Source: a virus
Length of the DNA stretch: 64,000 nt
Strand: one strand, 5' to 3'
IMG/VR virus record: IMGVR_UViG_3300010372_000004
Span: 1-64,000 of that record
Below are positions 1 to 64,000 of the stretch, in pieces. A program made the translations under genes and the position numbers. Under the pieces are notes generated by a model. The model searched no databases. It saw nothing but the letters and a program-made list of their open reading frames with translations, and was not told where the DNA came from. Every line of letters begins with the position of its first letter. Within the stretch, counting starts at the first letter, position 1.

Positions 1-311
1 ACTTTATCTAAATCAATTAATTTTAAATATTTGAATTTTGCTGATTTATGTATTAATAAACTTTTGCGTTTTACTTTCCTACATAAGCTTTTTGCTACCC
101 AGAAAACACCCTTTTTATTTTTAAGAAGGAACGCTTTCTCAGTTTCTTTAACAATCTTAGCCTTCACTTTAACATGATAATAGTTCTTATCATATTTAAA
201 ATTTGAGTCTGAGTCATAATCTTCGTAAGAATTAGATGTTGTAGGGGTGTCGTGATTACCCCAAAAACGACTTTCAAATGCTTCTAAAGCATGATCAAAG
301 CAATCACTCAT
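1..311 (-). CDS. Hypothetical phage protein, partial (runs off left edge)
   Basis: Hand-translated from ATG at 311 after a GAGGG RBS: MSDCFDHALEAF...KETEKAFLL...FWVAKSLC; no stop before base 1. Absent from the ORF track. Confidence 0.75.
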   Translation of the reverse strand, partial: MSDCFDHALEAFESRFWGNHDTPTTSNSYEDYDSDSNFKYDKNYYHVKVKAKIVKETEKAFLLKNKKGVFWVAKSLCRKVKRKSLLIHKSAKFKYLKLIDLDK

Positions 312-323
312 TTTTAAACCCTC

Positions 324-2912
324 TTATGCTGTAGCAGTCATACGACCAATTGTTAAATAATTAATAATAGCGTCACGATCTTCTTTTGATGCTCGTTCCC
401 CAACATTTTCTGGATGAATACAAGGTATTCCATCCTGTAATTCCATCAATTCTATTTGACCGTATGGAGCCAAATCTTTATCAAATGGTTGGAATGTATA
501 ACCAACAGCCACTGAACTATCAATTTTCACACCTTGAAGTAGATCACTATCTTGAATCATTTGCTCATATAAGAAATCACAGAAAGCAGCAGCTTCTTTT
601 CTTGGTACAGAGAATAATAATTCATCATGAATGAGTAACATGAAACGAGCCTTAAAGTTTGCTTTTTTGGACTCATCAATTGTTCTCAAAATAGTTTTCT
701 TTGCCAAAGCAGCGCAAAGCCCTTGGATTGAGAAGTTCACCGCCTGATTATAAGATCGACGTTGGATTCTTCGCATAGCTTCACGTGCAAAGTTCAAAAT
801 GGCTTCTGAACCAAAGCTTGTGAATGCTTCCCAAATCATATCAGACCATTCTTCTGTTGCTTCAAAACGAACACGTGTATGACCATCTGGTAATTGAATC
901 ACTCCACGTTGTTGAATTTCAGCAATAATACCTTGTCGCCATTGTTCTGCAACTTTAAATGTTTCAGCATAACCTTTTACAGCTTCTGAGGTTTGTTCCA
1001 TGTTCCAGCCCATTCGTTTAGCTGTGTTCATCAACCAACCAGAGTACCAGTATTCAAAGTTTGCACCTTTACCCAACACGGTACGATGTGTTTTTTTATC
1101 AGGCAAGGCATAGAACTCATCCATTGCCAAGTTCATTACCCCTGCTGCAGCCTTACTATGTAAATCCGCATGTGGTCGTTGTCCATACGCTTCCAAAAAC
1201 TCAGGGTCCTGACTGTTTGCAGCAATTGCCACAAGCTCGATTGCAGACCAATCGGCTGAGACAATAACACTATCTGGGTCATCAGCTTGGAAAAAGCCAC
1301 GGACAAAGACAGAGTCACCACGTTTTGCAAGCTGTTGACCATTAGGGTTAGAACAACTGGTACGTCGAGTTGCCAACATACTGGTCATGATCGGGTGCAT
1401 CAAACCTGTTTCTGGGTCAACTAAATACAAGTATGGTGTGATGTATAATTTAAAGGCTTGTTCTGCTGAACCCAATTTAGCGTAAAGCTCAACAATTTTA
1501 CGACCTTTATGGTTTTCATCAATCTCATTCAGCATGTCAGCACGTGCATCTTTATCTGATTGAATCTTTCCACCTGTTGCCTTGCATGGTAAATCACAAA
1601 GAACAAATAAAATATAACGCATAGCCATGTAGTGGTTGATGGATAACTGAGCTTGCGGTGGATGTTTAGTGCTGTTGGTTTCTTCTTGATACCAAGCGTT
1701 GCCTGTTGCACATTTCACTTGAGTACATATTTGGTAAGCACTTAATTCATCTGAAGTATCTAACCAAGCTTTTACTTGATTAAAATATTTTAAATGAGAC
1801 TCAGGCTTATACCATTTCTCGTATTTAGCGAGTTTTTCATGTTGCTCAGGCAAAGACTCAGGCATAATTTCACGCAATGCTTTTTTAAAAGCAATGAGAT
1901 TTTTTGCAACTTCACCACGCATGGTGTTCTGTCTTTTAATAATCTCAGGACGATTTACTTTCATTCCCCCTATCGTTGTTTCTGAAAATACTTTAGTGAT
2001 TGGATTCTCAACCATTAAATATGTTTCTAACACTTTAGGATTGTTTGTCTGTAAATAACTATACATACGGAAAAATAAACGATAAGCCCAGATAGCATCG
2101 TCAGCACCATACGCCAGAACTTGTGCACCAGTAAGTGCTTCCATGTCAGGCTCGTCACCCAATGTGTCTTTAAATTCCAACATTTGATGACCAAACCAAG
2201 ATTTAACGGCTTTTTTCAAACCGTAACCATAGGCGATACTTTTTACAATCCCTTCATAAGAATGTGTCGCTGTACCCGACTTAGCACAGAATTTACCCAG
2301 CACTTCTTCTTGCTGAAAAGTTAAAGAACCTTTTTCATAATCAGAAAAGCAACGATCAATTTCTGGTATTAGTGGTTTAATCCCATTTACTACAGCATTA
2401 ATCAACTCAGATTTTTTATATTCATCTGGATTGTATGCTGTGACACACAATTGCATTGAACAGAAAGCATTAGGCAATTCATAATTATACGAACCTAAGT
2501 GAACAGAATGCTCATACTGTCTATTGTGAATAATTAAATTGGCATTAGCTTTTTTGGCTAAATCCATCCATTTCCATAGATAAGAAATGTTGATTATGTT
2601 CTCTGTGTCAGCATGACCAAAGTTAACATAAAAAGATTTATCCCCTGCAGAATGTCCAAAGTAAAAAGAAGCACCTGTTATTTTGGTGCGTTTAAAATCA
2701 AAAATTAATTTTTTACCATGACTGAAACCATCGTCGTCAATTTTCATTAACTTCTTAATACCATCGTGTGCATTTCTTTGTGAGGTCTCTATATCATAAC
2801 CACAGAAGTTTTGAGGTATAGACATTTGTTCTGAGATAAAGGAATCCCATTGATCTATGTTTGTTCTATCTACCAAAATATTCTGTACTGGTGTATTAAA
2901 GGCGAATGTCAT
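324..2912 (-). CDS. DNA polymerase, family A, with 3'-5' exonuclease
   Basis: ExoI YDIET, ExoIII YGADDA, motif A ADWSAIEL, motif B variant RTVLGKGANFEYWY, motif C IHDEL. Confidence 0.95.
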   Translation of the reverse strand: MTFAFNTPVQNILVDRTNIDQWDSFISEQMSIPQNFCGYDIETSQRNAHDGIKKLMKIDDDGFSHGKKLIFDFKRTKITGASFYFGHSAGDKSFYVNFGHADTENIINISYLWKWMDLAKKANANLIIHNRQYEHSVHLGSYNYELPNAFCSMQLCVTAYNPDEYKKSELINAVVNGIKPLIPEIDRCFSDYEKGSLTFQQEEVLGKFCAKSGTATHSYEGIVKSIAYGYGLKKAVKSWFGHQMLEFKDTLGDEPDMEALTGAQVLAYGADDAIWAYRLFFRMYSYLQTNNPKVLETYLMVENPITKVFSETTIGGMKVNRPEIIKRQNTMRGEVAKNLIAFKKALREIMPESLPEQHEKLAKYEKWYKPESHLKYFNQVKAWLDTSDELSAYQICTQVKCATGNAWYQEETNSTKHPPQAQLSINHYMAMRYILFVLCDLPCKATGGKIQSDKDARADMLNEIDENHKGRKIVELYAKLGSAEQAFKLYITPYLYLVDPETGLMHPIMTSMLATRRTSCSNPNGQQLAKRGDSVFVRGFFQADDPDSVIVSADWSAIELVAIAANSQDPEFLEAYGQRPHADLHSKAAAGVMNLAMDEFYALPDKKTHRTVLGKGANFEYWYSGWLMNTAKRMGWNMEQTSEAVKGYAETFKVAEQWRQGIIAEIQQRGVIQLPDGHTRVRFEATEEWSDMIWEAFTSFGSEAILNFAREAMRRIQRRSYNQAVNFSIQGLCAALAKKTILRTIDESKKANFKARFMLLIHDELLFSVPRKEAAAFCDFLYEQMIQDSDLLQGVKIDSSVAVGYTFQPFDKDLAPYGQIELMELQDGIPCIHPENVGERASKEDRDAIINYLTIGRMTATA

Positions 2913-3237
2913 TGAGAGACTCCATAGGTGTGTAAATTAAAGTAAAAGTTATATTGTTTAAAACATGTGGAACCCGACCTCTTTCTAAAGACAAGCTTGG
3001 CTCCTTTGCTATTCTTTGTTTTAAAATATCCAAAGCTCTATCAATACAACCATACTCTTTATGTAGAAGTTCCATAGACAAAGAAATATCTGCAAGATAT
3101 TTTTGATTGATCTGATCTTTAAGAGCATTCAATAACACTTCTTTTTTAAATCGAGATATTGTTGTATCTATCAAGTCCATTTTAATTTTTGGGTCAATGA
3201 TAGGCATACAAGAATTTATCACTTGATGCAATAACAT
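2896..3237 (-). CDS. Hypothetical protein
   Basis: 113-aa ORF, GGAG RBS, overlaps polymerase start. Confidence 0.75.
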   Translation of the reverse strand: MLLHQVINSCMPIIDPKIKMDLIDTTISRFKKEVLLNALKDQINQKYLADISLSMELLHKEYGCIDRALDILKQRIAKEPSLSLERGRVPHVLNNITFTLIYTPMESLNDIRL

Positions 3238-3262
3238 GGTTTAGCTCCAATTTTAGGGTTAG

Positions 3263-3297
3263 AAAAAGGACAGAAGGTACTTTCGTAGCTTCTGTCC
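3263..3297 (-). terminator. Rho-independent terminator-like hairpin
   Basis: GGACAGAAG/CTTCTGTCC stem followed by a U-run on the minus strand. Confidence 0.6.
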
Positions 3298-3318
3298 GTT
3301 GTTGATTCAGCATATATG

Positions 3319-3346
3319 AAAAAACCCACTAGGGCAATAGTGGGTT
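3319..3346 (-). terminator. Rho-independent terminator
   Basis: AACCCACTA-ttgccc-TAGTGGGTT followed by TTTT on the minus strand. Confidence 0.75.
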
Positions 3347-3349
3347 GGT

Positions 3350-3640
3350 TGATTATTTTTCACTGTCAAGGATAATCTCACTTGTGTAATTAAAAGGTCA
3401 GAGTTTTTAATTACCATTTTGTGATTATATTCAAATATCTCTTTGCAGAGTGCCTACCAGATTTGAATATTCGCTTGCTCAAGCTTACACAAAATACAAC
3501 TCACATATTTTACTTAATTAAAAGAAAAGGTATCAAATCTTTTAATTAAATTCCTCCACGATGTCTTATAGTATCCATTTTTCTGAGCTAAGGAGCTGGA
3601 TATTTGGAACTCTTTGAGATATGTGGCTCACATACAAACT
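3350..3640 (-). ncRNA. Putative structured RNA / 3' trailer
   Basis: Dense nested inverted repeats (ATATTCAAAT/ATTTGAATAT, TTAATTAAAAGA/TCTTTTAATTAA, GTAATTAAAA/TTTTAATTAC, CACATAT/ATATGTG); no ORF. Confidence 0.45.
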
Positions 3641-3646
3641 TTAGCT

Positions 3647-4138
3647 TTAGCCCTCTAAAGTCATGTGTTCATTATAATCAAAATTCTCAGGGATACCATA
3701 CTCTTGTTTGATGTTTAAAATAATTTCTTTCATTGCCTGAACATAAGTGTCATATAGCTCAAAATCGAAATTTAATTTTTGAAGCTGTTCAGTGACCAAT
3801 TTGTTGAATAACACAAAATCTAAACTACCAAAAGTTTTTGTAAGACTTTCAATGGATGCAGTTAAATGTGCCATACTTGATACTGTTGAGTTTTCCAATT
3901 TTTTTACTTGTTCTTCTTCAGAATCTTTTGGATTCCATAAGTTCCCTTCAAGCATCACTAAAAAATCTTTGGCTTGTTTTTCTGTTTGAATTGTTGTATT
4001 TACTGCCATTTTAATTGGACCCAAGACAGCATCTACACCTTGTAATTGTATGTGACTTAAAAACATATTCATGGAGATAGCCACGTTGGTAGCCAATACT
4101 TCTTCTGTGATTTCACTTGGGTTTGGATTTAAGTTCAT
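3647..4138 (-). CDS. Hypothetical protein
   Basis: 163-aa acidic helical ORF, AAGGA RBS. Confidence 0.8.
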   Translation of the reverse strand: MNLNPNPSEITEEVLATNVAISMNMFLSHIQLQGVDAVLGPIKMAVNTTIQTEKQAKDFLVMLEGNLWNPKDSEEEQVKKLENSTVSSMAHLTASIESLTKTFGSLDFVLFNKLVTEQLQKLNFDFELYDTYVQAMKEIILNIKQEYGIPENFDYNEHMTLEG

Positions 4139-4157
4139 GGAGGTTTCCTTCAGATAT

Positions 4158-4184
4158 AAGAAAAACCTGAATATATCAGGTTTT
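4158..4184 (-). terminator. Terminator after tRNA
   Basis: AAAACCTGA-tatat-TCAGGTTTT followed by further U residues on the minus strand. Confidence 0.65.
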
Positions 4185-4238
4185 CGTTTAGTTTACTTCA
4201 ATTTTATTTTGGATTCAAAAATAGAATAACCAAGAAAA

Positions 4239-4314
4239 TGGCTGCTTCAACACGGTTCGAACGTGTGACCCACAGATTAACAGTCTGCTGCTCTACCAAC
4301 TGAGCTATGAAGCA
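4239..4314 (-). tRNA. tRNA-Asn (GTT), CCA encoded
   Basis: 76 nt; acceptor TGCTTCA/TGAAGCA, G73, CCA; D arm GCTCAGTTGGTAGAGC; anticodon loop CT-GTT-AA; T loop TTCGAAC. Confidence 0.97.
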
Positions 4315-4316
4315 AT

Positions 4317-5220
4317 AAACATAAGCCTTGTGATTTACCAGCCTTGGCTTCAGCTGTAGATTTTTACATCAAACTGACTTGCAAATCAGTTTGAACATTG
4401 GTCTTACCCAATTTAGGAAAGTCGCCCTAAATCACAAGCTTATATTTACTTAGTGGTACGTTCTCCAATCGGCTGACTAGACCAATTTGGGTTTTTACAC
4501 TGGATAATAGCTAGTTACCAATGTTCTGGGAATAAACCGTTGAAAATTCCCTCATGCAGTGAGATGTAGAATAATCACCTAACTGAAGCACTCGCCACAG
4601 GTTTGTAATCTTCTTGCACCCCGATCTGGTTCGTCAAAGAACATACCACTAAGTAAACATCTTTAAGAAATCTTCAAGGTTACGGTTATGGCTTTCCGCT
4701 TACCTAGAGTCAAAAGCCAATTATGCACTCTGCCTTTCGGTCTGAAAATTTCTTAAAGATATTTGGACATGAACACATAGGGTTCTACTAAATTCGTTAC
4801 CGAAATTAAAGCTGTGTCCACAGCTTGGTTAAAACCTAAATTTTAACAGTGATTAAGTCACTAGCTGCCTTTTATTGTCCATTAGGCTATCGACGTTCAC
4901 TCACTTTGTAATAAAACAATCAAATGGGTGATTGCTTCAAAGCTCTGGAACATTTAAGAAAATCACTTGTAAGCTTTTCACTTACTTGCTGATTTGGTTT
5001 GTATGCAGTCCCCAAACAGGCGATGCTTGTTACCAAGCTGGTAGCCACAGACTATTGTAGAAAGTCTTAACCATATAGGGATTCGGGCTTTTCTACTCAT
5101 TTGTGATTTTCTTGGAAACGATTTTGTTACTCTATCAAGAACACACTTTTCAGCTTTACTTATCAAGGAACACCAAAATCGTTTCCAAGAAAATCGAACT
5201 GCTGATTTCTCAGCAGTTCG
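4317..5220 (-). ncRNA. Array of about six structured RNA domains upstream of tRNA-Asn
   Basis: Abutting 11-24 bp closing stems; imperfect positions are G-U on the minus strand; GNRA-capped inner hairpins. Confidence 0.7.
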
Positions 5221-5234
5221 TCTTCATGTGACCA

Positions 5235-5263
5235 AGATTATTATAGAAAACAAAATCCGTCAA
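5235..5263 (-). promoter_or_regulatory. Sigma70-like promoter for the ncRNA/tRNA unit
   Basis: TTGACG-17 nt-TAATCT on the minus strand. Confidence 0.6.
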
Positions 5264-5376
5264 CCACGTTTTTCATTTTCTTTTTCCTCTTTCCGTTTTT
5301 GGCGTTTATCATATAAATAAATTCCTATACGAAACAAGGCTTTAGCTGCGTCAATAATAAGTTCTCGTTTGTTCAT
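5260..5376 (-). CDS. 38-aa cationic amphipathic peptide, candidate lysis accessory
   Basis: MNKRELIIDAAKALFRIGIYLYDKRQKRKEEKENEKRG; ATG 7 nt after the endolysin stop; below ORF-track cutoff. Confidence 0.65.
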   Translation of the reverse strand: MNKRELIIDAAKALFRIGIYLYDKRQKRKEEKENEKRG

Positions 5377-5383
5377 AATTTAA

Positions 5384-6124
5384 TCAATACCCTTTGTTTT
5401 TAAACTTTAAACACGCCTTTGCAATTTTAACATCATAGTTAAATTTAGCATACTGTGAACCATTATAGCCTTTGGCAAAAGGTACACAATTTTCTGCAGA
5501 ACCATTTATTTTTAGAAAAGCAGATTTTAAATTGTTGGCAATAATATACTTTACCAATAAGTCATAGTGATTACTTTCTTCAGAAACCAAGGAGAACATC
5601 ATGTCCCAAGGTGTTTTAAAACCAAGTGTTTTGTAATGAAAACCCATCACCTGAAATTTACCCATTGATACTGACATGAATGCAGCAAGAGGGTCATACT
5701 CACACGCCCGAAGTAATTTTTCCCAGCTGTCGTTTATGTCATTTTTATTTGCATCAATGGTGTAATTTCCACCGCTTGGGTAATTAAAGAAAGTAGACTT
5801 TGGTGCAGTTTTATCATCATTATATGTCCAGAATTTGTGTCGTTCATATAATATTTTTACATGCCCTGTATCATACCAACCGAAACCCCCTGACTCCACT
5901 TCTGCTACAGCTCGGATTCTGGCTGTGCCTGTGTTATCGCCTAAAGTAAGAGAAAAATCTTCAAGTTGTGCATCAGTCACAGCCTTGGCTTTGAGATCAG
6001 CAAATAATTTATAAGTTGCTTCTTTAGTGGCTTTACCAATAATACCATCAGCACCAGAATTACCTATGAAACAACCCTTGGACAACAACCAATTTTGGTA
6101 ATCAACACGTGTTTTTTTAGACAT
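5384..6124 (-). CDS. Endolysin: N-terminal peptidoglycan-binding-like segment plus N-acetylmuramidase (DUF3380-type)
   Basis: ADGIIGKAT; AVAEVESGG, ILYERHKF, SMGKFQVMGFHY, FAKGYNG. Start at 6124 preferred over 6142 on RBS spacing. Confidence 0.9.
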   Translation of the reverse strand: MSKKTRVDYQNWLLSKGCFIGNSGADGIIGKATKEATYKLFADLKAKAVTDAQLEDFSLTLGDNTGTARIRAVAEVESGGFGWYDTGHVKILYERHKFWTYNDDKTAPKSTFFNYPSGGNYTIDANKNDINDSWEKLLRACEYDPLAAFMSVSMGKFQVMGFHYKTLGFKTPWDMMFSLVSEESNHYDLLVKYIIANNLKSAFLKINGSAENCVPFAKGYNGSQYAKFNYDVKIAKACLKFKNKGY

Positions 6125-6127
6125 AAA

Positions 6128-6165
6128 AATAGACCTTGACATTTATCAAGGTCTATTCTAACAGC
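6128..6165 (-). promoter_or_regulatory. Extended -10 promoter overlapping an RBS-occluding hairpin
   Basis: GCTGTTAGAATA runs into a 12-bp inverted repeat AATAGACCTTGA/TCAAGGTCTATT. Confidence 0.6.
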
Positions 6166-6170
6166 AATTT

Positions 6171-6455
6171 TTACTTATGTTCTTGCATTCTTTTAAGTCG
6201 TTTGCACATCTCTATGTATGGTTTATAGTCAACACTCATCAAATACAATGCCAGCCCTGATAAAAGAAAAGCAGCCCAATTGTTTTGTCGCATTCCAAAC
6301 AAGGATGCCAAAATAAACAATACCAAGTATTTTCGAGAGGTGACAAAATTTAAAACATTTCTTTTGTTATTAAACCAGTACAATCCGATGATACTAAGTA
6401 TAGCCATGATTGACCAAAATACAGTTAAAAAAGTAATTTGCATATTATCCACCAT
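6171..6455 (-). CDS. Holin/antiholin-like membrane protein
   Basis: About three hydrophobic segments, basic C-terminus, next to endolysin. Confidence 0.65.
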   Translation of the reverse strand: MVDNMQITFLTVFWSIMAILSIIGLYWFNNKRNVLNFVTSRKYLVLFILASLFGMRQNNWAAFLLSGLALYLMSVDYKPYIEMCKRLKRMQEHK

Positions 6456-6867
6456 CTTTTGGATATTTCATAACTTTAGCATACGCTATAAGGCGATCAC
6501 GTAAAGTTATTATTGTTAACGGTAGGGCTACACAAGCTACAGCAATCCAAATTGGATTCATTAGTGTTAACCCTTTATCCTTTTGTAAACAATAAATAAA
6601 CGCTAAAAGACCGCCTAAAATACCAGCTACAATTTTAATACCTTTGGACAGTTCTACTTCACCAGCTTTAGTTGGTATTTTAACCCCCAACCATGTGCCT
6701 AAGATCATTGTGAGGATACACAATAAAAAAGTAAATTCGTTTTTATAAAACAGAACAAACTCCGTAGACACACTATTGGTTTGAGCAAAAGCACTTGTTG
6801 TGACCAAGGTAATTAAATAACCAATTAAAAACCAAGGTGACAAATACTTTAATTTGAAACGCAACAT
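6445..6867 (-). CDS. Holin-like membrane protein
   Basis: About four hydrophobic segments, in lysis cassette. Confidence 0.65.
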   Translation of the reverse strand: MLRFKLKYLSPWFLIGYLITLVTTSAFAQTNSVSTEFVLFYKNEFTFLLCILTMILGTWLGVKIPTKAGEVELSKGIKIVAGILGGLLAFIYCLQKDKGLTLMNPIWIAVACVALPLTIITLRDRLIAYAKVMKYPKDGG

Positions 6868-6921
6868 GCGTTTTCCCCTATAGTACGATGCTGGAATTTT
6901 ACCAGTTTTTGAGCGTTTAAA

Positions 6922-6956
6922 AAATAAAAACCCACTTCGAGAGTGGGTTTTTATTT
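6922..6956. terminator. Bidirectional terminator
   Basis: AAATAAAAACCCACT/AGTGGGTTTTTATTT. Confidence 0.85.
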
Positions 6957-6961
6957 ATTGT

Positions 6962-9900
6962 TTAGCAGTTGATTGAAACAACCCCTGCATCTATATCTAC
7001 ACTGATTTTACCATTTGCGTCTGTCACTAATTGTCCATTATTTACAGAGAAACGAGTACCAACAGCTGGCTGTTGATTATCAGCAAGAACGAAATGAGGT
7101 TTGTTTAAATCTGCAAAGATGTAACCACGTTTCATCACACGACCTTGTCCTTTTCGTACACCAACTGAGTTTAAACTCATGACTGGAATATCATCAAGGG
7201 CAACGCCATAGACTTTATCATTACCGTTTGCTTTTCTAACGTAACCACCTCTTTTGGTTACAATGCTTCCTTTTGGAATGTACTCTTGAACAGCACCAGA
7301 TTCTGTTTTCCAGTTATATACAGACTCAGATACATCTGTAATTGTTGGATAGTAATCTCGACCATAAACGTACAAATCCGCAACCGCATTGGTTAATTGT
7401 GAATTAATTATATTGAGAATACTTTGATTACTCATACCAGTGAAATCTTGGTTGAAATTAATTGTGTTTACTACACCATCCACAGTCAATTTCAATTGCT
7501 TATTCTCAGTTCGACAATCACCAAGGCGTACACTTAAACTGGTGTATTTAACTCCACCATCGTAAAGATAAGCACCATCGGTTAAATCTTTACAACCAAA
7601 AGCAATCGCTGGTAATCCAAGGGAACCATCCTGAGTAATATACCCATCAATATATTCTCGGCTATCTACATAAATTGCTGCATCAGCATTCGATTGATTA
7701 TTTTTAATCAAAGTTGCAAAGGCACTTGATGTTGTATCAAAACGAATTGTTTTTCCTTCACCAACTGTATTTGATTTAAAGCGTAAACAAAGACCAGTTG
7801 ACACCAAGTTCTCAAACAGGAATGGTTCATTACCATGTCCGTAAACATGCCATTCAGCGTGATTGAACGAATCTCGGTTTAAAGTTGTATTGCCCGTCAA
7901 CCAAATATCCACGTATGCCAACATGTAGGCAACACCACCGAAGCTACAACCAGATAACTTTAATTTATCTTGCAACAATGAACCATCCGACTGCATCAAT
8001 ATTCCATACTTGTTGGTGATACTTGAGAAATTGAAGTCCTCAAAGAACCAGCCTGAAGGAACATTAAATTGAATGTTATTATGGCAAGCAAATGGGTGTC
8101 CTACGTCAGAATGTGCACGACCACCGTAAAGGTATGTTTCTTCACCTTCCCATGTTCCGATACCGAGTGGGTTAATAGCACCTTTATCACCTTTGTAAAC
8201 AAAACCTACATTGTGATAATTGTGAGTTGCGTTAGCACCTCTTGGGTTATCTTGATGCAAAGTGTAACGCAAGTTTTGAGCAATAAATGTCAAATCTTTT
8301 ACGTGAGCATCTTTAGCATAGTGATAAATCGTTTGATACTGTAGTCGTGGGTAGGTATTACCATCTGCGGAAGGACCAATGGCTGCATCATCATAAGGTA
8401 ACTCAGCCCAGAAGATGGTGTTGTTTTCACCTTGACCTTCAATGTCTACATGATCTTTCATTTCAATCATTGCTGGATAACCAAGATACCCAATAAAGTC
8501 CACCGCTTTATCAACCTTGTAAATACCTTTCTTCGCTTTAATAACGTATCGGTTATTTTCTGTGGCATCTGTAATACTATTTAAGGCTAACTGAACCGCA
8601 TTTGGTCCCTTAAACTTAAATTTAGTATCTGTTTCATTTAAATCAGGAGATACCCAAACTTCTGTTCTATTTACAGAAGAACCTTTAATCATTAAGTTAT
8701 GAGCAAGCTTAACTTTATTTGGTACATAACTTGAAGGAAAGTTCTCTCGTTTAGCAACAACCACAGTGTTCAGGATTGTTTTCAAAATAGTGAGTTTTAT
8801 ATATTTAGCATTGCTTGGAGTGCTAAATGTAAAATCACTAGCTGGTAGAGACTGACCAGAGATATAGGTCATGTTCTCGTCAAAAAAGGCGAACTGCTGA
8901 TAAAAGTTACTTGATGTTTTATAAACTGTAGAAGGTGAAACTTCATAAGGTCCAGCAGCGTAATAATCTGGATTAAACCCTAAATCACCGTTTTCGTACA
9001 TCACGTAAGCATTATCTACAATCTTACTTGTGTCTACAATATTCACAGTTTCAGCACCAATGAAGTCGTCTAAAACTTCTGGTAAATCTAATACTTGTGA
9101 GCTATATAGGCGCAAGTTATTTGCAATCCTAATATCATTAGATAGATATTCAAATGGATAAACAGCTTTTTTAGCAACAACAAGAGTTGCAAGGTCTGCT
9201 TTTTTGACTGTGAATTTTACATATTTTGCATTTGCAGGGGTCTTGAAAGATTTCCCGATACCTGTATTTGCTTGACCAGAAATATATGCCATATTTTCGT
9301 CAAAAAAGGCGAACTGCTGATCGTAAGCAGGGGTTACAGAATATTCGGTAGAAGGTGAAACTTCATAAGGTCCAGCAGCGTAATAACCAACGACTCCACC
9401 TATTTCACCATTTAGGTAATTTACATAAGCGTCATTCATTACCAATTTTTGGTCGATAATATTTATAGGTTCTAAGGCTAAAGCATTGGCAATGAATGAG
9501 TAAAGTTCTGGAAGTTGTTTCGCTTCAACAAAAAAATCTTTAAAACGTAAACCATACGGTTCGTATTCTTTAGGGAATAAGGAACTTTCAGCGACGACAA
9601 GACTATTTTCCAAACCTTTATCTACAGTTAAACGAATATACTTAGCGTTGCTCGGTGTAACTGTTTTAAAGCTTGGAGATACGTTAGCAACACCTGAAAT
9701 ATATTTTCCATATTTATCTAAATAGACAAATTGTTGACCATAGTTGTTTGAGAACTGATATTCAGTATTTGGTTTAATCTCATATGGACCAGCTACTGAG
9801 AAATTTTCAGATTCATATAGCTGTCCATCACCATAATTAATATAGTAACCCTGTAATAATTTAGATTTATCTAAAATATTTACAACATAAGCACCCAAAG

Positions 9901-11317
9901 TGTCTTTTACAACAGTGTCTATTCCGACTACTTGTGAAGCATCTGCTTGTAATTTTTTAGAACGTAAAACAAAAGGTATATAATTTTTAGGAAATTCATC
10001 GAACTTAGTGATCATTAAAGTATCAAGTTCAGTTACTTCAACTGTAATACCTAAGTATTTTGCATTTGCAGGGGTGTTGATCTCAAAATTAGGGCGAGTT
10101 GTTGCCTGACCTGAGATGTAGTTCATGTTTGCATCAAAAAGTGCATACTGTTGGTTATGTGTTGTTGAAATACGATACTTGGTATTTGCATCAATTTCAA
10201 AAGGACCAGCTGCTGCAAAACCTGAACCTGTTTTACCTTTCCAACCACCTGTGTAATCGTAGTACATACCAAGTTCTACTCTTTCTTTATCAAAGATGTT
10301 CACACCTCTTTGGAAAGCGTAGTTGAAATAATTTCTTTGGCTGTTTCGATTTAAATTATCGTAGATGGTTGCTTGTTCAGCACCAAGACCTATTTCTTTA
10401 TAAATATTGTGAATGAGTAAAATGCAGTCGTGCATATCACCCAAACCAATGGCAGAACCAATGATAAATTTTTTGGTTTTAACATTGAAGTATAAAGCAG
10501 TATCGTTTCGGATAATGATACAGTCAGTGACACCTGAAGGAGATGTAACTTTATAATCCTCAACACTCAATTGAGAAAGCATATCCTCATAAAACTGAGT
10601 TAAAGTTATCTCAGTCACCCCAAAACGATCAGGGTAAATCATGAAACAAATATCTGAGTTTGGAGAAGCATATGGTTTGAAATACAATAAAGCTTCTTCT
10701 GGCTTTTTCTCGTAATACGGAGCTATAAATCGTGTGCTTTGTCTCGTATAGAAAGGGTCCATGACTTTTTCATTAATCATTTGACTTGCTAAAGTGACAA
10801 TATCAGAACTACTCTTGGTAAATGTACCACCAGAGTACAACCATTCACCGTTGTTGCTTGGGTCTGGGTCATTGAATACAGTTACTTTTGAATTGTTTGC
10901 AATGTTTGCCTTATCAGCATCCATAGCAGCATAAGTAACATAACCTTTATTTCCAGAAAGGCTAATTGCGTTTATTTTATTATCTAAACCTTGTTCAGCA
11001 GCCATAGCTCTGGTTTTTTCAGCACTGATATTTCTATCTAATAAACTCACTTTACCATCTACAGTTGCCACTTTATCGCTCAAGACTTTGGCTTCTGCAT
11101 CAAACTTATCTTGAGCTGCTTGAAGAACTTCATCAGCTTCATGCAAGAAAATAGCTGTGATTTGTCCTAGTTCTAAGGCTTCACAGTTTTTAAATCCATC
11201 AGGTAAAAAACCTACTGGAACTTTACATTTTTTAAAAATAGTTAAGTCAGTACCTAAGTCGTTTGGTACAACTAAGTCTCTTAACTTTCTGGCATGGATA
11301 TTCACAAATTCAGACAT
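6962..11317 (-). CDS. Tail fibre/spike with four ~140-aa beta-rich repeats and a putative beta-helix depolymerase region
   Basis: N-terminal coiled coil and KGYVTYAAMDADKANI...NNGEW motif; repeats AGP[FY]E...QQ...YISG...TP.NAKY; AVQLALNSI...GIY...IEGQG pattern typical of pectin-lyase-like starts. Confidence 0.8.
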   Translation of the reverse strand: MSEFVNIHARKLRDLVVPNDLGTDLTIFKKCKVPVGFLPDGFKNCEALELGQITAIFLHEADEVLQAAQDKFDAEAKVLSDKVATVDGKVSLLDRNISAEKTRAMAAEQGLDNKINAISLSGNKGYVTYAAMDADKANIANNSKVTVFNDPDPSNNGEWLYSGGTFTKSSSDIVTLASQMINEKVMDPFYTRQSTRFIAPYYEKKPEEALLYFKPYASPNSDICFMIYPDRFGVTEITLTQFYEDMLSQLSVEDYKVTSPSGVTDCIIIRNDTALYFNVKTKKFIIGSAIGLGDMHDCILLIHNIYKEIGLGAEQATIYDNLNRNSQRNYFNYAFQRGVNIFDKERVELGMYYDYTGGWKGKTGSGFAAAGPFEIDANTKYRISTTHNQQYALFDANMNYISGQATTRPNFEINTPANAKYLGITVEVTELDTLMITKFDEFPKNYIPFVLRSKKLQADASQVVGIDTVVKDTLGAYVVNILDKSKLLQGYYINYGDGQLYESENFSVAGPYEIKPNTEYQFSNNYGQQFVYLDKYGKYISGVANVSPSFKTVTPSNAKYIRLTVDKGLENSLVVAESSLFPKEYEPYGLRFKDFFVEAKQLPELYSFIANALALEPINIIDQKLVMNDAYVNYLNGEIGGVVGYYAAGPYEVSPSTEYSVTPAYDQQFAFFDENMAYISGQANTGIGKSFKTPANAKYVKFTVKKADLATLVVAKKAVYPFEYLSNDIRIANNLRLYSSQVLDLPEVLDDFIGAETVNIVDTSKIVDNAYVMYENGDLGFNPDYYAAGPYEVSPSTVYKTSSNFYQQFAFFDENMTYISGQSLPASDFTFSTPSNAKYIKLTILKTILNTVVVAKRENFPSSYVPNKVKLAHNLMIKGSSVNRTEVWVSPDLNETDTKFKFKGPNAVQLALNSITDATENNRYVIKAKKGIYKVDKAVDFIGYLGYPAMIEMKDHVDIEGQGENNTIFWAELPYDDAAIGPSADGNTYPRLQYQTIYHYAKDAHVKDLTFIAQNLRYTLHQDNPRGANATHNYHNVGFVYKGDKGAINPLGIGTWEGEETYLYGGRAHSDVGHPFACHNNIQFNVPSGWFFEDFNFSSITNKYGILMQSDGSLLQDKLKLSGCSFGGVAYMLAYVDIWLTGNTTLNRDSFNHAEWHVYGHGNEPFLFENLVSTGLCLRFKSNTVGEGKTIRFDTTSSAFATLIKNNQSNADAAIYVDSREYIDGYITQDGSLGLPAIAFGCKDLTDGAYLYDGGVKYTSLSVRLGDCRTENKQLKLTVDGVVNTINFNQDFTGMSNQSILNIINSQLTNAVADLYVYGRDYYPTITDVSESVYNWKTESGAVQEYIPKGSIVTKRGGYVRKANGNDKVYGVALDDIPVMSLNSVGVRKGQGRVMKRGYIFADLNKPHFVLADNQQPAVGTRFSVNNGQLVTDANGKISVDIDAGVVSINC

Positions 11318-11319
11318 AA

Positions 11320-11354
11320 AAATATCTCCTTAATTCAGGAGATATTCTAACAGC
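11320..11354 (-). promoter_or_regulatory. Extended -10 promoter overlapping an SD-occluding hairpin
   Basis: GCTGTTAGAATA (identical to 6154-6165) runs into AATATCTCCT/AGGAGATATT. Confidence 0.65.
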
Positions 11355-11393
11355 TTATTTTATGTTGACTGAGACTTTTTCATAGAAAAATTA

Positions 11394-11846
11394 TCAGTCA
11401 CTTTTGTCAGTTTTTAATGCTTTAGATTTTTTCGGGTCATCAGTGGCTGTTAAATCAACAACGTCACTTGAAAGAGCAGAGCCATAGTCTGTTGTTAAAG
11501 TTCCACCCACAGTGTTTGTATCTGTTTTCGCTGGGCTTGCTTTACCATTGGGGTTATTTAAACCAGCTTTGAACTGATCTACAAAAGCTTCTGCAGCTTT
11601 ATCATCTTCAGCAATATTAAAGACCACTGGCTTTTCCAATTCGTCCAACCATGCTTTAGATTTTTCAGCATAATATAAACGAGTAGGTACAACATAATTT
11701 TCATCTTTGCTAAACTTTAAAAATTCTTCAAAGATGGCTTCACCTTTGCCATTCGCTGCCTTAAAAGATTCTTTTTTATTTAAAAGAAGAATGCTTGAGT
11801 CACCCGACTTTTTGGTTAATTGTATTGCCATAGTTGTTACCTTCAA
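11394..11846 (-). CDS. Hypothetical protein
   Basis: 150-aa ORF; start may be the second Met. Confidence 0.75.
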   Translation of the reverse strand: MKVTTMAIQLTKKSGDSSILLLNKKESFKAANGKGEAIFEEFLKFSKDENYVVPTRLYYAEKSKAWLDELEKPVVFNIAEDDKAAEAFVDQFKAGLNNPNGKASPAKTDTNTVGGTLTTDYGSALSSDVVDLTATDDPKKSKALKTDKSD

Positions 11847-12655
11847 TCCATAGTCATTCGAGCACCATCTGTTTTAACTGGATGAATACTCATGTGTTTA
11901 GATAGTTCTTCGTTTGTGACCCAGATAGGGCAAACGAGTGAATACCACATTCTAACTTCATTCCAATTTTCTGTCAGCTTTTTAGCTAATTTCTCATCGA
12001 AATCAGGTATTGTTTCTGGGATACCAAAATTTAAATAATCTTGTTCTAAACAAAATTGAACCCAGTTTTTTTCTGGTTCAGCTAAGTTAGACCAAGCTTT
12101 TTCACCGAAACCTTTCAACCCTTTAATATTATCACCAGAGTCTCCCACCAGTGTTTTATATAAAGGGATTTCTTCAGGCGTTTTACAGTAATTAGGTAAC
12201 TTAGATTGTGGTTGTGTTACACCAGTGATTGCTGTCTGATCAAATAAATCGGCATCGTTTGAAGCAATTTCAATATCTACATCATTACCATAGGTTTGTT
12301 TTAGTAAACGAATCAAGGAACGAATAATATCGTCGGCTTCGACCTTGGGTATGTCAATGATGGAGACACCGCCCATTTCTGGGAGGTCTTGTTTTTTAAA
12401 CTGGTTCAACAATTCATACTTGGTTGGGTCTTGTTTATTTTTTTCACGAGATTTTGTATTCTTATATTCAGAATAAATATCTCGTCGTTTGGCACGTGAG
12501 TCAAAACCATCAAAGGTCCAATAAACAAAATCAAAACCAAAGTTAAGCTGTTGACAACGTCGAACCAAGTCTGGGTAACTTGTGGCTTTTGCATAATTGA
12601 TCAGGAATTGGTTTGCTCCATCAATTAAACGAATCTTAATTTTTCGTTGCTGCAT
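11843..12655 (-). CDS. 5'-3' exonuclease / flap endonuclease
   Basis: LIDG, FDG, R..IY..YK, EADD, DAD, H3TH GDSGDNIKGLKGFG. Confidence 0.92.
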   Translation of the reverse strand: MQQRKIKIRLIDGANQFLINYAKATSYPDLVRRCQQLNFGFDFVYWTFDGFDSRAKRRDIYSEYKNTKSREKNKQDPTKYELLNQFKKQDLPEMGGVSIIDIPKVEADDIIRSLIRLLKQTYGNDVDIEIASNDADLFDQTAITGVTQPQSKLPNYCKTPEEIPLYKTLVGDSGDNIKGLKGFGEKAWSNLAEPEKNWVQFCLEQDYLNFGIPETIPDFDEKLAKKLTENWNEVRMWYSLVCPIWVTNEELSKHMSIHPVKTDGARMTMD

Positions 12656-13274
12656 CTTTAGTTTCTCCTGTGTGAATCCATCTATCTAATCTAAGCTTTA
12701 TCGCCTGATAGCCTGTGTTGTACTTTATTTGCATTTCTTTATTTGTTAAACCATTGTGATAGTCCTGAATAAATTCATCTTTCGATATATTTAAACGAGT
12801 CAGTTTTGTTACATAATCAGCATACTTCTTGGTTCTTTTACCTTTATGAGCATTACTCATACTTTCTCGATATTTTGGGTCTTTCCATTTTTCTTTCATT
12901 ATGTTGCTTATTTTCTTACTTGGGTTTTTTTGAGTTCCTTTTTTATTTTGTTTATATTCTTCACACCATGTGAAACCTTCGTCTCCACCTGTGTTTTGGT
13001 TATACCCTTTAGGCATCAAACAATCATACTTAGAAATATATTCTTTCTCTAAATTATTTAAATCTTCACTAGAGAAACAACCTTCAGCTAGTACATTTAT
13101 TTGGAAAATATCCCACCCATATTTCAAAGCATCTTGGTAAAGAGGGTTTTTAGCGTTGCTTATTCGTTTAGAATCTGTTTTATGAGCTGTTATTCTTTTC
13201 CGTAATTCTTTAACTGTTTTACCAATATAAATTTTACCATTTACAGTATTTTTTATTTTATAAATACAAGCCAT
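12636..13274 (-). mobile_element. Free-standing GIY-YIG homing endonuclease gene
   Basis: CIYKI...KIYIGKT, R...H, LEKEYI, GYN; NUMOD-like basic C-terminus. Confidence 0.9.
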
Positions 13275-13352
13275 AATTTAGTCCATCAATGAGGGTGATT
13301 ACTAAACATAAAATACCATCAATTACTATTAATTAATAGGTTTATATAAAAA

Positions 13353-13383
13353 GAAAAAATCCCCGATCAAAGATCAGGGATTT
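13353..13383 (-). terminator. Terminator
   Basis: AAATCCCTGATC-ttt-GATCGGGGATTT followed by a U-run. Confidence 0.75.
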
Positions 13384-13402
13384 GAAGATAAACTATCTGG
13401 TT

Positions 13403-14146
13403 TTAAACTTCTTTTAAGATCAACTTTTTAAAGTTACCTTTGTCGTTTTTAATTTCTTCACCAGATAATTCAATCAGGATGTTTTCACCACGTTTTCCAG
13501 CAGCTAAAGCTTTATCCCAAACACCTTTCAACAGTTTTGATGCTGTGTAAGGAGTTGAATAACCAAACATGGTTCCAGCAGGGATTGTTACTTTACCATC
13601 TAGGCTTGTAGTATCTTCAGCAAGTTCTAAGGTTAATTCAAAACCTAAGTACGTGTAAGAAGCAGGGTCTTTTTGCTTACACAAAGCTACGTTTTCAGCC
13701 CAAGGCATACCGTTGTGAGCAGCATTGAGACTTACAGTAGTCGCATTGTCATACGTTTTTGTGTAAACATAACCAGCTGGTGAATTGTAGTTACAAGCAT
13801 GGAAAGGTTGGAATGAACCGCCAGCGTGAGAGCCTTCAATTTTTAATTTGAATTTAGTTGGTCCAAACTTTTGTTCGTCTAATTCCAAACCACCGTCTCG
13901 TAATTTTACGAAAGCAGATACAGCACTCACGGCAGCAACTGAAGCATCATCCATCGACATTACAGCAGCTGGTTGATGTTTAGCAACAGCATGTGTTTGA
14001 GCAACGGCTGGGGCTAAGGTTTGGGCTTGTTGAACATTTTGAGAAGCTTGTTGTTCTTGTTGAACAACTTCAGCAGCTTGTTCAGGTTGAACTTGTGCAG
14101 CAGCTGCAGCTAAAGCGTCTTGTACTGGATTTGCAGAGTTAGTCAT
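13403..14146 (-). CDS. Putative single-stranded DNA-binding protein
   Basis: Lies between helicase and exonuclease, has its own promoter and terminator, beta-rich core; function inferred from context only. Confidence 0.45.
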   Translation of the reverse strand: MTNSANPVQDALAAAAAQVQPEQAAEVVQQEQQASQNVQQAQTLAPAVAQTHAVAKHQPAAVMSMDDASVAAVSAVSAFVKLRDGGLELDEQKFGPTKFKLKIEGSHAGGSFQPFHACNYNSPAGYVYTKTYDNATTVSLNAAHNGMPWAENVALCKQKDPASYTYLGFELTLELAEDTTSLDGKVTIPAGTMFGYSTPYTASKLLKGVWDKALAAGKRGENILIELSGEEIKNDKGNFKKLILKEV

Positions 14147-14263
14147 AAGATTTCTCTTTATGTTAAATGTTAAATGTTAGAGTAAAAATTATCACCTAAC
14201 ACACAATTAAAGTCTTTCGGTCAAAGCCTACTTCGTTTAATCAGTTATTAGGTGATAACAGCT

Positions 14264-14292
14264 ATATTGTCTGAAAAAGATAATGCTGTCAA
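14264..14292 (-). promoter_or_regulatory. Sigma70-like promoter
   Basis: TTGACA-17 nt-CAATAT. Confidence 0.55.
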
Positions 14293-14312
14293 ATAAAATT
14301 TAAAAATTATTT

Positions 14313-15929
14313 TCAAGCGATCATTTTTTCACCAACTTCTTTAAATGTCATAAATTCACTAAGTAACTCACTGAAATCATTAGAAATATTTTCAGATTTA
14401 ACTTTAGGGAAATAAATGACAGGGTTATCTGGGTTAGCTGCATGACTACTTTTTGAGTTGTAATGCACCGCCCACATCACATATTGATCTGCAGAATTTT
14501 CATATTCTAAACAAATAATACGCAATAACTCAGAACGAATACCACGTTTAGCACGTGCCACCGCTTGTAAAAACTCATCATCCCCATAGTTTAGACTATG
14601 GAAAATTACAGTATTTACGTGACCCCAGTTGTAGCCCACCCCTGCTGTCGCTGCAGAAGCAATGATACAATCCAGATTTCCATTTCTAAATTCTTCATCA
14701 ATTTTGTCACGACGATGACGAGGTATTTGTCCATGAATTACACCAACTTTGTATCCTTTTTTGGATAACGCTTCGGCAACTGCTTCAATCTCAGCCGTGA
14801 ACGTACCAAATACGACGAACGGTTCCCCTTCTTCGGCATACTCAAAGATACGCTCCATTTTTGGGGTAATTCCATCGAACAAGCAAACATCCTGATACTT
14901 TGTTGGGCTTCCTTTAGAGTCCCATTCAATTGGGAGATTGATTCTGTTAGGGTGTGCAAGGATTTGGCGAACTCTAAGGCTGTTGGTTCCACCTGTTTTA
15001 GCTTCCAGAACAATATCTTTGATTTCGGCAATACCAGCTTGTTCAAAGGTACGGTAAACGGATGAGACACTGGCTTCCATTGGTAAAACGTCACGCAAAA
15101 TAACTTCATCAACATCACCATACATATCTTTAGCAGTCCAACATATTGAATAGTTCAATAAAAATTTCTGCAAAACATCGTGATTAATCCACTCGGTTGG
15201 GGAATTATATTCATCCAAAATAGCGTGTTTGGCTAAGAAAAAATCATAAGAATGATAATAATTTCTTTGAATCATGTGACAGTAAACGTAAGCCGATGTT
15301 AGTTTGCCACGTGGTGTTGGGGTCGCTGTCATAAAATTAATACGACACCAATCTGGTGTACCTTGAACAAAAGCTTGGGTTCGTTTACTTCCCCAACCAC
15401 GGTAATATAAATGAGGTTCATCACAAATTACCTGAACAATATCAGCAAATTTGTGGCGCATTTCTACAATATATTTTGCATAGGCTTCTGCAGTCATCAG
15501 CCAGACTAGAACATTAGGGTCTAAAGCAATCTTCTTTTTCTGAGCTGCTGTACCTTTAATAATTTGAACTTGGTCAGGGGTTAAATCTGGATTCCAGTCT
15601 AAAATCTCTTGTTGATTTTTCTTAATCAGAGAAGATGGTTGAATCCAAATTACTCGACAGTTAAATTTTCCCCCTGTAACAATACGAGCCGATGTTGCTT
15701 GTAGAAAATTATTCATCGAGAAAGTTGAAGTCGATTTCCCCAAATTCGCTGTCTGGGTCTTCGGCAATAATTGTATAATCTGTTGGGGTTGAATCCTCAA
15801 TAGATACCCTGTCAGAGCACACTCCGTTGGTGTTTTCCCTGTCCCAGCTTGGCTCCGATCTAGGAATCTGGGGTTCGCTAAGAACTTTTGGAACGATTTT
15901 ATTTGTTTTTCTCTCAACATTAATGTCAT
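14313..15929 (-). CDS. SF2 (SNF2-like) helicase
   Basis: AGTGKT, DEPH, TAT, IHG, GVGYN, QAVAR..R. Confidence 0.92.
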   Translation of the reverse strand: MTLMLREKQIKSFQKFLANPRFLDRSQAGTGKTPTECALTGYLLRIQPQQIIQLLPKTQTANLGKSTSTFSMNNFLQATSARIVTGGKFNCRVIWIQPSSLIKKNQQEILDWNPDLTPDQVQIIKGTAAQKKKIALDPNVLVWLMTAEAYAKYIVEMRHKFADIVQVICDEPHLYYRGWGSKRTQAFVQGTPDWCRINFMTATPTPRGKLTSAYVYCHMIQRNYYHSYDFFLAKHAILDEYNSPTEWINHDVLQKFLLNYSICWTAKDMYGDVDEVILRDVLPMEASVSSVYRTFEQAGIAEIKDIVLEAKTGGTNSLRVRQILAHPNRINLPIEWDSKGSPTKYQDVCLFDGITPKMERIFEYAEEGEPFVVFGTFTAEIEAVAEALSKKGYKVGVIHGQIPRHRRDKIDEEFRNGNLDCIIASAATAGVGYNWGHVNTVIFHSLNYGDDEFLQAVARAKRGIRSELLRIICLEYENSADQYVMWAVHYNSKSSHAANPDNPVIYFPKVKSENISNDFSELLSEFMTFKEVGEKMIA

Positions 15930-16209
15930 CTTTGCTTACTCCCATGAGTGTTGTTTGTAAATTTAGAAAACGATTAGTAAATTCCTGATCGTTCAGTGTT
16001 CGAATCAATTCGAAAATATTTGCTGTAGAAGGTGTGTCATAACCAGCGAAGATTTGAGCCAGTTGGTTTTCATTTTTTAAACCAAGGCTGCTACATAAAA
16101 TACCGATTAGTTCATCCCGATTGGAACGAACTAAAAGGTGATTTTCTAAGAGTTGACCAAATTCTATAGCAAATAATGTATCAAGATTTCGTTGATTTTG
16201 TTTTATCAT
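15709..16209 (-). CDS. Putative HTH DNA-binding protein
   Basis: QLAQIFAGYDTPSTANIFELIRTL resembles the end of an XRE HTH; 3' part overlaps the helicase. Confidence 0.45.
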   Translation of the reverse strand: MIKQNQRNLDTLFAIEFGQLLENHLLVRSNRDELIGILCSSLGLKNENQLAQIFAGYDTPSTANIFELIRTLNDQEFTNRFLNLQTTLMGVSKDDINVERKTNKIVPKVLSEPQIPRSEPSWDRENTNGVCSDRVSIEDSTPTDYTIIAEDPDSEFGEIDFNFLDE

Positions 16210-16477
16210 TGAAGATTGAACCCAATAAGAACGCAGTGATATTTAAAAACCACTCTTGGAGTGTTTGAAACACTAAAGAGAGTATCCTGAAAAACAATGC
16301 TGTGATTATTACAGCAAAACAAATAACCATTGCCATTATGATGAATGGTACTTTTTCATTTCGTTTATTCACACCCATATTTTCTTTAATACGAAGTAAA
16401 AAGGGTAATAAAAACCAAATGGTGTAAACCATTAAGAACAGCATAAAGGTTGGGTTTAATGTGAACTGATATGTCAT
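16181..16477 (-). CDS. Membrane protein (two TM segments)
   Basis: Two hydrophobic stretches; start coupled to upstream stop. Confidence 0.7.
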   Translation of the reverse strand: MTYQFTLNPTFMLFLMVYTIWFLLPFLLRIKENMGVNKRNEKVPFIIMAMVICFAVIITALFFRILSLVFQTLQEWFLNITAFLLGSIFNDKTKSTKS

Positions 16478-16707
16478 ATTGTGATCTCCCACATTTCGCC
16501 ATTTTCTATTTTGGCTAATGTTTCTGGTGAAATGTTAATTAAGAAACCATGTTGTGTTCTTTGAATACAATCATGTTTGGCTTGAGTATAATTTGTTGTT
16601 GCAAACACCATTGGTATCACCAATGGGTCTACAACAACATGCACCCAATTTTGACTACGTTCAATATCGTCCATAGTCAACATATTTGGAAATGCAGAGC
16701 TTAACAT
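16474..16707 (-). CDS. Hypothetical protein
   Basis: 77-aa ORF with GAGGG RBS. Confidence 0.7.
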   Translation of the reverse strand: MLSSAFPNMLTMDDIERSQNWVHVVVDPLVIPMVFATTNYTQAKHDCIQRTQHGFLINISPETLAKIENGEMWEITI

Positions 16708-16724
16708 TTTTAAAACCCTCTTAC

Positions 16725-17195
16725 TTATTTTTTAGCATAAGAGAAGCGTTTACTACCATCGGTTTTAGTTGATAATTTTGGATTCTCTTTAAGAATAACT
16801 TTAACAAAATCATCTGATACTTTAAGCTTGAAGTAATTTAGAGGGTCACGACCTGATTTTTTAATCAGCGCAGCCACTGCTTTTTCATCAACAATTTGAC
16901 TTGTTGTTTTGGTGATTGTTAAACCATACGATGACCCATATTTTCCAGCTGCAGGGTCTAAACTTTTGACTTCTGTTTCAATCTGTTCAATAAGATCAAT
17001 AACTGGTCCATAAGCTACCACTAATTTAGCTCTAAGCTTAATTAATTCTTCCAAAGTTTGGTTAAATTCCAAACTTTGTTCTTCTCCATTTTTAGATTTT
17101 TTAGCTTTATTAACCAATTCTTCAATTTTGTTTTGAACATCTTGAAGGGTTAATTTTGCATCATTTGTAGCAACTGTTTCATTTAAAGTGTTCAT
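16725..17195 (-). CDS. Hypothetical coiled-coil basic protein
   Basis: 156-aa ORF with AAGGA RBS. Confidence 0.8.
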   Translation of the reverse strand: MNTLNETVATNDAKLTLQDVQNKIEELVNKAKKSKNGEEQSLEFNQTLEELIKLRAKLVVAYGPVIDLIEQIETEVKSLDPAAGKYGSSYGLTITKTTSQIVDEKAVAALIKKSGRDPLNYFKLKVSDDFVKVILKENPKLSTKTDGSKRFSYAKK

Positions 17196-17222
17196 GGTCT
17201 TTCCTTATTTAACGAGGGGTGG

Positions 17223-17639
17223 TTATTTAACTGAGGTAATATCGAATAGGGTTGTGAATGTAATCTGTAAATCTTCAACCACTGGTTTGCTTAAAAGCAA
17301 ATAAGAGTTCAGTATGGTTGGGTGGATATTCTGTCTTACCGCTTCAGGCATTAAGTAGCGAACATCGGCATACATCATTTTACTACCCATACCTTCAAGC
17401 TGGATTCGTTTTAAATGGGTATTTTCCATATCGAAGACAACTTCCAAACCTTTGGAATTTTCAGTGTCAAAGATATGGGTTAGGATACCTCCATTCCATT
17501 TAACATATAAATTGTCTGCAATTCGATATTGGTTTCTATCCCGATTACCTTTGTAGACAAGATTATGTGCAAAACCTACATAGTTTATTAACTTTCTATA
17601 TAGGACTTGAGATAATGTTGGTGTTTGTATCTCAGACAT
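17223..17639 (-). CDS. Hypothetical protein
   Basis: 138-aa ORF with GGAG RBS. Confidence 0.8.
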   Translation of the reverse strand: MSEIQTPTLSQVLYRKLINYVGFAHNLVYKGNRDRNQYRIADNLYVKWNGGILTHIFDTENSKGLEVVFDMENTHLKRIQLEGMGSKMMYADVRYLMPEAVRQNIHPTILNSYLLLSKPVVEDLQITFTTLFDITSVK

Positions 17640-17684
17640 ACGTTCTCCATTGTTGGTTAATTCTTCAACTACTTATTTTTAAGC

Positions 17685-17711
17685 AAAAACCCAATCCTAA
17701 GATTGGGTTTT
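17685..17711. terminator. Terminator
   Basis: AAAACCCAATC-ctaa-GATTGGGTTTT. Confidence 0.8.
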
Positions 17712-17730
17712 ATTAACTGATTTACATTAA

Positions 17731-18600
17731 TTATTTACGCTGGCTGTATGTTCCAATAAGAACATTATCCAATTCGCTTTGAATAAGTTTTTGGAAACTA
17801 TCAGCAGCAATTAAATAATGCGCCAATAAACCAATTGGTTTTAAGCGATAAAATACTGCAACACCAGCACCTTCTTTTTCTTGGAAGTGAGTATCTACAC
17901 GGAAGCGAATACTTTGTTCTTCTAAACCAAGATATAAGTCTGTAGTGAAAATAAAATCTGTTGCCAAGGTGTTGCCTTCAGCTTCAATGGCAATTTTTTC
18001 CATGTCTGAAGCTTCATAACCTAAAGCACCAGTGTTTAATTTTGAAGTGCTGTTTTTGTCAATTTTGGCATTACGAATACCAGTAATTGCTTGAGCAAAA
18101 CCGATGTTTTGACCATCTTTAAAAGCATCAACATTTGCACTACCAAGGAAATTTTCAAGAGCTTCTGCAAAAGCAGTTGCATTTAAATATTCACCAGTTG
18201 TGCGAACAAATTCGATGAACAATGGGTCTTTGCGTAATTTAAGAACCGCAATGTCGTCAGCGTGACCAGCGTTTTTGTAATCGCCAAAGTTAAGCACTGT
18301 TGTTGCTGTAAGTGATACTTCAGGATTTTCTGCATCAACAAAAGTACGCTCTAATTCAGCACCTTCTTCAGAAATTCGTGACTTCACATAATCGAAGAAT
18401 GAAGCTGTATCAAGAGTGTTGAAGTGACCACGGAAACGATCACGAACTGGTTCTAAAGATTCGTCATGTGTGTCTTGCACTTCAAAATCTTTATGAATAA
18501 TCACTTTACCTTTTTGCAATTCAACAGCTTTGTAGTCTTTTGCAAAATCGTAATTTTGAGTATTACCAATTGCTGCCAATTCTGCTTGTGTATATGACAT
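17731..18600 (-). CDS. YfdQ / DUF2303 family protein
   Basis: RDRFRG.F.T....SF..Y, FVDA, LNFG...AGHADD.A.L. Confidence 0.85.
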   Translation of the reverse strand: MSYTQAELAAIGNTQNYDFAKDYKAVELQKGKVIIHKDFEVQDTHDESLEPVRDRFRGHFNTLDTASFFDYVKSRISEEGAELERTFVDAENPEVSLTATTVLNFGDYKNAGHADDIAVLKLRKDPLFIEFVRTTGEYLNATAFAEALENFLGSANVDAFKDGQNIGFAQAITGIRNAKIDKNSTSKLNTGALGYEASDMEKIAIEAEGNTLATDFIFTTDLYLGLEEQSIRFRVDTHFQEKEGAGVAVFYRLKPIGLLAHYLIAADSFQKLIQSELDNVLIGTYSQRK

Positions 18601-18652
18601 TTTACTATTCCAATTTAGAGATTAAAATTTGATGTTACTTTGTGGGGTTTAA

Positions 18653-19033
18653 TTAACTTGCTTGAAAACCTGTACCAGCTGGTAGCCCTGAACCCATACT
18701 TGGATTAATACCGTCTTCTTTTGCTTTCGGTGGTGTGTCTACCAAACCTTTTTGTGGGTCCATGAAGAAAACGCTTTCACGTGTTTCATCTTCTTGTTTA
18801 GAACCTTTCTGGGTTGGCATTTTATAAGCCAATTTTGCGTTGACTTTAACACCTGTTTCAGAGTCTTCAGACATTTTATCAATGGTTAACTCCAAGACTA
18901 CTTTACCTGTCTTTTTAGCACCATGAACAAGTACAGCCATTGCTGTATCAGTCAAGACTTTTGAAAGAACTTTTTCAGTGACTCCACCACCAAGTGAACC
19001 CATAAATTCTGAAACATTTGTGGATTTAGACAT
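18653..19033 (-). CDS. YfdP-like protein (usual partner of DUF2303)
   Basis: TNVSEFMGSLGGGV..K.L...L...A.AV..H.K.GKV.LEL; P..KG...EDET. Confidence 0.75.
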   Translation of the reverse strand: MSKSTNVSEFMGSLGGGVTEKVLSKVLTDTAMAVLVHGAKKTGKVVLELTIDKMSEDSETGVKVNAKLAYKMPTQKGSKQEDETRESVFFMDPQKGLVDTPPKAKEDGINPSMGSGLPAGTGFQAS

Positions 19034-19131
19034 AGCCTACTCCTTTTATCGTTGGCTTTTACTTAAACAAAACCTCAGAGGTAAATCGAGTTGATTTGCA
19101 TCTGAGGTATTACAACACATTACTTAAAAGT

Positions 19132-19689
19132 TTATTTCATGTCAACATTTTCTATGCTTAAACTTTCAGTAATGGCTTTTACACCTTCTTCACCAAGTAA
19201 AGCTAAAGCTTGGTGCTTTTTGGTATTTTCAATTAAACGAGCAACTGCCAAGTCTACAGCTTTCTTTTCTCGTTCTGCTGTTTTATTGGTTTCACTTGAA
19301 CCAGCCAGAGGTAGGACTTGCACCAGATACTTCAAACGCAATGGGTCAATTTGTAATTCCAGTTCTGAATAGGTCATAACCTTTAAAATTTCTACAATAG
19401 TGTAAGGTTGTGCAGAATTTACTTCAGTTGGCATAACTCCATAAATAGTTTTTTCTGGGATTTTATGTGGTTGTGTAAACTGTTCAAGCCCATTCAAAAC
19501 CAATCCGACTTGTTCTGGTTGAACCTCTTTTTGTTGCTGAATAATTTGATCATACTGTTCCTTGGTTACTTTCGCAGTATAACCACGGTCTTGAGATTTA
19601 GGATAACGATATTCTACAAAGAAAATTTCTTCATCCATTAATGCTAAAATTGCTGCTGCTGCTTGTCCACGTAATGTGTTTGAAGTCAT
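19132..19689 (-). CDS. Hypothetical protein
   Basis: 185-aa ORF with AAGGA RBS. Confidence 0.8.
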   Translation of the reverse strand: MTSNTLRGQAAAAILALMDEEIFFVEYRYPKSQDRGYTAKVTKEQYDQIIQQQKEVQPEQVGLVLNGLEQFTQPHKIPEKTIYGVMPTEVNSAQPYTIVEILKVMTYSELELQIDPLRLKYLVQVLPLAGSSETNKTAEREKKAVDLAVARLIENTKKHQALALLGEEGVKAITESLSIENVDMK

Positions 19690-19700
19690 GGTGATTTCCT

Positions 19701-19940
19701 TTATGGGTTTTTTGGGGGATTTAAATTCTTTTCAGCTCTTAAAAAATTAACTATCTCATTAATTTTTTTATTTGCTGTTGAATCAGACATCACTGGTGTT
19801 TTTACCTCAGTACCATTTTTTATAATAAAAACAATACCTTCTGCGATATTTGGGTTACTTGATTTGTGGTAGGTTGTTGCTCCTACCACATGATTTAGGT
19901 CTATAATGAAGTTTTCAATGTACCACCAGTTGGGTTTCAT
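19701..19940 (-). CDS. Hypothetical protein
   Basis: 79-aa ORF, AGGAG RBS. Confidence 0.75.
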   Translation of the reverse strand: MKPNWWYIENFIIDLNHVVGATTYHKSSNPNIAEGIVFIIKNGTEVKTPVMSDSTANKKINEIVNFLRAEKNLNPPKNP

Positions 19941-19942
19941 AT

Positions 19943-20332
19943 TTACTCCTTTTTCTTTGGTTGAATACCAATACAGTCAAAACCTACGATCTTGGTTGAA
20001 GAACCCCGATCATCTAAAAGAATACCGTAAACACTAACATTGACTCGGTCATTGTCCATGAAATGAATATCGACACATTCATAATTAACGTCTGTTCCAT
20101 TTTCATTTTTGAAGATGTTATAAGCGTCAAATTCTAAATGAGACCATTCGTGTAGTGACACTCCATGCTCTCGAACTGTGTTCAAGGCATAGCCCATCAA
20201 TTTTCTTACTGTCGCCCAATCGGTATCCTTTGTGTCAGTCAATTGTTTGATAGTATTGTCATTGTGTTTTTCAAAAATCTTTACTTTTTTGGTGTCTAAA
20301 ACACCGACTGCTTTTTTCTGAGGTTTAGACAT
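19943..20332 (-). CDS. Hypothetical protein
   Basis: 129-aa ORF coupled to neighbours. Confidence 0.75.
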   Translation of the reverse strand: MSKPQKKAVGVLDTKKVKIFEKHNDNTIKQLTDTKDTDWATVRKLMGYALNTVREHGVSLHEWSHLEFDAYNIFKNENGTDVNYECVDIHFMDNDRVNVSVYGILLDDRGSSTKIVGFDCIGIQPKKKE

Positions 20333-20747
20333 TTTCCACCTTCGGAGTAACTGCTGGGATTAAGTTTGCAATCGGACCTAATGCTTGAAGACTGATCACC
20401 ATTTCTGCTGTGGTTTTGAGGGTTTCAAACCCATCAATTATTCTATCCACAATTTGAGACCAAGATTCTTTTTCAAAGGGTTCCCATTTTACTGGTTCAT
20501 TTCCAGTAAATTTAAACCATTCATTTTCAAAAGTATCATCATCAGCATCTAAAAGAACGCCACTGAAGACAAAATCAAAAATTTTGGCACAATCGTCATA
20601 ATAATCGCCTGTAGTGTTTTCATTGGTGAAGCCCAATCCACCAGCTAAGAAAGTACCTAAAGCTTGCTCTTTCAATTTGATTAAAACCTGTCGGTGAAGA
20701 CCTCCAATTTTTTCAATGTGTTGGTCTAAATAATCTGTATTAATCAT
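20325..20747 (-). CDS. Hypothetical acidic protein
   Basis: Start moved to MINTDY after AAGGA RBS. Confidence 0.75.
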   Translation of the reverse strand: MINTDYLDQHIEKIGGLHRQVLIKLKEQALGTFLAGGLGFTNENTTGDYYDDCAKIFDFVFSGVLLDADDDTFENEWFKFTGNEPVKWEPFEKESWSQIVDRIIDGFETLKTTAEMVISLQALGPIANLIPAVTPKVENV

Positions 20748-21201
20748 TTGGTGTTTCCTTCGTTTGTTCCATTTTACGGATGTGATCTTCAATCGCTTTC
20801 CGTAATGGTGTTTGGTTTGGTTTAAAACTTCTGATAGAAGAAATGTTTTTACTAAACTTTTCTACCATAATGTTTTTTTCAAAAACATGAAGAATATCCT
20901 TATCTTTAACATTTAAATAAGGAGTTAGACTTCTATTTATACCTAAAGAACCTTGATAACATTTAGATAATTTCTGATTGAGTTCAAGAAGGTAACTTTT
21001 TAACCCAAAACCTTCTTTTTTGACCTCAGCAGTTCTTCTTAAATCTTCAATCGTTAATTTTATTCCAAAACCAGCTGTTTTATCCATCAAGATAGATGGG
21101 TTTATTTTTTGATGCGTTTCAAATAGTTTTTCCAGTTTTGAAAAATCTGCTTTTACTAAATTAAAAGGTGAAGAACAACTCCACCGTTTTGTTTTATCCA
21201 T
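20740..21201 (-). CDS. Hypothetical basic protein
   Basis: Start moved to MDKTK after GAGGA RBS. Confidence 0.65.
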   Translation of the reverse strand: MDKTKRWSCSSPFNLVKADFSKLEKLFETHQKINPSILMDKTAGFGIKLTIEDLRRTAEVKKEGFGLKSYLLELNQKLSKCYQGSLGINRSLTPYLNVKDKDILHVFEKNIMVEKFSKNISSIRSFKPNQTPLRKAIEDHIRKMEQTKETPND

Positions 21202-21202
21202 T

Positions 21203-21436
21203 TTAATCCTCAACATTGTAAGGGTCATAAGGGTCAGGAATCTTTAGATCGTGTAAAGCATTCACCATTCCGCAATCAAATTCTTTACGTCCAAAAGGGT
21301 CATCCTGTTCTAACCACAATCGTCTGGCAGTTTCTGAGTTGGGACTTTTATTCCACTCAGAAACTACATATTGATAACCACGGTTATGTAAATCTTGTGG
21401 GTCTTCTTTGAAGAAGTTAACCAACCATTTAAACAT
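21203..21436 (-). CDS. Hypothetical protein
   Basis: 77-aa ORF coupled to neighbours. Confidence 0.75.
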   Translation of the reverse strand: MFKWLVNFFKEDPQDLHNRGYQYVVSEWNKSPNSETARRLWLEQDDPFGRKEFDCGMVNALHDLKIPDPYDPYNVED

Positions 21437-22127
21437 TTACCGATTCCTTTTCTTTCAATACTTTAGTAATGACACGCTTTGGTACTCGTTCTAAGTACCA
21501 GCAGTTGCTATGTCCAGACTTTGCGATAAACTTTGCATCAGGATTCTTTTTGATGTAGTAACCTACAGCTTCTGCTGTAATATCACCACGGAAAAACAAT
21601 TCTGAAATATACTTATATTCCTGACTCATATTGAATATTGGCTTAGTCAAAGCCTGTGCTTCAGTCAATAATTTTGCAGTGCTTGGAATATCTTTTTTCT
21701 TCAAGATCATTGCTGTTTTGTACTCTGGGCGACCTTTACGATCTCGCTTATATTCGTATGAAACTTCATAACCCAATAAATTGGTTAATATCTTTTCCAT
21801 GCAATTTAAGCCACAAGCACCATCTACTTTTAAGTAATCATCTTTAAAAGAAAAACCATAAAAATTGTCACATTGTCCAGTCAGTTCTAGTAAAGCATTC
21901 TTGAATTGATCTTTGATAAATTGACCAACTGCTGACCCTTGCATATCATAACCACCGCCACATTCTCGGTACTTTCCATCGTTTCCGCAAACACCAGTTA
22001 AAGTGACTAAGTTATACCCATAAGTATTCTGACCACGGCTTGTACCATAGGTGAATGCTAACTCCAAATATTTCGGTAAATTAGCAAAAGTTTCTGGTTT
22101 CATTTTCATATTTTTCATGTGAGACAT
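21429..22127 (-). CDS. Early hypothetical protein
   Basis: SRGQNTYGYN, CGGGYDMQG, DGACG motifs; strong RBS. Confidence 0.85.
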   Translation of the reverse strand: MSHMKNMKMKPETFANLPKYLELAFTYGTSRGQNTYGYNLVTLTGVCGNDGKYRECGGGYDMQGSAVGQFIKDQFKNALLELTGQCDNFYGFSFKDDYLKVDGACGLNCMEKILTNLLGYEVSYEYKRDRKGRPEYKTAMILKKKDIPSTAKLLTEAQALTKPIFNMSQEYKYISELFFRGDITAEAVGYYIKKNPDAKFIAKSGHSNCWYLERVPKRVITKVLKEKESVNV

Positions 22128-22172
22128 TCCTGTATTTAGGTTAAATTTACTTTTAAATTTTGAAGTTACTGA

Positions 22173-22508
22173 TTACTCAGTAACTTCAATCCAGCCATTT
22201 GAAACTACAACACCTTGCTTCACTAGCATCACATTTTGGTGTACTTCACCTTGTTTGATATTGAACCAAGTATTAAAACCCAATGCTTCACAAATCGCAT
22301 TGATTCGGTTTCGTGTAGTGTTTGTGACATAACCACAGAAATTTACTTTCAATTTATTTTTACTGTGATCATATTCAGCAATACGATTTCCATGTAAATC
22401 AATTGTTGATATTTCTGTTGCAACAGAATATTTAACTGTTGTGTTAGATACCGACAAACTTCCACGTGTTTTTAAGGCTTGAGTTACTTTAGTTTCAGCT
22501 ACGTTCAT
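22173..22508 (-). CDS. Early hypothetical protein
   Basis: LHGNRIA...G..T.TT..RINA pattern seen in small phage early proteins. Confidence 0.85.
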   Translation of the reverse strand: MNVAETKVTQALKTRGSLSVSNTTVKYSVATEISTIDLHGNRIAEYDHSKNKLKVNFCGYVTNTTRNRINAICEALGFNTWFNIKQGEVHQNVMLVKQGVVVSNGWIEVTE

Positions 22509-22580
22509 GGTTTTGCTCCAAGGTTTTTGGTTAATAAGTTTGGTTTGGTTAATAAGTTTGGTTTGATTAATTGAGTTTAG

Positions 22581-23699
22581 TTAAACAGTTTGAGTCATAC
22601 CTAATTTTTTATAATTAGGTGTGAACTCAACATCTTTCATTTCTTTGTAGTAATCAAAATGTTCAATCACAGCAGCTTCTGATTCAAAACCACCGCATGA
22701 TTCATTCTGATTAATTACATAAGCTTCAAATCGTGAGTCATATTCACAATCATCTTGATCTTTATATTTCCAAAGATCATTTTCAGGGACAATGAAGTAA
22801 ACTTCACCCCAATACCAATCTCCTTCAAGGTATTGATTCACAACTTTAAGTACATTTTCATAACCTTCTGGTTTTTCTGAAATAATTAAACAATTTGAGG
22901 AATCATAATCAGAAGCTGTGTCAATACTGAAATTAATGTGACTTTCACCTAATTGACCCCATTCCACATATTGATTGCATTCAACATAAATATACTCAAG
23001 ACTTTGAGTTAAACGTGTTTCAAAGTCTGGGTCTGGAATCATGAAAAAATTCTCAAAGTTATACGTGTCGTAATAACCACGTAAGAATAAATCCAGAACA
23101 TTATCCAAATCAGTGACGTTGTTTACTTCAAGTTTTTCAAGCATCTCCACATAACGAGACGTTGTTGCTTCAATCCAGTCGGAGCCTGTCTCATCAACAC
23201 AGTTTTGAATACGCTGATACAGATTGTCATTCTGAAAAATCACCAATTCTTTTAAATAAATGGTTTCAGTGATTTTTTCAAACACTTCATATCGGTCAGT
23301 ATTTTCAACTTGTTTCATATATTCAATATGTGAATCAACAAGTGGTTTCCACCACTCTTTGAATATGTGTTTAGCTGCTGAATCAAAATCAACTTCTTGT
23401 TTAAAAGTATGGGTGCTTGCCAAATCTTTTACAGTGATTTCCCAATGTTTCACGGCTCTTGAGAAACCATCTCCTACAGCTTCATAGCCCTCATCCATAG
23501 CTTGACATACAGAAGCATACAAAGAGGAAGCACCATTAAAAATGTCAGAGCGTATTTCTTCATGTTTAAACCCATTGTGTGAGATTGAATTATCTTCCCA
23601 GTCTGAGTAATCACCCAGAGTGTTCCACGGGCGTTCATCATCTTCAATTAAAATAGCGTAATTACTTTTATCAAAGCGATGGATGTTATGTTCAGTCAT
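22581..23699 (-). CDS. Highly acidic early protein
   Basis: 372 aa, D/E/Y-rich; QYLEGDWY and ESCGGF motifs. Confidence 0.85.
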   Translation of the reverse strand: MTEHNIHRFDKSNYAILIEDDERPWNTLGDYSDWEDNSISHNGFKHEEIRSDIFNGASSLYASVCQAMDEGYEAVGDGFSRAVKHWEITVKDLASTHTFKQEVDFDSAAKHIFKEWWKPLVDSHIEYMKQVENTDRYEVFEKITETIYLKELVIFQNDNLYQRIQNCVDETGSDWIEATTSRYVEMLEKLEVNNVTDLDNVLDLFLRGYYDTYNFENFFMIPDPDFETRLTQSLEYIYVECNQYVEWGQLGESHINFSIDTASDYDSSNCLIISEKPEGYENVLKVVNQYLEGDWYWGEVYFIVPENDLWKYKDQDDCEYDSRFEAYVINQNESCGGFESEAAVIEHFDYYKEMKDVEFTPNYKKLGMTQTV

Positions 23700-23745
23700 T
23701 TCGATATTCCTATATTTAGGTTATTTAATTTCTATTTTTCAGCGT

Positions 23746-24099
23746 TTAAGCTGCTGAAACTTTAGGGGTTTTGTCTTCTAAACTTTTTAATAAAAAGTTC
23801 AGTAGCTCGTATAAAGGACCACCGATGTTGTGTGTTGTGGTTACATCAGTGAAGATTATATTTAGAATATTGGTTAATAATTTTTCATGATCATAACCAA
23901 TTTTGTGGTAAATAGAAGCTTCTGAGGTTCCAGTAGATTTTACATGTTCTAAAAGATACTGAAGTGTTCCCAGTTCTTTATCAATTAGGTCAAAAACCCC
24001 TGCTTGTTTTGCTCGCATTTTAAAATCAGTGCTGGACAACACCTGTGCAATTGTTGCCAATTCAAACGATTTAATAATCACCTTACTAATTAAGCTCAT
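23746..24099 (-). CDS. Hypothetical protein
   Basis: Start moved to MSLIS after GGAG. Confidence 0.75.
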   Translation of the reverse strand: MSLISKVIIKSFELATIAQVLSSTDFKMRAKQAGVFDLIDKELGTLQYLLEHVKSTGTSEASIYHKIGYDHEKLLTNILNIIFTDVTTTHNIGGPLYELLNFLLKSLEDKTPKVSAA

Positions 24100-24325
24100 G
24101 GTTTTTCTCCACATTAACGAAATAAGTTATTTCGGTTTGGTTGTTTTTTATGGCAGAAATTACAGTAACTGAATATTCACCATTCAGTTTTTTTCGTAAT
24201 AACGCCATGTTTACTGATCGTCGAAACTTTTCTGCTTCTTCTTTATCAGAAATGTTCCACGTGAAACCATCTATGGTTTCTTCAACAATATTATTGATAG
24301 CTTCTGATATTGGAAATTGTTTCAT
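24086..24325 (-). CDS. Hypothetical protein
   Basis: 79-aa ORF. Confidence 0.7.
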   Translation of the reverse strand: MKQFPISEAINNIVEETIDGFTWNISDKEEAEKFRRSVNMALLRKKLNGEYSVTVISAIKNNQTEITYFVNVEKNHELN

Positions 24326-24336
24326 AAGGACCTACT

Positions 24337-24939
24337 TTATAGTGTTTCAATTCGAATAATGTCGTGAGGGCTATAATCAACAATTCGTTCAGAACAGTCA
24401 CGACCATCTTGGTGATAACGTCGATTACGAACACGTGGGTCACTACCTAATAAACCTAAGTTTAAAAATACTTGACCTGTTTCGCTATCCACAAATTTTC
24501 CAAGCAGCATATACCACAGTCCGTTTCGAGTTTGAATTTTGCTGTGTTGTTTCACAAGATTGCTGTCCAACAAATCAAACTTTTTATGTGAGACATGATT
24601 TTTGTATGCTGCTGTTTTAATGATGAAAGAATTTTCACCTTCACCAACTGTTACTTTAACTACATCTGCTTGATTTGTTTCATTATTTGGTAAAAAACTA
24701 CCAGTTTCAGAAATAACAATTTCTGCACCAACTTGGCGATCTTCACGTTTAGAGTATCGGGTTAAATTAAATTTAACTCGTTTTGGTCCCGCTATGTGAG
24801 GTGTTTCCATTTGTGTTGTTTCACGTGGAACATCAGAAATCACGCTGGCGTTCAAAACTCGAAAGCTCAAACCGCTGGCTATTGTGATGAACTTGATTTC
24901 ATCAAGATGTTGAATAAAATTGTTTTCTTGGTTTGTCAT
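24337..24939 (-). CDS. Hypothetical protein
   Basis: 200-aa ORF coupled upstream. Confidence 0.8.
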   Translation of the reverse strand: MTNQENNFIQHLDEIKFITIASGLSFRVLNASVISDVPRETTQMETPHIAGPKRVKFNLTRYSKREDRQVGAEIVISETGSFLPNNETNQADVVKVTVGEGENSFIIKTAAYKNHVSHKKFDLLDSNLVKQHSKIQTRNGLWYMLLGKFVDSETGQVFLNLGLLGSDPRVRNRRYHQDGRDCSERIVDYSPHDIIRIETL

Positions 24940-25631
24940 ATCGGTATTCCTACAGTTTGTTTTAAAAAGATAACGTAACGATAGTCCATAGAGCTTTCAA
25001 ATTGTCTTATATAAATTCCAATTTCGCTTCTTATGAACTCTTTGATTATTTCACCATCCAAATATCCAGATATTTGAGTGGCTCTGTTTTTTTCCCATTT
25101 GTGGCGTTCCACGGTTGATAATGTGACATACGGTGGAACCCTCATCTTTACAAAGCCATAACCTAAGTCTTTTCTGGTAATTCGAACGACTGGGGGTTTT
25201 AGGTAATAACCTAGCAGAGTCAATGTAAAGTTGTCAGCCAACGCATTTGGATTAGCATGAGGTACATGTTCCAAATATGTATCACTGGTATTAATTGGTA
25301 CGAAATAACTTCCTGTCGGGTCTCCAATTAAAAGTCCATTATTTCGATATAAATACCAACGTAAAAATCGACTTGGGTGACGATAAATACTTTGACCATA
25401 AGGGTAAACATTCTTTAAAAAAGTGTTTCGTTTCTTCTCACTTTTTGGATGAATGCGTTGTGCTCTTTGATACGTGGAACGTACCAAAGACAACCAGTTG
25501 GCTGCAAAAGAACCACTAGGGCATTGATTACCTTCCCAGTCCATAGCTTGTCTGGCTCGGTAATAAGCAGACTCATGAACTTTTTCAGGATTTAAAGGAA
25601 CCAAAGCTGGGTCTTTGTCGAAATATTTCAT
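24936..25631 (-). CDS. Hypothetical basic protein
   Basis: 231-aa R/Y-rich ORF. Confidence 0.8.
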   Translation of the reverse strand: MKYFDKDPALVPLNPEKVHESAYYRARQAMDWEGNQCPSGSFAANWLSLVRSTYQRAQRIHPKSEKKRNTFLKNVYPYGQSIYRHPSRFLRWYLYRNNGLLIGDPTGSYFVPINTSDTYLEHVPHANPNALADNFTLTLLGYYLKPPVVRITRKDLGYGFVKMRVPPYVTLSTVERHKWEKNRATQISGYLDGEIIKEFIRSEIGIYIRQFESSMDYRYVIFLKQTVGIPI

Positions 25632-25640
25632 AGTTTACTC

Positions 25641-25829
25641 TCAAGCATAATTTTTTAAGCTTTTAAGAATTAGATCAAACTCTGCTGTTCCACAAGAAAA
25701 CAAACGTGAAACATAATCTTTTTCACCTTTTGTTGTTCTCCAACCTGTAATGCGTTTGATCTTAGCATTCGCTTTTTCTCTGCTCATGCTAAATTTAACT
25801 TCACCATCGTCTGATCTAAATTCAATCAT
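25641..25829 (-). CDS. Hypothetical protein
   Basis: 62-aa ORF with GAGGA RBS. Confidence 0.7.
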   Translation of the reverse strand: MIEFRSDDGEVKFSMSREKANAKIKRITGWRTTKGEKDYVSRLFSCGTAEFDLILKSLKNYA

Positions 25830-25834
25830 GGTTG

Positions 25835-26317
25835 TTATTCCTCATCAGGGTCAACAATTGAGACACAGAAATAATCACAAAATTGCCAATCTGTGTTATA
25901 GGCTTCTCGTTTTGAGTATGTGACTTTAACATATTCAGAACCCATAAACTCCTTGAAAAAAGCATGTGGATAACGTGCCCATTCTTCTTTTTGAGAATTG
26001 GCAATCGTTAAAGTTTTCAATTTATTCAATGTGTTGTGTCGAATAAAGTAGCTTGGAACAGTTGACCAATGTTTTAATGGGTGGTGTTTGAATGCTAAAA
26101 ATAGCATTTCACCCACATCTGAATAATCGTTGGCAAGAATTTTAGCTATATAAATAGGGTATTCATACTTACCATCTTTGGCTGTCTGAAAGGCAAAATC
26201 CACATAGAAATTACCATTGGTTGGGTCTTTCTGGTGATTACAGACAACTATTCGACCATCGTTTTTTAATCGGTTGAATAATTGTATTGCTAAATTTGAA
26301 GTTTTAATACTCATCAC
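25835..26317 (-). CDS. Hypothetical protein
   Basis: 160-aa ORF, GGAG RBS. Confidence 0.8.
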   Translation of the reverse strand: MMSIKTSNLAIQLFNRLKNDGRIVVCNHQKDPTNGNFYVDFAFQTAKDGKYEYPIYIAKILANDYSDVGEMLFLAFKHHPLKHWSTVPSYFIRHNTLNKLKTLTIANSQKEEWARYPHAFFKEFMGSEYVKVTYSKREAYNTDWQFCDYFCVSIVDPDEE

Positions 26318-26344
26318 TATCTCCGACTTCGGTTAAATTTTATT

Positions 26345-26376
26345 TAAAACAACCACTTAGCTAAGTGGTTGTTTTA
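26345..26376. terminator. Perfect 32-bp palindrome, probable terminator
   Basis: TAAAACAACCACTTAG|CTAAGTGGTTGTTTTA. Confidence 0.7.
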
Positions 26377-26394
26377 CAATTAATGTTTAATCAT

Positions 26395-26450
26395 TTGATT
26401 AAGCGGTTGATTAAGCGGTTGATTAAGCGGTTGATAAAGCAGTTGATTAA
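26395..26450. repeat. 12-bp tandem repeat, about 4.7 copies
   Basis: TTGATTAAGCGG x3, TTGATAAAGCAG, TTGATTAA. Confidence 0.95.
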
Positions 26451-26773
26451 TCAGGAATAACAAAAGTCTTTTTGTATTCTTTTAACTTTTCAACTGCTTT
26501 ATCTTTGTCTTTATGATTTTGAAAACTGAGTGTTTTAATTCCAGCATTGTGTTTTGGAATTAAAACACGCAAAGTATATAAGCGTTCAGTTCGGTCAAAG
26601 TTGTCTTCAATAGTTAAGAAGAAAATACAACCATCTTCTCGTTTTTGAAGTTTTGTGCAAATCTTACTGCCCCAGAAATTCATACTTTCTGGGTCAAAGA
26701 AATGACCTTCTGGGTTCCACTGTTCGTATGCTGCGGTTAAGTCTGCATCTGTTACATAATTTGCTTTAGGCAT
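26447..26773 (-). CDS. Early hypothetical protein
   Basis: GHFFD..SM.FWGS motif; strong RBS. Confidence 0.85.
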   Translation of the reverse strand: MPKANYVTDADLTAAYEQWNPEGHFFDPESMNFWGSKICTKLQKREDGCIFFLTIEDNFDRTERLYTLRVLIPKHNAGIKTLSFQNHKDKDKAVEKLKEYKKTFVIPD

Positions 26774-26843
26774 GGTTAATGCTCCAAGGTTGTTTGGTTA
26801 GTTGGTTGGTTAATTGATTTAAGTTTAATTAAATTTATTAGGT

Positions 26844-27707
26844 TTACTTTTGAAGTAAATCTAATAAATGTTGAGCGAGTTCAAATCGTTTTTCACCATA
26901 ATCGCCAGTGTATAGTGGCAAAGTATCGTATGAATAATGACCTGCTTTATATATTATTTCTGGGTTTTCCATTTTTACGCTATAACTATCAGCTATTGGA
27001 TATTGAATATTTCCACTAAAATGTTCCCATTTTTTAAAAGCAAAACGTAAAAACTCCTCCACATGATCAATATAGTTAGTACCTATATTGTCTTCTAAAT
27101 TACTGCAAAGTCCTGTTATTTGATCGAGACTATAAGCATTTTCAGAACCAATAACGTCTACCTTTGGGTCTTCTTGAATATACTGTTTATCTTCAATCAA
27201 AGCTTTTAAAAAGTTTTCTAAATCATGCCAATATTTAGCATCATCTTTGAAAAAGATTTTTTTAACTAAATCTTTAAAATCTGTTTTTTCATGCAAAAGA
27301 TTATATAAATCCTCTTTTGACATAAACAATTTCCCATCCTGTGTATAAACTTTTGGAATTACCCATTCAGGTTCAAATTGATAATTCCTAGATGGTTCCA
27401 ATGTTGCAAAAAACTTACTACACCATTTTGGGTTATATGTAATTTCAACATGTGATACTAAACTTCGATCAATGGTTGATTCAGAAGCTTCGTCTATTTT
27501 TAATATTGGGTCATTGCTACACATAAAGGCGTGGACATTTTTCACACCTTCTTCAATAACTCGCTGACGACCTGTTTCACGTGAATAAAACTGCACATTG
27601 GTTAAGATTAAGTTATCGCCACGGTCAATAACTTTCCCATTACTTAGTATAGAAAAATCTCCACGGTGGAGATTTTTATATATTCGATATTTGAATTGGT
27701 TTTTCAT
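26844..27707 (-). CDS. Hypothetical protein, probably two domains
   Basis: N-terminal Y.NLH...FS...GRQRV..E..KNVHAF motif recurrent in phage proteins. Confidence 0.85.
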   Translation of the reverse strand: MKNQFKYRIYKNLHRGDFSILSNGKVIDRGDNLILTNVQFYSRETGRQRVIEEGVKNVHAFMCSNDPILKIDEASESTIDRSLVSHVEITYNPKWCSKFFATLEPSRNYQFEPEWVIPKVYTQDGKLFMSKEDLYNLLHEKTDFKDLVKKIFFKDDAKYWHDLENFLKALIEDKQYIQEDPKVDVIGSENAYSLDQITGLCSNLEDNIGTNYIDHVEEFLRFAFKKWEHFSGNIQYPIADSYSVKMENPEIIYKAGHYSYDTLPLYTGDYGEKRFELAQHLLDLLQK

Positions 27708-27740
27708 TTACTTCTCCGAGAATCGGTTAGCTATTTTAAA

Positions 27741-28058
27741 TTAATCCTCTAAAAAGTTTTCCAGCTCTGGAAAACTTTCTGGTACTCCAAATTGTCTTTG
27801 GACAGCTTTCGTGTTGTTCCAGTCTTTAAACCACTGAGATTCAAATTTTTCATTTGCATCTGTGACTTTATCTAAGTATTTTTGCAATTCTGCAATTATA
27901 CGTTGATTTCTGTTAAAAATAATCCAGCCGTCTTCCAGTTGATCTGAGCTTAAAAAATCATTGTGTCCACAACAAGTACAGACCTCTAAATGAAAATCTA
28001 TAACGTCACAGCGTTTACACAACTTCCTTTTAGCATATTCTGGGTTAGCCACAGTCAA
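27741..28058 (-). CDS. Zn-ribbon protein
   Basis: CKRC...CTCCG. Confidence 0.75.
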   Translation of the reverse strand: MTVANPEYAKRKLCKRCDVIDFHLEVCTCCGHNDFLSSDQLEDGWIIFNRNQRIIAELQKYLDKVTDANEKFESQWFKDWNNTKAVQRQFGVPESFPELENFLED

Positions 28059-28434
28059 TACCTTCCCGAAAATGATGAAAACTTACATAAGGTAAATTTT
28101 TATCTTTGTGAAATTTACGTTCAGCAGCAAGTAAATTCTTTAAGCTCAGTTCAGAATCAACTTCATGCTTCCATTTATCTTTTACATCAACAGTCTGGTA
28201 ATACCATTCGTTGCCATGTTTATAACCAACTTCTACAGTAGCTGGGTCAAAAAATTGAGTGTATTCACTACCGTCTGCAAATTTGGTAATGAGTACAAGT
28301 CTTGGTTGAGATCGGGACTTAGCCCATTCTCTCATTGCTGAATGAATCCTATCAGCGCAATAGTAGCGATAATCGGGGTGTCGCCAGTCTGGTTTTGGTA
28401 GCCATTTTTCATGATACGTTTGCGTCTTCATCAA
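28045..28434 (-). CDS. Hypothetical protein
   Basis: 129-aa ORF. Confidence 0.75.
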   Translation of the reverse strand: MMKTQTYHEKWLPKPDWRHPDYRYYCADRIHSAMREWAKSRSQPRLVLITKFADGSEYTQFFDPATVEVGYKHGNEWYYQTVDVKDKWKHEVDSELSLKNLLAAERKFHKDKNLPYVSFHHFREGIDCG

Positions 28435-28834
28435 ATTTACTCCGAATACTTAACCCATCAATGGTTGGGTTCCAGTCAATGTCTTGGACAGAATTACCTG
28501 ACATTTTACAAACAACTATTTTCCCATTTAAATCTTTATAACCATTGAGGTTTTTGGATTTCCAGATATGTTGAATGGTTAAAATTTGCTGTTTAATATC
28601 ATCGAAAGTAGTATTAATATTGGTTTCATCCCAATAATTTAAAAGACTTTCCAAAGTTGGCATTACCGCCATTCTGGTTTCTGTCACAGTCCCATCTTTC
28701 TGAAATTTCAATTCGGCATAAAGACCTTGGGCTTTAGTATCACAGTCAGTTAAGACACTGATATTTTCAATTGTTGCGATTTCTAAATTCATTATTGGCT
28801 CCAAACTAATCAAAGTCATATTCAAATTCACCAT
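28409..28834 (-). CDS. Hypothetical protein (start uncertain)
   Basis: ORF track; true start may be MNLEI. Confidence 0.7.
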   Translation of the reverse strand: MVNLNMTLISLEPIMNLEIATIENISVLTDCDTKAQGLYAELKFQKDGTVTETRMAVMPTLESLLNYWDETNINTTFDDIKQQILTIQHIWKSKNLNGYKDLNGKIVVCKMSGNSVQDIDWNPTIDGLSIRSKFDEDANVS

Positions 28835-29075
28835 CTGAATTAATGAATTGCATCACAAAACTTTTCAGTTTGCTTTTCATCATTTTATTTTCAGACAGTA
28901 ACTTTTGTGTGCGTTCCTGATAATATTCCATAGCTTTAGTGAACGCTTGATGTTCGGTTTCAGCTCTCATTGCCAAGTTCATGCTTTGAGCATGATCATA
29001 TAACCAATAACCATCTCGGCATTTATGAAGGTTAAAAAATTCATTGCTGAGAATTTTTTCACATTTTTCAGCCAT
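28806..29075 (-). CDS. Hypothetical protein
   Basis: DGYWLYD...MNLAMRA; GGAGG RBS. Confidence 0.8.
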   Translation of the reverse strand: MAEKCEKILSNEFFNLHKCRDGYWLYDHAQSMNLAMRAETEHQAFTKAMEYYQERTQKLLSENKMMKSKLKSFVMQFINSDGEFEYDFD

Positions 29076-29521
29076 TAATCAGTCCCTCCATCAATGCTAA
29101 TGATATTTTCAGCATGGTAGACCCAGTCTGTATCTACCAAACCTCTTTTGTTATACATTCCAGCTGCTTCAACACCTTTAAACTTAATCATGATGTTGTA
29201 TTGTGGATGTTTAAGGTAACGCTCATGAATTGTTGAGAAGCTTTCAACAATCTTAATGTCACCATCCAAAGTCATTATTTCGGACCCAACTTTGATTCGT
29301 TTCAGAACGTCAGCACCTACTTCATATTTGTCACGGAAGTAGTCAATGGCATCTAAATAAGATTTTTCTTCATCATTCCAACCACCGATGTTGAAAATAG
29401 CCCATAAGGTGTTCATGACATTGTTGTAGTCGTCAATAAGGTCGGCATCACCGCATTTTTCGGACACTTTTTGGTGCATGTGGTTGACAAATGATAAAAA
29501 AAGCAGGGTCTCCCTTTTCAT
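29075..29521 (-). CDS. Hypothetical protein
   Basis: 148-aa ORF. Confidence 0.75.
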   Translation of the reverse strand: MKRETLLFLSFVNHMHQKVSEKCGDADLIDDYNNVMNTLWAIFNIGGWNDEEKSYLDAIDYFRDKYEVGADVLKRIKVGSEIMTLDGDIKIVESFSTIHERYLKHPQYNIMIKFKGVEAAGMYNKRGLVDTDWVYHAENIISIDGGTD

Positions 29522-29864
29522 GCTCTAAAATTCTTTGTTCAAAAGTCAAAGGTTTTGCAGTTTCTTGAGGATTTTCTGCAACCCAATTTTCTGGATGAAG
29601 TACATCTTCCAAAGGTTGAGGTGGAATATTCAAAACTGCAAAATAATCAGTCATATCATTGTTATTCAAACCATCTATGAAAGTTTGAGTTGTGTCTGTT
29701 TTGAAATATTCATCGTTTTCATTACTGGCTTCAATCTCAGCCAAAATTTTTGACCAAGGTTCGCCAGAATTTAAACGCTCTTGTAACCACTCTTGATAAT
29801 CATCAATTCGCATATCTTGCTTATGGTTGTGTGCACTGCTGATTGTGATAAACACTTGTTGCAT
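29448..29864 (-). CDS. Hypothetical acidic protein
   Basis: Start moved to MQQVF after GGAG. Confidence 0.75.
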   Translation of the reverse strand: MQQVFITISSAHNHKQDMRIDDYQEWLQERLNSGEPWSKILAEIEASNENDEYFKTDTTQTFIDGLNNNDMTDYFAVLNIPPQPLEDVLHPENWVAENPQETAKPLTFEQRILEHEKGDPAFFIICQPHAPKSVRKMR

Positions 29865-29883
29865 GATTTTCTCCGAATTTCGG

Positions 29884-30264
29884 TTAATTGTTTGAGGGAT
29901 TTTTGACATAACAATTATCAGGGTTGAAACCTAAGCTTTTGTTTTTTCTGATAATTCTACTGCCTTTGACATAGTTTTGTGAGTCACACCACTTGAAGAA
30001 ATTTTCACGTTCTAACCATTCGGTGCAAATGGTGATTCCAATTTCTCCAAATTTATAGAAATCATCGTGAGTTTTGCTCAGACATTTTCTACGCATTGTT
30101 TCATAACTAGCCTTGGCTGGATGATTTGAATAGCTCTTGACACGGCTTAAATCACAGCAAGGTCTGCAAATATAAAAGCCTTTTTTACGACTCTCATATT
30201 CTGCTTGCCTACTGACAGTAAAAACCAGCTGGCAAGATTTACAAGTCAGCTGATACTTTTTCAA
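29884..30264 (-). CDS. HNH-endonuclease-like Zn-binding protein, possibly degenerate
   Basis: M.R.C...Y..G..GI.IC.EW....FF.W ... G.NP.NC scaffold plus N-terminal CxxC pairs. Confidence 0.7.
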   Translation of the reverse strand: MKKYQLTCKSCQLVFTVSRQAEYESRKKGFYICRPCCDLSRVKSYSNHPAKASYETMRRKCLSKTHDDFYKFGEIGITICTEWLERENFFKWCDSQNYVKGSRIIRKNKSLGFNPDNCYVKNPSNN

Positions 30265-30569
30265 TTTCTATACTCCCGAATTAATTTGGAGAATAAACGA
30301 TTTCGCCAATGTCCTGTCGTTGGTCTTTGATCGTTATAAATCACCTGACTTAATTGAATATAAAACTTACGTTTTGAATATCGCTTTCGCCAGCTTTTTA
30401 ATAACATCAAAGTATTATGAACTTCACATTCAAGCTCTCGCTTATATTGACGGTTGGTGTTTGGAATCAATTCATGGATAGAAACTTTGACACCATCGTT
30501 GATTTTATTTGTCAACGATGGGTATTTTTTCTGAGCCAAGAATTGAAGATGTTTTTGAGTTACTTTCAT
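30261..30569 (-). CDS. Hypothetical basic protein
   Basis: 102-aa ORF, AAGGA RBS. Confidence 0.75.
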   Translation of the reverse strand: MKVTQKHLQFLAQKKYPSLTNKINDGVKVSIHELIPNTNRQYKRELECEVHNTLMLLKSWRKRYSKRKFYIQLSQVIYNDQRPTTGHWRNRLFSKLIREYRN

Positions 30570-30605
30570 AATCTTTCCTTAACTCATAAATTGTTATTTA
30601 ATAGT

Positions 30606-30839
30606 TTACCAATTCTCTAATAAATTTAAGAAATTTGGTTTGATTGTATATTTTCGATGGGTTTGATAACTCGCTGCACCATAACGGATAAATTCACAGT
30701 TGGTCATTTCAGAAAACATAATTGAGCTTCTTAAATCTCGCTCAATTAGCATGTTATATAATTTCAACACTGCTTTATTTTCTTCAGTTTCACCCTCTCG
30801 TTCTATTTGAGCTTTGATTGAATCCAAGACTTTGCCCAT
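30606..30839 (-). CDS. Hypothetical protein
   Basis: 77-aa ORF, GAGGT RBS. Confidence 0.75.
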   Translation of the reverse strand: MGKVLDSIKAQIEREGETEENKAVLKLYNMLIERDLRSSIMFSEMTNCEFIRYGAASYQTHRKYTIKPNFLNLLENW

Positions 30840-30856
30840 AGATTTACCTCAAATTT

Positions 30857-31132
30857 TTACAATAAATGCTGTGGAATAAAGGATAATTTACGAGTTTTCT
30901 CAAAGTATTTGAGCCAATTTTCTTTACTCATAAATATACAAGGTGATTCAAAAGTAATACCTGAATTAAGTCGGGTGCACTTATGAAAACCAGACTTATA
31001 CTTGAATCCCATTTTTTGAACTTGACCAATCAATATGTGATGTTGCCGACCTATTAAATACCCAATAGATCGACTGTCGGCATTTTCAAGGTCAGTAACA
31101 CGAAATTGATTGGCATACGTTTTACTGACCAT
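30857..31132 (-). CDS. Rha-like regulatory protein
   Basis: DSRSIGYLIGRQHHIL resembles Rha SSREIA...GKRH; G...PC..M.K. Confidence 0.5.
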   Translation of the reverse strand: MVSKTYANQFRVTDLENADSRSIGYLIGRQHHILIGQVQKMGFKYKSGFHKCTRLNSGITFESPCIFMSKENWLKYFEKTRKLSFIPQHLL

Positions 31133-31140
31133 TCGTTACC

Positions 31141-31431
31141 TCAAAAATAATAGTGATTGGTGATGTGAATACTTTGGACGAATGGACATTGTTTGACTAT
31201 GTCCTTGAAACTGTTGTGGATACAATCGACGTACCCATCTGGATTACAGATTGATACTTGAATAGAAGTTTGAGATGTTTTAATCATCTCGGCTTCAGCA
31301 TAGACTTCGTCAAAGTCCTTGCCATTTTTCTTGAAAATGGCTTTTAGTTTGTCAATTGGATTTCGTGAACTATCCAATTTGTCAAGATTAAGCTCAACAG
31401 CTGCTTCTAGCCATAAAGACATATTGCTCAC
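31141..31431 (-). CDS. Hypothetical protein
   Basis: 96-aa ORF; start may be MSLW. Confidence 0.75.
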   Translation of the reverse strand: MSNMSLWLEAAVELNLDKLDSSRNPIDKLKAIFKKNGKDFDEVYAEAEMIKTSQTSIQVSICNPDGYVDCIHNSFKDIVKQCPFVQSIHITNHYYF

Positions 31432-31434
31432 CTC

Positions 31435-31848
31435 TTACATCCCTTGCTTCCACTGCATACAAGCCATTGCTCGGAAGTATGGAATGGTCACTGGGTCAAG
31501 ACACCAATGTTTGCCATTCATACCAGTTTCATGAATTTTCTTATACAAAAGTATTCCAAACATGCCTTGGTTTTGTCCAAAACACAGGCATGAACGGATT
31601 TGCTGACCTTTTTCGTTCAATTCATAAAACCCATCTTTTTCAATGACGTAATGCTCAATGTTTAATTGTTTGAGTACATCATTAAATTCCTGAACTTCAG
31701 CATCGGTTAAGTTTCTGCCAAGGTTCGGGATAAAACCAAGGTCGAAATAGATGAAACCATTTGTTGTTGGGTCATAAGTGTGGACAGTTCTCAAATATTG
31801 AGTCTTTGCATCTTTTACATGCAGTTGTGTCATGTTTTGATGATTCAT
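31435..31848 (-). CDS. Hypothetical protein
   Basis: 137-aa ORF, AAGGA RBS. Confidence 0.75.
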   Translation of the reverse strand: MNHQNMTQLHVKDAKTQYLRTVHTYDPTTNGFIYFDLGFIPNLGRNLTDAEVQEFNDVLKQLNIEHYVIEKDGFYELNEKGQQIRSCLCFGQNQGMFGILLYKKIHETGMNGKHWCLDPVTIPYFRAMACMQWKQGM

Positions 31849-31862
31849 TGCTTGGTTATCCT

Positions 31863-32138
31863 TTACTTAATTTCGTTGATCAATGTTGGTTGATTACCTG
31901 TTCTAAACAAATGATCGAATAGCGCACTCAAAAATAAAAACAGCAAGGCATCAACAATACAAAAAAGAATTTTCAGCTTTGCAATTTCTAAAGTTATTTT
32001 TGACCAGTTTCTGCCGTCGAAAGCTATTTGAAAAAAGATAATAACCATGATGATGATTGCAATAAATCCAATCCCAAAAAAGAACCAAGAAACGTATTTG
32101 AAAATGATGTTTCTTGAATAGTGAAATGAACTTTTCAT
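31863..32138 (-). CDS. Membrane protein (two TM segments)
   Basis: Two long hydrophobic stretches; GAGGA RBS. Confidence 0.75.
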   Translation of the reverse strand: MKSSFHYSRNIIFKYVSWFFFGIGFIAIIIMVIIFFQIAFDGRNWSKITLEIAKLKILFCIVDALLFLFLSALFDHLFRTGNQPTLINEIK

Positions 32139-32600
32139 GATTTTCCTCTGTTTTTGAATTTACGCTTGTACGCTTGTTAGAGCGATTTTAATTTGCTGAC
32201 GCTACGTTTCCCTATGTGGTGCTTAAAAGTGCGCTAAAAACGCTGTTTTTGGGCATTTTAGAGGGGGTCAGCTTGGGTTGGTGACGCAGATTTTGGTTTT
32301 TCACTCAAAAATTGGGTGTTTTGGTGGGGTGTTTTGTTGGGGTTTTTGAGTGAGTTTTCGGTGACGGTTTTGAGTCAGGTTGAGGTTCAGGTTTTGACTC
32401 GGTTATGACTCGTTTGTGGATTTTGCTACAGACACAGACGGAGTCGGGGTCTGTGGGTGTCGGCTGTGCGAATAGGTTATGGTGATGGTTTTGTCAAGGG
32501 TTTTTACACAAGTTAACGAAAAGGTTCTGTTTTTAACAAAAGATTACGTTAAGGTTGTGGTTGAGGTCTTGACTTGGATTAGGGTTTAGGCAGGGTGGTT

Positions 32601-32642
32601 AAAAAATAATCAAATTACGTGAAACGGAAAGTAATCTGATTA
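32601..32642 (-). terminator. Terminator
   Basis: TAATCAGATTAC/GTAATTTGATTA followed by a U-run on the minus strand. Confidence 0.55.
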
Positions 32643-32664
32643 AAAAATGAACACCTTGAAAAAG

Positions 32665-33080
32665 TCCTTTAAAAACGCAGGGTTAACTCTCTAGGAATTA
32701 CGGAGATGGAGAAAAAGCCCTATTTTGGTGCGAAAAATCGTCAAATGAGACAATTTCTCATTAACAAAAAACCTTTAAAAATCGCATGGTTAACTCTCTA
32801 GGAATTAAACTGACCAAAAGTGCTTTTATATTAACTATATTTATTTACTCTATTTTTTTAAATTTTTTCATTTTTATCACACCCAAATTTTATTTTCTCA
32901 ATTGTAATTCCTAGAGAGTTAACCAATGGATTTTAAAGAGAAAACTGGTAATGAGAAAATTTCTCAATTTGCATAAATTCCGCCACTTTTTCACCAAAAT
33001 GGTCCAATCTGTGACAGAATCTCTCACTGATCAATTTCCTACAGCCCTTTATCCATCACTGGTTAACTCTCTAGGAAATA
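32665..33080. repeat. 20-bp iteron cluster, putative replication origin or packaging site
   Basis: GGTTAACTCTCTAGGAATTA at 32681, 32788, inverted at 32905, 19/20 at 33061; AT-rich core 32810-32900. Confidence 0.7.
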
Positions 33081-33370
33081 AGAAATTCTTGAACTTTTAA
33101 GTAATCTTCTGGCTTAAATCCATTTTTCCACTCAAAATTCCAACCTTGTCCAGTTTTTTCGATCAACAAACCATAAGATTTTACTTGACTTCCACCACGT
33201 ATTCTGTATGCAGTCCCAACTCGGACTCTGTCAAGGTTTTTAACACTGTCATCGAACTTGATGTAAACGGCGTTAAAACCACGTGGAACCCAACAAACTG
33301 TGTCTGGAACAGGGAAAATTGACGCTATTTTTGGCGAATTTAATTTGTTTTTTACGTTTTGAATATCCAT
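33071..33370 (-). CDS. Hypothetical protein
   Basis: 99 aa, AAGGA RBS; stop codon lies inside an iteron copy. Confidence 0.8.
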   Translation of the reverse strand: MDIQNVKNKLNSPKIASIFPVPDTVCWVPRGFNAVYIKFDDSVKNLDRVRVGTAYRIRGGSQVKSYGLLIEKTGQGWNFEWKNGFKPEDYLKVQEFLIS

Positions 33371-33410
33371 TTTGGTATCCTTTATGTGATAACTTTTGTC
33401 ACAGATGCAT

Positions 33411-33444
33411 AAAAAGAAAGGGCTAAGTCATTGATTTAGCCCTT
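33411..33444 (-). terminator. Terminator
   Basis: AAGGGCTAA/TTAGCCCTT followed by a U-run. Confidence 0.7.
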
Positions 33445-33469
33445 GTAAATGATGTGTTTCAGACAATTT

Positions 33470-33916
33470 TTATTTTGTCAAATTTGTAGTAACTTTCACG
33501 TAATCTTGATCAGAAATTGAGCGTTTTAAAGCCTTAAATTGAGCCTTAATCCATGCCAATTGTTCCAGTCGAAGATCAGTTAAAGTTACAGCCGATTGCC
33601 AAGAATAGACCTTATTTTCGAGATACCATTCTTTAGCTTCAGTTAACAATCCAATCTTTTGGTCGATTGATTTAATCCAAAATTTGAAATCTGTAAAGTT
33701 AGAAACTGCTTTTAATACCGAACAATAAGTCACAATATGAGTTAAAACCCAAGCGATTTGGTTCGATTTTTTATGAGCTTCATAATTGAATGGCTGCTTA
33801 TATGCTTCAAAAGCAACACGATTTTGCACAGAAGTATCTGTGATAAAAGTATTTGATAAAACACGGACAGCATCAAAGCGCAGAATTTCAGGGAACTCTA
33901 TATGAATTTCTTTCAT
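33470..33916 (-). CDS. Hypothetical protein
   Basis: 148-aa ORF. Confidence 0.8.
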   Translation of the reverse strand: MKEIHIEFPEILRFDAVRVLSNTFITDTSVQNRVAFEAYKQPFNYEAHKKSNQIAWVLTHIVTYCSVLKAVSNFTDFKFWIKSIDQKIGLLTEAKEWYLENKVYSWQSAVTLTDLRLEQLAWIKAQFKALKRSISDQDYVKVTTNLTK

Positions 33917-34124
33917 GATTTTGACTCACTATATTGATTTCAATTTTGAATTTAACAAAATTTGCCGATTAAGGCAGTTTTTACCACGAATGAACGCCTA
34001 TTACACGGCGCATAAATATAAGCAAAAACAAAGACTTACATCTTTGTTTTTGCTTATATTCAACTATTTAGGCTCAGTCCTAGCCCAAGCTTGGGCTTGG
34101 GCTAGATTTTTGCTTTTGACATTT

Positions 34125-34724
34125 TTACGCAACTTTTTGAAGGTTATCTTGAGAAAGCTCATTTAAGCGACCTTGCAAAACTTGCATCATTAAAAGCACT
34201 TGGCTTTCATCCAAAGTATTTAATGTGCTAGTCAATTCTGACAAGTCGATTTTTTTAGCTTCTACACTTGGCACACTTGTATCATGTGCACCTGTCATGA
34301 AGCTAATCACTTTTAAAAGTTGTTTAGCTTGAGTATGTGCTACATAAGCATTTTTGATTTCTTTTAAAATGCTCATATCTTGAAAAGCTTTGATAGTCAT
34401 AATTTTATCAAGGCTTTCAGCTTGGCTAGTTTTAATAACTTCACCTTTTAAGTGAATATTGATCATAGCTCTAAGCTCATGATATGAATCAGTATTGCAT
34501 ACTTTAGCAAGTGATTTTTCGCTAAGGTTAAAAACATTTTCAAAATGTGACAAAGGCATAGTCTTTGCCCATGTTGGCAACTCGTTGCCTTTCATCATGG
34601 CTTTAGCAATTGTTAGTAAAACGCTAGCATTTTTACCTACATTAACAAGATTAGATAAAACGCTAATTTTTTCGTTTGTCACTGTTGCGTTATATGTAAC
34701 AGCTTGATTTTGCTTGTTTAACAT
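34125..34724 (-). CDS. Hypothetical protein, first gene of the leftward unit
   Basis: 199 aa, TAAGGA RBS, followed by hairpins at 34022-34053 and 34081-34104. Confidence 0.85.
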   Translation of the reverse strand: MLNKQNQAVTYNATVTNEKISVLSNLVNVGKNASVLLTIAKAMMKGNELPTWAKTMPLSHFENVFNLSEKSLAKVCNTDSYHELRAMINIHLKGEVIKTSQAESLDKIMTIKAFQDMSILKEIKNAYVAHTQAKQLLKVISFMTGAHDTSVPSVEAKKIDLSELTSTLNTLDESQVLLMMQVLQGRLNELSQDNLQKVA

Positions 34725-34744
34725 GGCTTTATTCCTTAATAGGT

Positions 34745-35207
34745 TAGGTTAGGACTTAGGCAAGATCAAAAAGCTAGTCGAATTATCGTACTAGCTTAAA
34801 TATAGATAATGTCTAAGTCCTAGTTTTTGGATTAGATTAGATTAGAAAACAGTCATCAATTCAGCTTGTCTATTTCGTTAGACATACGGCAAAATATAGG
34901 TACTATGTGACAAACAGAATTATCACTATGATCTATATTTTTTTTGCATCACTATTTTAAAATCCTATACCTGAATGCAGTTTTAGCCACATATTCAGAT
35001 TTTAAAACACTGTTAAATAGTCGCCGATTAGCCTTGCATAAGTGATTGTTAAAGTCTACTTATGCCCTAATCTGAAAATATGCCTCATCGGTCACATTTC
35101 AAAAGGGTGCAACAGTCCTTGTCATAATCAGAAATTCTGGTTAAGACTGTGTCTTTTATATAGCCTACAAGCTAGGCTTGTGACTATATGAAAGGCAATA
35201 AGACTGT
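34745..35207 (+). other. Large multi-hairpin element folding on the + strand (ncRNA or ssDNA structure)
   Basis: About eight stems whose imperfections are G-T on +; no ORF. Confidence 0.55.
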
Positions 35208-35238
35208 ATATGTTCCCTTGTTTACTTGGTATGAGTGC

Positions 35239-35266
35239 ATTATATCCCATCAAAAACCTGTTACAA
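35239..35266 (-). promoter_or_regulatory. Strong sigma70-like early promoter
   Basis: TTGTAA-16 nt-TATAAT with AT-rich upstream tract. Confidence 0.65.
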
Positions 35267-35406
35267 CATTTATCACAAAATAATTTAAAATATTTTATAA
35301 GTTGTTGATTTATATAGAGTTATTTTTTAAGGGTAGGGAGCTTTTTTACTACACATAAGCTGGGGGAGGGTCACTGTGTCCAGAACCTCGCTATAAAAAA
35401 TTTTAG

Positions 35407-35511
35407 GGTCTAGGTCTGTGACAACATCTGTAACAAGGTCTAGGTCTGTGACAAGGTCAAGGTCAAGGTCAAGCTCTGTAACATAGACCATAAAAGGTCA
35501 AGGTCTGTGAC
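35407..35511. repeat. Short-repeat array (GGTCWA and TCTGTRAC units)
   Basis: GGTCTAGGTCTGTGACAA x2, GGTCAA x3, TCTGTRAC x5. Confidence 0.9.
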
Positions 35512-35583
35512 TATACCTTTACCTACTTCATCAATTAAAATATAATCTTTTTTTCAACAACTAATTGCCAAAAAGGAAATCTC

Positions 35584-35793
35584 ATGATTAAGGTATTGTC
35601 GAAAGGTACTCCACCAGAACAAATCATTTACCAAAGCACGTGTTCAAACTGTAGATCAGAACTAGAATTTAACAAGTCAGACACTCATGCAAGCACAGAT
35701 AGAAATGAAACAGTTTATTCTTTGACTTGTCCTGTATGTAAAAAACTTATGTATCTTTCCTCAGAATTTTTTAGACAAGCAATAAAAAGATAA
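35584..35793 (+). CDS. Small Zn-ribbon protein
   Basis: CSNC...CPVC, AAGGA RBS, TATAAT upstream, terminator 35803-35823. Confidence 0.85.
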   Translation: MIKVLSKGTPPEQIIYQSTCSNCRSELEFNKSDTHASTDRNETVYSLTCPVCKKLMYLSSEFFRQAIKR

Positions 35794-35846
35794 ACTAAAA
35801 ACAAAGCCCCAGAACTGGGGCTTCATCAAAAGCTAGATCAAAAACA

Positions 35847-36179
35847 TCAATCAGACTGATACACAATCGTTGACAAAATCCCTGCCTGTCTCAACATCTC
35901 AGATAGCTGCCGACAGAACTCAGTGTTACGTTCAGCCTGACCATTTTGTTCTAATAACCAAAACTGATTGTTAATACCTTTACCTGTTCGACGTTCCATT
36001 CGCAAACCTTGTTCAGTGAACTTAGTCACATCATTGGTCGTTAAAAAAGTAAGGGCGATCATATCATTGTTAACATAACCTTTATCTTCTATTACATCTG
36101 TAATCGCATGAGCACGAACCAGACAAGAATTAATAATTTTTGCAAACTCTGCATAATCAAAAGGGTTGTATTTGAACAT
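35847..36179 (-). CDS. Hypothetical protein
   Basis: 110 aa, AGGA RBS. Confidence 0.8.
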   Translation of the reverse strand: MFKYNPFDYAEFAKIINSCLVRAHAITDVIEDKGYVNNDMIALTFLTTNDVTKFTEQGLRMERRTGKGINNQFWLLEQNGQAERNTEFCRQLSEMLRQAGILSTIVYQSD

Positions 36180-36216
36180 GGTGTTTTCCTATTTATTTAC
36201 CTATTTAGCTTAATGA

Positions 36217-36411
36217 TTAAGGTTTAAAAATTTGCATGACAGTTAGAATGGAACCCATAAGAGTTGCACCCAGAGCCATACCCCATCCGAAAAACCACCA
36301 ATTATTAGAATCTGGTTTTTTCATTTTATTCATAGACTTCTCCACAATTTGCTTATACGTCTGAGTATAAGCTTGTTTATTTGGTTGAAAGTTTGGATTA
36401 TTAAAATGCAT
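36217..36411 (-). CDS. Small C-terminally anchored membrane protein
   Basis: WWFFGWGMALGATLMGSILTVM. Confidence 0.6.
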   Translation of the reverse strand: MHFNNPNFQPNKQAYTQTYKQIVEKSMNKMKKPDSNNWWFFGWGMALGATLMGSILTVMQIFKP

Positions 36412-36423
36412 AATTTTAAATTC

Positions 36424-39099
36424 TCACATCTTTAAAGCATTCTTTACACGAATACCGCTGTACCACTGGTTAATATCATTTTCTTTAGAAAAACGACGAA
36501 TACCACGTGACTTAATTACTTCATCCAACATCGAACGAAATTCTTGCATTTCCACATTTCTACGGCTACCAATACCAAGACGTAAAAATTGACGGAACTG
36601 TAAATGTAAATCCATTTCTGTGCATTCAAAAATCTCATGTTTAGCAGCTTCATTTTTTAAAACCGCCTTGGATTGAATCTCAATACTTGGGTCTTTCTCT
36701 AAAAAATACACCGCTGGATTTGTCTGGAACGCCAACGTAGCCATTAACCGCTTATGGGACTTGCATAAAGTGTAACCTTTATTTTTTACAAGTCTTGGAC
36801 CAGCTTCTAAAGCCCAAGCAAAAATGGCTTCACGTTCTTGGGAAATGATTTTTTTCGCAAGATCAACATCCACATTTTCAATAGGCACTTGCTGGTCAAA
36901 ATGGAAAAATAACCAACGACGAGTGAAACCTTCAGAGGTGTCCATTGTTTTCGGCAAATGGTTTGATGCAGCCCAGTGTGCACATGTTGGTCTCATCATG
37001 AATGATTCACGATAAAGTTGGTACACAGAAGTTGGCGACCCATCAATCATTGATTTGAACACATCACCTTCAATACGTTTACGTTCAGAAAGTTCTCCGA
37101 CAATATTAATATTTTTACGATGTAAGCTTACGAGTAAACGGTTTTCACTCATTTTGTCAAAACTGATAGAAGCCTTGGCATCATCTGGGAAAAGGGAGCC
37201 AATAATTTCAAGCAAAACAGATTTACCTGTACGAGCTAAACCGAACAGTAAAAAAGCACGTTGGTATTTTGTGGCACGACCCATGAAGCTTACATACAAA
37301 GCTTCTTGCAGCGCATTTCTCATATCCTGATAATCAGAATGATGACCCCAGCTTTCATATAAGAATTTATCAAACAAAGGCATTTTTCCTGCCACTTCAG
37401 GATTGTAACGATATGGTAAAACATACGTTGCACCATACGCTTTTTGGTGTGTTGTAAAACTGAGTGGTGATTTCATTGATTCTAAAAATCTTTCCACAGC
37501 ATTATTTTGTGCTGATTGAATATCTTCTGCAGACCACATACCCATCTGAGCATTTGGGTGTGCCAATATCTGATCTTTGATTCGTTGAATCTCAATATCA
37601 ATAGCTGGGTCATCACGTGACATTTTGGCTGATTGATTTTCAAGAATCATACCATTCGCCACATTGACATAAGCAGTATCCGATTTATTCAATTCAGATT
37701 CACATAAAATCAAAAGCTGTTTATAAACACCATCCACATCTGAATTTCGCTTCATAATATCCAAAGCGGTAAAGTTCATGGCGATATATTGTTTAACCTG
37801 TTCAGCTGGATAATGTACCCAATGTGAACCCATAAATTTATATACAGCACCAGAATCCACACAGATTGGATGCAGTGTTGAAAGTTGATCTTTCACCGCC
37901 ATAGCAACTTCTGTGTGAGTATTCAAATTCAGTTCTGTTGCACCTTTACCATCATCATCACCACCAATAGCTGTTGTGGTTTTTAAAGCTTCACGTGTTT
38001 GCTTAATTTTTGCCTTCAGATCAGCAGCACGAATTTGTAAGCCTGATTTACTGACAATTTTATTGATTACGAATGTTTCACGAACCTGATCATGTTTTTT
38101 AATCTGAGCCATTTTCAATAACATTTCGTCAACTAAATCAAGAGCTTTTTCTTCTTTAGTGTTGTCAGCTTCTTCATTGTAATAACTGAGAATTTGATCA
38201 TACGACCATTCAGCTTCAAGATCATCAAGACCAAAAGCTTTGACCTGTTCTTTGGATAAGTCTTCATCCCAACCATTTGGCAGAGCAACCTTACGCTTAT
38301 GCAAAGTTTGACGAATGAATTTCACCAAGTTACGGACATGCTTATCCATATCCATCGGGTCGCCTTCGACCTGTTCAGTGAATCCGTCATTAATTGCATA
38401 AAGCATCTCTACAGCTTGTTTCATAGAAATACGACCTTCCACAACTTCGTGTGCAAGGAGACCATTTTTCTGTGTGATTGAACTATCACGAAACCCAGCT
38501 GGTACATATTCAACAAGCGAACCCATACCCTTACGACTAAGGTTGATTCCTTCCAGTTCAATAAGGTTACGCAGCTTATCTTCAAGATCATCTGGAATCA
38601 TCACCAACTGATCAAGAACATCATAAAGATTTGAATTTGACGTATAAGGTTTTTTAGTTTCTGGATGAATTGAAGGAGGTAATACCACCTGTTGACCAGT
38701 ACATAAATATTCCACCAAAGTACCGTACTCAGGTGAAATTAATTTAAATGCTTTAGGAACTTTTGGGTTGAATTTAAATGCCAACACCATCCCTTTTTTA
38801 CCCACACGTTTCCATGTGTCGTAACCTTTAGGAAGTATTGAAAGTATTTTTTCAATTAAACGCTCGTCGGCATAGTCAATATCAAGAACACCGATTTGAG
38901 ATTGTTTACCTAAAACCAAACCAATATTGTGGTTCGCTGGAAGTTGCAACCACTGTTGTTGAATTTCAGTCGGAACAGCATGGTCGGCAAAGTCTGACCA
39001 AGCATTCATTAAAGGGATTTTTGACTGCTCTTTCAAAGGAATAACAGACATACCTTTTGCATAATAGTGAGGTGCATGTTCACGAAAAATATTAGTCAT
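36424..39099 (-). CDS. Bifunctional primase-polymerase plus D5-like SF3 helicase
   Basis: NIGL, LDID, QVVLPPSIHP; Walker A GLARTGKS; ASNHLP, RRW. Confidence 0.92.
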   Translation of the reverse strand: MTNIFREHAPHYYAKGMSVIPLKEQSKIPLMNAWSDFADHAVPTEIQQQWLQLPANHNIGLVLGKQSQIGVLDIDYADERLIEKILSILPKGYDTWKRVGKKGMVLAFKFNPKVPKAFKLISPEYGTLVEYLCTGQQVVLPPSIHPETKKPYTSNSNLYDVLDQLVMIPDDLEDKLRNLIELEGINLSRKGMGSLVEYVPAGFRDSSITQKNGLLAHEVVEGRISMKQAVEMLYAINDGFTEQVEGDPMDMDKHVRNLVKFIRQTLHKRKVALPNGWDEDLSKEQVKAFGLDDLEAEWSYDQILSYYNEEADNTKEEKALDLVDEMLLKMAQIKKHDQVRETFVINKIVSKSGLQIRAADLKAKIKQTREALKTTTAIGGDDDGKGATELNLNTHTEVAMAVKDQLSTLHPICVDSGAVYKFMGSHWVHYPAEQVKQYIAMNFTALDIMKRNSDVDGVYKQLLILCESELNKSDTAYVNVANGMILENQSAKMSRDDPAIDIEIQRIKDQILAHPNAQMGMWSAEDIQSAQNNAVERFLESMKSPLSFTTHQKAYGATYVLPYRYNPEVAGKMPLFDKFLYESWGHHSDYQDMRNALQEALYVSFMGRATKYQRAFLLFGLARTGKSVLLEIIGSLFPDDAKASISFDKMSENRLLVSLHRKNINIVGELSERKRIEGDVFKSMIDGSPTSVYQLYRESFMMRPTCAHWAASNHLPKTMDTSEGFTRRWLFFHFDQQVPIENVDVDLAKKIISQEREAIFAWALEAGPRLVKNKGYTLCKSHKRLMATLAFQTNPAVYFLEKDPSIEIQSKAVLKNEAAKHEIFECTEMDLHLQFRQFLRLGIGSRRNVEMQEFRSMLDEVIKSRGIRRFSKENDINQWYSGIRVKNALKM

Positions 39100-39104
39100 C
39101 AGGG

Positions 39105-39686
39105 TTAGTCCAAATCATTTAATAGGTTAAGGTATCGGTCTGCAATTCTTTCAAGATCAGGATATTTCTTAATTTCTTGGAAAAAGCGACGAGTGACTGA
39201 TTCAATTTTTTGAGCTTTGGCAATATTTGTAAGCTGCAGAAGTATTTCCATTTCCTGTTGTTGGAAGTCTAAGAATTTAGACATTGCTGACATTTTTACG
39301 GAATCTGTACTACCATTCGTTGCCATACGCTCCATACTACGAACGATTTTTTCTAAGCGTACTAGGATTCCATAATTATCACGATACTCTGAACTACGTT
39401 TTTCAATATCAGCATTTAAATCAGCAAATTGTTTTTCAATTTCTGCATTTTCTTTACTGTTATCAACAGAGGTATTGTCAGGACTTGCTGCAGCTTCAAA
39501 TTTTCCTGAAATAACACCATTGCGGAATTTATCAGTTACCTCATTAATTTTTGAAATCATTAAAGAGCTATAGGGTGCTTCCTTTAAATAATTGTTATCA
39601 CTTAAACAACCTAAAATTAAGGTGGCTGCAGCATCTAAAGCTTCTTGTGTGATTTTTGGATGTTTATCTGACATAATCTTTCCCAT
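39105..39686 (-). CDS. Helical protein, possible terminase small subunit
   Basis: Divergent from TerL; helical pattern only, no diagnostic motif. Confidence 0.35.
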   Translation of the reverse strand: MGKIMSDKHPKITQEALDAAATLILGCLSDNNYLKEAPYSSLMISKINEVTDKFRNGVISGKFEAAASPDNTSVDNSKENAEIEKQFADLNADIEKRSSEYRDNYGILVRLEKIVRSMERMATNGSTDSVKMSAMSKFLDFQQQEMEILLQLTNIAKAQKIESVTRRFFQEIKKYPDLERIADRYLNLLNDLD

Positions 39687-40007
39687 AATGTTTTGACCTC
39701 AACAGCGAGTAGTAACTAATATTCGCTGTAGAGGTCTGAATAGGGTTTATTATAGGTAAAAGATTTAGTCGAACAACAGGGTAAAATGAATTAGAAACGG
39801 TTATAACGATTAACAGTAAAAATCATAAGAAAAAATAGAAAAATAAATTAAATAAAAACAAAGGCTTACTAATAGTTATTTAAAAAACCGATTAAAAAAT
39901 TGTGTAACTCTCTACGAAATGAATTTTCAACTTATTTTAAAAACCCAAATTTGTCATAAAACATGTGTTTTATGTATAATCAATCCAGTCTCAATTGGAA
40001 CATCAAC

Positions 40008-41756
40008 ATGGAAAAAGGTAGCTTCAAAGAACGAATGGCATCCTATGTAAAGGAGTTGGTAAACCCAATGTCCTATTACGATTGGGTGAACCAAAACACA
40101 ACTATTCAGGGTATGCCTTTTACGTGTGATCGTTATCCATTTCAGAAACAAATTTTGAATGATATGTCACAGGAATTACACTGCATCAAACCATCACAAA
40201 TTGGTTTGACAGAGATTCAATTGCGTAAAGCTTTAGCCTATGTCGCACGAAATCCCCATCGAAATTTGATTTATACAATGCCCGATGAAAACATGCGTAA
40301 ACGTGTTTATCAAAACCGTATGCTTCCAATTTTGACTCAGGACACGGTCTTTCACAGTCTAAATTCTGCAGGGAAAAAACCAATTCGTTCAATTGAGATT
40401 ACTGAAATCAATAATTCTCAAATGTTGATGTTTCCAGCAAATGAGAAATCAGCAACATCTCAGCCAGCAGATGTTGTTTTTAACGATGAGGTGGATTTAT
40501 CCGACCCTCAAATTATTGCCTTGTTCAACTCACGTTTACAGGGTTCCGATGTAAAAATTAATCATAACTATTCGACACCAACATACGCTGGTATCGGTAT
40601 TGATGCTTTATATCAAACATCGGACCAACATGAGTATATGTTCCAGTGTCCACACTGTAACTTTTATCAGTTGCCAGAATTTACGACTAAGTTTATTCGT
40701 ATTCCAAATTTACCAATGGAAGCCAACGATGATTTAAGTAAATTTGAACCTCAGTGGATTGATAAATATAAAATTAACCCTTTGGATGCTTATTCAGTTT
40801 GTTATAAGTGTGGAAAGAAAGTAACTTATGGTGACGATGAGAATCATCAATGGGTTTCTAAATACCCACATCGTACTACAAGCCGTGGTTATAAAATCAG
40901 CCCTTTCTCTACTCGAAACTTAGATGCAGCATACGTCTTAACCACGCTTTTGAAATATATCCGTGGTGACAATATGAAAGGTTTCTATAACACAGTATTG
41001 GGTTTAACTCATGAAAACTCAGATGAGCGTTTACCTGAAGGTTTGTTGAGAAATTTATTCACACCAAATTTTGACCCTATTTACGATGGTTATGGAACTG
41101 TACCCCACTTCATCGGCATCGACATGGGTAAAGTTTGTCACGTGTCGATTGGTATGGCTGATTCTTTGACAAAAATTAAAACTGTGCTTTTAGAAACAGT
41201 GAAAGCAGAAGAATTGCCAGCGAGAATTACTTCTTACATGAAACAATTCCCTATCAAGGGAGGTTTTATTGACAGATTACCGCTAATTACTGACTCAGAT
41301 AAAGTACGTGTAATGACAGATAATGTGATTATGCCTATTCAATATGAGCAAAACAGCGGTGGTGCAATGCTTGTTCCAAAAAATGACGAGTATGGTACTT
41401 TGAGTTATGTCGGAGCACACCGAACCATGCACTTGGATACCTTAGTTTCAGCAATAAAAAATGGTTGGATTGAATTTTCAGGGTATGGTAGTCAAAAAGA
41501 AACAATCATTAGTCATTTACGAGCAATGGTTCGTATGTTAGCTGAATCTAAAGAAGGTACAGAGAAGGTTCCTGTCTGGATTAAGAAAGATAAAAATGAC
41601 CACTATTTCCATTCATTAGGTTATTTGAATCAAGCGGTACATCAATACTATAATGGCTATAGCTTTTTACCCGATCAAAGTTATAATTCAACCATATATT
41701 TGGGTGGTATGGATAATTTTATAACACCATCACAATCACTATTCGGACGAAATTGA
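40008..41756 (+). CDS. Terminase large subunit (lambda GpA-like)
   Basis: KPSQIGLTE, VVFNDEVD, STPT, CPHC/CYKC, IGIDMG, DHYFH. Start moved to MEKG. Confidence 0.93.
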   Translation: MEKGSFKERMASYVKELVNPMSYYDWVNQNTTIQGMPFTCDRYPFQKQILNDMSQELHCIKPSQIGLTEIQLRKALAYVARNPHRNLIYTMPDENMRKRVYQNRMLPILTQDTVFHSLNSAGKKPIRSIEITEINNSQMLMFPANEKSATSQPADVVFNDEVDLSDPQIIALFNSRLQGSDVKINHNYSTPTYAGIGIDALYQTSDQHEYMFQCPHCNFYQLPEFTTKFIRIPNLPMEANDDLSKFEPQWIDKYKINPLDAYSVCYKCGKKVTYGDDENHQWVSKYPHRTTSRGYKISPFSTRNLDAAYVLTTLLKYIRGDNMKGFYNTVLGLTHENSDERLPEGLLRNLFTPNFDPIYDGYGTVPHFIGIDMGKVCHVSIGMADSLTKIKTVLLETVKAEELPARITSYMKQFPIKGGFIDRLPLITDSDKVRVMTDNVIMPIQYEQNSGGAMLVPKNDEYGTLSYVGAHRTMHLDTLVSAIKNGWIEFSGYGSQKETIISHLRAMVRMLAESKEGTEKVPVWIKKDKNDHYFHSLGYLNQAVHQYYNGYSFLPDQSYNSTIYLGGMDNFITPSQSLFGRN

Positions 41757-41757
41757 T

Positions 41758-43242
41758 ATGGCTGGATTAGATATTTGGGGTAAAGTGAGTCAAATCATTT
41801 TGCCAAGTAATGCAAAAACAGGAGGTAATGCCTTATCTCCTACATACAATCCACAGCAATCAGATCAGGCAATTGGTGCACCAGAAACAAATATGCACCT
41901 CAGAAATTTACTTGATGAACGAGTAAATACAGAAGATGATGATCTGATTACAACACTAATGCAATATGACCCAGATGTGGGTGCTGCTGTTGGGGCTTAC
42001 TTGACTTTAAGTAACACACCCATGCGTTATATTGCTAAAACACCAGAAGGTGAAATTGATTCAGAGTCTATTACAAAAATTAGTCAATTATTGATTCAAT
42101 TATCATATCCAGTTGATTATGAAGCTGGGTTCACACAGGACCGTACTCTTAAAACAAGAAACCAAGCTTTACGCTATATGCTGCTAAAGCGGGGTTCTAT
42201 TTCTGTAGAAATGGTTTTAGACGATGCTTTTGGTGTTTTGGATGTTCGAAATATTGATACCAAGTCATTAAAATGGTATGAAAAAGAGAATGGTTTTCTT
42301 AAACCAGTCCAAGGCTCCAATAATGAAGAAATTGATTTAGATATACCTACATTTTATTATGCTTCACATCGTCAAGACCCAAATTCACCATATTCAAAAA
42401 GTGTATTTATTTCAGTAATTAATACAGTTTATGCTCGACTACAGGTGATTAATGATTTGTATAACATTTTACAAATCACAGGCTTTCCACGTATGGATAT
42501 TAAGGTTTTGGAAGAATCCATTACTCGACACATGCCTGAAGATCAAAAGCGAGATGCAAAAAAGCGTGGTGAATATGTTTCGAGTCAAATTGCATCAATC
42601 ACACGTAGCTTTTCATCCATCCGAGCTGATCAACCAGTGGTACACACTGATTCTGTTGAAGTTGACACCCTAAACATGCCTAACGGCTCAGTGGGTATTG
42701 ATATTCGACCAGTGATTGAGGTTTTAAATGCTCAAAACCAAGCAGCATTAAAATCTGTAGCAACGGTACTGGGTCGTGGAGAATCTGGTGTAAATACAGC
42801 ATCGGTTGAAGCTCAAATTTTTAGTATGCAAGCTGCAGAAATTAATGAACCTTTAGCTTCAATTTGGTCAAATTTATTGACTTTTGCTTTACGTTTATCT
42901 GGGTCAACTTCTTATGTCGAAGTTTATTTTGATGCACCAGAAATGCGACCACCAAATGAACTAGAACCAGCTATGGTCCAAAAACAGGCTCGTTTGCGAA
43001 AAGATTTATCAGATGGTTTAATCACAGATGACGAATACCACTGGCAAATGTATAATCGACCTAAACCAACGTCTGCACCAGAATTGTCAGGGACAGGATT
43101 TGATAATGCGAAGACCGAATCGACTACAAGTTCTACAGCGAGTGCTACGACTAACACACCGCAGAAGGACCAGCCAAATTCAAGACAAAGAGCACAGACA
43201 AAATCAAGTGACAAGTCTGCCAATAGTAATGCAGTAAAATAG
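41758..43242 (+). CDS. Portal protein
   Basis: 494 aa directly after TerL; DPDVGAAV. Confidence 0.85.
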   Translation: MAGLDIWGKVSQIILPSNAKTGGNALSPTYNPQQSDQAIGAPETNMHLRNLLDERVNTEDDDLITTLMQYDPDVGAAVGAYLTLSNTPMRYIAKTPEGEIDSESITKISQLLIQLSYPVDYEAGFTQDRTLKTRNQALRYMLLKRGSISVEMVLDDAFGVLDVRNIDTKSLKWYEKENGFLKPVQGSNNEEIDLDIPTFYYASHRQDPNSPYSKSVFISVINTVYARLQVINDLYNILQITGFPRMDIKVLEESITRHMPEDQKRDAKKRGEYVSSQIASITRSFSSIRADQPVVHTDSVEVDTLNMPNGSVGIDIRPVIEVLNAQNQAALKSVATVLGRGESGVNTASVEAQIFSMQAAEINEPLASIWSNLLTFALRLSGSTSYVEVYFDAPEMRPPNELEPAMVQKQARLRKDLSDGLITDDEYHWQMYNRPKPTSAPELSGTGFDNAKTESTTSSTASATTNTPQKDQPNSRQRAQTKSSDKSANSNAVK

Positions 43243-43251
43243 GAATAAATT

Positions 43252-44394
43252 ATGTTTCGTATTGACCCAGAAAAACATCCACGTGTCAAAAAGAAACTAC
43301 AAGCTTTGTTGGGGTCGAAGTTCGACCTCAGCACTCTTGCTGTTTTTGAAGGTTTAGCCAATGACACATTACCAATCTCAGGTGCTGGGGGCATTTATAA
43401 AAATGCTCGAATGACCAACGCTTATTTAGAAGATATGTCTTCTAAAGTAGCCAATGGTGATTATGTACCAATGATCAAATTACATGACCAGCATGGTAGT
43501 TTACCAGTAGGTCGAATTTTTGATGCTGCCACTTTCTCATCAACCGCTGGTGAAAATGAAACAGATTTACATATTTTGTTTTACCTTGATCAAAAAAGCG
43601 AAGCTGATTTAGTCGCAAAATTGGAAAATGGTTCTATTGCTGAAATTTCCACTGGTTCAACTCCTTCAAGTCTTCAATGTTCAGCTTGTGGTTATGACTT
43701 TTTAGCAAGTGTGGATAATCGTCGTCGTTTATGGGCTGGAAAAGACTACACACCTTTATGTTCAGAAGGGCATCAATGGGGTGTTGGAGGTAATCACTTA
43801 AAGTTATCTGGACTAAGTTCTTGGAAAGAAACAAGTGCTGTTACACGTGGTGCTGTAACACGTGCACATATCTTAAATGAAAAAGAATTACGTTTAGCAC
43901 CTCAAAGTGAAGAAATTAATTTGGCAGCTCACGCAGATGATGATAAACTTCTGCTAGTTACATTACAGGATGGTGTGGATACACCTGAATTTAATGGTTC
44001 TACACATTCTGATCAGAATAATGGGAATAAAAATATGACTGATATTTCAGTACCACGTGAAGACTATAACAAATTAGTCTTGGCGCAAGGTAAAGCAGAT
44101 GATTTAACTGCACAATTAAATGCTGCAACAACTGCTAAAACAGACGCTGAAACAGCAAAATTGGCTGCAGAAGCTGCTCAAAAAACTGCAGAAGAAGCAA
44201 AAGCTGCTGTTGATGCAGAGCTTGCAACTGAAAAAGCAAAAGTTACTCAACTTGAAGCGCAAATTGCTGTTCTTAAAAACGGCGGTGGCGACAACGGTAA
44301 AGGCTTAGAAGGTTCAGGTGGCGAAGGTGGCGAAGGCTCTAACGCACAGTTCCAAATGGGCTTGGATACAAGCTACTATAAAGTTAGCAAATAA
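43252..44394 (+). CDS. Prohead protease with C-terminal scaffold
   Basis: H....LPVGRIF, EISTG, C..CG, ETSAV..GA; Ala/Lys coiled coil. Confidence 0.85.
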   Translation: MFRIDPEKHPRVKKKLQALLGSKFDLSTLAVFEGLANDTLPISGAGGIYKNARMTNAYLEDMSSKVANGDYVPMIKLHDQHGSLPVGRIFDAATFSSTAGENETDLHILFYLDQKSEADLVAKLENGSIAEISTGSTPSSLQCSACGYDFLASVDNRRRLWAGKDYTPLCSEGHQWGVGGNHLKLSGLSSWKETSAVTRGAVTRAHILNEKELRLAPQSEEINLAAHADDDKLLLVTLQDGVDTPEFNGSTHSDQNNGNKNMTDISVPREDYNKLVLAQGKADDLTAQLNAATTAKTDAETAKLAAEAAQKTAEEAKAAVDAELATEKAKVTQLEAQIAVLKNGGGDNGKGLEGSGGEGGEGSNAQFQMGLDTSYYKVSK

Positions 44395-44408
44395 GCGAGG
44401 TTTACGGA

Positions 44409-44807
44409 ATGGCTAAATTTAACGTAACAACTACTGGCTTACCGATTCGTGAATCTCGTTTCACTTTCGTTGGTCAAGGTATTACTGAACAAGATGTGGG
44501 TAAAGCAGTAACTTTAGTTTTAGCTGGTGATGCCAATCTTGTGAAACTTGTTGAAGGTACTGAACCAGTTTTGGGTCGAATCGAAACAGTTGAAATTGAA
44601 ATGAATGGCGACATTTCAGTGAACGTCCTTTTATTAGGTGGTTTCCGCTTGAATTGTGCCCCAAATGAAGTGTTCAAAGTAGGTGACACAATCATCGCTG
44701 GTGCAACCGCTGGTTTAGTAAAAGCTGGTCCAGCTTCTACCGATCTTCGTTTCTTCGTGTCCGAGCCTGATTCTTCTGAAGGTTTCGTTGGCGTAATCAA
44801 ACTTTAA
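44409..44807 (+). CDS. Head decoration protein
   Basis: DVGKAV.L...G pattern; between scaffold and MCP. Confidence 0.7.
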   Translation: MAKFNVTTTGLPIRESRFTFVGQGITEQDVGKAVTLVLAGDANLVKLVEGTEPVLGRIETVEIEMNGDISVNVLLLGGFRLNCAPNEVFKVGDTIIAGATAGLVKAGPASTDLRFFVSEPDSSEGFVGVIKL

Positions 44808-44822
44808 TAGGGGTAGTAGTAA

Positions 44823-46022
44823 ATGACAGCTGCTAATTTAAAATTCTTCGAAGGTGGTAAAAAACTTAAAGCCACTGAAGTAATTGCAAAGTTGCAACAC
44901 AGCGAACGCTCAGTTGCTCAAGAAAACGCTTTAGCATTATTGCATGATGCAACTAAAGTAGGTTTTGGTCTTGAAGCAACATTGCACCAAATGGTTGAAC
45001 CAGTACATGGTTTAAATGGTAATGAAGCAATTTTCCATGCTTTGGGTGTACCTTTAAATCTTAAAGATGATGCAGCTATTGCAGCTTTTGCAGCATCTTC
45101 AACTTCATTCTTCACGAATGATGGTTTAAAAATCCTTTTACCATCGTTGGTAAACAACCTGATTCGTGCACAAAAAAATGCGCCAGTTATTGAACGTGTT
45201 GAAGATTTAATCCTTCAAACTCGTATGGTAAAAGGCAACATTTTACAGAAAGAAATTGAATACGATAAAGCGTCTCAAGATTCATACGGAACTTTCCGTG
45301 TTGCTGAAGGTGCAAACATCCCTGTTCGTACACTAAAAACATCACAAACTGGTGTTAAGTTCTACAAAACAGGTCATGGTATTGAAATTTCTTACGAAGT
45401 TGCATCCGACATGACTCCTGACATTCTTATTCCATTTGCAAACCGTATCGCATTTGAACGTAGTCAGACTGAACACAGCCTTGCATTAACAACATTAGTT
45501 GATGGGGAATCTACAACCCCTAACTCACCTAATGGTCCAGCAGTTGTTGATAACTTAAACACTATCGACGGCAAAACTGGAACAATTCGTGCACGTGCTG
45601 AAGGTTTCATGATGTGGCTTATTGCTTGTGCACGTGCTGGTCGCCCTATTGATACCATCGTTGTAGGTTGGGACACAATCCTTGACTTACAATATATGTT
45701 CCCAGTAGTTGACCCATCTGGTAATCCAGCAGTAGGTCTTGGTGGTATCGCAAACGGTGCTGACCAAATGGCGCAAATGACAGTACGTTTGGTGAACGGT
45801 ATCAACCTTAACCTTAACGTGGTTATTTCATCAGGTATGCAAGAGAAACAAATCCTTGGCTTCCGTAAAAACGAAACCCTTGAGCGTTTGATCAAAGCAA
45901 ATTCTCAAATCGACGAAATGGAACGTGTTATCAAGAGTCAAACGATTCTTTATACTCAATCAATCATTTCTGGTTTCACCTTGGCTTATGGTGATTCTCG
46001 TCGCTTATTGACTTGGTCTTAA
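44823..46022 (+). CDS. Major capsid protein (HK97 fold)
   Basis: VAEGANIP, K.G..IEISYE; followed by terminator. Confidence 0.9.
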   Translation: MTAANLKFFEGGKKLKATEVIAKLQHSERSVAQENALALLHDATKVGFGLEATLHQMVEPVHGLNGNEAIFHALGVPLNLKDDAAIAAFAASSTSFFTNDGLKILLPSLVNNLIRAQKNAPVIERVEDLILQTRMVKGNILQKEIEYDKASQDSYGTFRVAEGANIPVRTLKTSQTGVKFYKTGHGIEISYEVASDMTPDILIPFANRIAFERSQTEHSLALTTLVDGESTTPNSPNGPAVVDNLNTIDGKTGTIRARAEGFMMWLIACARAGRPIDTIVVGWDTILDLQYMFPVVDPSGNPAVGLGGIANGADQMAQMTVRLVNGINLNLNVVISSGMQEKQILGFRKNETLERLIKANSQIDEMERVIKSQTILYTQSIISGFTLAYGDSRRLLTWS

Positions 46023-46039
46023 TCGACTAATTTATAAGT

Positions 46040-46073
46040 AAATAAAAAACCCCTTTAAAGGGGTTTTTTATTT
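46040..46073. terminator. Terminator, followed by TGcTATAAT promoter
   Basis: AAATAAAAAACCCC/GGGGTTTTTTATTT. Confidence 0.85.
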
Positions 46074-46123
46074 GCTATAATCTTTTCATCTAATATAGAT
46101 TGACCCCTACTGAGATTTTAAAA

Positions 46124-46519
46124 ATGGCTAAAATTTTTATCACCCCTGTACTTGGAACTGCACGAACTATACGTGGTCGTGTTTGCGTTGGCGGTACACA
46201 ATATGTTGTAGCAAACGAACTGAGTGTTGAAGTTCGCAACCTTTTGGCTCTTAATCTAATTACTAAATTAGATGGTGTTACTTTAAATGATGACGTACCT
46301 GATTCTGAATATTATGAATTGCTACGTGAACTTGAACGTGACAAACCACGTGATGTTGAAAAAGAAACAACCGAAGATTATTTTGCAAATTTGGTTCGTT
46401 TCGCTGCAGAATCTTTAAACTCTAAAAAAGTTGAAGATGAAGAAAAACCAGTGGTTGAGAAAAAACAACCTAAGCCAAAAACTGAAAAAGAAACAACTGA
46501 AACTGCTGCAAAGGAATAA
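46124..46519 (+). CDS. Hypothetical morphogenesis protein
   Basis: Start moved to MAKIF. Confidence 0.7.
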   Translation: MAKIFITPVLGTARTIRGRVCVGGTQYVVANELSVEVRNLLALNLITKLDGVTLNDDVPDSEYYELLRELERDKPRDVEKETTEDYFANLVRFAAESLNSKKVEDEEKPVVEKKQPKPKTEKETTETAAKE

Positions 46520-46522
46520 ACC

Positions 46523-47233
46523 ATGCGTTATTTAGCACCAAGTGACACACATACGATCAACGTACCTGTAATCGTTGGTGCTGAATACACAGTACCAACA
46601 GCAGATGGAAAACTGACTACTAGAATTGACAACAATACAACAACCACCGTTATACCTGTTGTTGATTCTAGTACATTAGATATTAGTTTACAGACACCAG
46701 CAGTGGCATCAGGGCAACTTAAAATAATGTCCGTGATGTTGACTATGCCAACCCAAATTGGTCAGTTAAATTATAGAGAAAATTTCGGTATTATCGACTT
46801 AATGGATATACCAGCAACTGGTGATTCTGTTAGAAAATTATTTGGTTTGAATAATTATGAAATACCAGATGAAGAAATGGATTTGGAAGGAAAATATCTA
46901 AGTCTATATAAAGCTTTTATTAATGACTTCCACACTAAACGCCAAACAGATCAATATCTCACAAAATTATTTGGGGATTTAATTTCCATTGTGGAAGCTT
47001 TAAGTTTAGCTCCAAGTTTAATTATCAGAATTGATAAAAAGCGATCAACCGAAAATGGTGAAGTTACTCGCTTTGGAGACGCTGGCGATCTTGCAGAATT
47101 TATAGATGATCTAAATTCTAAGAAAGCAACTATCTTAGACGAACTAGATGACTTCTTGGAAGATGAAGCTCTGACAAGTGTTGCTTATTTACAATTTGTG
47201 CCTATGTATAATCACGCTACAGGCGGTCAATAA
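46523..47233 (+). CDS. Putative head-tail adaptor
   Basis: Synteny. Confidence 0.55.
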   Translation: MRYLAPSDTHTINVPVIVGAEYTVPTADGKLTTRIDNNTTTTVIPVVDSSTLDISLQTPAVASGQLKIMSVMLTMPTQIGQLNYRENFGIIDLMDIPATGDSVRKLFGLNNYEIPDEEMDLEGKYLSLYKAFINDFHTKRQTDQYLTKLFGDLISIVEALSLAPSLIIRIDKKRSTENGEVTRFGDAGDLAEFIDDLNSKKATILDELDDFLEDEALTSVAYLQFVPMYNHATGGQ

Positions 47234-47234
47234 T

Positions 47235-47789
47235 ATGGCAATTCCTTTAATAAATAAGCAAAAGCATAAAGAGACTTTTAGGATTTTGTCAAATCCAGCT
47301 TTAAAAGTCTTGGCTTTGGTGCATGAACCACCTCAAGATATTCGCTACTCTAATAACTCTGTTGTTAGAATGATTGAAATAGCTGGCACAGCACTCGACG
47401 TTCAAGGAAAACAAATACAAAATATTGGTCGTGCTCAAGCTATTTATTTGATGGGTTCCTTTATGTTGTATCGAGATGATAGAACGTATAGAGCTTATGA
47501 GGTAACTCACAAGCAACAAAACTGGTCTAGGCAAGAAAAAGAAATTCACAAAGTTACTGGTTTAGAGACTGGAAAATCTAAATATTTAGATTTAGGAAAA
47601 ATAAACATCAGTGTTTTATGGGACTCAAAACCAGCCAACAGTGATGTAAACCCAACTCAGTTTTGCACAATCTACAGCACTGACGAATTAAAGGCAGCAG
47701 ATGTTGTAGGACCTTTCCTTATCCGTGAAGTGAAAAAGGACTATGGTTTATGGATTGCTCGTGCTGAGTATGAAACTGTGAAGGTTTAA
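47235..47789 (+). CDS. Putative head closure protein
   Basis: Synteny; start moved to MAIPL. Confidence 0.5.
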   Translation: MAIPLINKQKHKETFRILSNPALKVLALVHEPPQDIRYSNNSVVRMIEIAGTALDVQGKQIQNIGRAQAIYLMGSFMLYRDDRTYRAYEVTHKQQNWSRQEKEIHKVTGLETGKSKYLDLGKINISVLWDSKPANSDVNPTQFCTIYSTDELKAADVVGPFLIREVKKDYGLWIARAEYETVKV

Positions 47790-47790
47790 A

Positions 47791-48771
47791 ATGGCTAAAA
47801 AATTACCTACAGTTGTTTTAGACGGGGTTGACCAACTACTTTTAAGAGTAGAAGGTCAATTCAATTTAGAAATGGACAAAAGAATATTAGATATTTCTGG
47901 TGACTTTGCAAAGCAAATGGATGTTGCAGCGCAGAAAGTATTTAAAGCTATGGCTGTGGGTGCAACAACACAAGGCATTACAGGTCAGCCAGTAATTGGT
48001 CGCTATTTAAGTGCACCATCTTTTCTTAAACCCTATATTCCAGCAGATGAGTCTTGGAAGCCCCTAAATAAAAAGTATTTGAGACGAAAAAGACGTTTAA
48101 TGGGGTCAAGAGATTTGCGTGGAAATAAAATATCTACGATGAATATGTGGCAATATTCAGGAGATTTAAAAAGAATATTTCAAAGAAATTCAACTGCCTT
48201 TACCCGAATGAGTGGTAACACCTTTAGATATAGAAGCACATATAATACCTCAACAAAACAGTTTGATTCACGACGAGTAGATGGTCGAAAAAAAGAAGAC
48301 ATATTATTTAGAGCAATCCCAGCGGTGGGTGGTAATACAGGTAAAAACTCATTAGGTTATGATTTTACATATATTGGCTCTAGTCTAAATGTTAAATATA
48401 CAGATAAGCACAAACTAGCTGGGAATTATGCTCGACCAAACAACATTGCCAGAATGAACCGATATATTGGTTTTAATGTTTTCAATGGCTTGTCCAAGTA
48501 TATGGATGCTTTTTTTAACGGTGGTGAAGCTCCCAGAGTTGAGGATTATATTGATTCACAATATGGTGGAAAGGCAATTTATAAAAATTCTGGTTTAAAT
48601 AGAACTTTCAATTCAAAAGGTTTTTATACTAGAAATTTAACTATTGCCAATAAACTCACATATTATGCTCAAGGTAAAAGAATGCGTAGAGGTTTAATTC
48701 AACCATATATGCTGTATTATGCTAATAAAGTTATGCGACCTGTAGCGCAAAAATTGATTCAAGGAAAATAA
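47791..48771 (+). CDS. Putative tail completion/neck protein
   Basis: Very basic, W.PL.K.Y..RK...SG.L pattern; synteny. Confidence 0.55.
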   Translation: MAKKLPTVVLDGVDQLLLRVEGQFNLEMDKRILDISGDFAKQMDVAAQKVFKAMAVGATTQGITGQPVIGRYLSAPSFLKPYIPADESWKPLNKKYLRRKRRLMGSRDLRGNKISTMNMWQYSGDLKRIFQRNSTAFTRMSGNTFRYRSTYNTSTKQFDSRRVDGRKKEDILFRAIPAVGGNTGKNSLGYDFTYIGSSLNVKYTDKHKLAGNYARPNNIARMNRYIGFNVFNGLSKYMDAFFNGGEAPRVEDYIDSQYGGKAIYKNSGLNRTFNSKGFYTRNLTIANKLTYYAQGKRMRRGLIQPYMLYYANKVMRPVAQKLIQGK

Positions 48772-48772
48772 C

Positions 48773-49270
48773 ATGGCTATTGTAGAAAGAGCATACCAAT
48801 ATGCTGATATTTATGTCAGTTTATTGAAGTACATCAATGATTTAGCTACAAGAATAGCTGCTAAATATGATGTACCTCCTTTAAGTGCCATTAATTTAGA
48901 CAGTGTTACAGACTTCGCTAAATTACCAGCGAATGATTTTATCTTTATCGCTGACTGGACAATTCAAAGAGATGGTCATGTTTATGGTGATTATCATGAA
49001 TTAATTATTGGTTTTAGTGTTGTAAATGATGTAAATTTTACAAAACTAGAAACGATGTATCTAAATGAACTTATGTTAGATATTACAAAAAGAAAGCCTT
49101 GTAGAACAGCAATAGATATTTTTAAAGAAAACAACACTGGTGTTGTGGGTACACTCATTTATTCAGATGATTGTGAAACCATGTCGATGACACGTAATGA
49201 TTCACGTTGTTTTAAAGGTGTTTCTGTGACTTTATTAAGTCCACAGCGGTTAACTGAAAAAGGTGGTTAA
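48773..49270 (+). CDS. Putative tail terminator
   Basis: Synteny before major tail protein. Confidence 0.55.
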   Translation: MAIVERAYQYADIYVSLLKYINDLATRIAAKYDVPPLSAINLDSVTDFAKLPANDFIFIADWTIQRDGHVYGDYHELIIGFSVVNDVNFTKLETMYLNELMLDITKRKPCRTAIDIFKENNTGVVGTLIYSDDCETMSMTRNDSRCFKGVSVTLLSPQRLTEKGG

Positions 49271-49336
49271 AGCTATTCTTTTTGTTTATAATTTGGCAAG
49301 ACTAGCTATAGTTACAACAAATATGTCGAGGAAAGT

Positions 49337-50134
49337 ATGACAGCTCAAAATTTTGGTTCAGCATTGGGTGACGGTTTCGTTTTAAACGAAGCAACACTCA
49401 TGATCGGTCCTCTTGGTAGTGCTTTAGATTTAACTGAAGAAGAACATAGCTTCGGTTTATTCAAAAACATGGCTTTGACCAATGATAAAACATTCCAACC
49501 CTTGACTCAAGGCGTTCGTCAAGATGTAGTTCATCAAACACTTACATCCGACAACTGGACACTTGCTGGAAATGGTTATGAATATAACCCACGTACCATC
49601 ATGTACGCTCTTGGACAAGCTGGTTATACAGCAGACCCAACAGCTCCACGTGTGAAAGTTACTTTAACAGCACCAAGTGCTGTTGCTGAATCCACAATTA
49701 CTGTTGATGCTACCACAGGTTTGGCAGTAGATGACTGGATTATCCTTTCACCAAACAACGGCAACACAGACGGTTTGGCTTATAAAATTAAGACGATTGC
49801 TACTAATGTGATTACCCTTGATCGACCACTTGTTTCCGCAGTGGCTGTGGGTGATAAGGCAGTTAAGTCAACACTTATCATGACAAATGATATTGAAAGC
49901 TGCTCTGGTGCAAACTATTACTCAGCAAAAATTGTCTCTGCTGACGTAAACTGCAACCCAATTGTAATCATTGCCCCTAAAGTTCAAATTACATCAGGTT
50001 TAAATTTGACATTCGGTGTTTCAGATTACTCAAACATGAACTTCCAAGCAACACCAATGGCTCTTACTCGTAAAGACGCTGGTTATGATTGGTATGTTGC
50101 TCAAGGTAAATCAAAAGTTGTATTGATTACCTAA
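49337..50134 (+). CDS. Major tail protein
   Basis: Beta-rich, followed by terminator 50145-50174 and chaperones. Confidence 0.8.
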   Translation: MTAQNFGSALGDGFVLNEATLMIGPLGSALDLTEEEHSFGLFKNMALTNDKTFQPLTQGVRQDVVHQTLTSDNWTLAGNGYEYNPRTIMYALGQAGYTADPTAPRVKVTLTAPSAVAESTITVDATTGLAVDDWIILSPNNGNTDGLAYKIKTIATNVITLDRPLVSAVAVGDKAVKSTLIMTNDIESCSGANYYSAKIVSADVNCNPIVIIAPKVQITSGLNLTFGVSDYSNMNFQATPMALTRKDAGYDWYVAQGKSKVVLIT

Positions 50135-50199
50135 TTGTGACTATAATAAAACCCACCCAAGAGTGGGTTTTATTTTTGCCTAATAAATGAGGAAAGAGT

Positions 50200-50616
50200 A
50201 TGTCAGCTATTGAAACAAATGCAGATGCTGGGGTTAAAGAATTTAAGATAGGTGGAAAACTTCGTGAAATAAAATTCACTGCAGCTACACGTTATCGCTT
50301 ATTTTTAAATGTTGAAAAAGAAGATATTCAGGGCTATGTGACCTCTGATCTTTTCAAAATAACAGCTGTTGCTTTATTACTTTATGGTAAAGAAACAATC
50401 GGCAAAAAGCTTGACGAATTGATGGATATGTTTGAAAACGATAACTTAATGGACGATGAAATGGAAGAAATCGTAGGTTGGGTGCGTCAAAGAACATTAA
50501 ATTTTATGTTGAAAGAAGCCGAGGAAGTGGGGAAAGCTCTGGAACAGGTGATGCCGAAAGCGATGGCATTAAACAATACCTTAACTGGTTTTCAGGACTC
50601 AGTTTCCACGAAGTAA
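50200..50616 (+). CDS. Tail assembly chaperone (gpG-like)
   Basis: Between major tail protein and tape measure. Confidence 0.75.
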   Translation: MSAIETNADAGVKEFKIGGKLREIKFTAATRYRLFLNVEKEDIQGYVTSDLFKITAVALLLYGKETIGKKLDELMDMFENDNLMDDEMEEIVGWVRQRTLNFMLKEAEEVGKALEQVMPKAMALNNTLTGFQDSVSTK

Positions 50617-50897
50617 TTTGTTTAATCTATCAAATCCATTTTTCTGATCTACAAAGTTTTCTGTGGACAGTAACGATGGAGGATATAGAACTCAGATTAA
50701 AAGTGTATATCCAAGAAAAACAAACGACATTTGTTCAAGCTCAAGAGATTTTGGTCCTTCTAGCAAAAAGTATTTTAGGTTCAGATACAAATCCTAAGTC
50801 AAATGATACAATGGGTGAAAAGTTTAAACACTTACCAGTATTTAATGACGTAAATCAGGTGGCAGCTTGGTTTAAAGGACAAAAACAGAATGGCTAA
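50478..50897 (+). CDS. Tail chaperone extension (gpT-like), probably reached by -1 frameshift
   Basis: Overlaps gpG-like ORF in the -1 frame, no convincing own start. Confidence 0.65.
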   Translation: MGASKNIKFYVERSRGSGESSGTGDAESDGIKQYLNWFSGLSFHEVICLIYQIHFSDLQSFLWTVTMEDIELRLKVYIQEKQTTFVQAQEILVLLAKSILGSDTNPKSNDTMGEKFKHLPVFNDVNQVAAWFKGQKQNG

Positions 50898-53800
50898 TCA
50901 GCAAGAACCAATCAATGTCGGACTCAATCTCCAAGGCAACGCCTTGGGGAGCGTCAACCAATTAACCCAACACATGATCGCTTTAAGAGATATAGCTAAA
51001 GCTGTTGGTGATCAATTTGATCGTATAAACAAAGCAAATAAAACAGGCAATATCCCTAACGCTAATACTCTAAAACGCCTACGCCAACAAATGGACTTGA
51101 TGGTAACTTCACCTCAAAGTATTACCGCCAAGGCTCAACTTCAACACTACTCAAATTTAAGTAATATTAGCAGAGCAAACCAAGTATCAGCCTTGGTCAA
51201 TTCTAATCTTAAATTCCAAGACCCTAGAACAATGAGCACAATGTTTGCTCAATTTGATCAACAGGTTCTGAAACAAGCATTAAAAACACGCTTAGATATT
51301 GCTAATTTAAATGGTGATATTAAAAAAATTAAAGCTGCTGAACAGGCTTTGATTCAGTATAAAAACACCTTAAAAAATCTTAATAATGAGTTTAAGGGTC
51401 TTGATTATATAAAACGTCAAAGTGATGCTTCAATCCAGAGCATGATGCAAATGCCAGCTGGACAGTTAGCGTTACAACGAAGTATTCAAGCACGAAACCT
51501 GAACCAATTCGGAAGTGGTGCAAGAGAATCTGCTGTTCAGAAATATATGACTGACCCTTCACGGTTAGTTCCAGCGAATAGAGATTACACCAACGCTAAT
51601 GCAGACCAGATTCGTAAGGACATGCAAGCCAACGCATCTAAAATGGCTGCAGCTCAACGTCTCATGGGTCAATTATATTTACAAGACCCTGCTAAAAATC
51701 CTCAAGTAAGCCAACAACTTAATCAATATAGTCAAATGTTGGCGAAGCTTGAGGAAGAAAAAACAAGACTCCAAGCGATTCAAAATTTGCGTAGAGCAAA
51801 TTTACGAACTACAGATGAACAAATTCAAAAATTACGTCAAGTCAATGATGCTACCAAAGTTAATCAGCGTTTGACAGAATTAACCAACGGTGGTTTAAGG
51901 GTCAATACTTTAAGCACTGAACGAATTGCTCAACTAAGCCCAGACAATTTGATTGCTCGTCAAATGACCATGACCAAGCGTTTGTCTCAGGCTAAAGAAG
52001 TCATGTTCCAAGCTGAATCGCTTGGTAATGCCAAAGCTAAAAAAGAAGCAGAAGCTTTAGCTATTGCATACCAAAAAGAACTGGATTTAATCAAGGCTCG
52101 TAATCGTGAGATTGCCAACGCTAATAAACCAAACAGTTTTGTCACTCGTTTGAGGGACATGAATACTGGGGAGTCTAGTGGTGCTTTATTAGGTATGCAA
52201 GGTTTATTGATGCGTAACTACATGTTGTGGGGAGCCTTCATGGGTTCAATCACAGGTAGTTATGCTTTCTTGCGTGACTTTGAATTAGCTTTGAAACAAA
52301 CACAAGCAATTTCTCAAGCTACCGACACCCAAATGATTGGATTAAAACAATCCATTTTGGAAGTTGGTGAAAATTCACGCTTTAGTGCGATTGAAATTAC
52401 AGAAGCAGCTACAACTTTAGCTCAAGCTGGTTTCTCTTTAGCCGAAATTCAAAAAACTTTGCAGTCAGTCACATTATTGGCTACAGCTACTGGTTCAAGT
52501 CTGAAAGAAACGGTTGATATTGCAACAGCTTCTTTGGGTGCATTCCAATTATCTGCAGACAATATGCCTAAAATTGTCAACCAGATTACCCAAGCTATGA
52601 ACTTATCTAAATTGGATATTCAAAAATTCCAATTGGCGGTTCAATACGCTGGTAACGCTGCATCAGACGCTGGCTTAAACTTTGAAGAACTATTGGCTTC
52701 GGTATCTACAGTAGCCAACGCTGGTGTACGCTCTGGTTCAACACTAGGTACAGGCTTCCGTCAGTTATTGACAGATTTGATCTCCCCTTCTCAAAAATTT
52801 GAGAAAATTTTAGCTCGTTTAGGTTTAACGACAGCAGATATTGATGTTCGTACAAACGGATTGGTTGGTTCGCTTAAAAAACTTAAAGAAGCTGGATTCA
52901 CTACAGCAGATGCTTATGAGTCATTTGAAGTTCGTTCGGTAGCGTTTTATACAGCCTTGGCGAACAACACTGACACTTATGATAATTTAACAGCTAACTT
53001 GGATAACAATACTGCAGCTATGGAAGCCAATGAGATTCAAATGAACTCATTAGGTGCTCAGACTGACCGTATGTTTAACCAGTTCAAGGCATTATCAGAA
53101 ACAGCTGGTGAAGGTGTTCGTAAATCTTTAACTGATTTATTTCACGTTGTTGGTGATTTAACTACAATTTTGATTTCTCTAACGAACAATGGTGTTGTCA
53201 AATTTACAGTTCAAGCAGTCACTATGGGTGTAGCCCTTGGTGGTGTGACGATTTTGGTTAGAGGTATGTACGGAGCTGTAATTGGTTTAGCTGCAGCCTT
53301 GAAAACTACAGGGGCGACTTTTGCCTTAACTACACCATATATTTTTGCTATTGCTACTGCTGTCAGTGCTGCAATTATCCTATTCCAGAAATTTTCACAA
53401 TCAAATGAAAAATTAAAAGCTGCTGTTGAAGATAGTAAAACCTCTTTGAATAATTTAAAAGATGCTTCAACCAGTTTGCAAGGTGGAATAACTGAGGTAA
53501 CGAATAAACTCACTTCATTAGAATCTCGTTTTGAAAATATTAAAGACGACCCTGCAGCTTTGGCTGTGGAAATGTCTAACCTAAGAACCAAAGCAATGGA
53601 ATTAGGTGTTACTTTAGAAACGGATTTAAACGGTAGCATTGAATCAGTTAAAAAAGGCTGGCAAGAACTTCGCATAGAGCTTGGTAAAGAATTAGAAATG
53701 AACTTAGACCGTCAAGTGTCTGAGCTTCGTAATTTATCAGCGTTGACAGCCCAAATGAGAGCTGAAGAAGCTATTCGTAATAAACCAACATCTATTGGTG

Positions 53801-56800
53801 CAGCAGCCAAAGGTGGTTATGGTTTGATTTATGATGCTTACAATTTAAAAAATCAATCAGGTAAATTACCAGCCAACCCTTCTGGTGATGATGCTACCCA
53901 ATTTTTCACAATGATGGGTGCTTTTAATAAAGAAGCAACCAGTTTAGATGTATTTAATGAAGCAGCTAAATTCGGTGGTAAAGGTGCGCCAACAGGTGCT
54001 CAGATGAATAAGATGTTAGAAGCACTACATCAAGATTTATCAACACCTCAATCAAGTGATGTTGTTCTTAAAAAAGCACCTGAATGGAATAAACAAGCCA
54101 ACCAATTATTAACTGCTTTGAACCGAGCTAGAGATGGTTATTTAAAGGCAGCAAACAATACAGCAATATCAGCAGAAGCTAGAAAAAATGCTAGAACTTC
54201 TGCTGACAGTGTTACTAACTTGGCTAAAACAGTTCAAGATATTCAAACATATTTAAATTCAATTTCTCAACCATTGATTCAAGCTGAATCAATGTCTAGT
54301 CAAGCGAAAGCGCAAGGCTACACTAACCAGTTGAATACAGAGTTGATGGATGGTACTTTCTCCCAAAAACATAAAGTTAATTGGGGTAAAGCTCTATCAG
54401 TTGTGGACCCGAAAAGAGCTAAACCAGTAAGAGCAGAAAACTTACGCTTTTTGCGTGAAGAATTAATGCCTTACGTGAATGAAGCTGCAGCTTTAACAGG
54501 GCTTCCACCTGAATACATTATTTCCCACATGGCGCAAGAATCAGGTATCAGTAAAGATAAATCTGTATTGGGTAAAAACCCTGACGGTTCTACAACATCA
54601 GCCGTTGGTTTGATGCAAGTAACCGAGGCTGCAGCTAAAGATGTTGGAATTGGTTATAACACTATCTCGAATGATTATCGAGCAAACATCATAGCTGGTG
54701 CTAAATACTTGAAACAAATGAAAGATGCCACAGATGGTACTTTGTATAGTGGGTCAAGAGCTTATTATATGGGCATCGGAAATTGGCAAGATGAAAAAGC
54801 CAAGGGTTCAAATAGTCGATCAGGCGAAGCTAATGCGTATGCTAAAGGTATTTTTTCAACAGTAAACGCTATTCAAAAAGGTAACTTTGGTAATGTTGTT
54901 TTACAGCAAAACGGTATGCCAAAAGAACTTTCTGATAACGTCACCCAAGGTCAACAATTAAAGTCATATCATGATTTTGTTATGGCTGAGTTGAGTATGC
55001 TTCCAAAAGACGTAAATAAAATGTCTGAGGAGCAAAAGACAAAATATAAAGACCTGATTGCACAAGAAAAAGCATTGGCAGATAAAATGGCAGATGTAAG
55101 TGCTTCGGTCAATAACAGCCTTCGTTCAGCGAGAGCAGAGCAAGATCAAATTCGAAAAAGCACTTTAGAAAATTTAAATGAAAAAAGTGAACTTCTTCAA
55201 AATGAGATTACTGCTACTGAAGCACAGTTGAAGGAGAAATTTGACCCAGAAGTAGACAATAATCTAAAAGCTTTCAATGAAAAACAAAAGCAACTGTTTG
55301 ATAAAGCTAAAGATTTAAGAACTCAACAAGCTAAATTAAAAGCAGATATGGAGCAGCTACAAGCTGCAGACTATGGTGCAAATTCAACTGATTTTGTTAT
55401 TTCACCAGCGGTGGCAGCTATTGCCAAAATTAAGCTTGATCGTGAATTAAATTCAATCAACACCGATATTGAGCAAAAGCGTAAAGCTCAGTTGAAGGAA
55501 TCAAGTAAAGCTTTTGCTGATTTAATTAAAAAACAAAATACTGAATTTGTAGATTCTTTTAAAAACGAATTGCAAGATTTGGATGAACCATATCAGGATG
55601 CTTTAACTGTAAATGCTTTTAATAAACAAAAAAGCACTTGGAAATTGGAAGATGAATTAGGTCTTACTGATATGAGAAATCGTCGTGCTTCTATGGAAGA
55701 CCCACGATTCAAAAATCAATTTACCGATGCTGAAAGAAATGACCTAGATTTGGCTATTCAGGCACAAGCAAGTCGTGTTGATGAAGTGAATCAAAATTAT
55801 CTTATTGCTGAAAGAGATATTACCCTTCAACAAATTAAAAAAGTTGAAGATAAATTAACTGAATATGAAGTTAAATTTAGAGAGTTTGAAATTCAGCAAA
55901 ATCTTAATCTCACTCAAAATTTATCAGGTACTGAGCTGGAAGCTTTGAAAACAGCTCAAGATAAAGAAATGAATAAAGTGAGTCGAGAGATTCAAAAACA
56001 AAAAAGTGATCTTCTTTCTTTACAGGAAAAAGCTCGTAATATTAACAATACGCTTGAAGCTGCAGCAGCCGATAATCCAGCAGACCGTTACAATATGGCT
56101 GACACCTTCAAAAGTTTGGCTAAATCTGCTGTTCGAAATGATAATTCTGCTGCAGGGTATGAACGTGATATTCAATCAACAATTGGTGGTATTAACTCAG
56201 CCTTCAATAACTTGATTAACACAGCAATTGAAGCCAGCGATAATGTGGATGATTTCTTTAAAATCATCACAGGCGGTTCTGGTCAATCACGTGAAGCTTT
56301 CAAAGCATTTGGTTATGAAATTATTTCTACAATAGCTAAAGTGGTTCAAAACCGTTTAGTTAATAAATTTGTAGACATGATGATTAGTGGAATCTTCGGT
56401 GGTTCCCCAACATCAAGTAGTGCTGCTTTAAGTGGACAAATGATGGGTCAGAATGCTTCATCAGCCAACAATGGTTCAGGTTGGTGGCAAACAGGTTTAT
56501 CCGCTTTGGTTCAAGCAGGGGTTGGTGCTTTTTCTGGATGGTACGGTGGTTTAGGTGCATCATCAGCTGCTGGGGTTCAGGCATCAGGGGCGACAACGTA
56601 TGGTCTTGGAGCTGATTACTTTAATTCAGGAATAACCTCTAAATCTGTTGTAAACAATGCAGGGGGTATGATTCCAATGGCTTCAGGGGGTGAAATTGTA
56701 GGGGGAGTACCTAACAAGGACTCAGTACCGATTTTGGGTATGCCAAAAGAATATATTTTACCTACATCTACAACTGAAGTAGTTGGTAAAGACTTCTTAT

Positions 56801-57024
56801 CAGGTTTGAGAAAAGACCCACATGGTATGATGGCTGCAATAAAAGGAAATAACTTGGCGAACCGTCCACAGATTAATAAGACAGTTCAAAGTAATATTTA
56901 TATGGTAGCACCTCAAGCCGTTCCGTCATCTATTGGACCTAATGACATTGTTGTAGCTGTTTCTGATAATATCAGTCGTAACGGTGAACTTAAACAATTA
57001 ATTAAACAGGTACAAGCAGAATGA
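50890..57024 (+). CDS. Tape measure protein with lytic transglycosylase (SLT) domain
   Basis: TP901-like core; MAQESG, AVGLMQV, NI.AG.KYL, AYY.G at about 54460-54860. Confidence 0.93.
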   Translation: MANQQEPINVGLNLQGNALGSVNQLTQHMIALRDIAKAVGDQFDRINKANKTGNIPNANTLKRLRQQMDLMVTSPQSITAKAQLQHYSNLSNISRANQVSALVNSNLKFQDPRTMSTMFAQFDQQVLKQALKTRLDIANLNGDIKKIKAAEQALIQYKNTLKNLNNEFKGLDYIKRQSDASIQSMMQMPAGQLALQRSIQARNLNQFGSGARESAVQKYMTDPSRLVPANRDYTNANADQIRKDMQANASKMAAAQRLMGQLYLQDPAKNPQVSQQLNQYSQMLAKLEEEKTRLQAIQNLRRANLRTTDEQIQKLRQVNDATKVNQRLTELTNGGLRVNTLSTERIAQLSPDNLIARQMTMTKRLSQAKEVMFQAESLGNAKAKKEAEALAIAYQKELDLIKARNREIANANKPNSFVTRLRDMNTGESSGALLGMQGLLMRNYMLWGAFMGSITGSYAFLRDFELALKQTQAISQATDTQMIGLKQSILEVGENSRFSAIEITEAATTLAQAGFSLAEIQKTLQSVTLLATATGSSLKETVDIATASLGAFQLSADNMPKIVNQITQAMNLSKLDIQKFQLAVQYAGNAASDAGLNFEELLASVSTVANAGVRSGSTLGTGFRQLLTDLISPSQKFEKILARLGLTTADIDVRTNGLVGSLKKLKEAGFTTADAYESFEVRSVAFYTALANNTDTYDNLTANLDNNTAAMEANEIQMNSLGAQTDRMFNQFKALSETAGEGVRKSLTDLFHVVGDLTTILISLTNNGVVKFTVQAVTMGVALGGVTILVRGMYGAVIGLAAALKTTGATFALTTPYIFAIATAVSAAIILFQKFSQSNEKLKAAVEDSKTSLNNLKDASTSLQGGITEVTNKLTSLESRFENIKDDPAALAVEMSNLRTKAMELGVTLETDLNGSIESVKKGWQELRIELGKELEMNLDRQVSELRNLSALTAQMRAEEAIRNKPTSIGAAAKGGYGLIYDAYNLKNQSGKLPANPSGDDATQFFTMMGAFNKEATSLDVFNEAAKFGGKGAPTGAQMNKMLEALHQDLSTPQSSDVVLKKAPEWNKQANQLLTALNRARDGYLKAANNTAISAEARKNARTSADSVTNLAKTVQDIQTYLNSISQPLIQAESMSSQAKAQGYTNQLNTELMDGTFSQKHKVNWGKALSVVDPKRAKPVRAENLRFLREELMPYVNEAAALTGLPPEYIISHMAQESGISKDKSVLGKNPDGSTTSAVGLMQVTEAAAKDVGIGYNTISNDYRANIIAGAKYLKQMKDATDGTLYSGSRAYYMGIGNWQDEKAKGSNSRSGEANAYAKGIFSTVNAIQKGNFGNVVLQQNGMPKELSDNVTQGQQLKSYHDFVMAELSMLPKDVNKMSEEQKTKYKDLIAQEKALADKMADVSASVNNSLRSARAEQDQIRKSTLENLNEKSELLQNEITATEAQLKEKFDPEVDNNLKAFNEKQKQLFDKAKDLRTQQAKLKADMEQLQAADYGANSTDFVISPAVAAIAKIKLDRELNSINTDIEQKRKAQLKESSKAFADLIKKQNTEFVDSFKNELQDLDEPYQDALTVNAFNKQKSTWKLEDELGLTDMRNRRASMEDPRFKNQFTDAERNDLDLAIQAQASRVDEVNQNYLIAERDITLQQIKKVEDKLTEYEVKFREFEIQQNLNLTQNLSGTELEALKTAQDKEMNKVSREIQKQKSDLLSLQEKARNINNTLEAAAADNPADRYNMADTFKSLAKSAVRNDNSAAGYERDIQSTIGGINSAFNNLINTAIEASDNVDDFFKIITGGSGQSREAFKAFGYEIISTIAKVVQNRLVNKFVDMMISGIFGGSPTSSSAALSGQMMGQNASSANNGSGWWQTGLSALVQAGVGAFSGWYGGLGASSAAGVQASGATTYGLGADYFNSGITSKSVVNNAGGMIPMASGGEIVGGVPNKDSVPILGMPKEYILPTSTTEVVGKDFLSGLRKDPHGMMAAIKGNNLANRPQINKTVQSNIYMVAPQAVPSSIGPNDIVVAVSDNISRNGELKQLIKQVQAE

Positions 57025-57938
57025 GTAATTTTGATTATTCTCAAAAATTTAGTCGTCGGGTCATTAATGACCCACGGCTAAAGCGGTTCATTTGGGATTT
57101 CCACAATTTTGGTACAACTTATGTTGAGCCTTTTGTCCATGCTTCTATAGGTCCAGAAGGAACTCAAAATTTTGTACCTTATAGTTCTATTAAACCAGTG
57201 AGAAACATCTCACTGGATTTCCCCTTACTTTTATTGCAAGAAGAAGACCATGCGCTAATCACAGGGTTGGCATATCGACCAGAGATGGATTTTAATAAAT
57301 TGAAGGACTTTTATATTGAACATAAAAGCTATAAACCTTTTATTTATGAACACCCCATTTATGGAGATATGACAGTTAGATTTGCTAAACCAATTGCCAT
57401 GCCTAAAAAAATAAAAGGTGGTGTAGGTGTGGTGCAAAACTTTACAGTAGAATTACAAGAAGTTGTCACCACAGACTATACATTTCAAAAAGGTGAGAAT
57501 TATCAAGGAGATATGGTTTTTCCAGTAGGTTATTATGATGTTGAAATTGATTATCCTGACAACTCAAATCTAATCCCTTTGGGAAACAACTACACAATGG
57601 CTTTCTACTCTGTGGCTAAAAATTTGAGAGTTTTTAAGTTAACATGTAGTGGTTTGAAATACTTTATAGACTCAGACAACAAAATCAGACTGGGTCCTTG
57701 TCCTGATCAAAACATGGCTTTATTGGAAATGTTCTATTTAAAGTATAGACTTAATTCCAGATTCAATTTTGAATATATGGGAGAAGTTATTCCTGTCCGT
57801 TTTCAGCAGCCAATAAGTATTCCAAAAATTAACGGAAATACTGGTATAATTTCAGACTTAGAACTAACCCTTATTGAAACACCTTACAAAACTTCAGAAA
57901 AAGGAACCGTGTATGAGCGAGGTGATAAACTTAGTTAA
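57021..57938 (+). CDS. Distal tail protein (gpM-like, internally duplicated)
   Basis: Two copies of FY...F..E....VRF..PI..PK..G..G....EL. Confidence 0.65.
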   Translation: MSNFDYSQKFSRRVINDPRLKRFIWDFHNFGTTYVEPFVHASIGPEGTQNFVPYSSIKPVRNISLDFPLLLLQEEDHALITGLAYRPEMDFNKLKDFYIEHKSYKPFIYEHPIYGDMTVRFAKPIAMPKKIKGGVGVVQNFTVELQEVVTTDYTFQKGENYQGDMVFPVGYYDVEIDYPDNSNLIPLGNNYTMAFYSVAKNLRVFKLTCSGLKYFIDSDNKIRLGPCPDQNMALLEMFYLKYRLNSRFNFEYMGEVIPVRFQQPISIPKINGNTGIISDLELTLIETPYKTSEKGTVYERGDKLS

Positions 57939-58392
57939 TGCTTCAAATCTTGAACAAATTAAAAAAGTTAATTTGTTCAAGATTGTCACAGTTGATCAAA
58001 ATGAAATATACATGTGCGACACATTCACTGTTTCTGATTTTTTAGGTGATGAATATCGCTTTATGTCCTGTGCCTTACAAGGTGCAGGGCAATCTTTTAC
58101 AAATGAATATGTTAGACCTCAGTTTTCATTTGAAAACCCAAACTTCATGTTCAACCAATATGTATTAGAAAAGAATCTTGATTACGCACAAATCATTCAT
58201 TATGAAATGATTTTTGATACTTCAGAAGGTGTCAATGGTCAAGTAATCTCTACAAATGTTTGGCAAATTTATCAAGTATCCAACGTAGGTACTCAAATCA
58301 CGGTTAAGTTAAGAGCCTTATCTGATTGTCCAAACACAAATATTCCCCCACGCTCTTATTATGCCCCAGAGTTTTCGAGTGTTAATGTCTAA
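57913..58392 (+). CDS. Minor tail protein (gpL-like)
   Basis: RP.....N, L....D...IPPR.Y; start moved to MSEVI. Confidence 0.7.
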   Translation: MSEVINLVNASNLEQIKKVNLFKIVTVDQNEIYMCDTFTVSDFLGDEYRFMSCALQGAGQSFTNEYVRPQFSFENPNFMFNQYVLEKNLDYAQIIHYEMIFDTSEGVNGQVISTNVWQIYQVSNVGTQITVKLRALSDCPNTNIPPRSYYAPEFSSVNV

Positions 58393-58865
58393 TGATTGAA
58401 TATAAATTTTATCAAGAGTTAATGGAAAGGAATTACAAAATGGGTGAGACCGATTGCTTTGGTCTCATTCGTGATTTGTATGATAAAAAATATGGTATTC
58501 TTCTGCCAAATTTTGCTCGTCCTAAAAACTTTTTTGACCCAAGAATTAATGTTTATGCACGAATAGTGGCTGAACCTTATTTTAAAGAAAGAGGTTTGTG
58601 TCCTACTACCTTTAAAGAAGGGGATATTTTAGCTTTCCGAATTGGTACAGACTTAGTCAACCATGTTGGGGTTTATTTAGGAAATAAACTTTTTTTACAT
58701 CAAATGTTTAATGCTCAACCAAGAGAAGAAAATTTAGACGATAGATGGTTGAGACGTTTGTATATGGCACATTACCATGTGGATGTTCCTGTCGTGAAAA
58801 AGAAATTGAACATTTTAGATGTTATGCCAAATTACCTAAAGGCTGAAAGATATGTTGAACAATAA
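58392..58865 (+). CDS. NlpC/P60 tail assembly protein
   Basis: DCFGLIR, NHVGVYLG, LH. Confidence 0.9.
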   Translation: MIEYKFYQELMERNYKMGETDCFGLIRDLYDKKYGILLPNFARPKNFFDPRINVYARIVAEPYFKERGLCPTTFKEGDILAFRIGTDLVNHVGVYLGNKLFLHQMFNAQPREENLDDRWLRRLYMAHYHVDVPVVKKKLNILDVMPNYLKAERYVEQ

Positions 58866-59151
58866 TTGGAATCCTATTGAGGAACTTTGTGGTTACATTG
58901 CAGAAGACGGCTCCTTGGTAGAATTAAAAAATTTGTCTTCAAACCCAAAAATGGGTTTTTCTGTTAATATTGATGAAGTTCCAGAAGATGCTCAAGGCTT
59001 GTGGCACAGCCACCCTAGTAATGATTTAAATTTATCTGTTGAAGATTATTTAAACTTCTTACAATTCCCTCAATATATTCATAGAATATATGGGAAAGAT
59101 AGTTATGCTGAATATTACGTCAGAAGCAACGTAGTATATCGCAAGGAGTAA
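58852..59151 (+). CDS. JAB/MPN domain protein
   Basis: ELCG, WHSHP, LS.ED. Confidence 0.88.
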   Translation: MLNNNWNPIEELCGYIAEDGSLVELKNLSSNPKMGFSVNIDEVPEDAQGLWHSHPSNDLNLSVEDYLNFLQFPQYIHRIYGKDSYAEYYVRSNVVYRKE

Positions 59152-59153
59152 AA

Positions 59154-59951
59154 ATGCTTATAGTGTTCGAAGAATCTTTAAGAGATTTATTTCCAGAAGG
59201 TACTTATGACATTAAAGCATCCACACCATTGGATGCTTTAAAGTTATTAGCTACCAACCACCCTTTGGTTGATAAAATAAGACCAAGGGCTGTGAGAATT
59301 AGACAAATAAAGGACTTGAGTTTATTAACTGACCCAAGCCTTCAAAGTAAAACCTTTGAAATTATTCCAGCTGATCACAATGAATTAAACAAAGCTTTTT
59401 ATTCAGGCGCAGGCGGTGACAACGGCTGGGTAAATGTCATTATCGGTGTCGTGATCATTGTCGTAGCTGTAGTCGCTGCCCCAGTCAGTGGTGGTTCATC
59501 TTTAGCAGCTGGTGGTGCAGCCGTAGGCGGTGGTGCTGCAGCAACTACAGGTTTTTCTTATGCAGCTTTTGCAGCACAAATGGCTATGTCAATTGGTGTT
59601 TCATTAGTTCTGACTGGACTTATGCAATTATTGGCTCCCAAGCCGAAAGATGCTGAAGGTAATAAAAGTTCACGAAAATTTGGAACTCAAACAACTACAG
59701 AACTAGGTGCACCCATTCAAATGATTTTTGGCTTACACAGAGCTTATTTTCATTTAATTAGTTTCAATGTCGATGCCAGAAAGTACGATGGTGTAGATCG
59801 ACCCGATGATTCCCCTTACTTTAAAGAAAAAGTAGATGAACATTTACCTGAAGCAAATTTGAACCGCTTCTATGGTATTTACCAAGCAGGGGATGAAACT
59901 AAGTTGCTACAGGTAAATAATGAAATAAACCGTACAGGTATGGAGTATTAA
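59154..59951 (+). CDS. Tail assembly protein (gpI-like)
   Basis: GAGG plus hydrophobic segments, G.PI...FG. Confidence 0.8.
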   Translation: MLIVFEESLRDLFPEGTYDIKASTPLDALKLLATNHPLVDKIRPRAVRIRQIKDLSLLTDPSLQSKTFEIIPADHNELNKAFYSGAGGDNGWVNVIIGVVIIVVAVVAAPVSGGSSLAAGGAAVGGGAAATTGFSYAAFAAQMAMSIGVSLVLTGLMQLLAPKPKDAEGNKSSRKFGTQTTTELGAPIQMIFGLHRAYFHLISFNVDARKYDGVDRPDDSPYFKEKVDEHLPEANLNRFYGIYQAGDETKLLQVNNEINRTGMEY

Positions 59952-59952
59952 A

Positions 59953-62900
59953 ATGGGTGGTAAAAAGGGTAAATCCCCAACAATTACAGCTGATAACTTA
60001 TATAGCCAAGACATTTTAGAGATTGGAGCAGCTATCGGCAATGGTACTATTTACGGTTTAGAAAAAGGACTGGAATCTTTCTATATTGGAAATATCCCTT
60101 TCCAATCAGAAACAGGCACATATAATTTCCAAGATGTTTGTGTCAGTTTTAGACAAGGATATTATGATGATCTACCTTTAAAATATATTATGGGTGGTGA
60201 AGGTTCTATTATTCAAGAAACTGTAGGTATGACCTTACCAGCAGAAGTGACTCGAACAATCATTACGCCAGCAACCCATCGTGGGCGTATTAAACAAATT
60301 GATGTTCGTTTTTTAGTTTCTATGCTTTATGCAGGGGACTCTAAAGGTAATACAAGAACCAGTAGTTTGTTAATGTCGATTAAATACAGAAAAGTAGGCG
60401 ACACCGTCTGGTCAAAAGTTACAGAAACAACAGCATCGTTATATTCATCAAAATCACAAACAGACACCTTACGTCAAGAAGCATCAAGACGAGGTTTAAA
60501 TTATGATGCCATGACAGAAGCGGATAAAGTCACTTTTGCCAATGAAGTATTGACCGATAATCAGATTATTACCAGTGCCGATGACTTAAAACAAACCTAC
60601 ATCCCTTCTGGTTATGGAGGGGGCTTTGGTTTATCTGGTTTACAAGGTATGAGTGTTCAGGCAATTCAAGCACAAAAAAGAGCTGAAGCTATTCGTCAAC
60701 AAATTTCAAATAACCAAGCTATAATAGATGCTTATAACGCAGGGGCTTTAACTATTGAAGGTAAAACCACTGGTGGTTATATTTATGAAGTGAGTATCCC
60801 TATTTTTGATAATGAGGGAGATAATCATGATTGGGAAATTCAAATCACTAGATTGTCTAAAGAGCTAACTTCTGAGGAAAAGAAATTTTCAAACAAGCAA
60901 ATCTCTTTAGAATCTATGGCTTTGATCACTGATCAAGAAAAGATATATAGAAAAACAGCAATATGTCATATTGTGGCGCAGCACACAGACCGCTTTGATA
61001 CCATTCCAGATTTCTCTGGGGATTTCTATGGTCTAATTTGTGATATTCCCTCTAATTATAATCCCTTCGAACACACTTACGATGAAGCCACACCTTGGGA
61101 TGGAACATATAAAAAAGGTTGGACCAATAACCCTTTTTGGATTTTACGTGAATTGATCATGAATCAAGACTGGGGTTTACGTTCAATAGAAAGAAAAATG
61201 CAAGTGGACAATGCTAATTTCTACACCTTAGCAAAATATTGTGATTTTAAAGTCCCTACCTTCGACGGTAAACTTGCTCCACGATATACTTTTAATGAAG
61301 TTGTTCAGCAAAAAACTAAAATTAAAGAATATATCAATTATGTAGCTGGGGCTGTGCATACGACTTTGCGTGAAATTAATGGTGTTTATTATGCTTTTAT
61401 GGATAAACCAAACACACCTAAATTTTTCGTAACGCCTGAAATGATTCTGCAGACTAATTTTCAATATAGTTCTGCTGATTTAGAGTCAAAATATAATTCA
61501 GTAAATGTTACTTTTCTCAATGCTGAGAATAACTATCAGCAAGATCGACGAACTGTAATTGATAATCCGTCAATTGAAAAATATGGGATAATCCCTTATG
61601 AATTTCAAGCTGTCGGTTGTACTAATGTTACGGAAGCAATTCGTCAAGCAGTTTATGCTTTATTAACCAACCGTGATGAAGACATTTTTACAACCTTCAA
61701 CTTGCCACGGCTCGGACACTTGGTGAATATTTACGATCATTTCTATATTGCTCATAAAGAAAATGGTTGGGGAAATCACGCTCGTATTTTGCAATATGAC
61801 ACAGTAACCAGAACAGTTCATTTAAGAGACCCAATTTTTGAAGGGACTTACACCTTATACTATCACACCCCTTTTGGCATAGGCTCAGTTTCAGTACATA
61901 GTCAAGACCCTTATTCTTTAAGAATCTTAGGTGAATTTTTTGATAGTGAATATCTTCAAGAAGAAACCCCAATCGCTATCAGTGGTGGGGTCTATGGTCA
62001 ACCAAAAGTGTTTCGAGTTTTAGGTATTATGCAAGATGACACCACAGGGGCATCAGGTGGTGAAGTGTTTGAGTTTAAAGCAGCAACAGTTTCTGAAAAT
62101 AAATTTTTGGCTGTAGATAATGTTAATAATCCAGAACTTGTAAATTTAACATTCGATGTAACTGACACTATCTATAAGCGAGAACCAACTCCTACAGCAC
62201 CAGAAAATGTTCGTTTACGATACAAAGACTGGTCATCATATAATGGTCAATTGGTTTATCAACTTTCCTTCAATACTGAAGTTAAAGCATATTACTATGA
62301 CGTTGTCTGGGTAGATGAAACTACAGGTGAAAGAAGAAATAAACGAATTTTTGGACAGGGTGGAGAACTATTCCCAGCGTTTGATCGTGAAACCAATAAG
62401 GTCTCATTATTTATTACGCCATTCAATTCGAAAGGAGAAGCTGGTTATACAAAATATATTCGTGATATTGTACCTTATGTAGATGCAGAAACGAAATTAC
62501 CAATCTTGCAAGGTATTGAGTCTGTAGGTTCAAGTATTAAAGTAAAATGGTCAGCTGAAACATCAGATATGTTCCCATACACCTTTAAATACTTTTCTTA
62601 CATGACACCGAAAGAGACTGTGACAAATATTGTTCTGAAGCCAACGGATACTGAATATTCTGTACCAAACCAAGGTGAAGGTAAATACTCATTCCAATTG
62701 GTTTATGATCAGGACGGTTCTGGTTCTAAAATGTCTTCTGAAGTTTGGCATTATAATTCAACTACAAGTGGTTTCTATATCCAACCACAGATTAATAGCA
62801 TAACTTCAAGTAAGAAAAATGAAGATGGTTCTTCCGCTTCTGGTACGAAAGTTTTCCCTCAATTAACTGTCACAGTTGCTGAGTGGATGACAAATAAAGA

Positions 62901-63138
62901 TTTAAATCAATTAACCAATCCGTTTGCTATTCGTCATGAAAACACAGTCGGTGGTGGTGATTATGTCTTTTTATCTGGTGATTTCTATGTTCTTAAAACA
63001 GGAGATACTACAGCCAGAATTGTTATTTCTAAAGAGATTGAAGTTGGAGCCAATTTGCAAATCAGGGTTCAGAACCAATGGGGTACAACAACGTCACCTT
63101 GGTCAGAAGCTTTAGTTCCAGCAGCACCTACAACTTAA
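59953..63138 (+). CDS. Central tail tip / host specificity protein (gpJ-like)
   Basis: IPSNYNP, WDG.YK..WTNNP.W, YCD, PRYTFN; FN3-like C-terminus. Confidence 0.9.
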   Translation: MGGKKGKSPTITADNLYSQDILEIGAAIGNGTIYGLEKGLESFYIGNIPFQSETGTYNFQDVCVSFRQGYYDDLPLKYIMGGEGSIIQETVGMTLPAEVTRTIITPATHRGRIKQIDVRFLVSMLYAGDSKGNTRTSSLLMSIKYRKVGDTVWSKVTETTASLYSSKSQTDTLRQEASRRGLNYDAMTEADKVTFANEVLTDNQIITSADDLKQTYIPSGYGGGFGLSGLQGMSVQAIQAQKRAEAIRQQISNNQAIIDAYNAGALTIEGKTTGGYIYEVSIPIFDNEGDNHDWEIQITRLSKELTSEEKKFSNKQISLESMALITDQEKIYRKTAICHIVAQHTDRFDTIPDFSGDFYGLICDIPSNYNPFEHTYDEATPWDGTYKKGWTNNPFWILRELIMNQDWGLRSIERKMQVDNANFYTLAKYCDFKVPTFDGKLAPRYTFNEVVQQKTKIKEYINYVAGAVHTTLREINGVYYAFMDKPNTPKFFVTPEMILQTNFQYSSADLESKYNSVNVTFLNAENNYQQDRRTVIDNPSIEKYGIIPYEFQAVGCTNVTEAIRQAVYALLTNRDEDIFTTFNLPRLGHLVNIYDHFYIAHKENGWGNHARILQYDTVTRTVHLRDPIFEGTYTLYYHTPFGIGSVSVHSQDPYSLRILGEFFDSEYLQEETPIAISGGVYGQPKVFRVLGIMQDDTTGASGGEVFEFKAATVSENKFLAVDNVNNPELVNLTFDVTDTIYKREPTPTAPENVRLRYKDWSSYNGQLVYQLSFNTEVKAYYYDVVWVDETTGERRNKRIFGQGGELFPAFDRETNKVSLFITPFNSKGEAGYTKYIRDIVPYVDAETKLPILQGIESVGSSIKVKWSAETSDMFPYTFKYFSYMTPKETVTNIVLKPTDTEYSVPNQGEGKYSFQLVYDQDGSGSKMSSEVWHYNSTTSGFYIQPQINSITSSKKNEDGSSASGTKVFPQLTVTVAEWMTNKDLNQLTNPFAIRHENTVGGGDYVFLSGDFYVLKTGDTTARIVISKEIEVGANLQIRVQNQWGTTTSPWSEALVPAAPTT

Positions 63139-63145
63139 ACTAAAA

Positions 63146-63183
63146 ATAATAAAAAGCCCTCAATAATGAGGGCTTTTTATTAT
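63146..63183. terminator. Bidirectional terminator
   Basis: ATAATAAAAAGCCCTCA/TGAGGGCTTTTTATTAT between convergent genes. Confidence 0.9.
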
Positions 63184-63188
63184 ATGTT

Positions 63189-64000
63189 TTATGTATTCAT
63201 CAAATCAGCATACTTATGAGCATCTTTTTTGAAATCAGCTGGTGGGTATTCCCATTCCCCAACAAGTGCTCCAATTTGATAGTTTGTTCCAGCAGTTTCA
63301 AAGAAGTTATCTAATGATGCTGAGAACAACATTGAAGCCCATTCTAATTCAAGAATATTCGATGTGCCGTAAATTGTTTCTACACCAATGTTCAATTTTT
63401 TAATACGAACATCGGCAAGCTGTTTCAAGAACATTTCAATTTGATCAACAGTTAGATCGTGCAATGGTCCACGCTTTAACACAGCCTTGGCATAATTCAC
63501 ACCACGTTGAACAGAATTTTTAAACATAGCAATAACTACATTTTGTAAATTCTCTAAACGATTGTTTTTATTAATAATTTCCTTATTTTCTTCAAGTTCT
63601 GTGTTGAAGAATTTAGTCAGAATAGTGCAATGATGATTTTCATCACGTGATGACCAAGACACAATTTCTTGACCCAGTGCTTTCATTTTACCAAAACGCT
63701 GGTCGTTTAAAAGCATCAAGAAAATACCATATAAACCAATGCCTTCCCCACAAATATGACGACATAAAGTGGTTAATCGTTGATATAGATCATCCGACTC
63801 TGCTTGTTGAATCATGAAATCATGCTGTTCTGCAATCTCGTCAATTGCTAACATTTCCGCATAACCAGTTTTTGGGAACCCTAACTGGTCAGGTAACATA
63901 TCATAATTGTCAACATGAGTAAGTTCACGGTCAATGATTCTACCTATGACCATGCGTAGTTCAGGTTGACGATACCATTTGGCTAAGTTGTCAAAATAAG
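63189..64000 (-). CDS. nrdB: Ribonucleotide reductase class I beta subunit, partial (start beyond window)
   Basis: RE..H...Y, EG..LY..F, WS.RDE..H, NFFE....Y; frame open to the right edge. Confidence 0.88.
   Translation of the reverse strand, partial: YFDNLAKWYRQPELRMVIGRIIDRELTHVDNYDMLPDQLGFPKTGYAEMLAIDEIAEQHDFMIQQAESDDLYQRLTTLCRHICGEGIGLYGIFLMLLNDQRFGKMKALGQEIVSWSSRDENHHCTILTKFFNTELEENKEIINKNNRLENLQNVVIAMFKNSVQRGVNYAKAVLKRGPLHDLTVDQIEMFLKQLADVRIKKLNIGVETIYGTSNILELEWASMLFSASLDNFFETAGTNYQIGALVGEWEYPPADFKKDAHKYADLMNT

What the first reader, a model, noticed from the sequence alone, without database searches (positions are those of the whole stretch)
324..63953. No Pro-Gly dipeptide in any protein: CCNGG avoidance reshapes the proteome
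Seen: I read the prolines in the supplied translations and found none followed by Gly. Every Pro-Gly codon pair spells CCNGG, so synonymous change cannot remove the site. Motifs that commonly carry PG are altered: exonuclease DNIKGLKG and IPKVEADD (often DNIPGV.G and PG.EADD), helicase QAGTGKT, terminase STPTYAG, NlpC KEGD. A rough estimate from typical P and G frequencies is several tens expected. Inference: long-term selection by a CCNGG-recognising system (ScrFI/SsoII-type R-M or related) strong enough to cost amino-acid changes, suggesting the phage DNA is not otherwise protected.
Basis: partly seen in the sequence, partly recalled or inferred. Interest (0 to 1): 0.72.

Follow-up and report, generated by a model that had tools for sequence, protein, structure and literature searches.

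The report
Restriction-site purge removes two dipeptides
This uncultivated phage, kin to Acinetobacter phages, has removed about thirty restriction-enzyme target words from its DNA so completely that two amino-acid pairs that cannot be spelled without them (Pro-Gly, Trp-Pro) are missing from every protein; the evasion strategy is well known, but its cost at protein level is rarely this clear.

Summary
The window, and the whole 74.7-kb IMG/VR phage genome, holds no CCNGG. Pro-Gly is 0 against about 46 expected.

I add that Trp-Pro is also 0 against 9.5 expected. TGG-CCN always contains GGCC, and GGCC is absent. These are the only two of 400 dipeptides missing.

CCNGG is one item in a very broad purge:
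- Absent words include GGCC, CCGG, CGCG, GGATC and CCWGG.
- 26 of 49 testable palindromic hexamers are avoided, against 2.5% of non-palindromic hexamer pairs.

CCGG is avoided on its own, so more than one specificity acts. Still, 201 Acinetobacter genomes include LlaMI-type (5), MvaI/BcnI-type (9) and HpaII-type (9) endonucleases; specificities recalled.

Four unrelated A. baumannii phage lineages, besides the EAb13 kin, are also Pro-Gly-free. Three closer uncultivated relatives are not. None of their 8, 17 and 22 aligned Pro-Gly sites is kept in this phage.

Side finding: CATCAG occurs 33 times and CTGATG never, which fits Type III evasion.

This is a known strategy in an extreme case. An earlier scan note on another phage reported a similar dipeptide loss.

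The parts
1..64000 (.). Whole window (and the rest of the 74,658-bp record). Zero copies of CCNGG, CCGG, GGCC, CGCG, GGATC/GATCC, GAATTC, TGTACA, AACGTT, CTTAAG, AGATCT, ACTAGT, AGTACT, CTCTTC/GAAGAG, TCTAGA, GATATC, GCATGC, ATCGAT, CCATGG, GTATAC, TGCGCA, TACGTA, GGYRCC, CACGTC and CTGGAG. Near zero for ATGCAT, CATATG, GAGGC and ACCTGC.
11843..12655 (-). 5'-3' exonuclease (FEN). It has DNIKGLKG and IPKVEADD where Taq and M. smegmatis Pol I have DNLPGVKG / DNLPGIPG and PGYEADD / PGFEADD. The first K-for-P is shared by all relatives, including those that do not avoid CCNGG.
324..2912 (-). Family A DNA polymerase. It has LLQGV where sister phages V1 and V2 have LLPGV.
17731..18600 (-). DUF2303 protein. 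It has AG where V1, V2 and V3 all have PG. By parsimony this is a loss on the branch leading to this phage.
36424..39099 (-). Primase-polymerase/helicase. It has LPKGY where V2 and V3 have LPPGF / LPPGY; V1 and EAb13 have LPEGY.
41758..43242 (+). Portal protein. It has DPNSPY where V2 and V3 have DPGSPY / DPGTPY; V1 and EAb13 have DPS.
   Evidence: named portal after its EAb13 counterpart, which is annotated so
44409..44807 (+). Head-module protein. It has AG where V1 and V2 have PG.
46100..46519 (+). Structural-module protein. It has LG where V2 and V3 have PG.
59953..63138 (+). Central tail fibre (gpJ-like). It has LPAE where V1 and V2 have LPGE.
57021..57938 (+). Tail protein. It has CP where EAb13, Mystique and TCUP2199 have WP. 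This is the only Trp-Pro column shared by two or more relatives in the alignments.
1280..62566 (+). 25 of the 33 CATCAG sites lie in the window, all in one orientation. The first starts at 1280 and the last at 62561. The reverse word CTGATG is absent from the + strand.

Best explanation
The window is most of the genome of an uncultivated siphovirus of the EAb13/Mystique group of Acinetobacter phages. I found no DNA methyltransferase gene, so its DNA is presumably unmodified. It escapes host restriction by not containing the target words.

It circulates among hosts, most likely Acinetobacter, whose strains together carry many Type II systems. Any phage copy with a site is cut in some host, and over time every copy of about 30 words has been removed. 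Most words go by synonymous codon choice.

Two dipeptides cannot be spelled without a banned word. Pro-Gly (CCN-GGN) always makes CCWGG or CCGG. Trp-Pro (TGG-CCN) always makes GGCC. The ban therefore reaches the protein level, and one of the two residues is replaced.

The pressure on CC(N)GG comes from several enzyme families present in the genus: LlaMI/ScrFI-type (CCNGG), MvaI/BcnI-type (CCWGG or CCSGG) and HpaII-type (CCGG).

Shown here: the absence and its statistics; the palindrome bias; the same ban in unrelated Acinetobacter phages; Pro-Gly count tracking CCNGG status among close relatives; the enzyme families in the genus.

Inferred: that these enzymes are the selecting agents; the host itself; that the replacements carry a fitness cost.
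For: Counts and null models:
- CCNGG 0 (CCWGG 0/61, CCGG 0/57), GGCC 0/91, CGCG 0/39, GGATC 0/72.
- All are zero in coding DNA, where synonymous shuffles expect 24 to 84.
- 26 of 49 testable palindromic hexamers are avoided, against 44 of 1762 non-palindromic pairs.

Dipeptides:
- PG 0/45.8 and WP 0/9.5 are the only absent dipeptides and the only ones the banned set forces out.

Convergence across unrelated A. baumannii phages:
- AP22, Fri1, Loki and Acibel004 have CCWGG 0, CCGG 0 to 3 and PG 0. Loki also has GP 0 and WP 0.
- The palindrome observed/expected profile correlates with Acinetobacter phages (rho 0.33 to 0.61), but not with Achromobacter phage JWF (0.05) or Pseudoalteromonas phage KB12-38 (0.20).

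Natural experiment inside the clade:
- The tree is ((EAb13,TCUP2199),(V3,(V2,(query,V1)))), all supports 1.0.
- CCWGG is 15, 22 and 168 and PG is 11, 21 and 38 in V1, V2 and V3.
- Of their 8, 17 and 22 PG sites aligned to this phage, none is kept. Control dipeptides are kept at 34 to 76%. At most sites one of the two residues survives.

Mutation pattern:
- Words one substitution from CCWGG are enriched for transversions as much as for transitions. TGCG is depleted. So there is no deamination signature.

Host genus, 201 Acinetobacter genomes:
- LlaMI 5, further MvaI/BcnI 9, HpaII 9, NgoPII 3, HaeIII 1, AlwI 2.
- A C5-methylase lies next to the endonuclease in 4 of the 5 loci examined.
- A. calcoaceticus has a documented CGCG methylase (PMC8565308).

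No methylase family was found in the phage.
Against: - The host is not known. The record is a metagenomic virus, and Acinetobacter is inferred from kinship (TerL about 65% identical, proteome about 49%) and from the avoidance profile.
- Pfam family membership does not prove the recognition sequence of the Acinetobacter enzymes. No methylome or REBASE data could be consulted.
- The enzyme families are rare in species representatives (2 to 5% each). I ran no control genus.
- Parsimony suggests the clade's ancestor was already Pro-Gly-free, and that V1 to V3 regained PG. So few replacements can be dated to this phage's own branch; only one loss is unambiguous.
- No cost of the replacements was measured.
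- The record is 91% complete by CheckV, so a methylase could lie in the missing part.
Confidence: 0.85

Rival explanations
1. One CCNGG-cutting system of ScrFI/SsoII type is the agent that removed CCNGG, and with it Pro-Gly.
For: Both CCWGG and CCSGG are zero. LlaMI-family endonucleases with SsoII-like HTH plus C5-methylase partners exist in Acinetobacter, one of them on a probable small Rep3 plasmid.
Against: CCGG outside CCSGG is 0 against 38 expected, which a CCNGG enzyme cannot explain. V1 has CCGG 0 with CCWGG 15. Presley has CCWGG 19/70 with CCSGG 33/23. AP22 and Fri1 have CCWGG 0 with a few CCGG. So the pressures can be separated. MvaI/BcnI-type and HpaII-type enzymes are more frequent in the genus than LlaMI-type.
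Confidence: 0.1
2. Mutational decay rather than selection. Host C5-methylases methylate the phage DNA, and 5-methylcytosine deamination erodes the C-containing sites.
For: The four-base and five-base words that are absent all contain C. Acinetobacter carries C5-methylases.
Against: The absence is total, not a partial depletion. It reaches positions that require amino-acid change. Sites rich in A and T, whose known methylases are adenine-specific (my recollection), are equally absent: GAATTC, CTTAAG, AGATCT, TGTACA. Deamination products are not specially enriched: CTAGG 0.59, TGCG 0.57, while the transversion neighbours CCAGC (2.27) and CCACG (1.71) are enriched.
Confidence: 0.03
3. The sites are avoided because methylation at them would expose the phage to methylation-dependent (Type IV) nucleases in the next host, not because unmethylated sites are cut.
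For: The outcome in sequence would be the same, and none of my tests separates the two. Type IV sites overlap CCNGG and CCGG (Rusinov et al. 2018, PMC6286503).
Against: The palindrome-wide pattern, and the matching Type II endonuclease families next to methylases in the genus, fit classical restriction more simply. I have no direct evidence against this reading as a contributor.
Confidence: 0.1
4. Artefact of assembly, or chance.
For: None.
Against: The Poisson chance of zero is 1e-17 to 1e-40 for each four-base word. The same pattern is seen in isolate phage genomes from independent laboratories. Near-identical DNA is held by metagenome runs from at least 10 studies.
Confidence: 0.005

Closest known systems
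Restriction-site (palindrome) avoidance in virulent dsDNA phages (Sharp 1986; Karlin 1992; Rocha 2001; survey by Rusinov et al. 2018, PMC6286503; review PMC8410138)
   Same: Target words of Type II enzymes are depleted or absent. The bias is towards palindromes. No phage methylase was found. The pattern depends on the host.
   Different: The review describes avoidance as working through synonymous changes. The survey text mentions neither amino acids nor Acinetobacter. Here CCWGG and CCGG are banned together, and so is GGCC, which makes two dipeptides unencodable. The ban is visible in the proteome, and it recurs in at least five Acinetobacter phage lineages.
Coliphage T7: few CCWGG sites, and all EcoP15I (CAGCAG) sites in one orientation (from my own knowledge)
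   Same: Strong depletion of CCWGG. One asymmetric Type III-type word is kept in a single orientation (here CATCAG 33 : CTGATG 0).
   Different: By my recollection, T7 keeps CCGG, so Pro-Gly can still be encoded, and all T7 genes lie on one strand, so codon bias confounds its asymmetry. Here the asymmetry holds in genes of both orientations.
Acinetobacter phages EAb13, Mystique, TCUP2199, Loki, Acibel004, Fri1 and AP22
   Same: CCWGG is 0 or 1, CCGG 0 to 3, and PG 0 or 1. EAb13 and Mystique are described as broad-host-range (PMC10508131, PMC12013898).
   Different: This phage also bans GGCC, CGCG, AACGTT and TGTACA, and one orientation of CTGATG; its EAb13-group kin do not. The papers I searched on Mystique, on Loki and on Acinetobacter phage diversity do not mention site avoidance.
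Earlier scan note e1-3415497 (a 34-kb wastewater/freshwater phage)
   Same: It reports absence of CCNGG and GGNCC words 'deep enough to remove two dipeptides'.
   Different: It concerns other DNA, and I did not check it. It is an AI note, not independent evidence.

Membership tests
Restriction-site avoidance (Type II) | Word counts far below expectation under nulls that preserve composition and codon usage | tested here: met
   Zero against 39 to 91 expected for the four-base and five-base words. Zero against 24 to 84 under synonymous shuffling.
Restriction-site avoidance (Type II) | Avoidance concentrated on palindromic words | tested here: met
   26 of 49 palindromic hexamers are avoided, against 44 of 1762 non-palindromic pairs.
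Restriction-site avoidance (Type II) | Avoided words are recognised by enzymes of the host | tested here: inconclusive
   The host is unknown. In 201 Acinetobacter genomes, endonuclease families are present whose type members cut the avoided words (specificities from my own knowledge): CCNGG, CCWGG/CCSGG, CCGG, GGCC and GGATC. A CGCG methylase is documented in A. calcoaceticus. The specificities of the Acinetobacter enzymes themselves are not known.
Restriction-site avoidance (Type II) | The pattern follows the host rather than phage ancestry | tested here: met
   Unrelated Acinetobacter phages share the pattern (rho 0.33 to 0.61). Kin from other hosts do not (0.05, 0.20). Close kin V1 to V3 differ.
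Restriction-site avoidance (Type II) | No self-protection by a phage methylase or base modification | tested here: inconclusive
   PF01555, PF00145, PF02086 and PF02384 gave no match. The record is 91% complete, and hypermodification pathways were not screened.
Selection by a ScrFI/SsoII-type CCNGG system alone | CCWGG and CCSGG are both absent | tested here: met
   0/61 and 0/21.
Selection by a ScrFI/SsoII-type CCNGG system alone | CCGG outside the CCSGG context lies near expectation | tested here: not met
   [ATG]CCGG[ATC] is 0 against 38 expected.
Selection by a ScrFI/SsoII-type CCNGG system alone | Such a system exists in the presumed host genus | tested here: met
   RE_LlaMI is found in 5 of 201 genomes. 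In 3 of the 4 loci examined it lies next to an HTH plus C5-methylase.
Type III evasion by single-orientation sites (T7/EcoP15I-like) | An asymmetric word is present in one orientation only | tested here: met
   CATCAG 33 against CTGATG 0; p = 1e-8 among 1570 word pairs tested.
Type III evasion by single-orientation sites (T7/EcoP15I-like) | The asymmetry does not depend on the direction of transcription | tested here: met
   CTGATG is 0 in genes on the + strand (8.1 expected) and 0 in genes on the - strand (9.7 expected).
Type III evasion by single-orientation sites (T7/EcoP15I-like) | The word is a known Type III recognition site | tested here: met
   PstII recognises CTGATG (PMC6868433).
Type III evasion by single-orientation sites (T7/EcoP15I-like) | The host carries a Type III system of that specificity | not tested
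   No search was made.

The most novel reading that the evidence does not exclude
The pooled restriction repertoire of one bacterial genus acts as a proteome-wide filter on its phages. At least five unrelated Acinetobacter phage lineages have converged on proteomes without Pro-Gly, and some also lack Trp-Pro or Gly-Pro. In this clade the ban looks ancestral. Lineages that escaped it (V1 to V3) are regaining Pro-Gly at new positions. The EAb13 group still shows a 'fossil' shortage of Trp-Pro although GGCC is back to normal. If this is general, forbidden dipeptides would show directly that DNA-level immunity constrains protein sequence space. They would also give a marker, free of sequence similarity, for the present and past hosts of uncultivated phages.
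Probability: 0.55. Interest if true: 0.65.

Novelty: new member of a known kind. Interest (0 to 1): 0.5.

Why it matters
Restriction-site avoidance is usually described as a matter of silent codon choice. Here the ban is strict enough to delete two dipeptides from a whole proteome. The same deletion recurs in unrelated Acinetobacter phages, including broad-host-range phages (EAb13, Mystique). This has three consequences.

- It gives a simple sequence signature (no PG, no WP, many palindromes missing) that points to the host and to the breadth of restriction a phage has faced. That is useful for assigning hosts to metagenomic phages and for choosing or engineering phages.
- It gives a natural experiment, in relatives with and without the ban, for measuring what DNA-level immunity costs proteins.
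- It warns that inserting ordinary cloning sites or Pro-Gly linkers into such phages may lower their plating on many strains.

Tried and rejected
DNIKG, AGTGKT, STPTYxG and K/Q-x-GD are shared with relatives that do not avoid CCNGG (JWF and/or KB12-38, V3), so they are family traits and not evidence. IPKVEADD is variable, and only KB12-38 keeps the canonical PG. A family-wide homologue search for the exonuclease was therefore not run.
- EcoRII-type enzymes (PF09019). None was found in 201 Acinetobacter genomes. The family rang in no control genome either, so this says little.
- Phage methylases as the reason why V1 to V3 tolerate sites. None was found.
- Population test. Contigs of four wastewater runs were laid on 20 kb. 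Only 40 of about 540 differences were listed. None creates a banned word, against 3.0 expected (P about 0.04). This is too weak to use.
- The endolysin search for further Acinetobacter phages gave only kin.
- Pairwise comparison with JWF and KB12-38 (31 to 35% identity) is too distant to date replacements.
- Deamination as the cause was rejected.
- Literature. I found no paper linking site avoidance to dipeptide loss, or describing site avoidance in Acinetobacter phages. The library is incomplete, so this is not proof of novelty.
- In one LlaMI-type locus (G138) no methylase lies within 4 kb.


Full report
WHAT THE DNA IS

The window is the first 64 kb of a single-contig, 74,658-bp IMG/VR virus record. 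It is linear, 91% complete by CheckV, and has 35.9% G+C.

Pfam hits show a virulent-type siphovirus gene set:
- family A DNA polymerase
- 5'-3' exonuclease
- GIY-YIG endonuclease
- SF2 helicase
- primase-polymerase
- large terminase
- gpJ-like tail fibre
- muramidase
- ribonucleotide reductase
- a weak Thy1 match (the EAb13 counterpart is annotated thymidylate synthase)
- SbcCD

The nearest named phages are A. baumannii phages EAb13, Mystique, TCUP2199 and fJoAci01/04. Their TerL is about 65% identical, and about 49% identity holds over some 50 best-hit protein pairs. More distant kin are Achromobacter phage JWF and Pseudoalteromonas phage KB12-38.

Three closer uncultivated relatives were fetched from IMG/VR: V1, V2 and V3, with TerL 81, 78 and 71% identical. 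Eight concatenated core proteins give the tree ((EAb13,TCUP2199),(V3,(V2,(query,V1)))), rooted on JWF and KB12-38, with all supports 1.0.

Near-identical DNA is held by wastewater, groundwater and surface metagenome runs from at least ten studies.

THE OBSERVATION

CCNGG is absent from the window and from the whole record. The word is its own reverse complement, so Pro-Gly cannot occur in any frame.
- With 100 crude gene calls (23,004 aa), PG is 0 against 45.8 expected, or 39.1 for the window's proteins alone.
- With protein sequences and codon usage fixed, synonymous shuffling still gives 24.0 +/- 4.8 CCNGG in coding DNA, with a minimum of 11. So the word is also purged from the frames where it could be avoided silently.
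- Trp-Pro is 0 against 9.5 expected. TGG-CCN always contains GGCC, which is absent (0 against 91).
- PG and WP are the only two of 400 dipeptides with no occurrence. They are also the only two that the set of absent words makes impossible to encode; one tripeptide, MYT, is also forced out.

CCNGG IS NOT SPECIAL

Counts below are observed/expected for the whole record.
- Four-base and five-base words: GGCC 0/91, CCGG 0/57, CGCG 0/39, GGATC 0/72, CCWGG 0/61, GCSGC 0/23, GAGGC 2/50.
- 26 of 49 testable palindromic hexamers have an observed/expected ratio of 0.15 or less. Only 44 of 1762 non-palindromic hexamer pairs do. Several of those 44 are known Type IIS-type words, by my recollection: CTCTTC, ACCTGC, CTGGAG.
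- GATC (145/192) and GGNCC (38/84) are only mildly low.

This is the classical signature of Type II restriction avoidance, in an extreme form.

ONE ENZYME OR SEVERAL

CCNGG is the union of CCWGG and CCSGG, and CCSGG always contains CCGG.
- CCGG outside the CCSGG context is 0 against 38 expected. A CCNGG enzyme alone cannot account for that.
- The pressures separate in other phages:
  - V1 has CCGG 0 but CCWGG 15/61.
  - Presley has CCWGG 19/70 but CCSGG 33/23.
  - KB12-38 has CCSGG 2/88 while other CCGG is 86/108.

I obtained Acinetobacter genome handles through a genus-level rpoB primer. I then searched 201 species-representative Acinetobacter genomes for endonuclease families. The recognition sites given for each family are from my own knowledge.
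- RE_LlaMI (type member cuts CCNGG): 5 genomes
- MvaI/BcnI (CCWGG / CCSGG): 9 further genomes
- RE_HpaII (CCGG): 9 genomes
- RE_NgoPII and RE_HaeIII (GGCC): 3 and 1
- RE_AlwI (GGATC): 2
- EcoRII-C: 0

In three of the four LlaMI-type loci examined, the neighbour is a C5-methylase with an N-terminal HTH, the SsoII-like architecture. One of these lies on a 6.3-kb contig with a Rep3 initiator. An A. lwoffii MvaI/BcnI-type gene lies next to a C5-methylase. A CGCG methylase is documented in A. calcoaceticus (PMC8565308).

Family membership does not prove specificity, and I ran no control genus.

THE PATTERN FOLLOWS THE HOST GENUS

Four unrelated A. baumannii phages were checked: AP22, Fri1, Loki and Acibel004.
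- CCWGG is 0 in all four, CCGG is 0 to 3, and PG is 0 against 32 to 57 expected.
- Loki also lacks GP and WP. Acibel004 has GP 1 and WP 0.
- The N4-like phage Presley is the exception.

The observed/expected profile over 80 palindromes was compared with that of this phage:
- Acibel004: rho 0.61
- Loki: 0.46
- AP22: 0.41
- Fri1: 0.40
- JWF: 0.05
- KB12-38: 0.20

This supports an Acinetobacter host and a pressure imposed by the host.

THE PROTEIN-LEVEL EFFECT AMONG RELATIVES

PG counts follow CCNGG status:
- query: 0
- EAb13 group: 0, 1, 0
- V1: 11
- V2: 21
- V3: 38
- JWF: 91 of 102 expected

V1, V2 and V3 have 8, 17 and 22 PG sites that align to this phage, and none is PG here. Control dipeptides (GG, AG, SG, PA, PS, PP) are kept at 34 to 76%. 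At most sites one of the two residues is retained, as AG, KG, QG, SG, PK, PN or PA.

Ten columns carry PG or WP in two or more relatives. Examples follow:
- polymerase: LLPGV in relatives, LLQGV here
- DUF2303 protein: PG in V1 to V3, AG here
- primase: LPPGY in relatives, LPKGY here
- portal: DPGSPY in relatives, DPNSPY here

Where both avoid PG, the query and the EAb13 group often use different substitutes (K against E, N against S).

Fitch parsimony on 42 six-taxon orthogroups finds almost no anciently kept PG anywhere in the clade. There are 11, 4 and 1 unambiguous gains in V3, V2 and V1, and one unambiguous loss in the query. The simplest history is a Pro-Gly-free ancestor, the ban maintained in the query and the EAb13 group, and partial recovery where the ban was lifted.

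Against Taq and M. smegmatis Pol I, the exonuclease does read KG and PK where they read PG.

But the K in DNIKG, the AG in the helicase P-loop, STPTYxG in the terminase and xxGD in the tail protein are all shared with relatives that do not avoid CCNGG. They cannot be attributed to this ban.

RIVAL EXPLANATIONS

- Deamination decay is not supported. Transversion neighbours of CCWGG are as enriched as transition products, TGCG is depleted, and AT-rich sites are purged as well.
- A contribution from methylation-dependent nucleases cannot be excluded.
- Artefact is excluded by the same pattern in isolate genomes and by the many runs that hold this DNA.

SIDE FINDING

CATCAG occurs 33 times and its complement CTGATG never on the + strand. 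This is the only significantly asymmetric hexamer (p = 1e-8 among 1570 pairs).

CTGATG is zero in genes of both orientations, where synonymous shuffles expect 8.1 and 9.7. CATCAG lies near expectation. CTGATG is the site of the Type III enzyme PstII (PMC6868433). Type III enzymes need inversely oriented sites (my own knowledge), so this looks like T7-style evasion. None of the relatives shows it.

NOVELTY

Site avoidance is textbook. The review I read frames it as synonymous. The main survey mentions neither amino acids nor Acinetobacter. The Acinetobacter phage papers I searched do not mention avoidance.

I class this as a new, extreme member of a known kind, with a proteome-level and convergent aspect worth a systematic survey.

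Noticed in passing
window 1280-62566 (25 sites); whole record 33 sites: CATCAG occurs 33 times on the + strand and CTGATG never. This holds in genes of both orientations. CTGATG is the recognition site of the Type III enzyme PstII. None of the relatives shows the asymmetry.
   Followed up: yes
L001/L002 (EAb13), L008-L011 (Mystique), L012-L015 (TCUP2199): These phages have GGCC at expectation (133 to 160 copies). Yet Trp-Pro is only 1 to 3 of about 12 expected, and TGGCCA is 0 of about 22. This may be a fossil of an older GGCC ban.
   Followed up: partly
L061-L064 (V3, IMGVR_UViG_3300011785_000002): CCWGG is over-represented (168 against 92 expected). V3 carries 38 Pro-Gly pairs, mostly at lineage-specific positions. 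No methylase of PF00145 or PF01555 was found.
   Followed up: partly
whole genomes of V1, V2, Fri1, Loki and Presley (L034-L043, L053-L060): ACCTGC/GCAGGT is 3 to 5 times over-represented in several Acinetobacter phages. It is nearly absent in this phage (1/20) and in Acibel004 (3/27).
   Followed up: no
whole record (window and L025): CCACG against CGTGG is 54:18, and ACCACG occurs 26 times against 6.6 expected. This is an over-represented, polar word of unknown role.
   Followed up: no
L189 (Acinetobacter genome G199, 6.3-kb contig): A LlaMI-type endonuclease and an adjacent C5-methylase sit on a small contig with a Rep3 replication initiator. This is probably a small plasmid carrying the restriction system.
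   Followed up: partly
L021-L024 (Pseudoalteromonas phage KB12-38): CCSGG is 2 against 88 expected, while other CCGG is normal (86/108). GAATTC, TGTACA and CTCTTC are absent. This phage has a different avoidance set, of BcnI/NciI type.
   Followed up: no
L008-L011 (Mystique), helicase gene: In my crude gene call, Mystique's only Pro-Gly lies in the helicase P-loop (PGSGKT), where all relatives have AG. The called ORF also starts later than in its relatives. I did not check whether this Pro-Gly coincides with the genome's single CCWGG.
   Followed up: no
window 36001-56000: Contigs about 99% identical to this phage occur in wastewater, groundwater and surface metagenomes from many studies. Two runs carry a 333- or 334-base insertion at 50179/50180, and one run a 1123-base insertion near 40204.
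   Followed up: no

What the first reader, a model, noticed from the sequence alone, without database searches (positions are those of the whole stretch)
4317..5220. Polycistronic chain of long-stem-closed structured RNAs ending in tRNA-Asn
Seen (minus strand, downstream of a TTGACG-17-TAATCT promoter): a GAAA-capped 11-bp hairpin (5195-5220), then abutting domains E6 5105-5195 (22-bp perfect stem), E5 4956-5113, E4 4769-4900, E3 4655-4764 (22 bp), E2 4445-4657 (about 24 bp), E1 4317-4447 (about 20 bp), then the tRNA and a terminator. Stem imperfections are G-U on the minus strand, and inner hairpins often end in GAAA/GTAA. The interiors are unrelated to each other, so this is not a repeat. 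Inference: an operon of distinct small RNAs cut from one precursor (RNase III-sized stems, RNase P at the tRNA), possibly decoys or sponges for host defence or regulatory proteins. Best candidate in the window for an undescribed system.
Basis: partly seen in the sequence, partly recalled or inferred. Interest (0 to 1): 0.85.

Follow-up and report, generated by a model that had tools for sequence, protein, structure and literature searches.

The report
Modular structured-RNA operon before phage tRNA
A phage carries a 0.9-kb protein-free operon of separately folded RNA cassettes ending in a tRNA gene, and one cassette belongs to a widespread, uncatalogued phage RNA family with a nearly invariant 25-base loop whose function is unknown.

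Summary
On the minus strand, 5220-4317 contains a leader hairpin and six abutting stem-closed domains, then tRNA-Asn (4314-4239) and a terminator. Three closing stems are 22-27 bp. All 12 non-Watson-Crick positions in stems of 22 bp or more (window and Mystique-group relatives) are G.U on the sense strand, so the selection acts on RNA. Rfam 15 matches only the tRNA.

New here: domain E5 (5113-4956) belongs to a widespread phage RNA family absent from Rfam and from the papers searched. It has a covarying hairpin around a near-invariant 25-nt loop (GCCCGWAUCCCUNUAUGGUUAAGAC), a second helix holding a swappable insert, and a T-arm-like hairpin. Members usually lie in tRNA clusters. They occur in Acinetobacter siphophages, Ackermannviridae and many uncultured phages. 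E4, E2 and E1 have homologues with compensatory changes in three, one and one close relatives. No homologue of E3 or the long form of E6 was found. Close relatives carry different cassette sets.

Best reading: a polycistronic stable-RNA/tRNA operon of exchangeable cassettes. The long stems probably act as processing or stability stalks, possibly cut by RNase III. This is inferred, not shown, and function is unknown. The scan found this family earlier on other DNA (e1-5873969) and a similar stalk-cassette layout (e1-5318426).

The parts
5235..5263 (-). Promoter-like site: TTGACG (5263-5258), 17-nt spacer, TAATCT (5240-5235). The -35 box overlaps the stop codon of the 38-aa ORF.
   Evidence: Read from the sequence. 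TTGACG and TATAATAATCT are conserved in L008 and a similar pair occurs in L009, while the spacer diverges. The consensus scan did not list it.
5195..5220 (-). Leader hairpin: 11 bp, GAAA loop, followed by AUUUUCUU. It could be a 5' stabiliser and/or the terminator of the lysis genes.
   Evidence: z -7.2. One G-C to A-U compensatory pair against L008. Listed as terminator-like.
5105..5195 (-). E6: cassette closed by a perfect 22-bp stem.
   Evidence: z -6.6. L008 has only a 36-nt mini-hairpin here, a 32-nt deletion. The last 9 nt of its 3' arm also form the 5' strand of the E5 closing stem.
4956..5113 (-). E5: member of a widespread phage RNA family. P0 5113-5103/4966-4956; AAUGAG 5101-5096; P1 5095-5089/5063-5058; invariant loop 5088-5064; P2 5050-5045/4997-4989 around an insert with a GUAA hairpin; P3 4985-4981/4973-4969 with loop UGAAAAG.
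   Evidence: Covariance model R1 scores 66 bits, E 3e-15.
4901..4955 (-). Linker. It contains a 15-nt stretch (4945-4931) complementary to the 5' acceptor/D-arm strand of tRNA-Asn (4316-4302).
   Evidence: pair I4: 15 nt, 93% complementary. The whole-region fold uses it as a long-range helix. It is weaker in L008.
4769..4900 (-). E4: multi-hairpin cassette with a short (7-bp) closing stem.
   Evidence: Homologues in L009, L008 and L104 with compensatory changes in two hairpins. Its energy z-score alone is weak, -2.0.
4655..4764 (-). E3: cassette closed by a 22-23-bp stem. Both mismatches are G.U in the sense strand.
   Evidence: z -5.0. No homologue was found, so support comes from this sequence alone.
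4442..4660 (-). E2: cassette of about 215 nt closed by a 23-27-bp stem.
   Evidence: z -5.3. The homologue in L104 gives 51 consensus pairs, 10 with changes on both sides and none broken. One internal arm is replaced.
4317..4447 (-). E1: cassette closed by a stem of about 20 bp, ending 2 nt before the tRNA.
   Evidence: z -5.3. The homologue in L008 gives 37 pairs, 7 compensatory and none broken.
4239..4314 (-). tRNA-Asn (GUU).
   Evidence: ARAGORN. Rfam tRNA, 67.8 bits.
4161..4185 (-). Intrinsic-terminator-like hairpin that ends the unit.

Best explanation
The stretch is a polycistronic stable-RNA operon of a virulent-type phage. It lies between the lysis genes and the replication genes. A promoter at about 5263-5235 would drive one precursor. 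That precursor holds a leader hairpin, six independently folding non-coding RNA cassettes and tRNA-Asn, and stops at the 4185-4161 terminator. The cassettes are exchangeable modules, since close relatives carry different subsets. One of them, E5, is a member of a widespread, uncatalogued phage RNA family. The family has a four-helix, cloverleaf-like frame: an optional closing stem, a hairpin that presents a near-invariant 25-nt loop, a helix that tolerates any insert, and a 5-bp/7-nt T-arm-like hairpin. Members usually sit among phage tRNA genes. Inferred, not shown: the 20-27-bp closing stems act like the leader-trailer stalks of rRNA operons. They would mark each cassette for excision, most likely by host RNase III, with RNase P cutting at the tRNA 5' end, and would leave base-paired ends that stabilise the product. 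Also inferred: the invariant E5 loop is a binding surface for a factor conserved across many hosts, most plausibly part of the tRNA or translation machinery.
For: Non-coding: no ORF exceeds 62 aa, and a 32-nt indel against L008 lies inside the longest ORF. RNA-level selection on the tRNA strand: the G.U against A.C asymmetry and stronger folds on the minus strand. Unit boundaries: promoter boxes conserved while the spacer varies, plus a terminator.

E5 family: a 17-nt core pattern gave 24 IMG/VR loci. About 22 of them extend to a profile match with E between 1e-15 and 1e-5. The same pattern gave only 2 real matches among 42 hits in prokaryote genomes. The 25-nt loop occurs in 45 further metagenome loci, 36 of them distinct, and blastn found 104 GenBank phage records, none annotated at that site.

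On an alignment not fitted to the structure, 86% of cells pair against 61% in shuffles. The covariation score is 0.66 against 0.21 (0 of 500 shuffles reach it), and slid controls stay at or below 0.14. Changes on both sides occur in 7 of 8 P1 pairs, 4 of 4 inner P2 pairs and 4 of 5 P3 pairs. There are 27 distinct P3 stems among 33 non-redundant members. Same-strand tRNAs lie within 2.5 kb in 16 of 28 loci and never on the opposite strand; four members start 4-11 nt after a tRNA.

Other cassettes: E4, E2, E1 and the leader hairpin show compensatory changes in relatives. Modularity: L009 and L104 lack E5 but keep E4 (plus E2 in L104). L008 has E5, E4 and E1 plus a tRNA-like element. Stalk-closed modules of 17-23 bp also occur in Ackermannviridae tRNA islands, one of them directly 5' of the E5 homologue in Ag3. 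Contigs from RNA libraries of three studies match parts of 4489-5113, and one spans exactly 4961-5113. This is weak support only.
Against: No end-mapped RNA data exist. RNA-library contigs may derive from DNA and cannot show ends or levels. RNase III cleavage is inferred only from helix length. Neighbouring stems share 6-11 nt, so they cannot all form fully at once. The leader hairpin with its U-tract looks like a terminator sitting directly after the promoter. E3 and the long E6 have no comparative support. The closing stem P0 is clear in only about half of the E5 family. No target for the invariant loop was found.
Confidence: 0.7

Rival explanations
1. The region works as one large multi-domain 'ornate' RNA of about 0.9 kb, as a single folded or oligomeric particle linked to its tRNA, in the manner of GOLLD or ROOL. 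It is not a set of small RNAs cut apart.
For: It is adjacent to a tRNA in a phage, has many GNRA-capped hairpins, and has one conserved domain next to variable ones. GOLLD is described the same way, with tRNAs sometimes in its linker (PMC12286853). A 15-nt long-range pairing between 4945-4931 and the tRNA 5' strand closes E4-E1 in the minimum-energy fold.
Against: Cassettes are present or absent independently in close relatives. E5-family RNAs occur alone elsewhere, with their own terminators or between tRNAs. No GOLLD or ROOL match appears even at E<=10. The long-range pairing is weaker in L008.
Confidence: 0.13
2. The palindromes act at the DNA level. They could be a replication origin, recombination or packaging sites, or remnants of small mobile elements with terminal inverted repeats. 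Any RNA folding would be incidental.
For: Junction hexamers AAATAT/ATGTTT recur, and a GATTTTCTT-like word recurs at cassette borders. Cassette content differs between relatives. One contig joins 4953 to 4661 across a 9-nt repeat, as recombination between border repeats would.
Against: Non-Watson-Crick positions in the long stems are G.U on one strand only, 12 to 0 in stems of 22 bp or more. A DNA cruciform would not select for this. Interiors show compensatory changes, including G.U intermediates. The unit has a promoter, a tRNA and a terminator on that same strand. The border word is only modestly enriched (41 found against 28 expected in the whole window).
Confidence: 0.05
3. The region is a long cis-acting leader that controls expression or maturation of tRNA-Asn, or read-through into the downstream early genes. 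It would not be a set of trans-acting RNAs.
For: A terminator-like hairpin follows the promoter directly. A segment is complementary to the tRNA 5' strand. Neighbouring stems are mutually exclusive, which suits a switch.
Against: In the Mystique group the tRNA comes first and the cassettes follow it. E5-family RNAs occur without any tRNA nearby. L009 expresses the same tRNA from the same promoter type with far fewer cassettes.
Confidence: 0.07

Closest known systems
Phage T4 species 1 and species 2 RNAs (rnaC, rnaD) of the T4 tRNA cluster
   Same: They are small stable non-coding RNAs of unknown function, co-located on the same strand as phage tRNA genes and cut from the same precursor (T4 annotation). 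rnaD starts with AAUGAG right after the CCA of tRNA-Arg, the same hexamer that precedes P1 in E5.
   Different: No detectable homology: the family model R1 finds nothing in the T4 tRNA region at E<=10. T4 has two RNAs without long closing stalks and without the 25-nt loop.
GOLLD and ROOL large ornate RNAs of phages and prophages
   Same: They are phage-borne, often beside tRNA islands, highly structured, and of unknown function. GOLLD has a conserved part next to a variable part (PMC12286853).
   Different: No Rfam match even at E<=10. Here the locus is a chain of independently exchangeable cassettes, and the conserved unit is only about 150-320 nt.
Leader-trailer processing stalks of bacterial rRNA operons and RNase III sites of T7 early RNA (textbook knowledge)
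   Same: Flanking sequences pair into helices of about 20 bp or more around a structured RNA inside a polycistronic precursor that also carries tRNAs. This matches the length and position of the E6, E3, E2 and E1 stems.
   Different: Cleavage has not been shown here. The stems are near-perfect rather than carrying the internal loops typical of T7 sites. Neighbouring stalks share their outermost 6-11 nt.
tRNA and tRNA-like domains (tmRNA tRNA-like domain, bacterial Y RNA YrlA; PMC4201824 listed)
   Same: E5 has a four-way frame. Its ends are paired (P0) and a 5-bp stem with a 7-nt loop lies directly 5' of the closing strand. That loop is closed by G-C in 28 of 33 members and has U at position 1 and A at position 5, as in a T arm. 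The family lives among tRNAs.
   Different: ARAGORN and the Rfam tRNA model do not call it. It has no CCA end, and P1 carries a 25-nt loop instead of a D loop. Part of the U1/A5 count was selected by my own search pattern.

Membership tests
Unnamed phage RNA family defined here (GGUUAAGAC-loop RNA; E5) | A 25-nt loop GCCCGWAUCCCUNUAUGGUUAAGAC closed by a covarying helix P1 | tested here: met
   Window 5088-5064 is flanked by 5095-5089/5063-5058. Model R1 scores 66 bits, E 3e-15. Seven of 8 P1 pairs covary.
Unnamed phage RNA family defined here (GGUUAAGAC-loop RNA; E5) | Helix P2 (YNRG-UGG with CCA-AAY-CYNR) enclosing a variable insert, followed by hairpin P3 with loop UGRAAAG | tested here: met
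   Window P2 is 5050-5045/4997-4989 and P3 is 4985-4969. All 4 inner P2 pairs and 4 of 5 P3 pairs covary.
Unnamed phage RNA family defined here (GGUUAAGAC-loop RNA; E5) | Location in phage DNA, typically on the strand of neighbouring tRNA genes | tested here: met
   tRNA-Asn lies 724 nt downstream on the same strand. Sixteen of 28 loci have same-strand tRNAs and none has opposite-strand tRNAs.
GOLLD / ROOL (Rfam) | A match to the curated covariance model | tested here: not met
   cmscan of 4100-5400 at E<=10 lists only the tRNA and chance miRNA-like hairpin matches. The gathering scan of the whole window finds the tRNA only.
tRNA (RF00005) | A cloverleaf recognised by the Rfam or ARAGORN models | tested here: not met
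   Only 4239-4314 is called. None of E1-E6 is.
T4 rnaC/rnaD | Sequence or structure homology to the T4 RNAs | tested here: not met
   R1 gives no hit in T4 68000-75000 at E<=10. Only the hexamer AAUGAG is shared. No model of rnaC or rnaD themselves was built.
RNase III processing stalk | A continuous helix of about 20 bp or more formed by sequences flanking the released RNA | tested here: met
   Stems of 22, 22-23, 23-27 and about 20 bp. The length of about 20 bp is kept through compensatory changes in the E1 and E2 homologues.
RNase III processing stalk | Staggered double-strand cleavage in the stalk, dependent on rnc | not testable with these tools
   Only assembled contigs of RNA libraries were available, and they cannot show ends.

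The most novel reading that the evidence does not exclude
The E5-family RNA is an active RNA, not a passive scaffold. Its invariant 25-nt loop and conserved junctions (AWUGAG, CAAUAGU, CCAAAY) would form either a catalytic core or a decoy. As a catalytic core it would be a new self-cleaving or processing ribozyme class that frees neighbouring tRNAs and cassettes, as theta ribozymes do 3' of phage tRNAs. As a decoy it would mimic the tRNA elbow and capture a host tRNA-directed enzyme or anti-phage tRNA nuclease. The stalk-closed cassettes around it would then be a general, exchangeable phage toolkit of such RNAs.
Probability: 0.12. Interest if true: 0.9.

Novelty: new variant of a known kind. 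Interest (0 to 1): 0.65.

Why it matters
Phage tRNA islands are known to hold enigmatic RNAs (T4 rnaC/rnaD, GOLLD, ROOL) whose functions are still open. This locus adds two things. First, it adds a well-supported new RNA family with an almost invariant 25-nt loop. The family is present in cultured, tractable phages (Kuttervirus and Agtrevirus on E. coli, Salmonella and Shigella, and Acinetobacter phages Mystique and EAb13), yet it is annotated nowhere; some records instead call doubtful small ORFs over it. Second, it gives a clear example of stalk-closed RNA cassettes that are swapped between close relatives. That suggests phages trade small structured RNAs much as they trade tRNA genes. Both points can be tested directly by Northern blots or end-mapping, rnc mutants, deletions and pull-downs.

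Tried and rejected
Only the 68-nt 5' half was modelled (R1).
- Homology to T4 rnaC/rnaD: no hit.
- The invariant loop as antisense or mimic of host RNA: blastn against all complete E. coli genomes found nothing. Duplex energies against E. coli 16S, 23S, 5S and three tRNAs were no better than shuffles, except one marginal 16S site in a variable region (p about 0.02). A 9-nt identity to 23S is within chance.
- Tertiary contacts by mutual information over 33 non-redundant members: only P1 and P3 stood out.
- Literature: full-text searches for the loop sequence, for tRNA-island RNAs and for Ackermannviridae non-coding RNAs gave nothing relevant. The supplement of the survey of 10,006 candidate viral RNAs is not held, so I cannot exclude that the motif is listed there.
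- Iteron or border-word idea: GATTTTCTTAAA with up to 2 mismatches occurs 41 times against 28 expected in the window. This is too weak to build on.
- E4 pattern scan: 17 of 21 IMG/VR hits were chance matches in coding DNA. Only L104 was a new homologue.
- L080 matched a loop pattern but not the model, so it is taken as chance.
- RNA-library contigs do not cover parts of the region or most flanking genes in three of four runs.
- The contig that joins 4953 to 4661 may be a deletion variant, or a reverse-transcription or assembly jump. This is unresolved.
- BLAST of a T4-sized-contig member against GenBank phages found nothing.

Full report
**Setting.** The window is the first 64 kb of a 74.7-kb IMG/VR virus record. 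On the minus strand the gene order is:
- a 1451-aa tail/neck-like protein
- small ORFs
- endolysin (6142-5384)
- a 38-aa ORF (5376-5260)
- the flagged region
- tRNA-Asn
- a terminator
- a 163-aa ORF
- DNA polymerase

The region therefore lies between the lysis genes and the replication genes.

**Observation.**
- The leader hairpin, E6, E3, E2 and E1 fold far better than dinucleotide shuffles: z from -5.0 to -7.2, with 0 of 200 shuffles as good.
- E5 is moderate (z -2.9) and E4 is weak (z -2.0).
- The repeat finder recovers a perfect 22-bp stem and stems of 23 and 22 bp at 91%. With G.U allowed they reach 22, 23 and 27 bp on the minus strand but break into 13-14-bp pieces on the plus strand.
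- I counted transition mismatches in all long inverted repeats of the window and three relatives. There are 24 G.U against 6 A.C in the sense strand, and 12 against 0 for stems of 22 bp or more. This points to selection on an RNA of the tRNA strand, not on a DNA palindrome.
- Interiors share only 11-17-nt words. There is no ORF above 62 aa. Rfam matches only tRNA-Asn, both at gathering scores and at E<=10.

One refinement: neighbouring stems overlap.
- The last 9 nt of the E6 3' arm are also the 5' strand of the E5 closing stem.
- AUGUUU is shared by E3 and E2, and AAAUAU by E2 and E1.
- The outermost pairs of adjacent stalks therefore exclude each other. The same three-strand arrangement, with different sequences, surrounds the E5 homologue in the Mystique group.

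**Transcription unit.** TTGACG(5263-5258)-17-TAATCT(5240-5235) was not listed by the consensus scan. However, TTGACG and TATAATAATCT are conserved in L008, and a similar pair occurs in L009, while the spacer has diverged. The hairpin at 5220-5195 shows one G-C to A-U compensatory pair against L008. The scan also flags it as terminator-like, so it may close the lysis transcript, protect the 5' end of the RNA operon, or both. A terminator-like hairpin follows the tRNA at 4185-4161.

**E5 is a member of a widespread family.**
- Only window 5102-4967 aligns to the Acinetobacter phages Mystique, EAb13, TCUP2199 and fJoAci01, at about 73% identity and with visible compensatory changes.
- Scanning IMG/VR for a 17-nt core gave 24 loci. 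About 22 of them match a profile of the whole domain far beyond the seed.
- The same pattern in 185,579 prokaryote genomes gave 42 hits, of which only 2 are real.
- The 25-nt loop with 23 specified bases, where fewer than one chance hit is expected by my estimate, gave 45 further metagenome loci, 36 of them distinct.
- blastn found it in 104 GenBank phage records: 71 Salmonella, 15 Escherichia, 5 Shigella, 5 Acinetobacter, 3 Vibrio, 2 Aeromonas, 2 Gamaleyavirus and 1 Enterococcus phage records. The three checked (Agtrevirus AG3, Tedavirus, Campanilevirus) are Ackermannviridae. None is annotated as an RNA at that site.

**Family anatomy**:
- an optional closing stem P0
- the motif AWUGAG
- helix P1 around the loop GCCCGWAUCCCUNUAUGGUUAAGAC
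- the junction CAAUAGU
- helix P2, which encloses an insert of 25-190 nt
- CCAAAY
- a 5-bp hairpin P3 with loop UGRAAAG, closed by G-C in 28 of 33 members

**Family covariation.** I used a MAFFT alignment of 21 members that was not fitted to the structure.
- 86% of cells pair, against 61% in shuffles.
- The covariation score is 0.66 against 0.21 (0 of 500 shuffles reach it). Slid controls give 0.14 or less.
- Changes on both sides occur in 7 of 8 P1 pairs, 4 of 4 inner P2 pairs and 4 of 5 P3 pairs.
- A covariance model of the 5' half finds exactly one copy per locus. The window scores 66 bits. There is no hit in the T4 tRNA cluster.
- Sixteen of 28 loci have tRNAs within 2.5 kb, always on the same strand. 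Four members start 4-11 nt after a tRNA.
- Rfam finds only tRNAs in 22 related loci.

**The other cassettes.**
- E4 has homologues in L009, L008 and L104, with compensatory changes in two hairpins.
- E2 has a homologue in L104: 51 consensus pairs, 10 changed on both sides, none broken. One internal arm is replaced.
- E1 has a homologue in L008: 37 pairs, 7 compensatory.
- No relative was found for E3 or the long E6. L008 has a 36-nt hairpin in place of E6.

Cassette content by phage:

| Phage | Cassette content |
|---|---|
| Window | E6, E5, E4, E3, E2, E1, tRNA-Asn |
| L008 | mini-E6, E5, a weak tRNA-like element (36 bits), E4, E1, then three tRNAs |
| L009 | E4, then two tRNAs |
| L104 | E4, E2, then two tRNAs |
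| Mystique group | tRNA-Asn first, then about 1.1-1.4 kb of cassettes with E5 near the end |

 The cassettes are independent, exchangeable units.

In the Mystique group the closing stems begin CAAUAUUUA and end UAAAUGUUG. In the window they begin AAAUAU and end AUGUUU. They share an AAUAU/AUGUU end with a conserved U.G pair. That looks like a recognition or recombination signal, but I could not test this. Stalk-closed modules of 17-23 bp also occur in the tRNA islands of Ag3 and phiA8-29, one of them directly 5' of the Ag3 E5 homologue.

**Expression.** Near-identical DNA occurs in groundwater, wastewater and other metagenomes from 15 studies. Contigs from RNA libraries of three studies match parts of 4489-5113, and one spans exactly 4961-5113, the E5 domain. 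The tool warns that such libraries can contain DNA and that contigs show neither ends nor levels, so this is weak support only. One contig, with no mismatch to the window, joins 4953 directly to 4661 across a 9-nt repeat (UUUCUUAAA) and so skips E4 and E3. This is either a natural deletion variant or a reverse-transcription or assembly jump.

**Mechanism.**
- Shown: a non-coding, strand-specific, structurally constrained set of RNA modules between a promoter-like site and a terminator, together with a tRNA.
- Inferred: the precursor is cut into cassettes at the stems of about 20 bp or more (RNase III size, as in rRNA operons), with RNase P cutting at the tRNA. The paired ends stabilise the products.
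- Inferred more weakly: the invariant E5 loop binds a factor conserved across hosts. Tests for complementarity or identity to E. coli rRNAs and tRNAs were negative.

**Comparison and novelty.** The closest known cases are T4 rnaC/rnaD, GOLLD and ROOL, rRNA processing stalks, and tRNA-like domains. None passes a membership test here. The kind is known: enigmatic structured RNAs in phage tRNA islands. What appears undescribed in Rfam 15 and in the papers searched is the E5 family and the chain of exchangeable stalk-closed cassettes. Earlier notes of this scan reached the same family on another genome (e1-5873969) and a similar stalk-cassette layout (e1-5318426). I rederived the family from the window itself, and I found stalk-closed modules in Ackermannviridae loci on my own; I did not examine either of those genomes.

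Noticed in passing
window 4931-4945 and 4302-4316: A 15-nt stretch in the E5-E4 linker is 93% complementary to the 5' acceptor/D-arm strand of tRNA-Asn. It also resembles the 3' acceptor end of that tRNA. It may be a relic tRNA 3' half or a long-range precursor helix, and it is weaker in L008.
   Followed up: partly
window 4661/4953 (RNA-library contig): A contig identical to the window joins E5 directly to E2 across a 9-nt repeat UUUCUUAAA, skipping the 291 nt that hold E4 and E3. It could be a deletion variant, or a reverse-transcription or assembly jump.
   Followed up: no
window 5260-5376 (-): A 38-aa ORF lies directly after the endolysin, and its stop codon overlaps the -35 box of the RNA operon. 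A comparable 50-aa ORF follows the endolysin in the Mystique-group phages. It has no PHROG match.
   Followed up: no
L008 5353-5422: A weak tRNA match (36 bits, not called by ARAGORN) sits among the RNA cassettes of the closest relative, at the place where the window has other cassettes. It may be a degenerate or non-canonical tRNA.
   Followed up: no
L132 1058-2390 and L028 9168-10517: In one subfamily the E5-family RNA, with its own terminator, is followed on the same strand by a 355-aa ORF. In L132 this ORF matches Pfam OrfB_IS605 and Cas12f1-like_TNB (TnpB-like); L028 has ORFs of the same lengths (355 and 295 aa) that were not scanned. Other members of the subfamily lack it, so it is probably an IS insertion at the terminator.
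   Followed up: partly
L132, L138, L149 (metagenome contigs of 1.86 Mb, 1.54 Mb and 0.58 Mb): The exact 25-nt loop also occurs on very large contigs whose neighbouring ORFs mostly lack Pfam matches. These could be prophages, cellular genomes or giant viruses, so 'phage-only' may be too strict.
   Followed up: partly
L077 1164-1244 (Aeromonas phage phiA8-29): A module closed by a 21-bp stalk begins within the ACCA 3' end of the annotated tRNA-Leu, so the tRNA 3' end forms part of the stalk.
   Followed up: no
L001 and L002 (GenBank records of phages Mystique and EAb13): Several small 'hypothetical protein' CDS are annotated across the non-coding cassette region, including over the E5 homologue. 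These are very likely false gene calls.
   Followed up: partly
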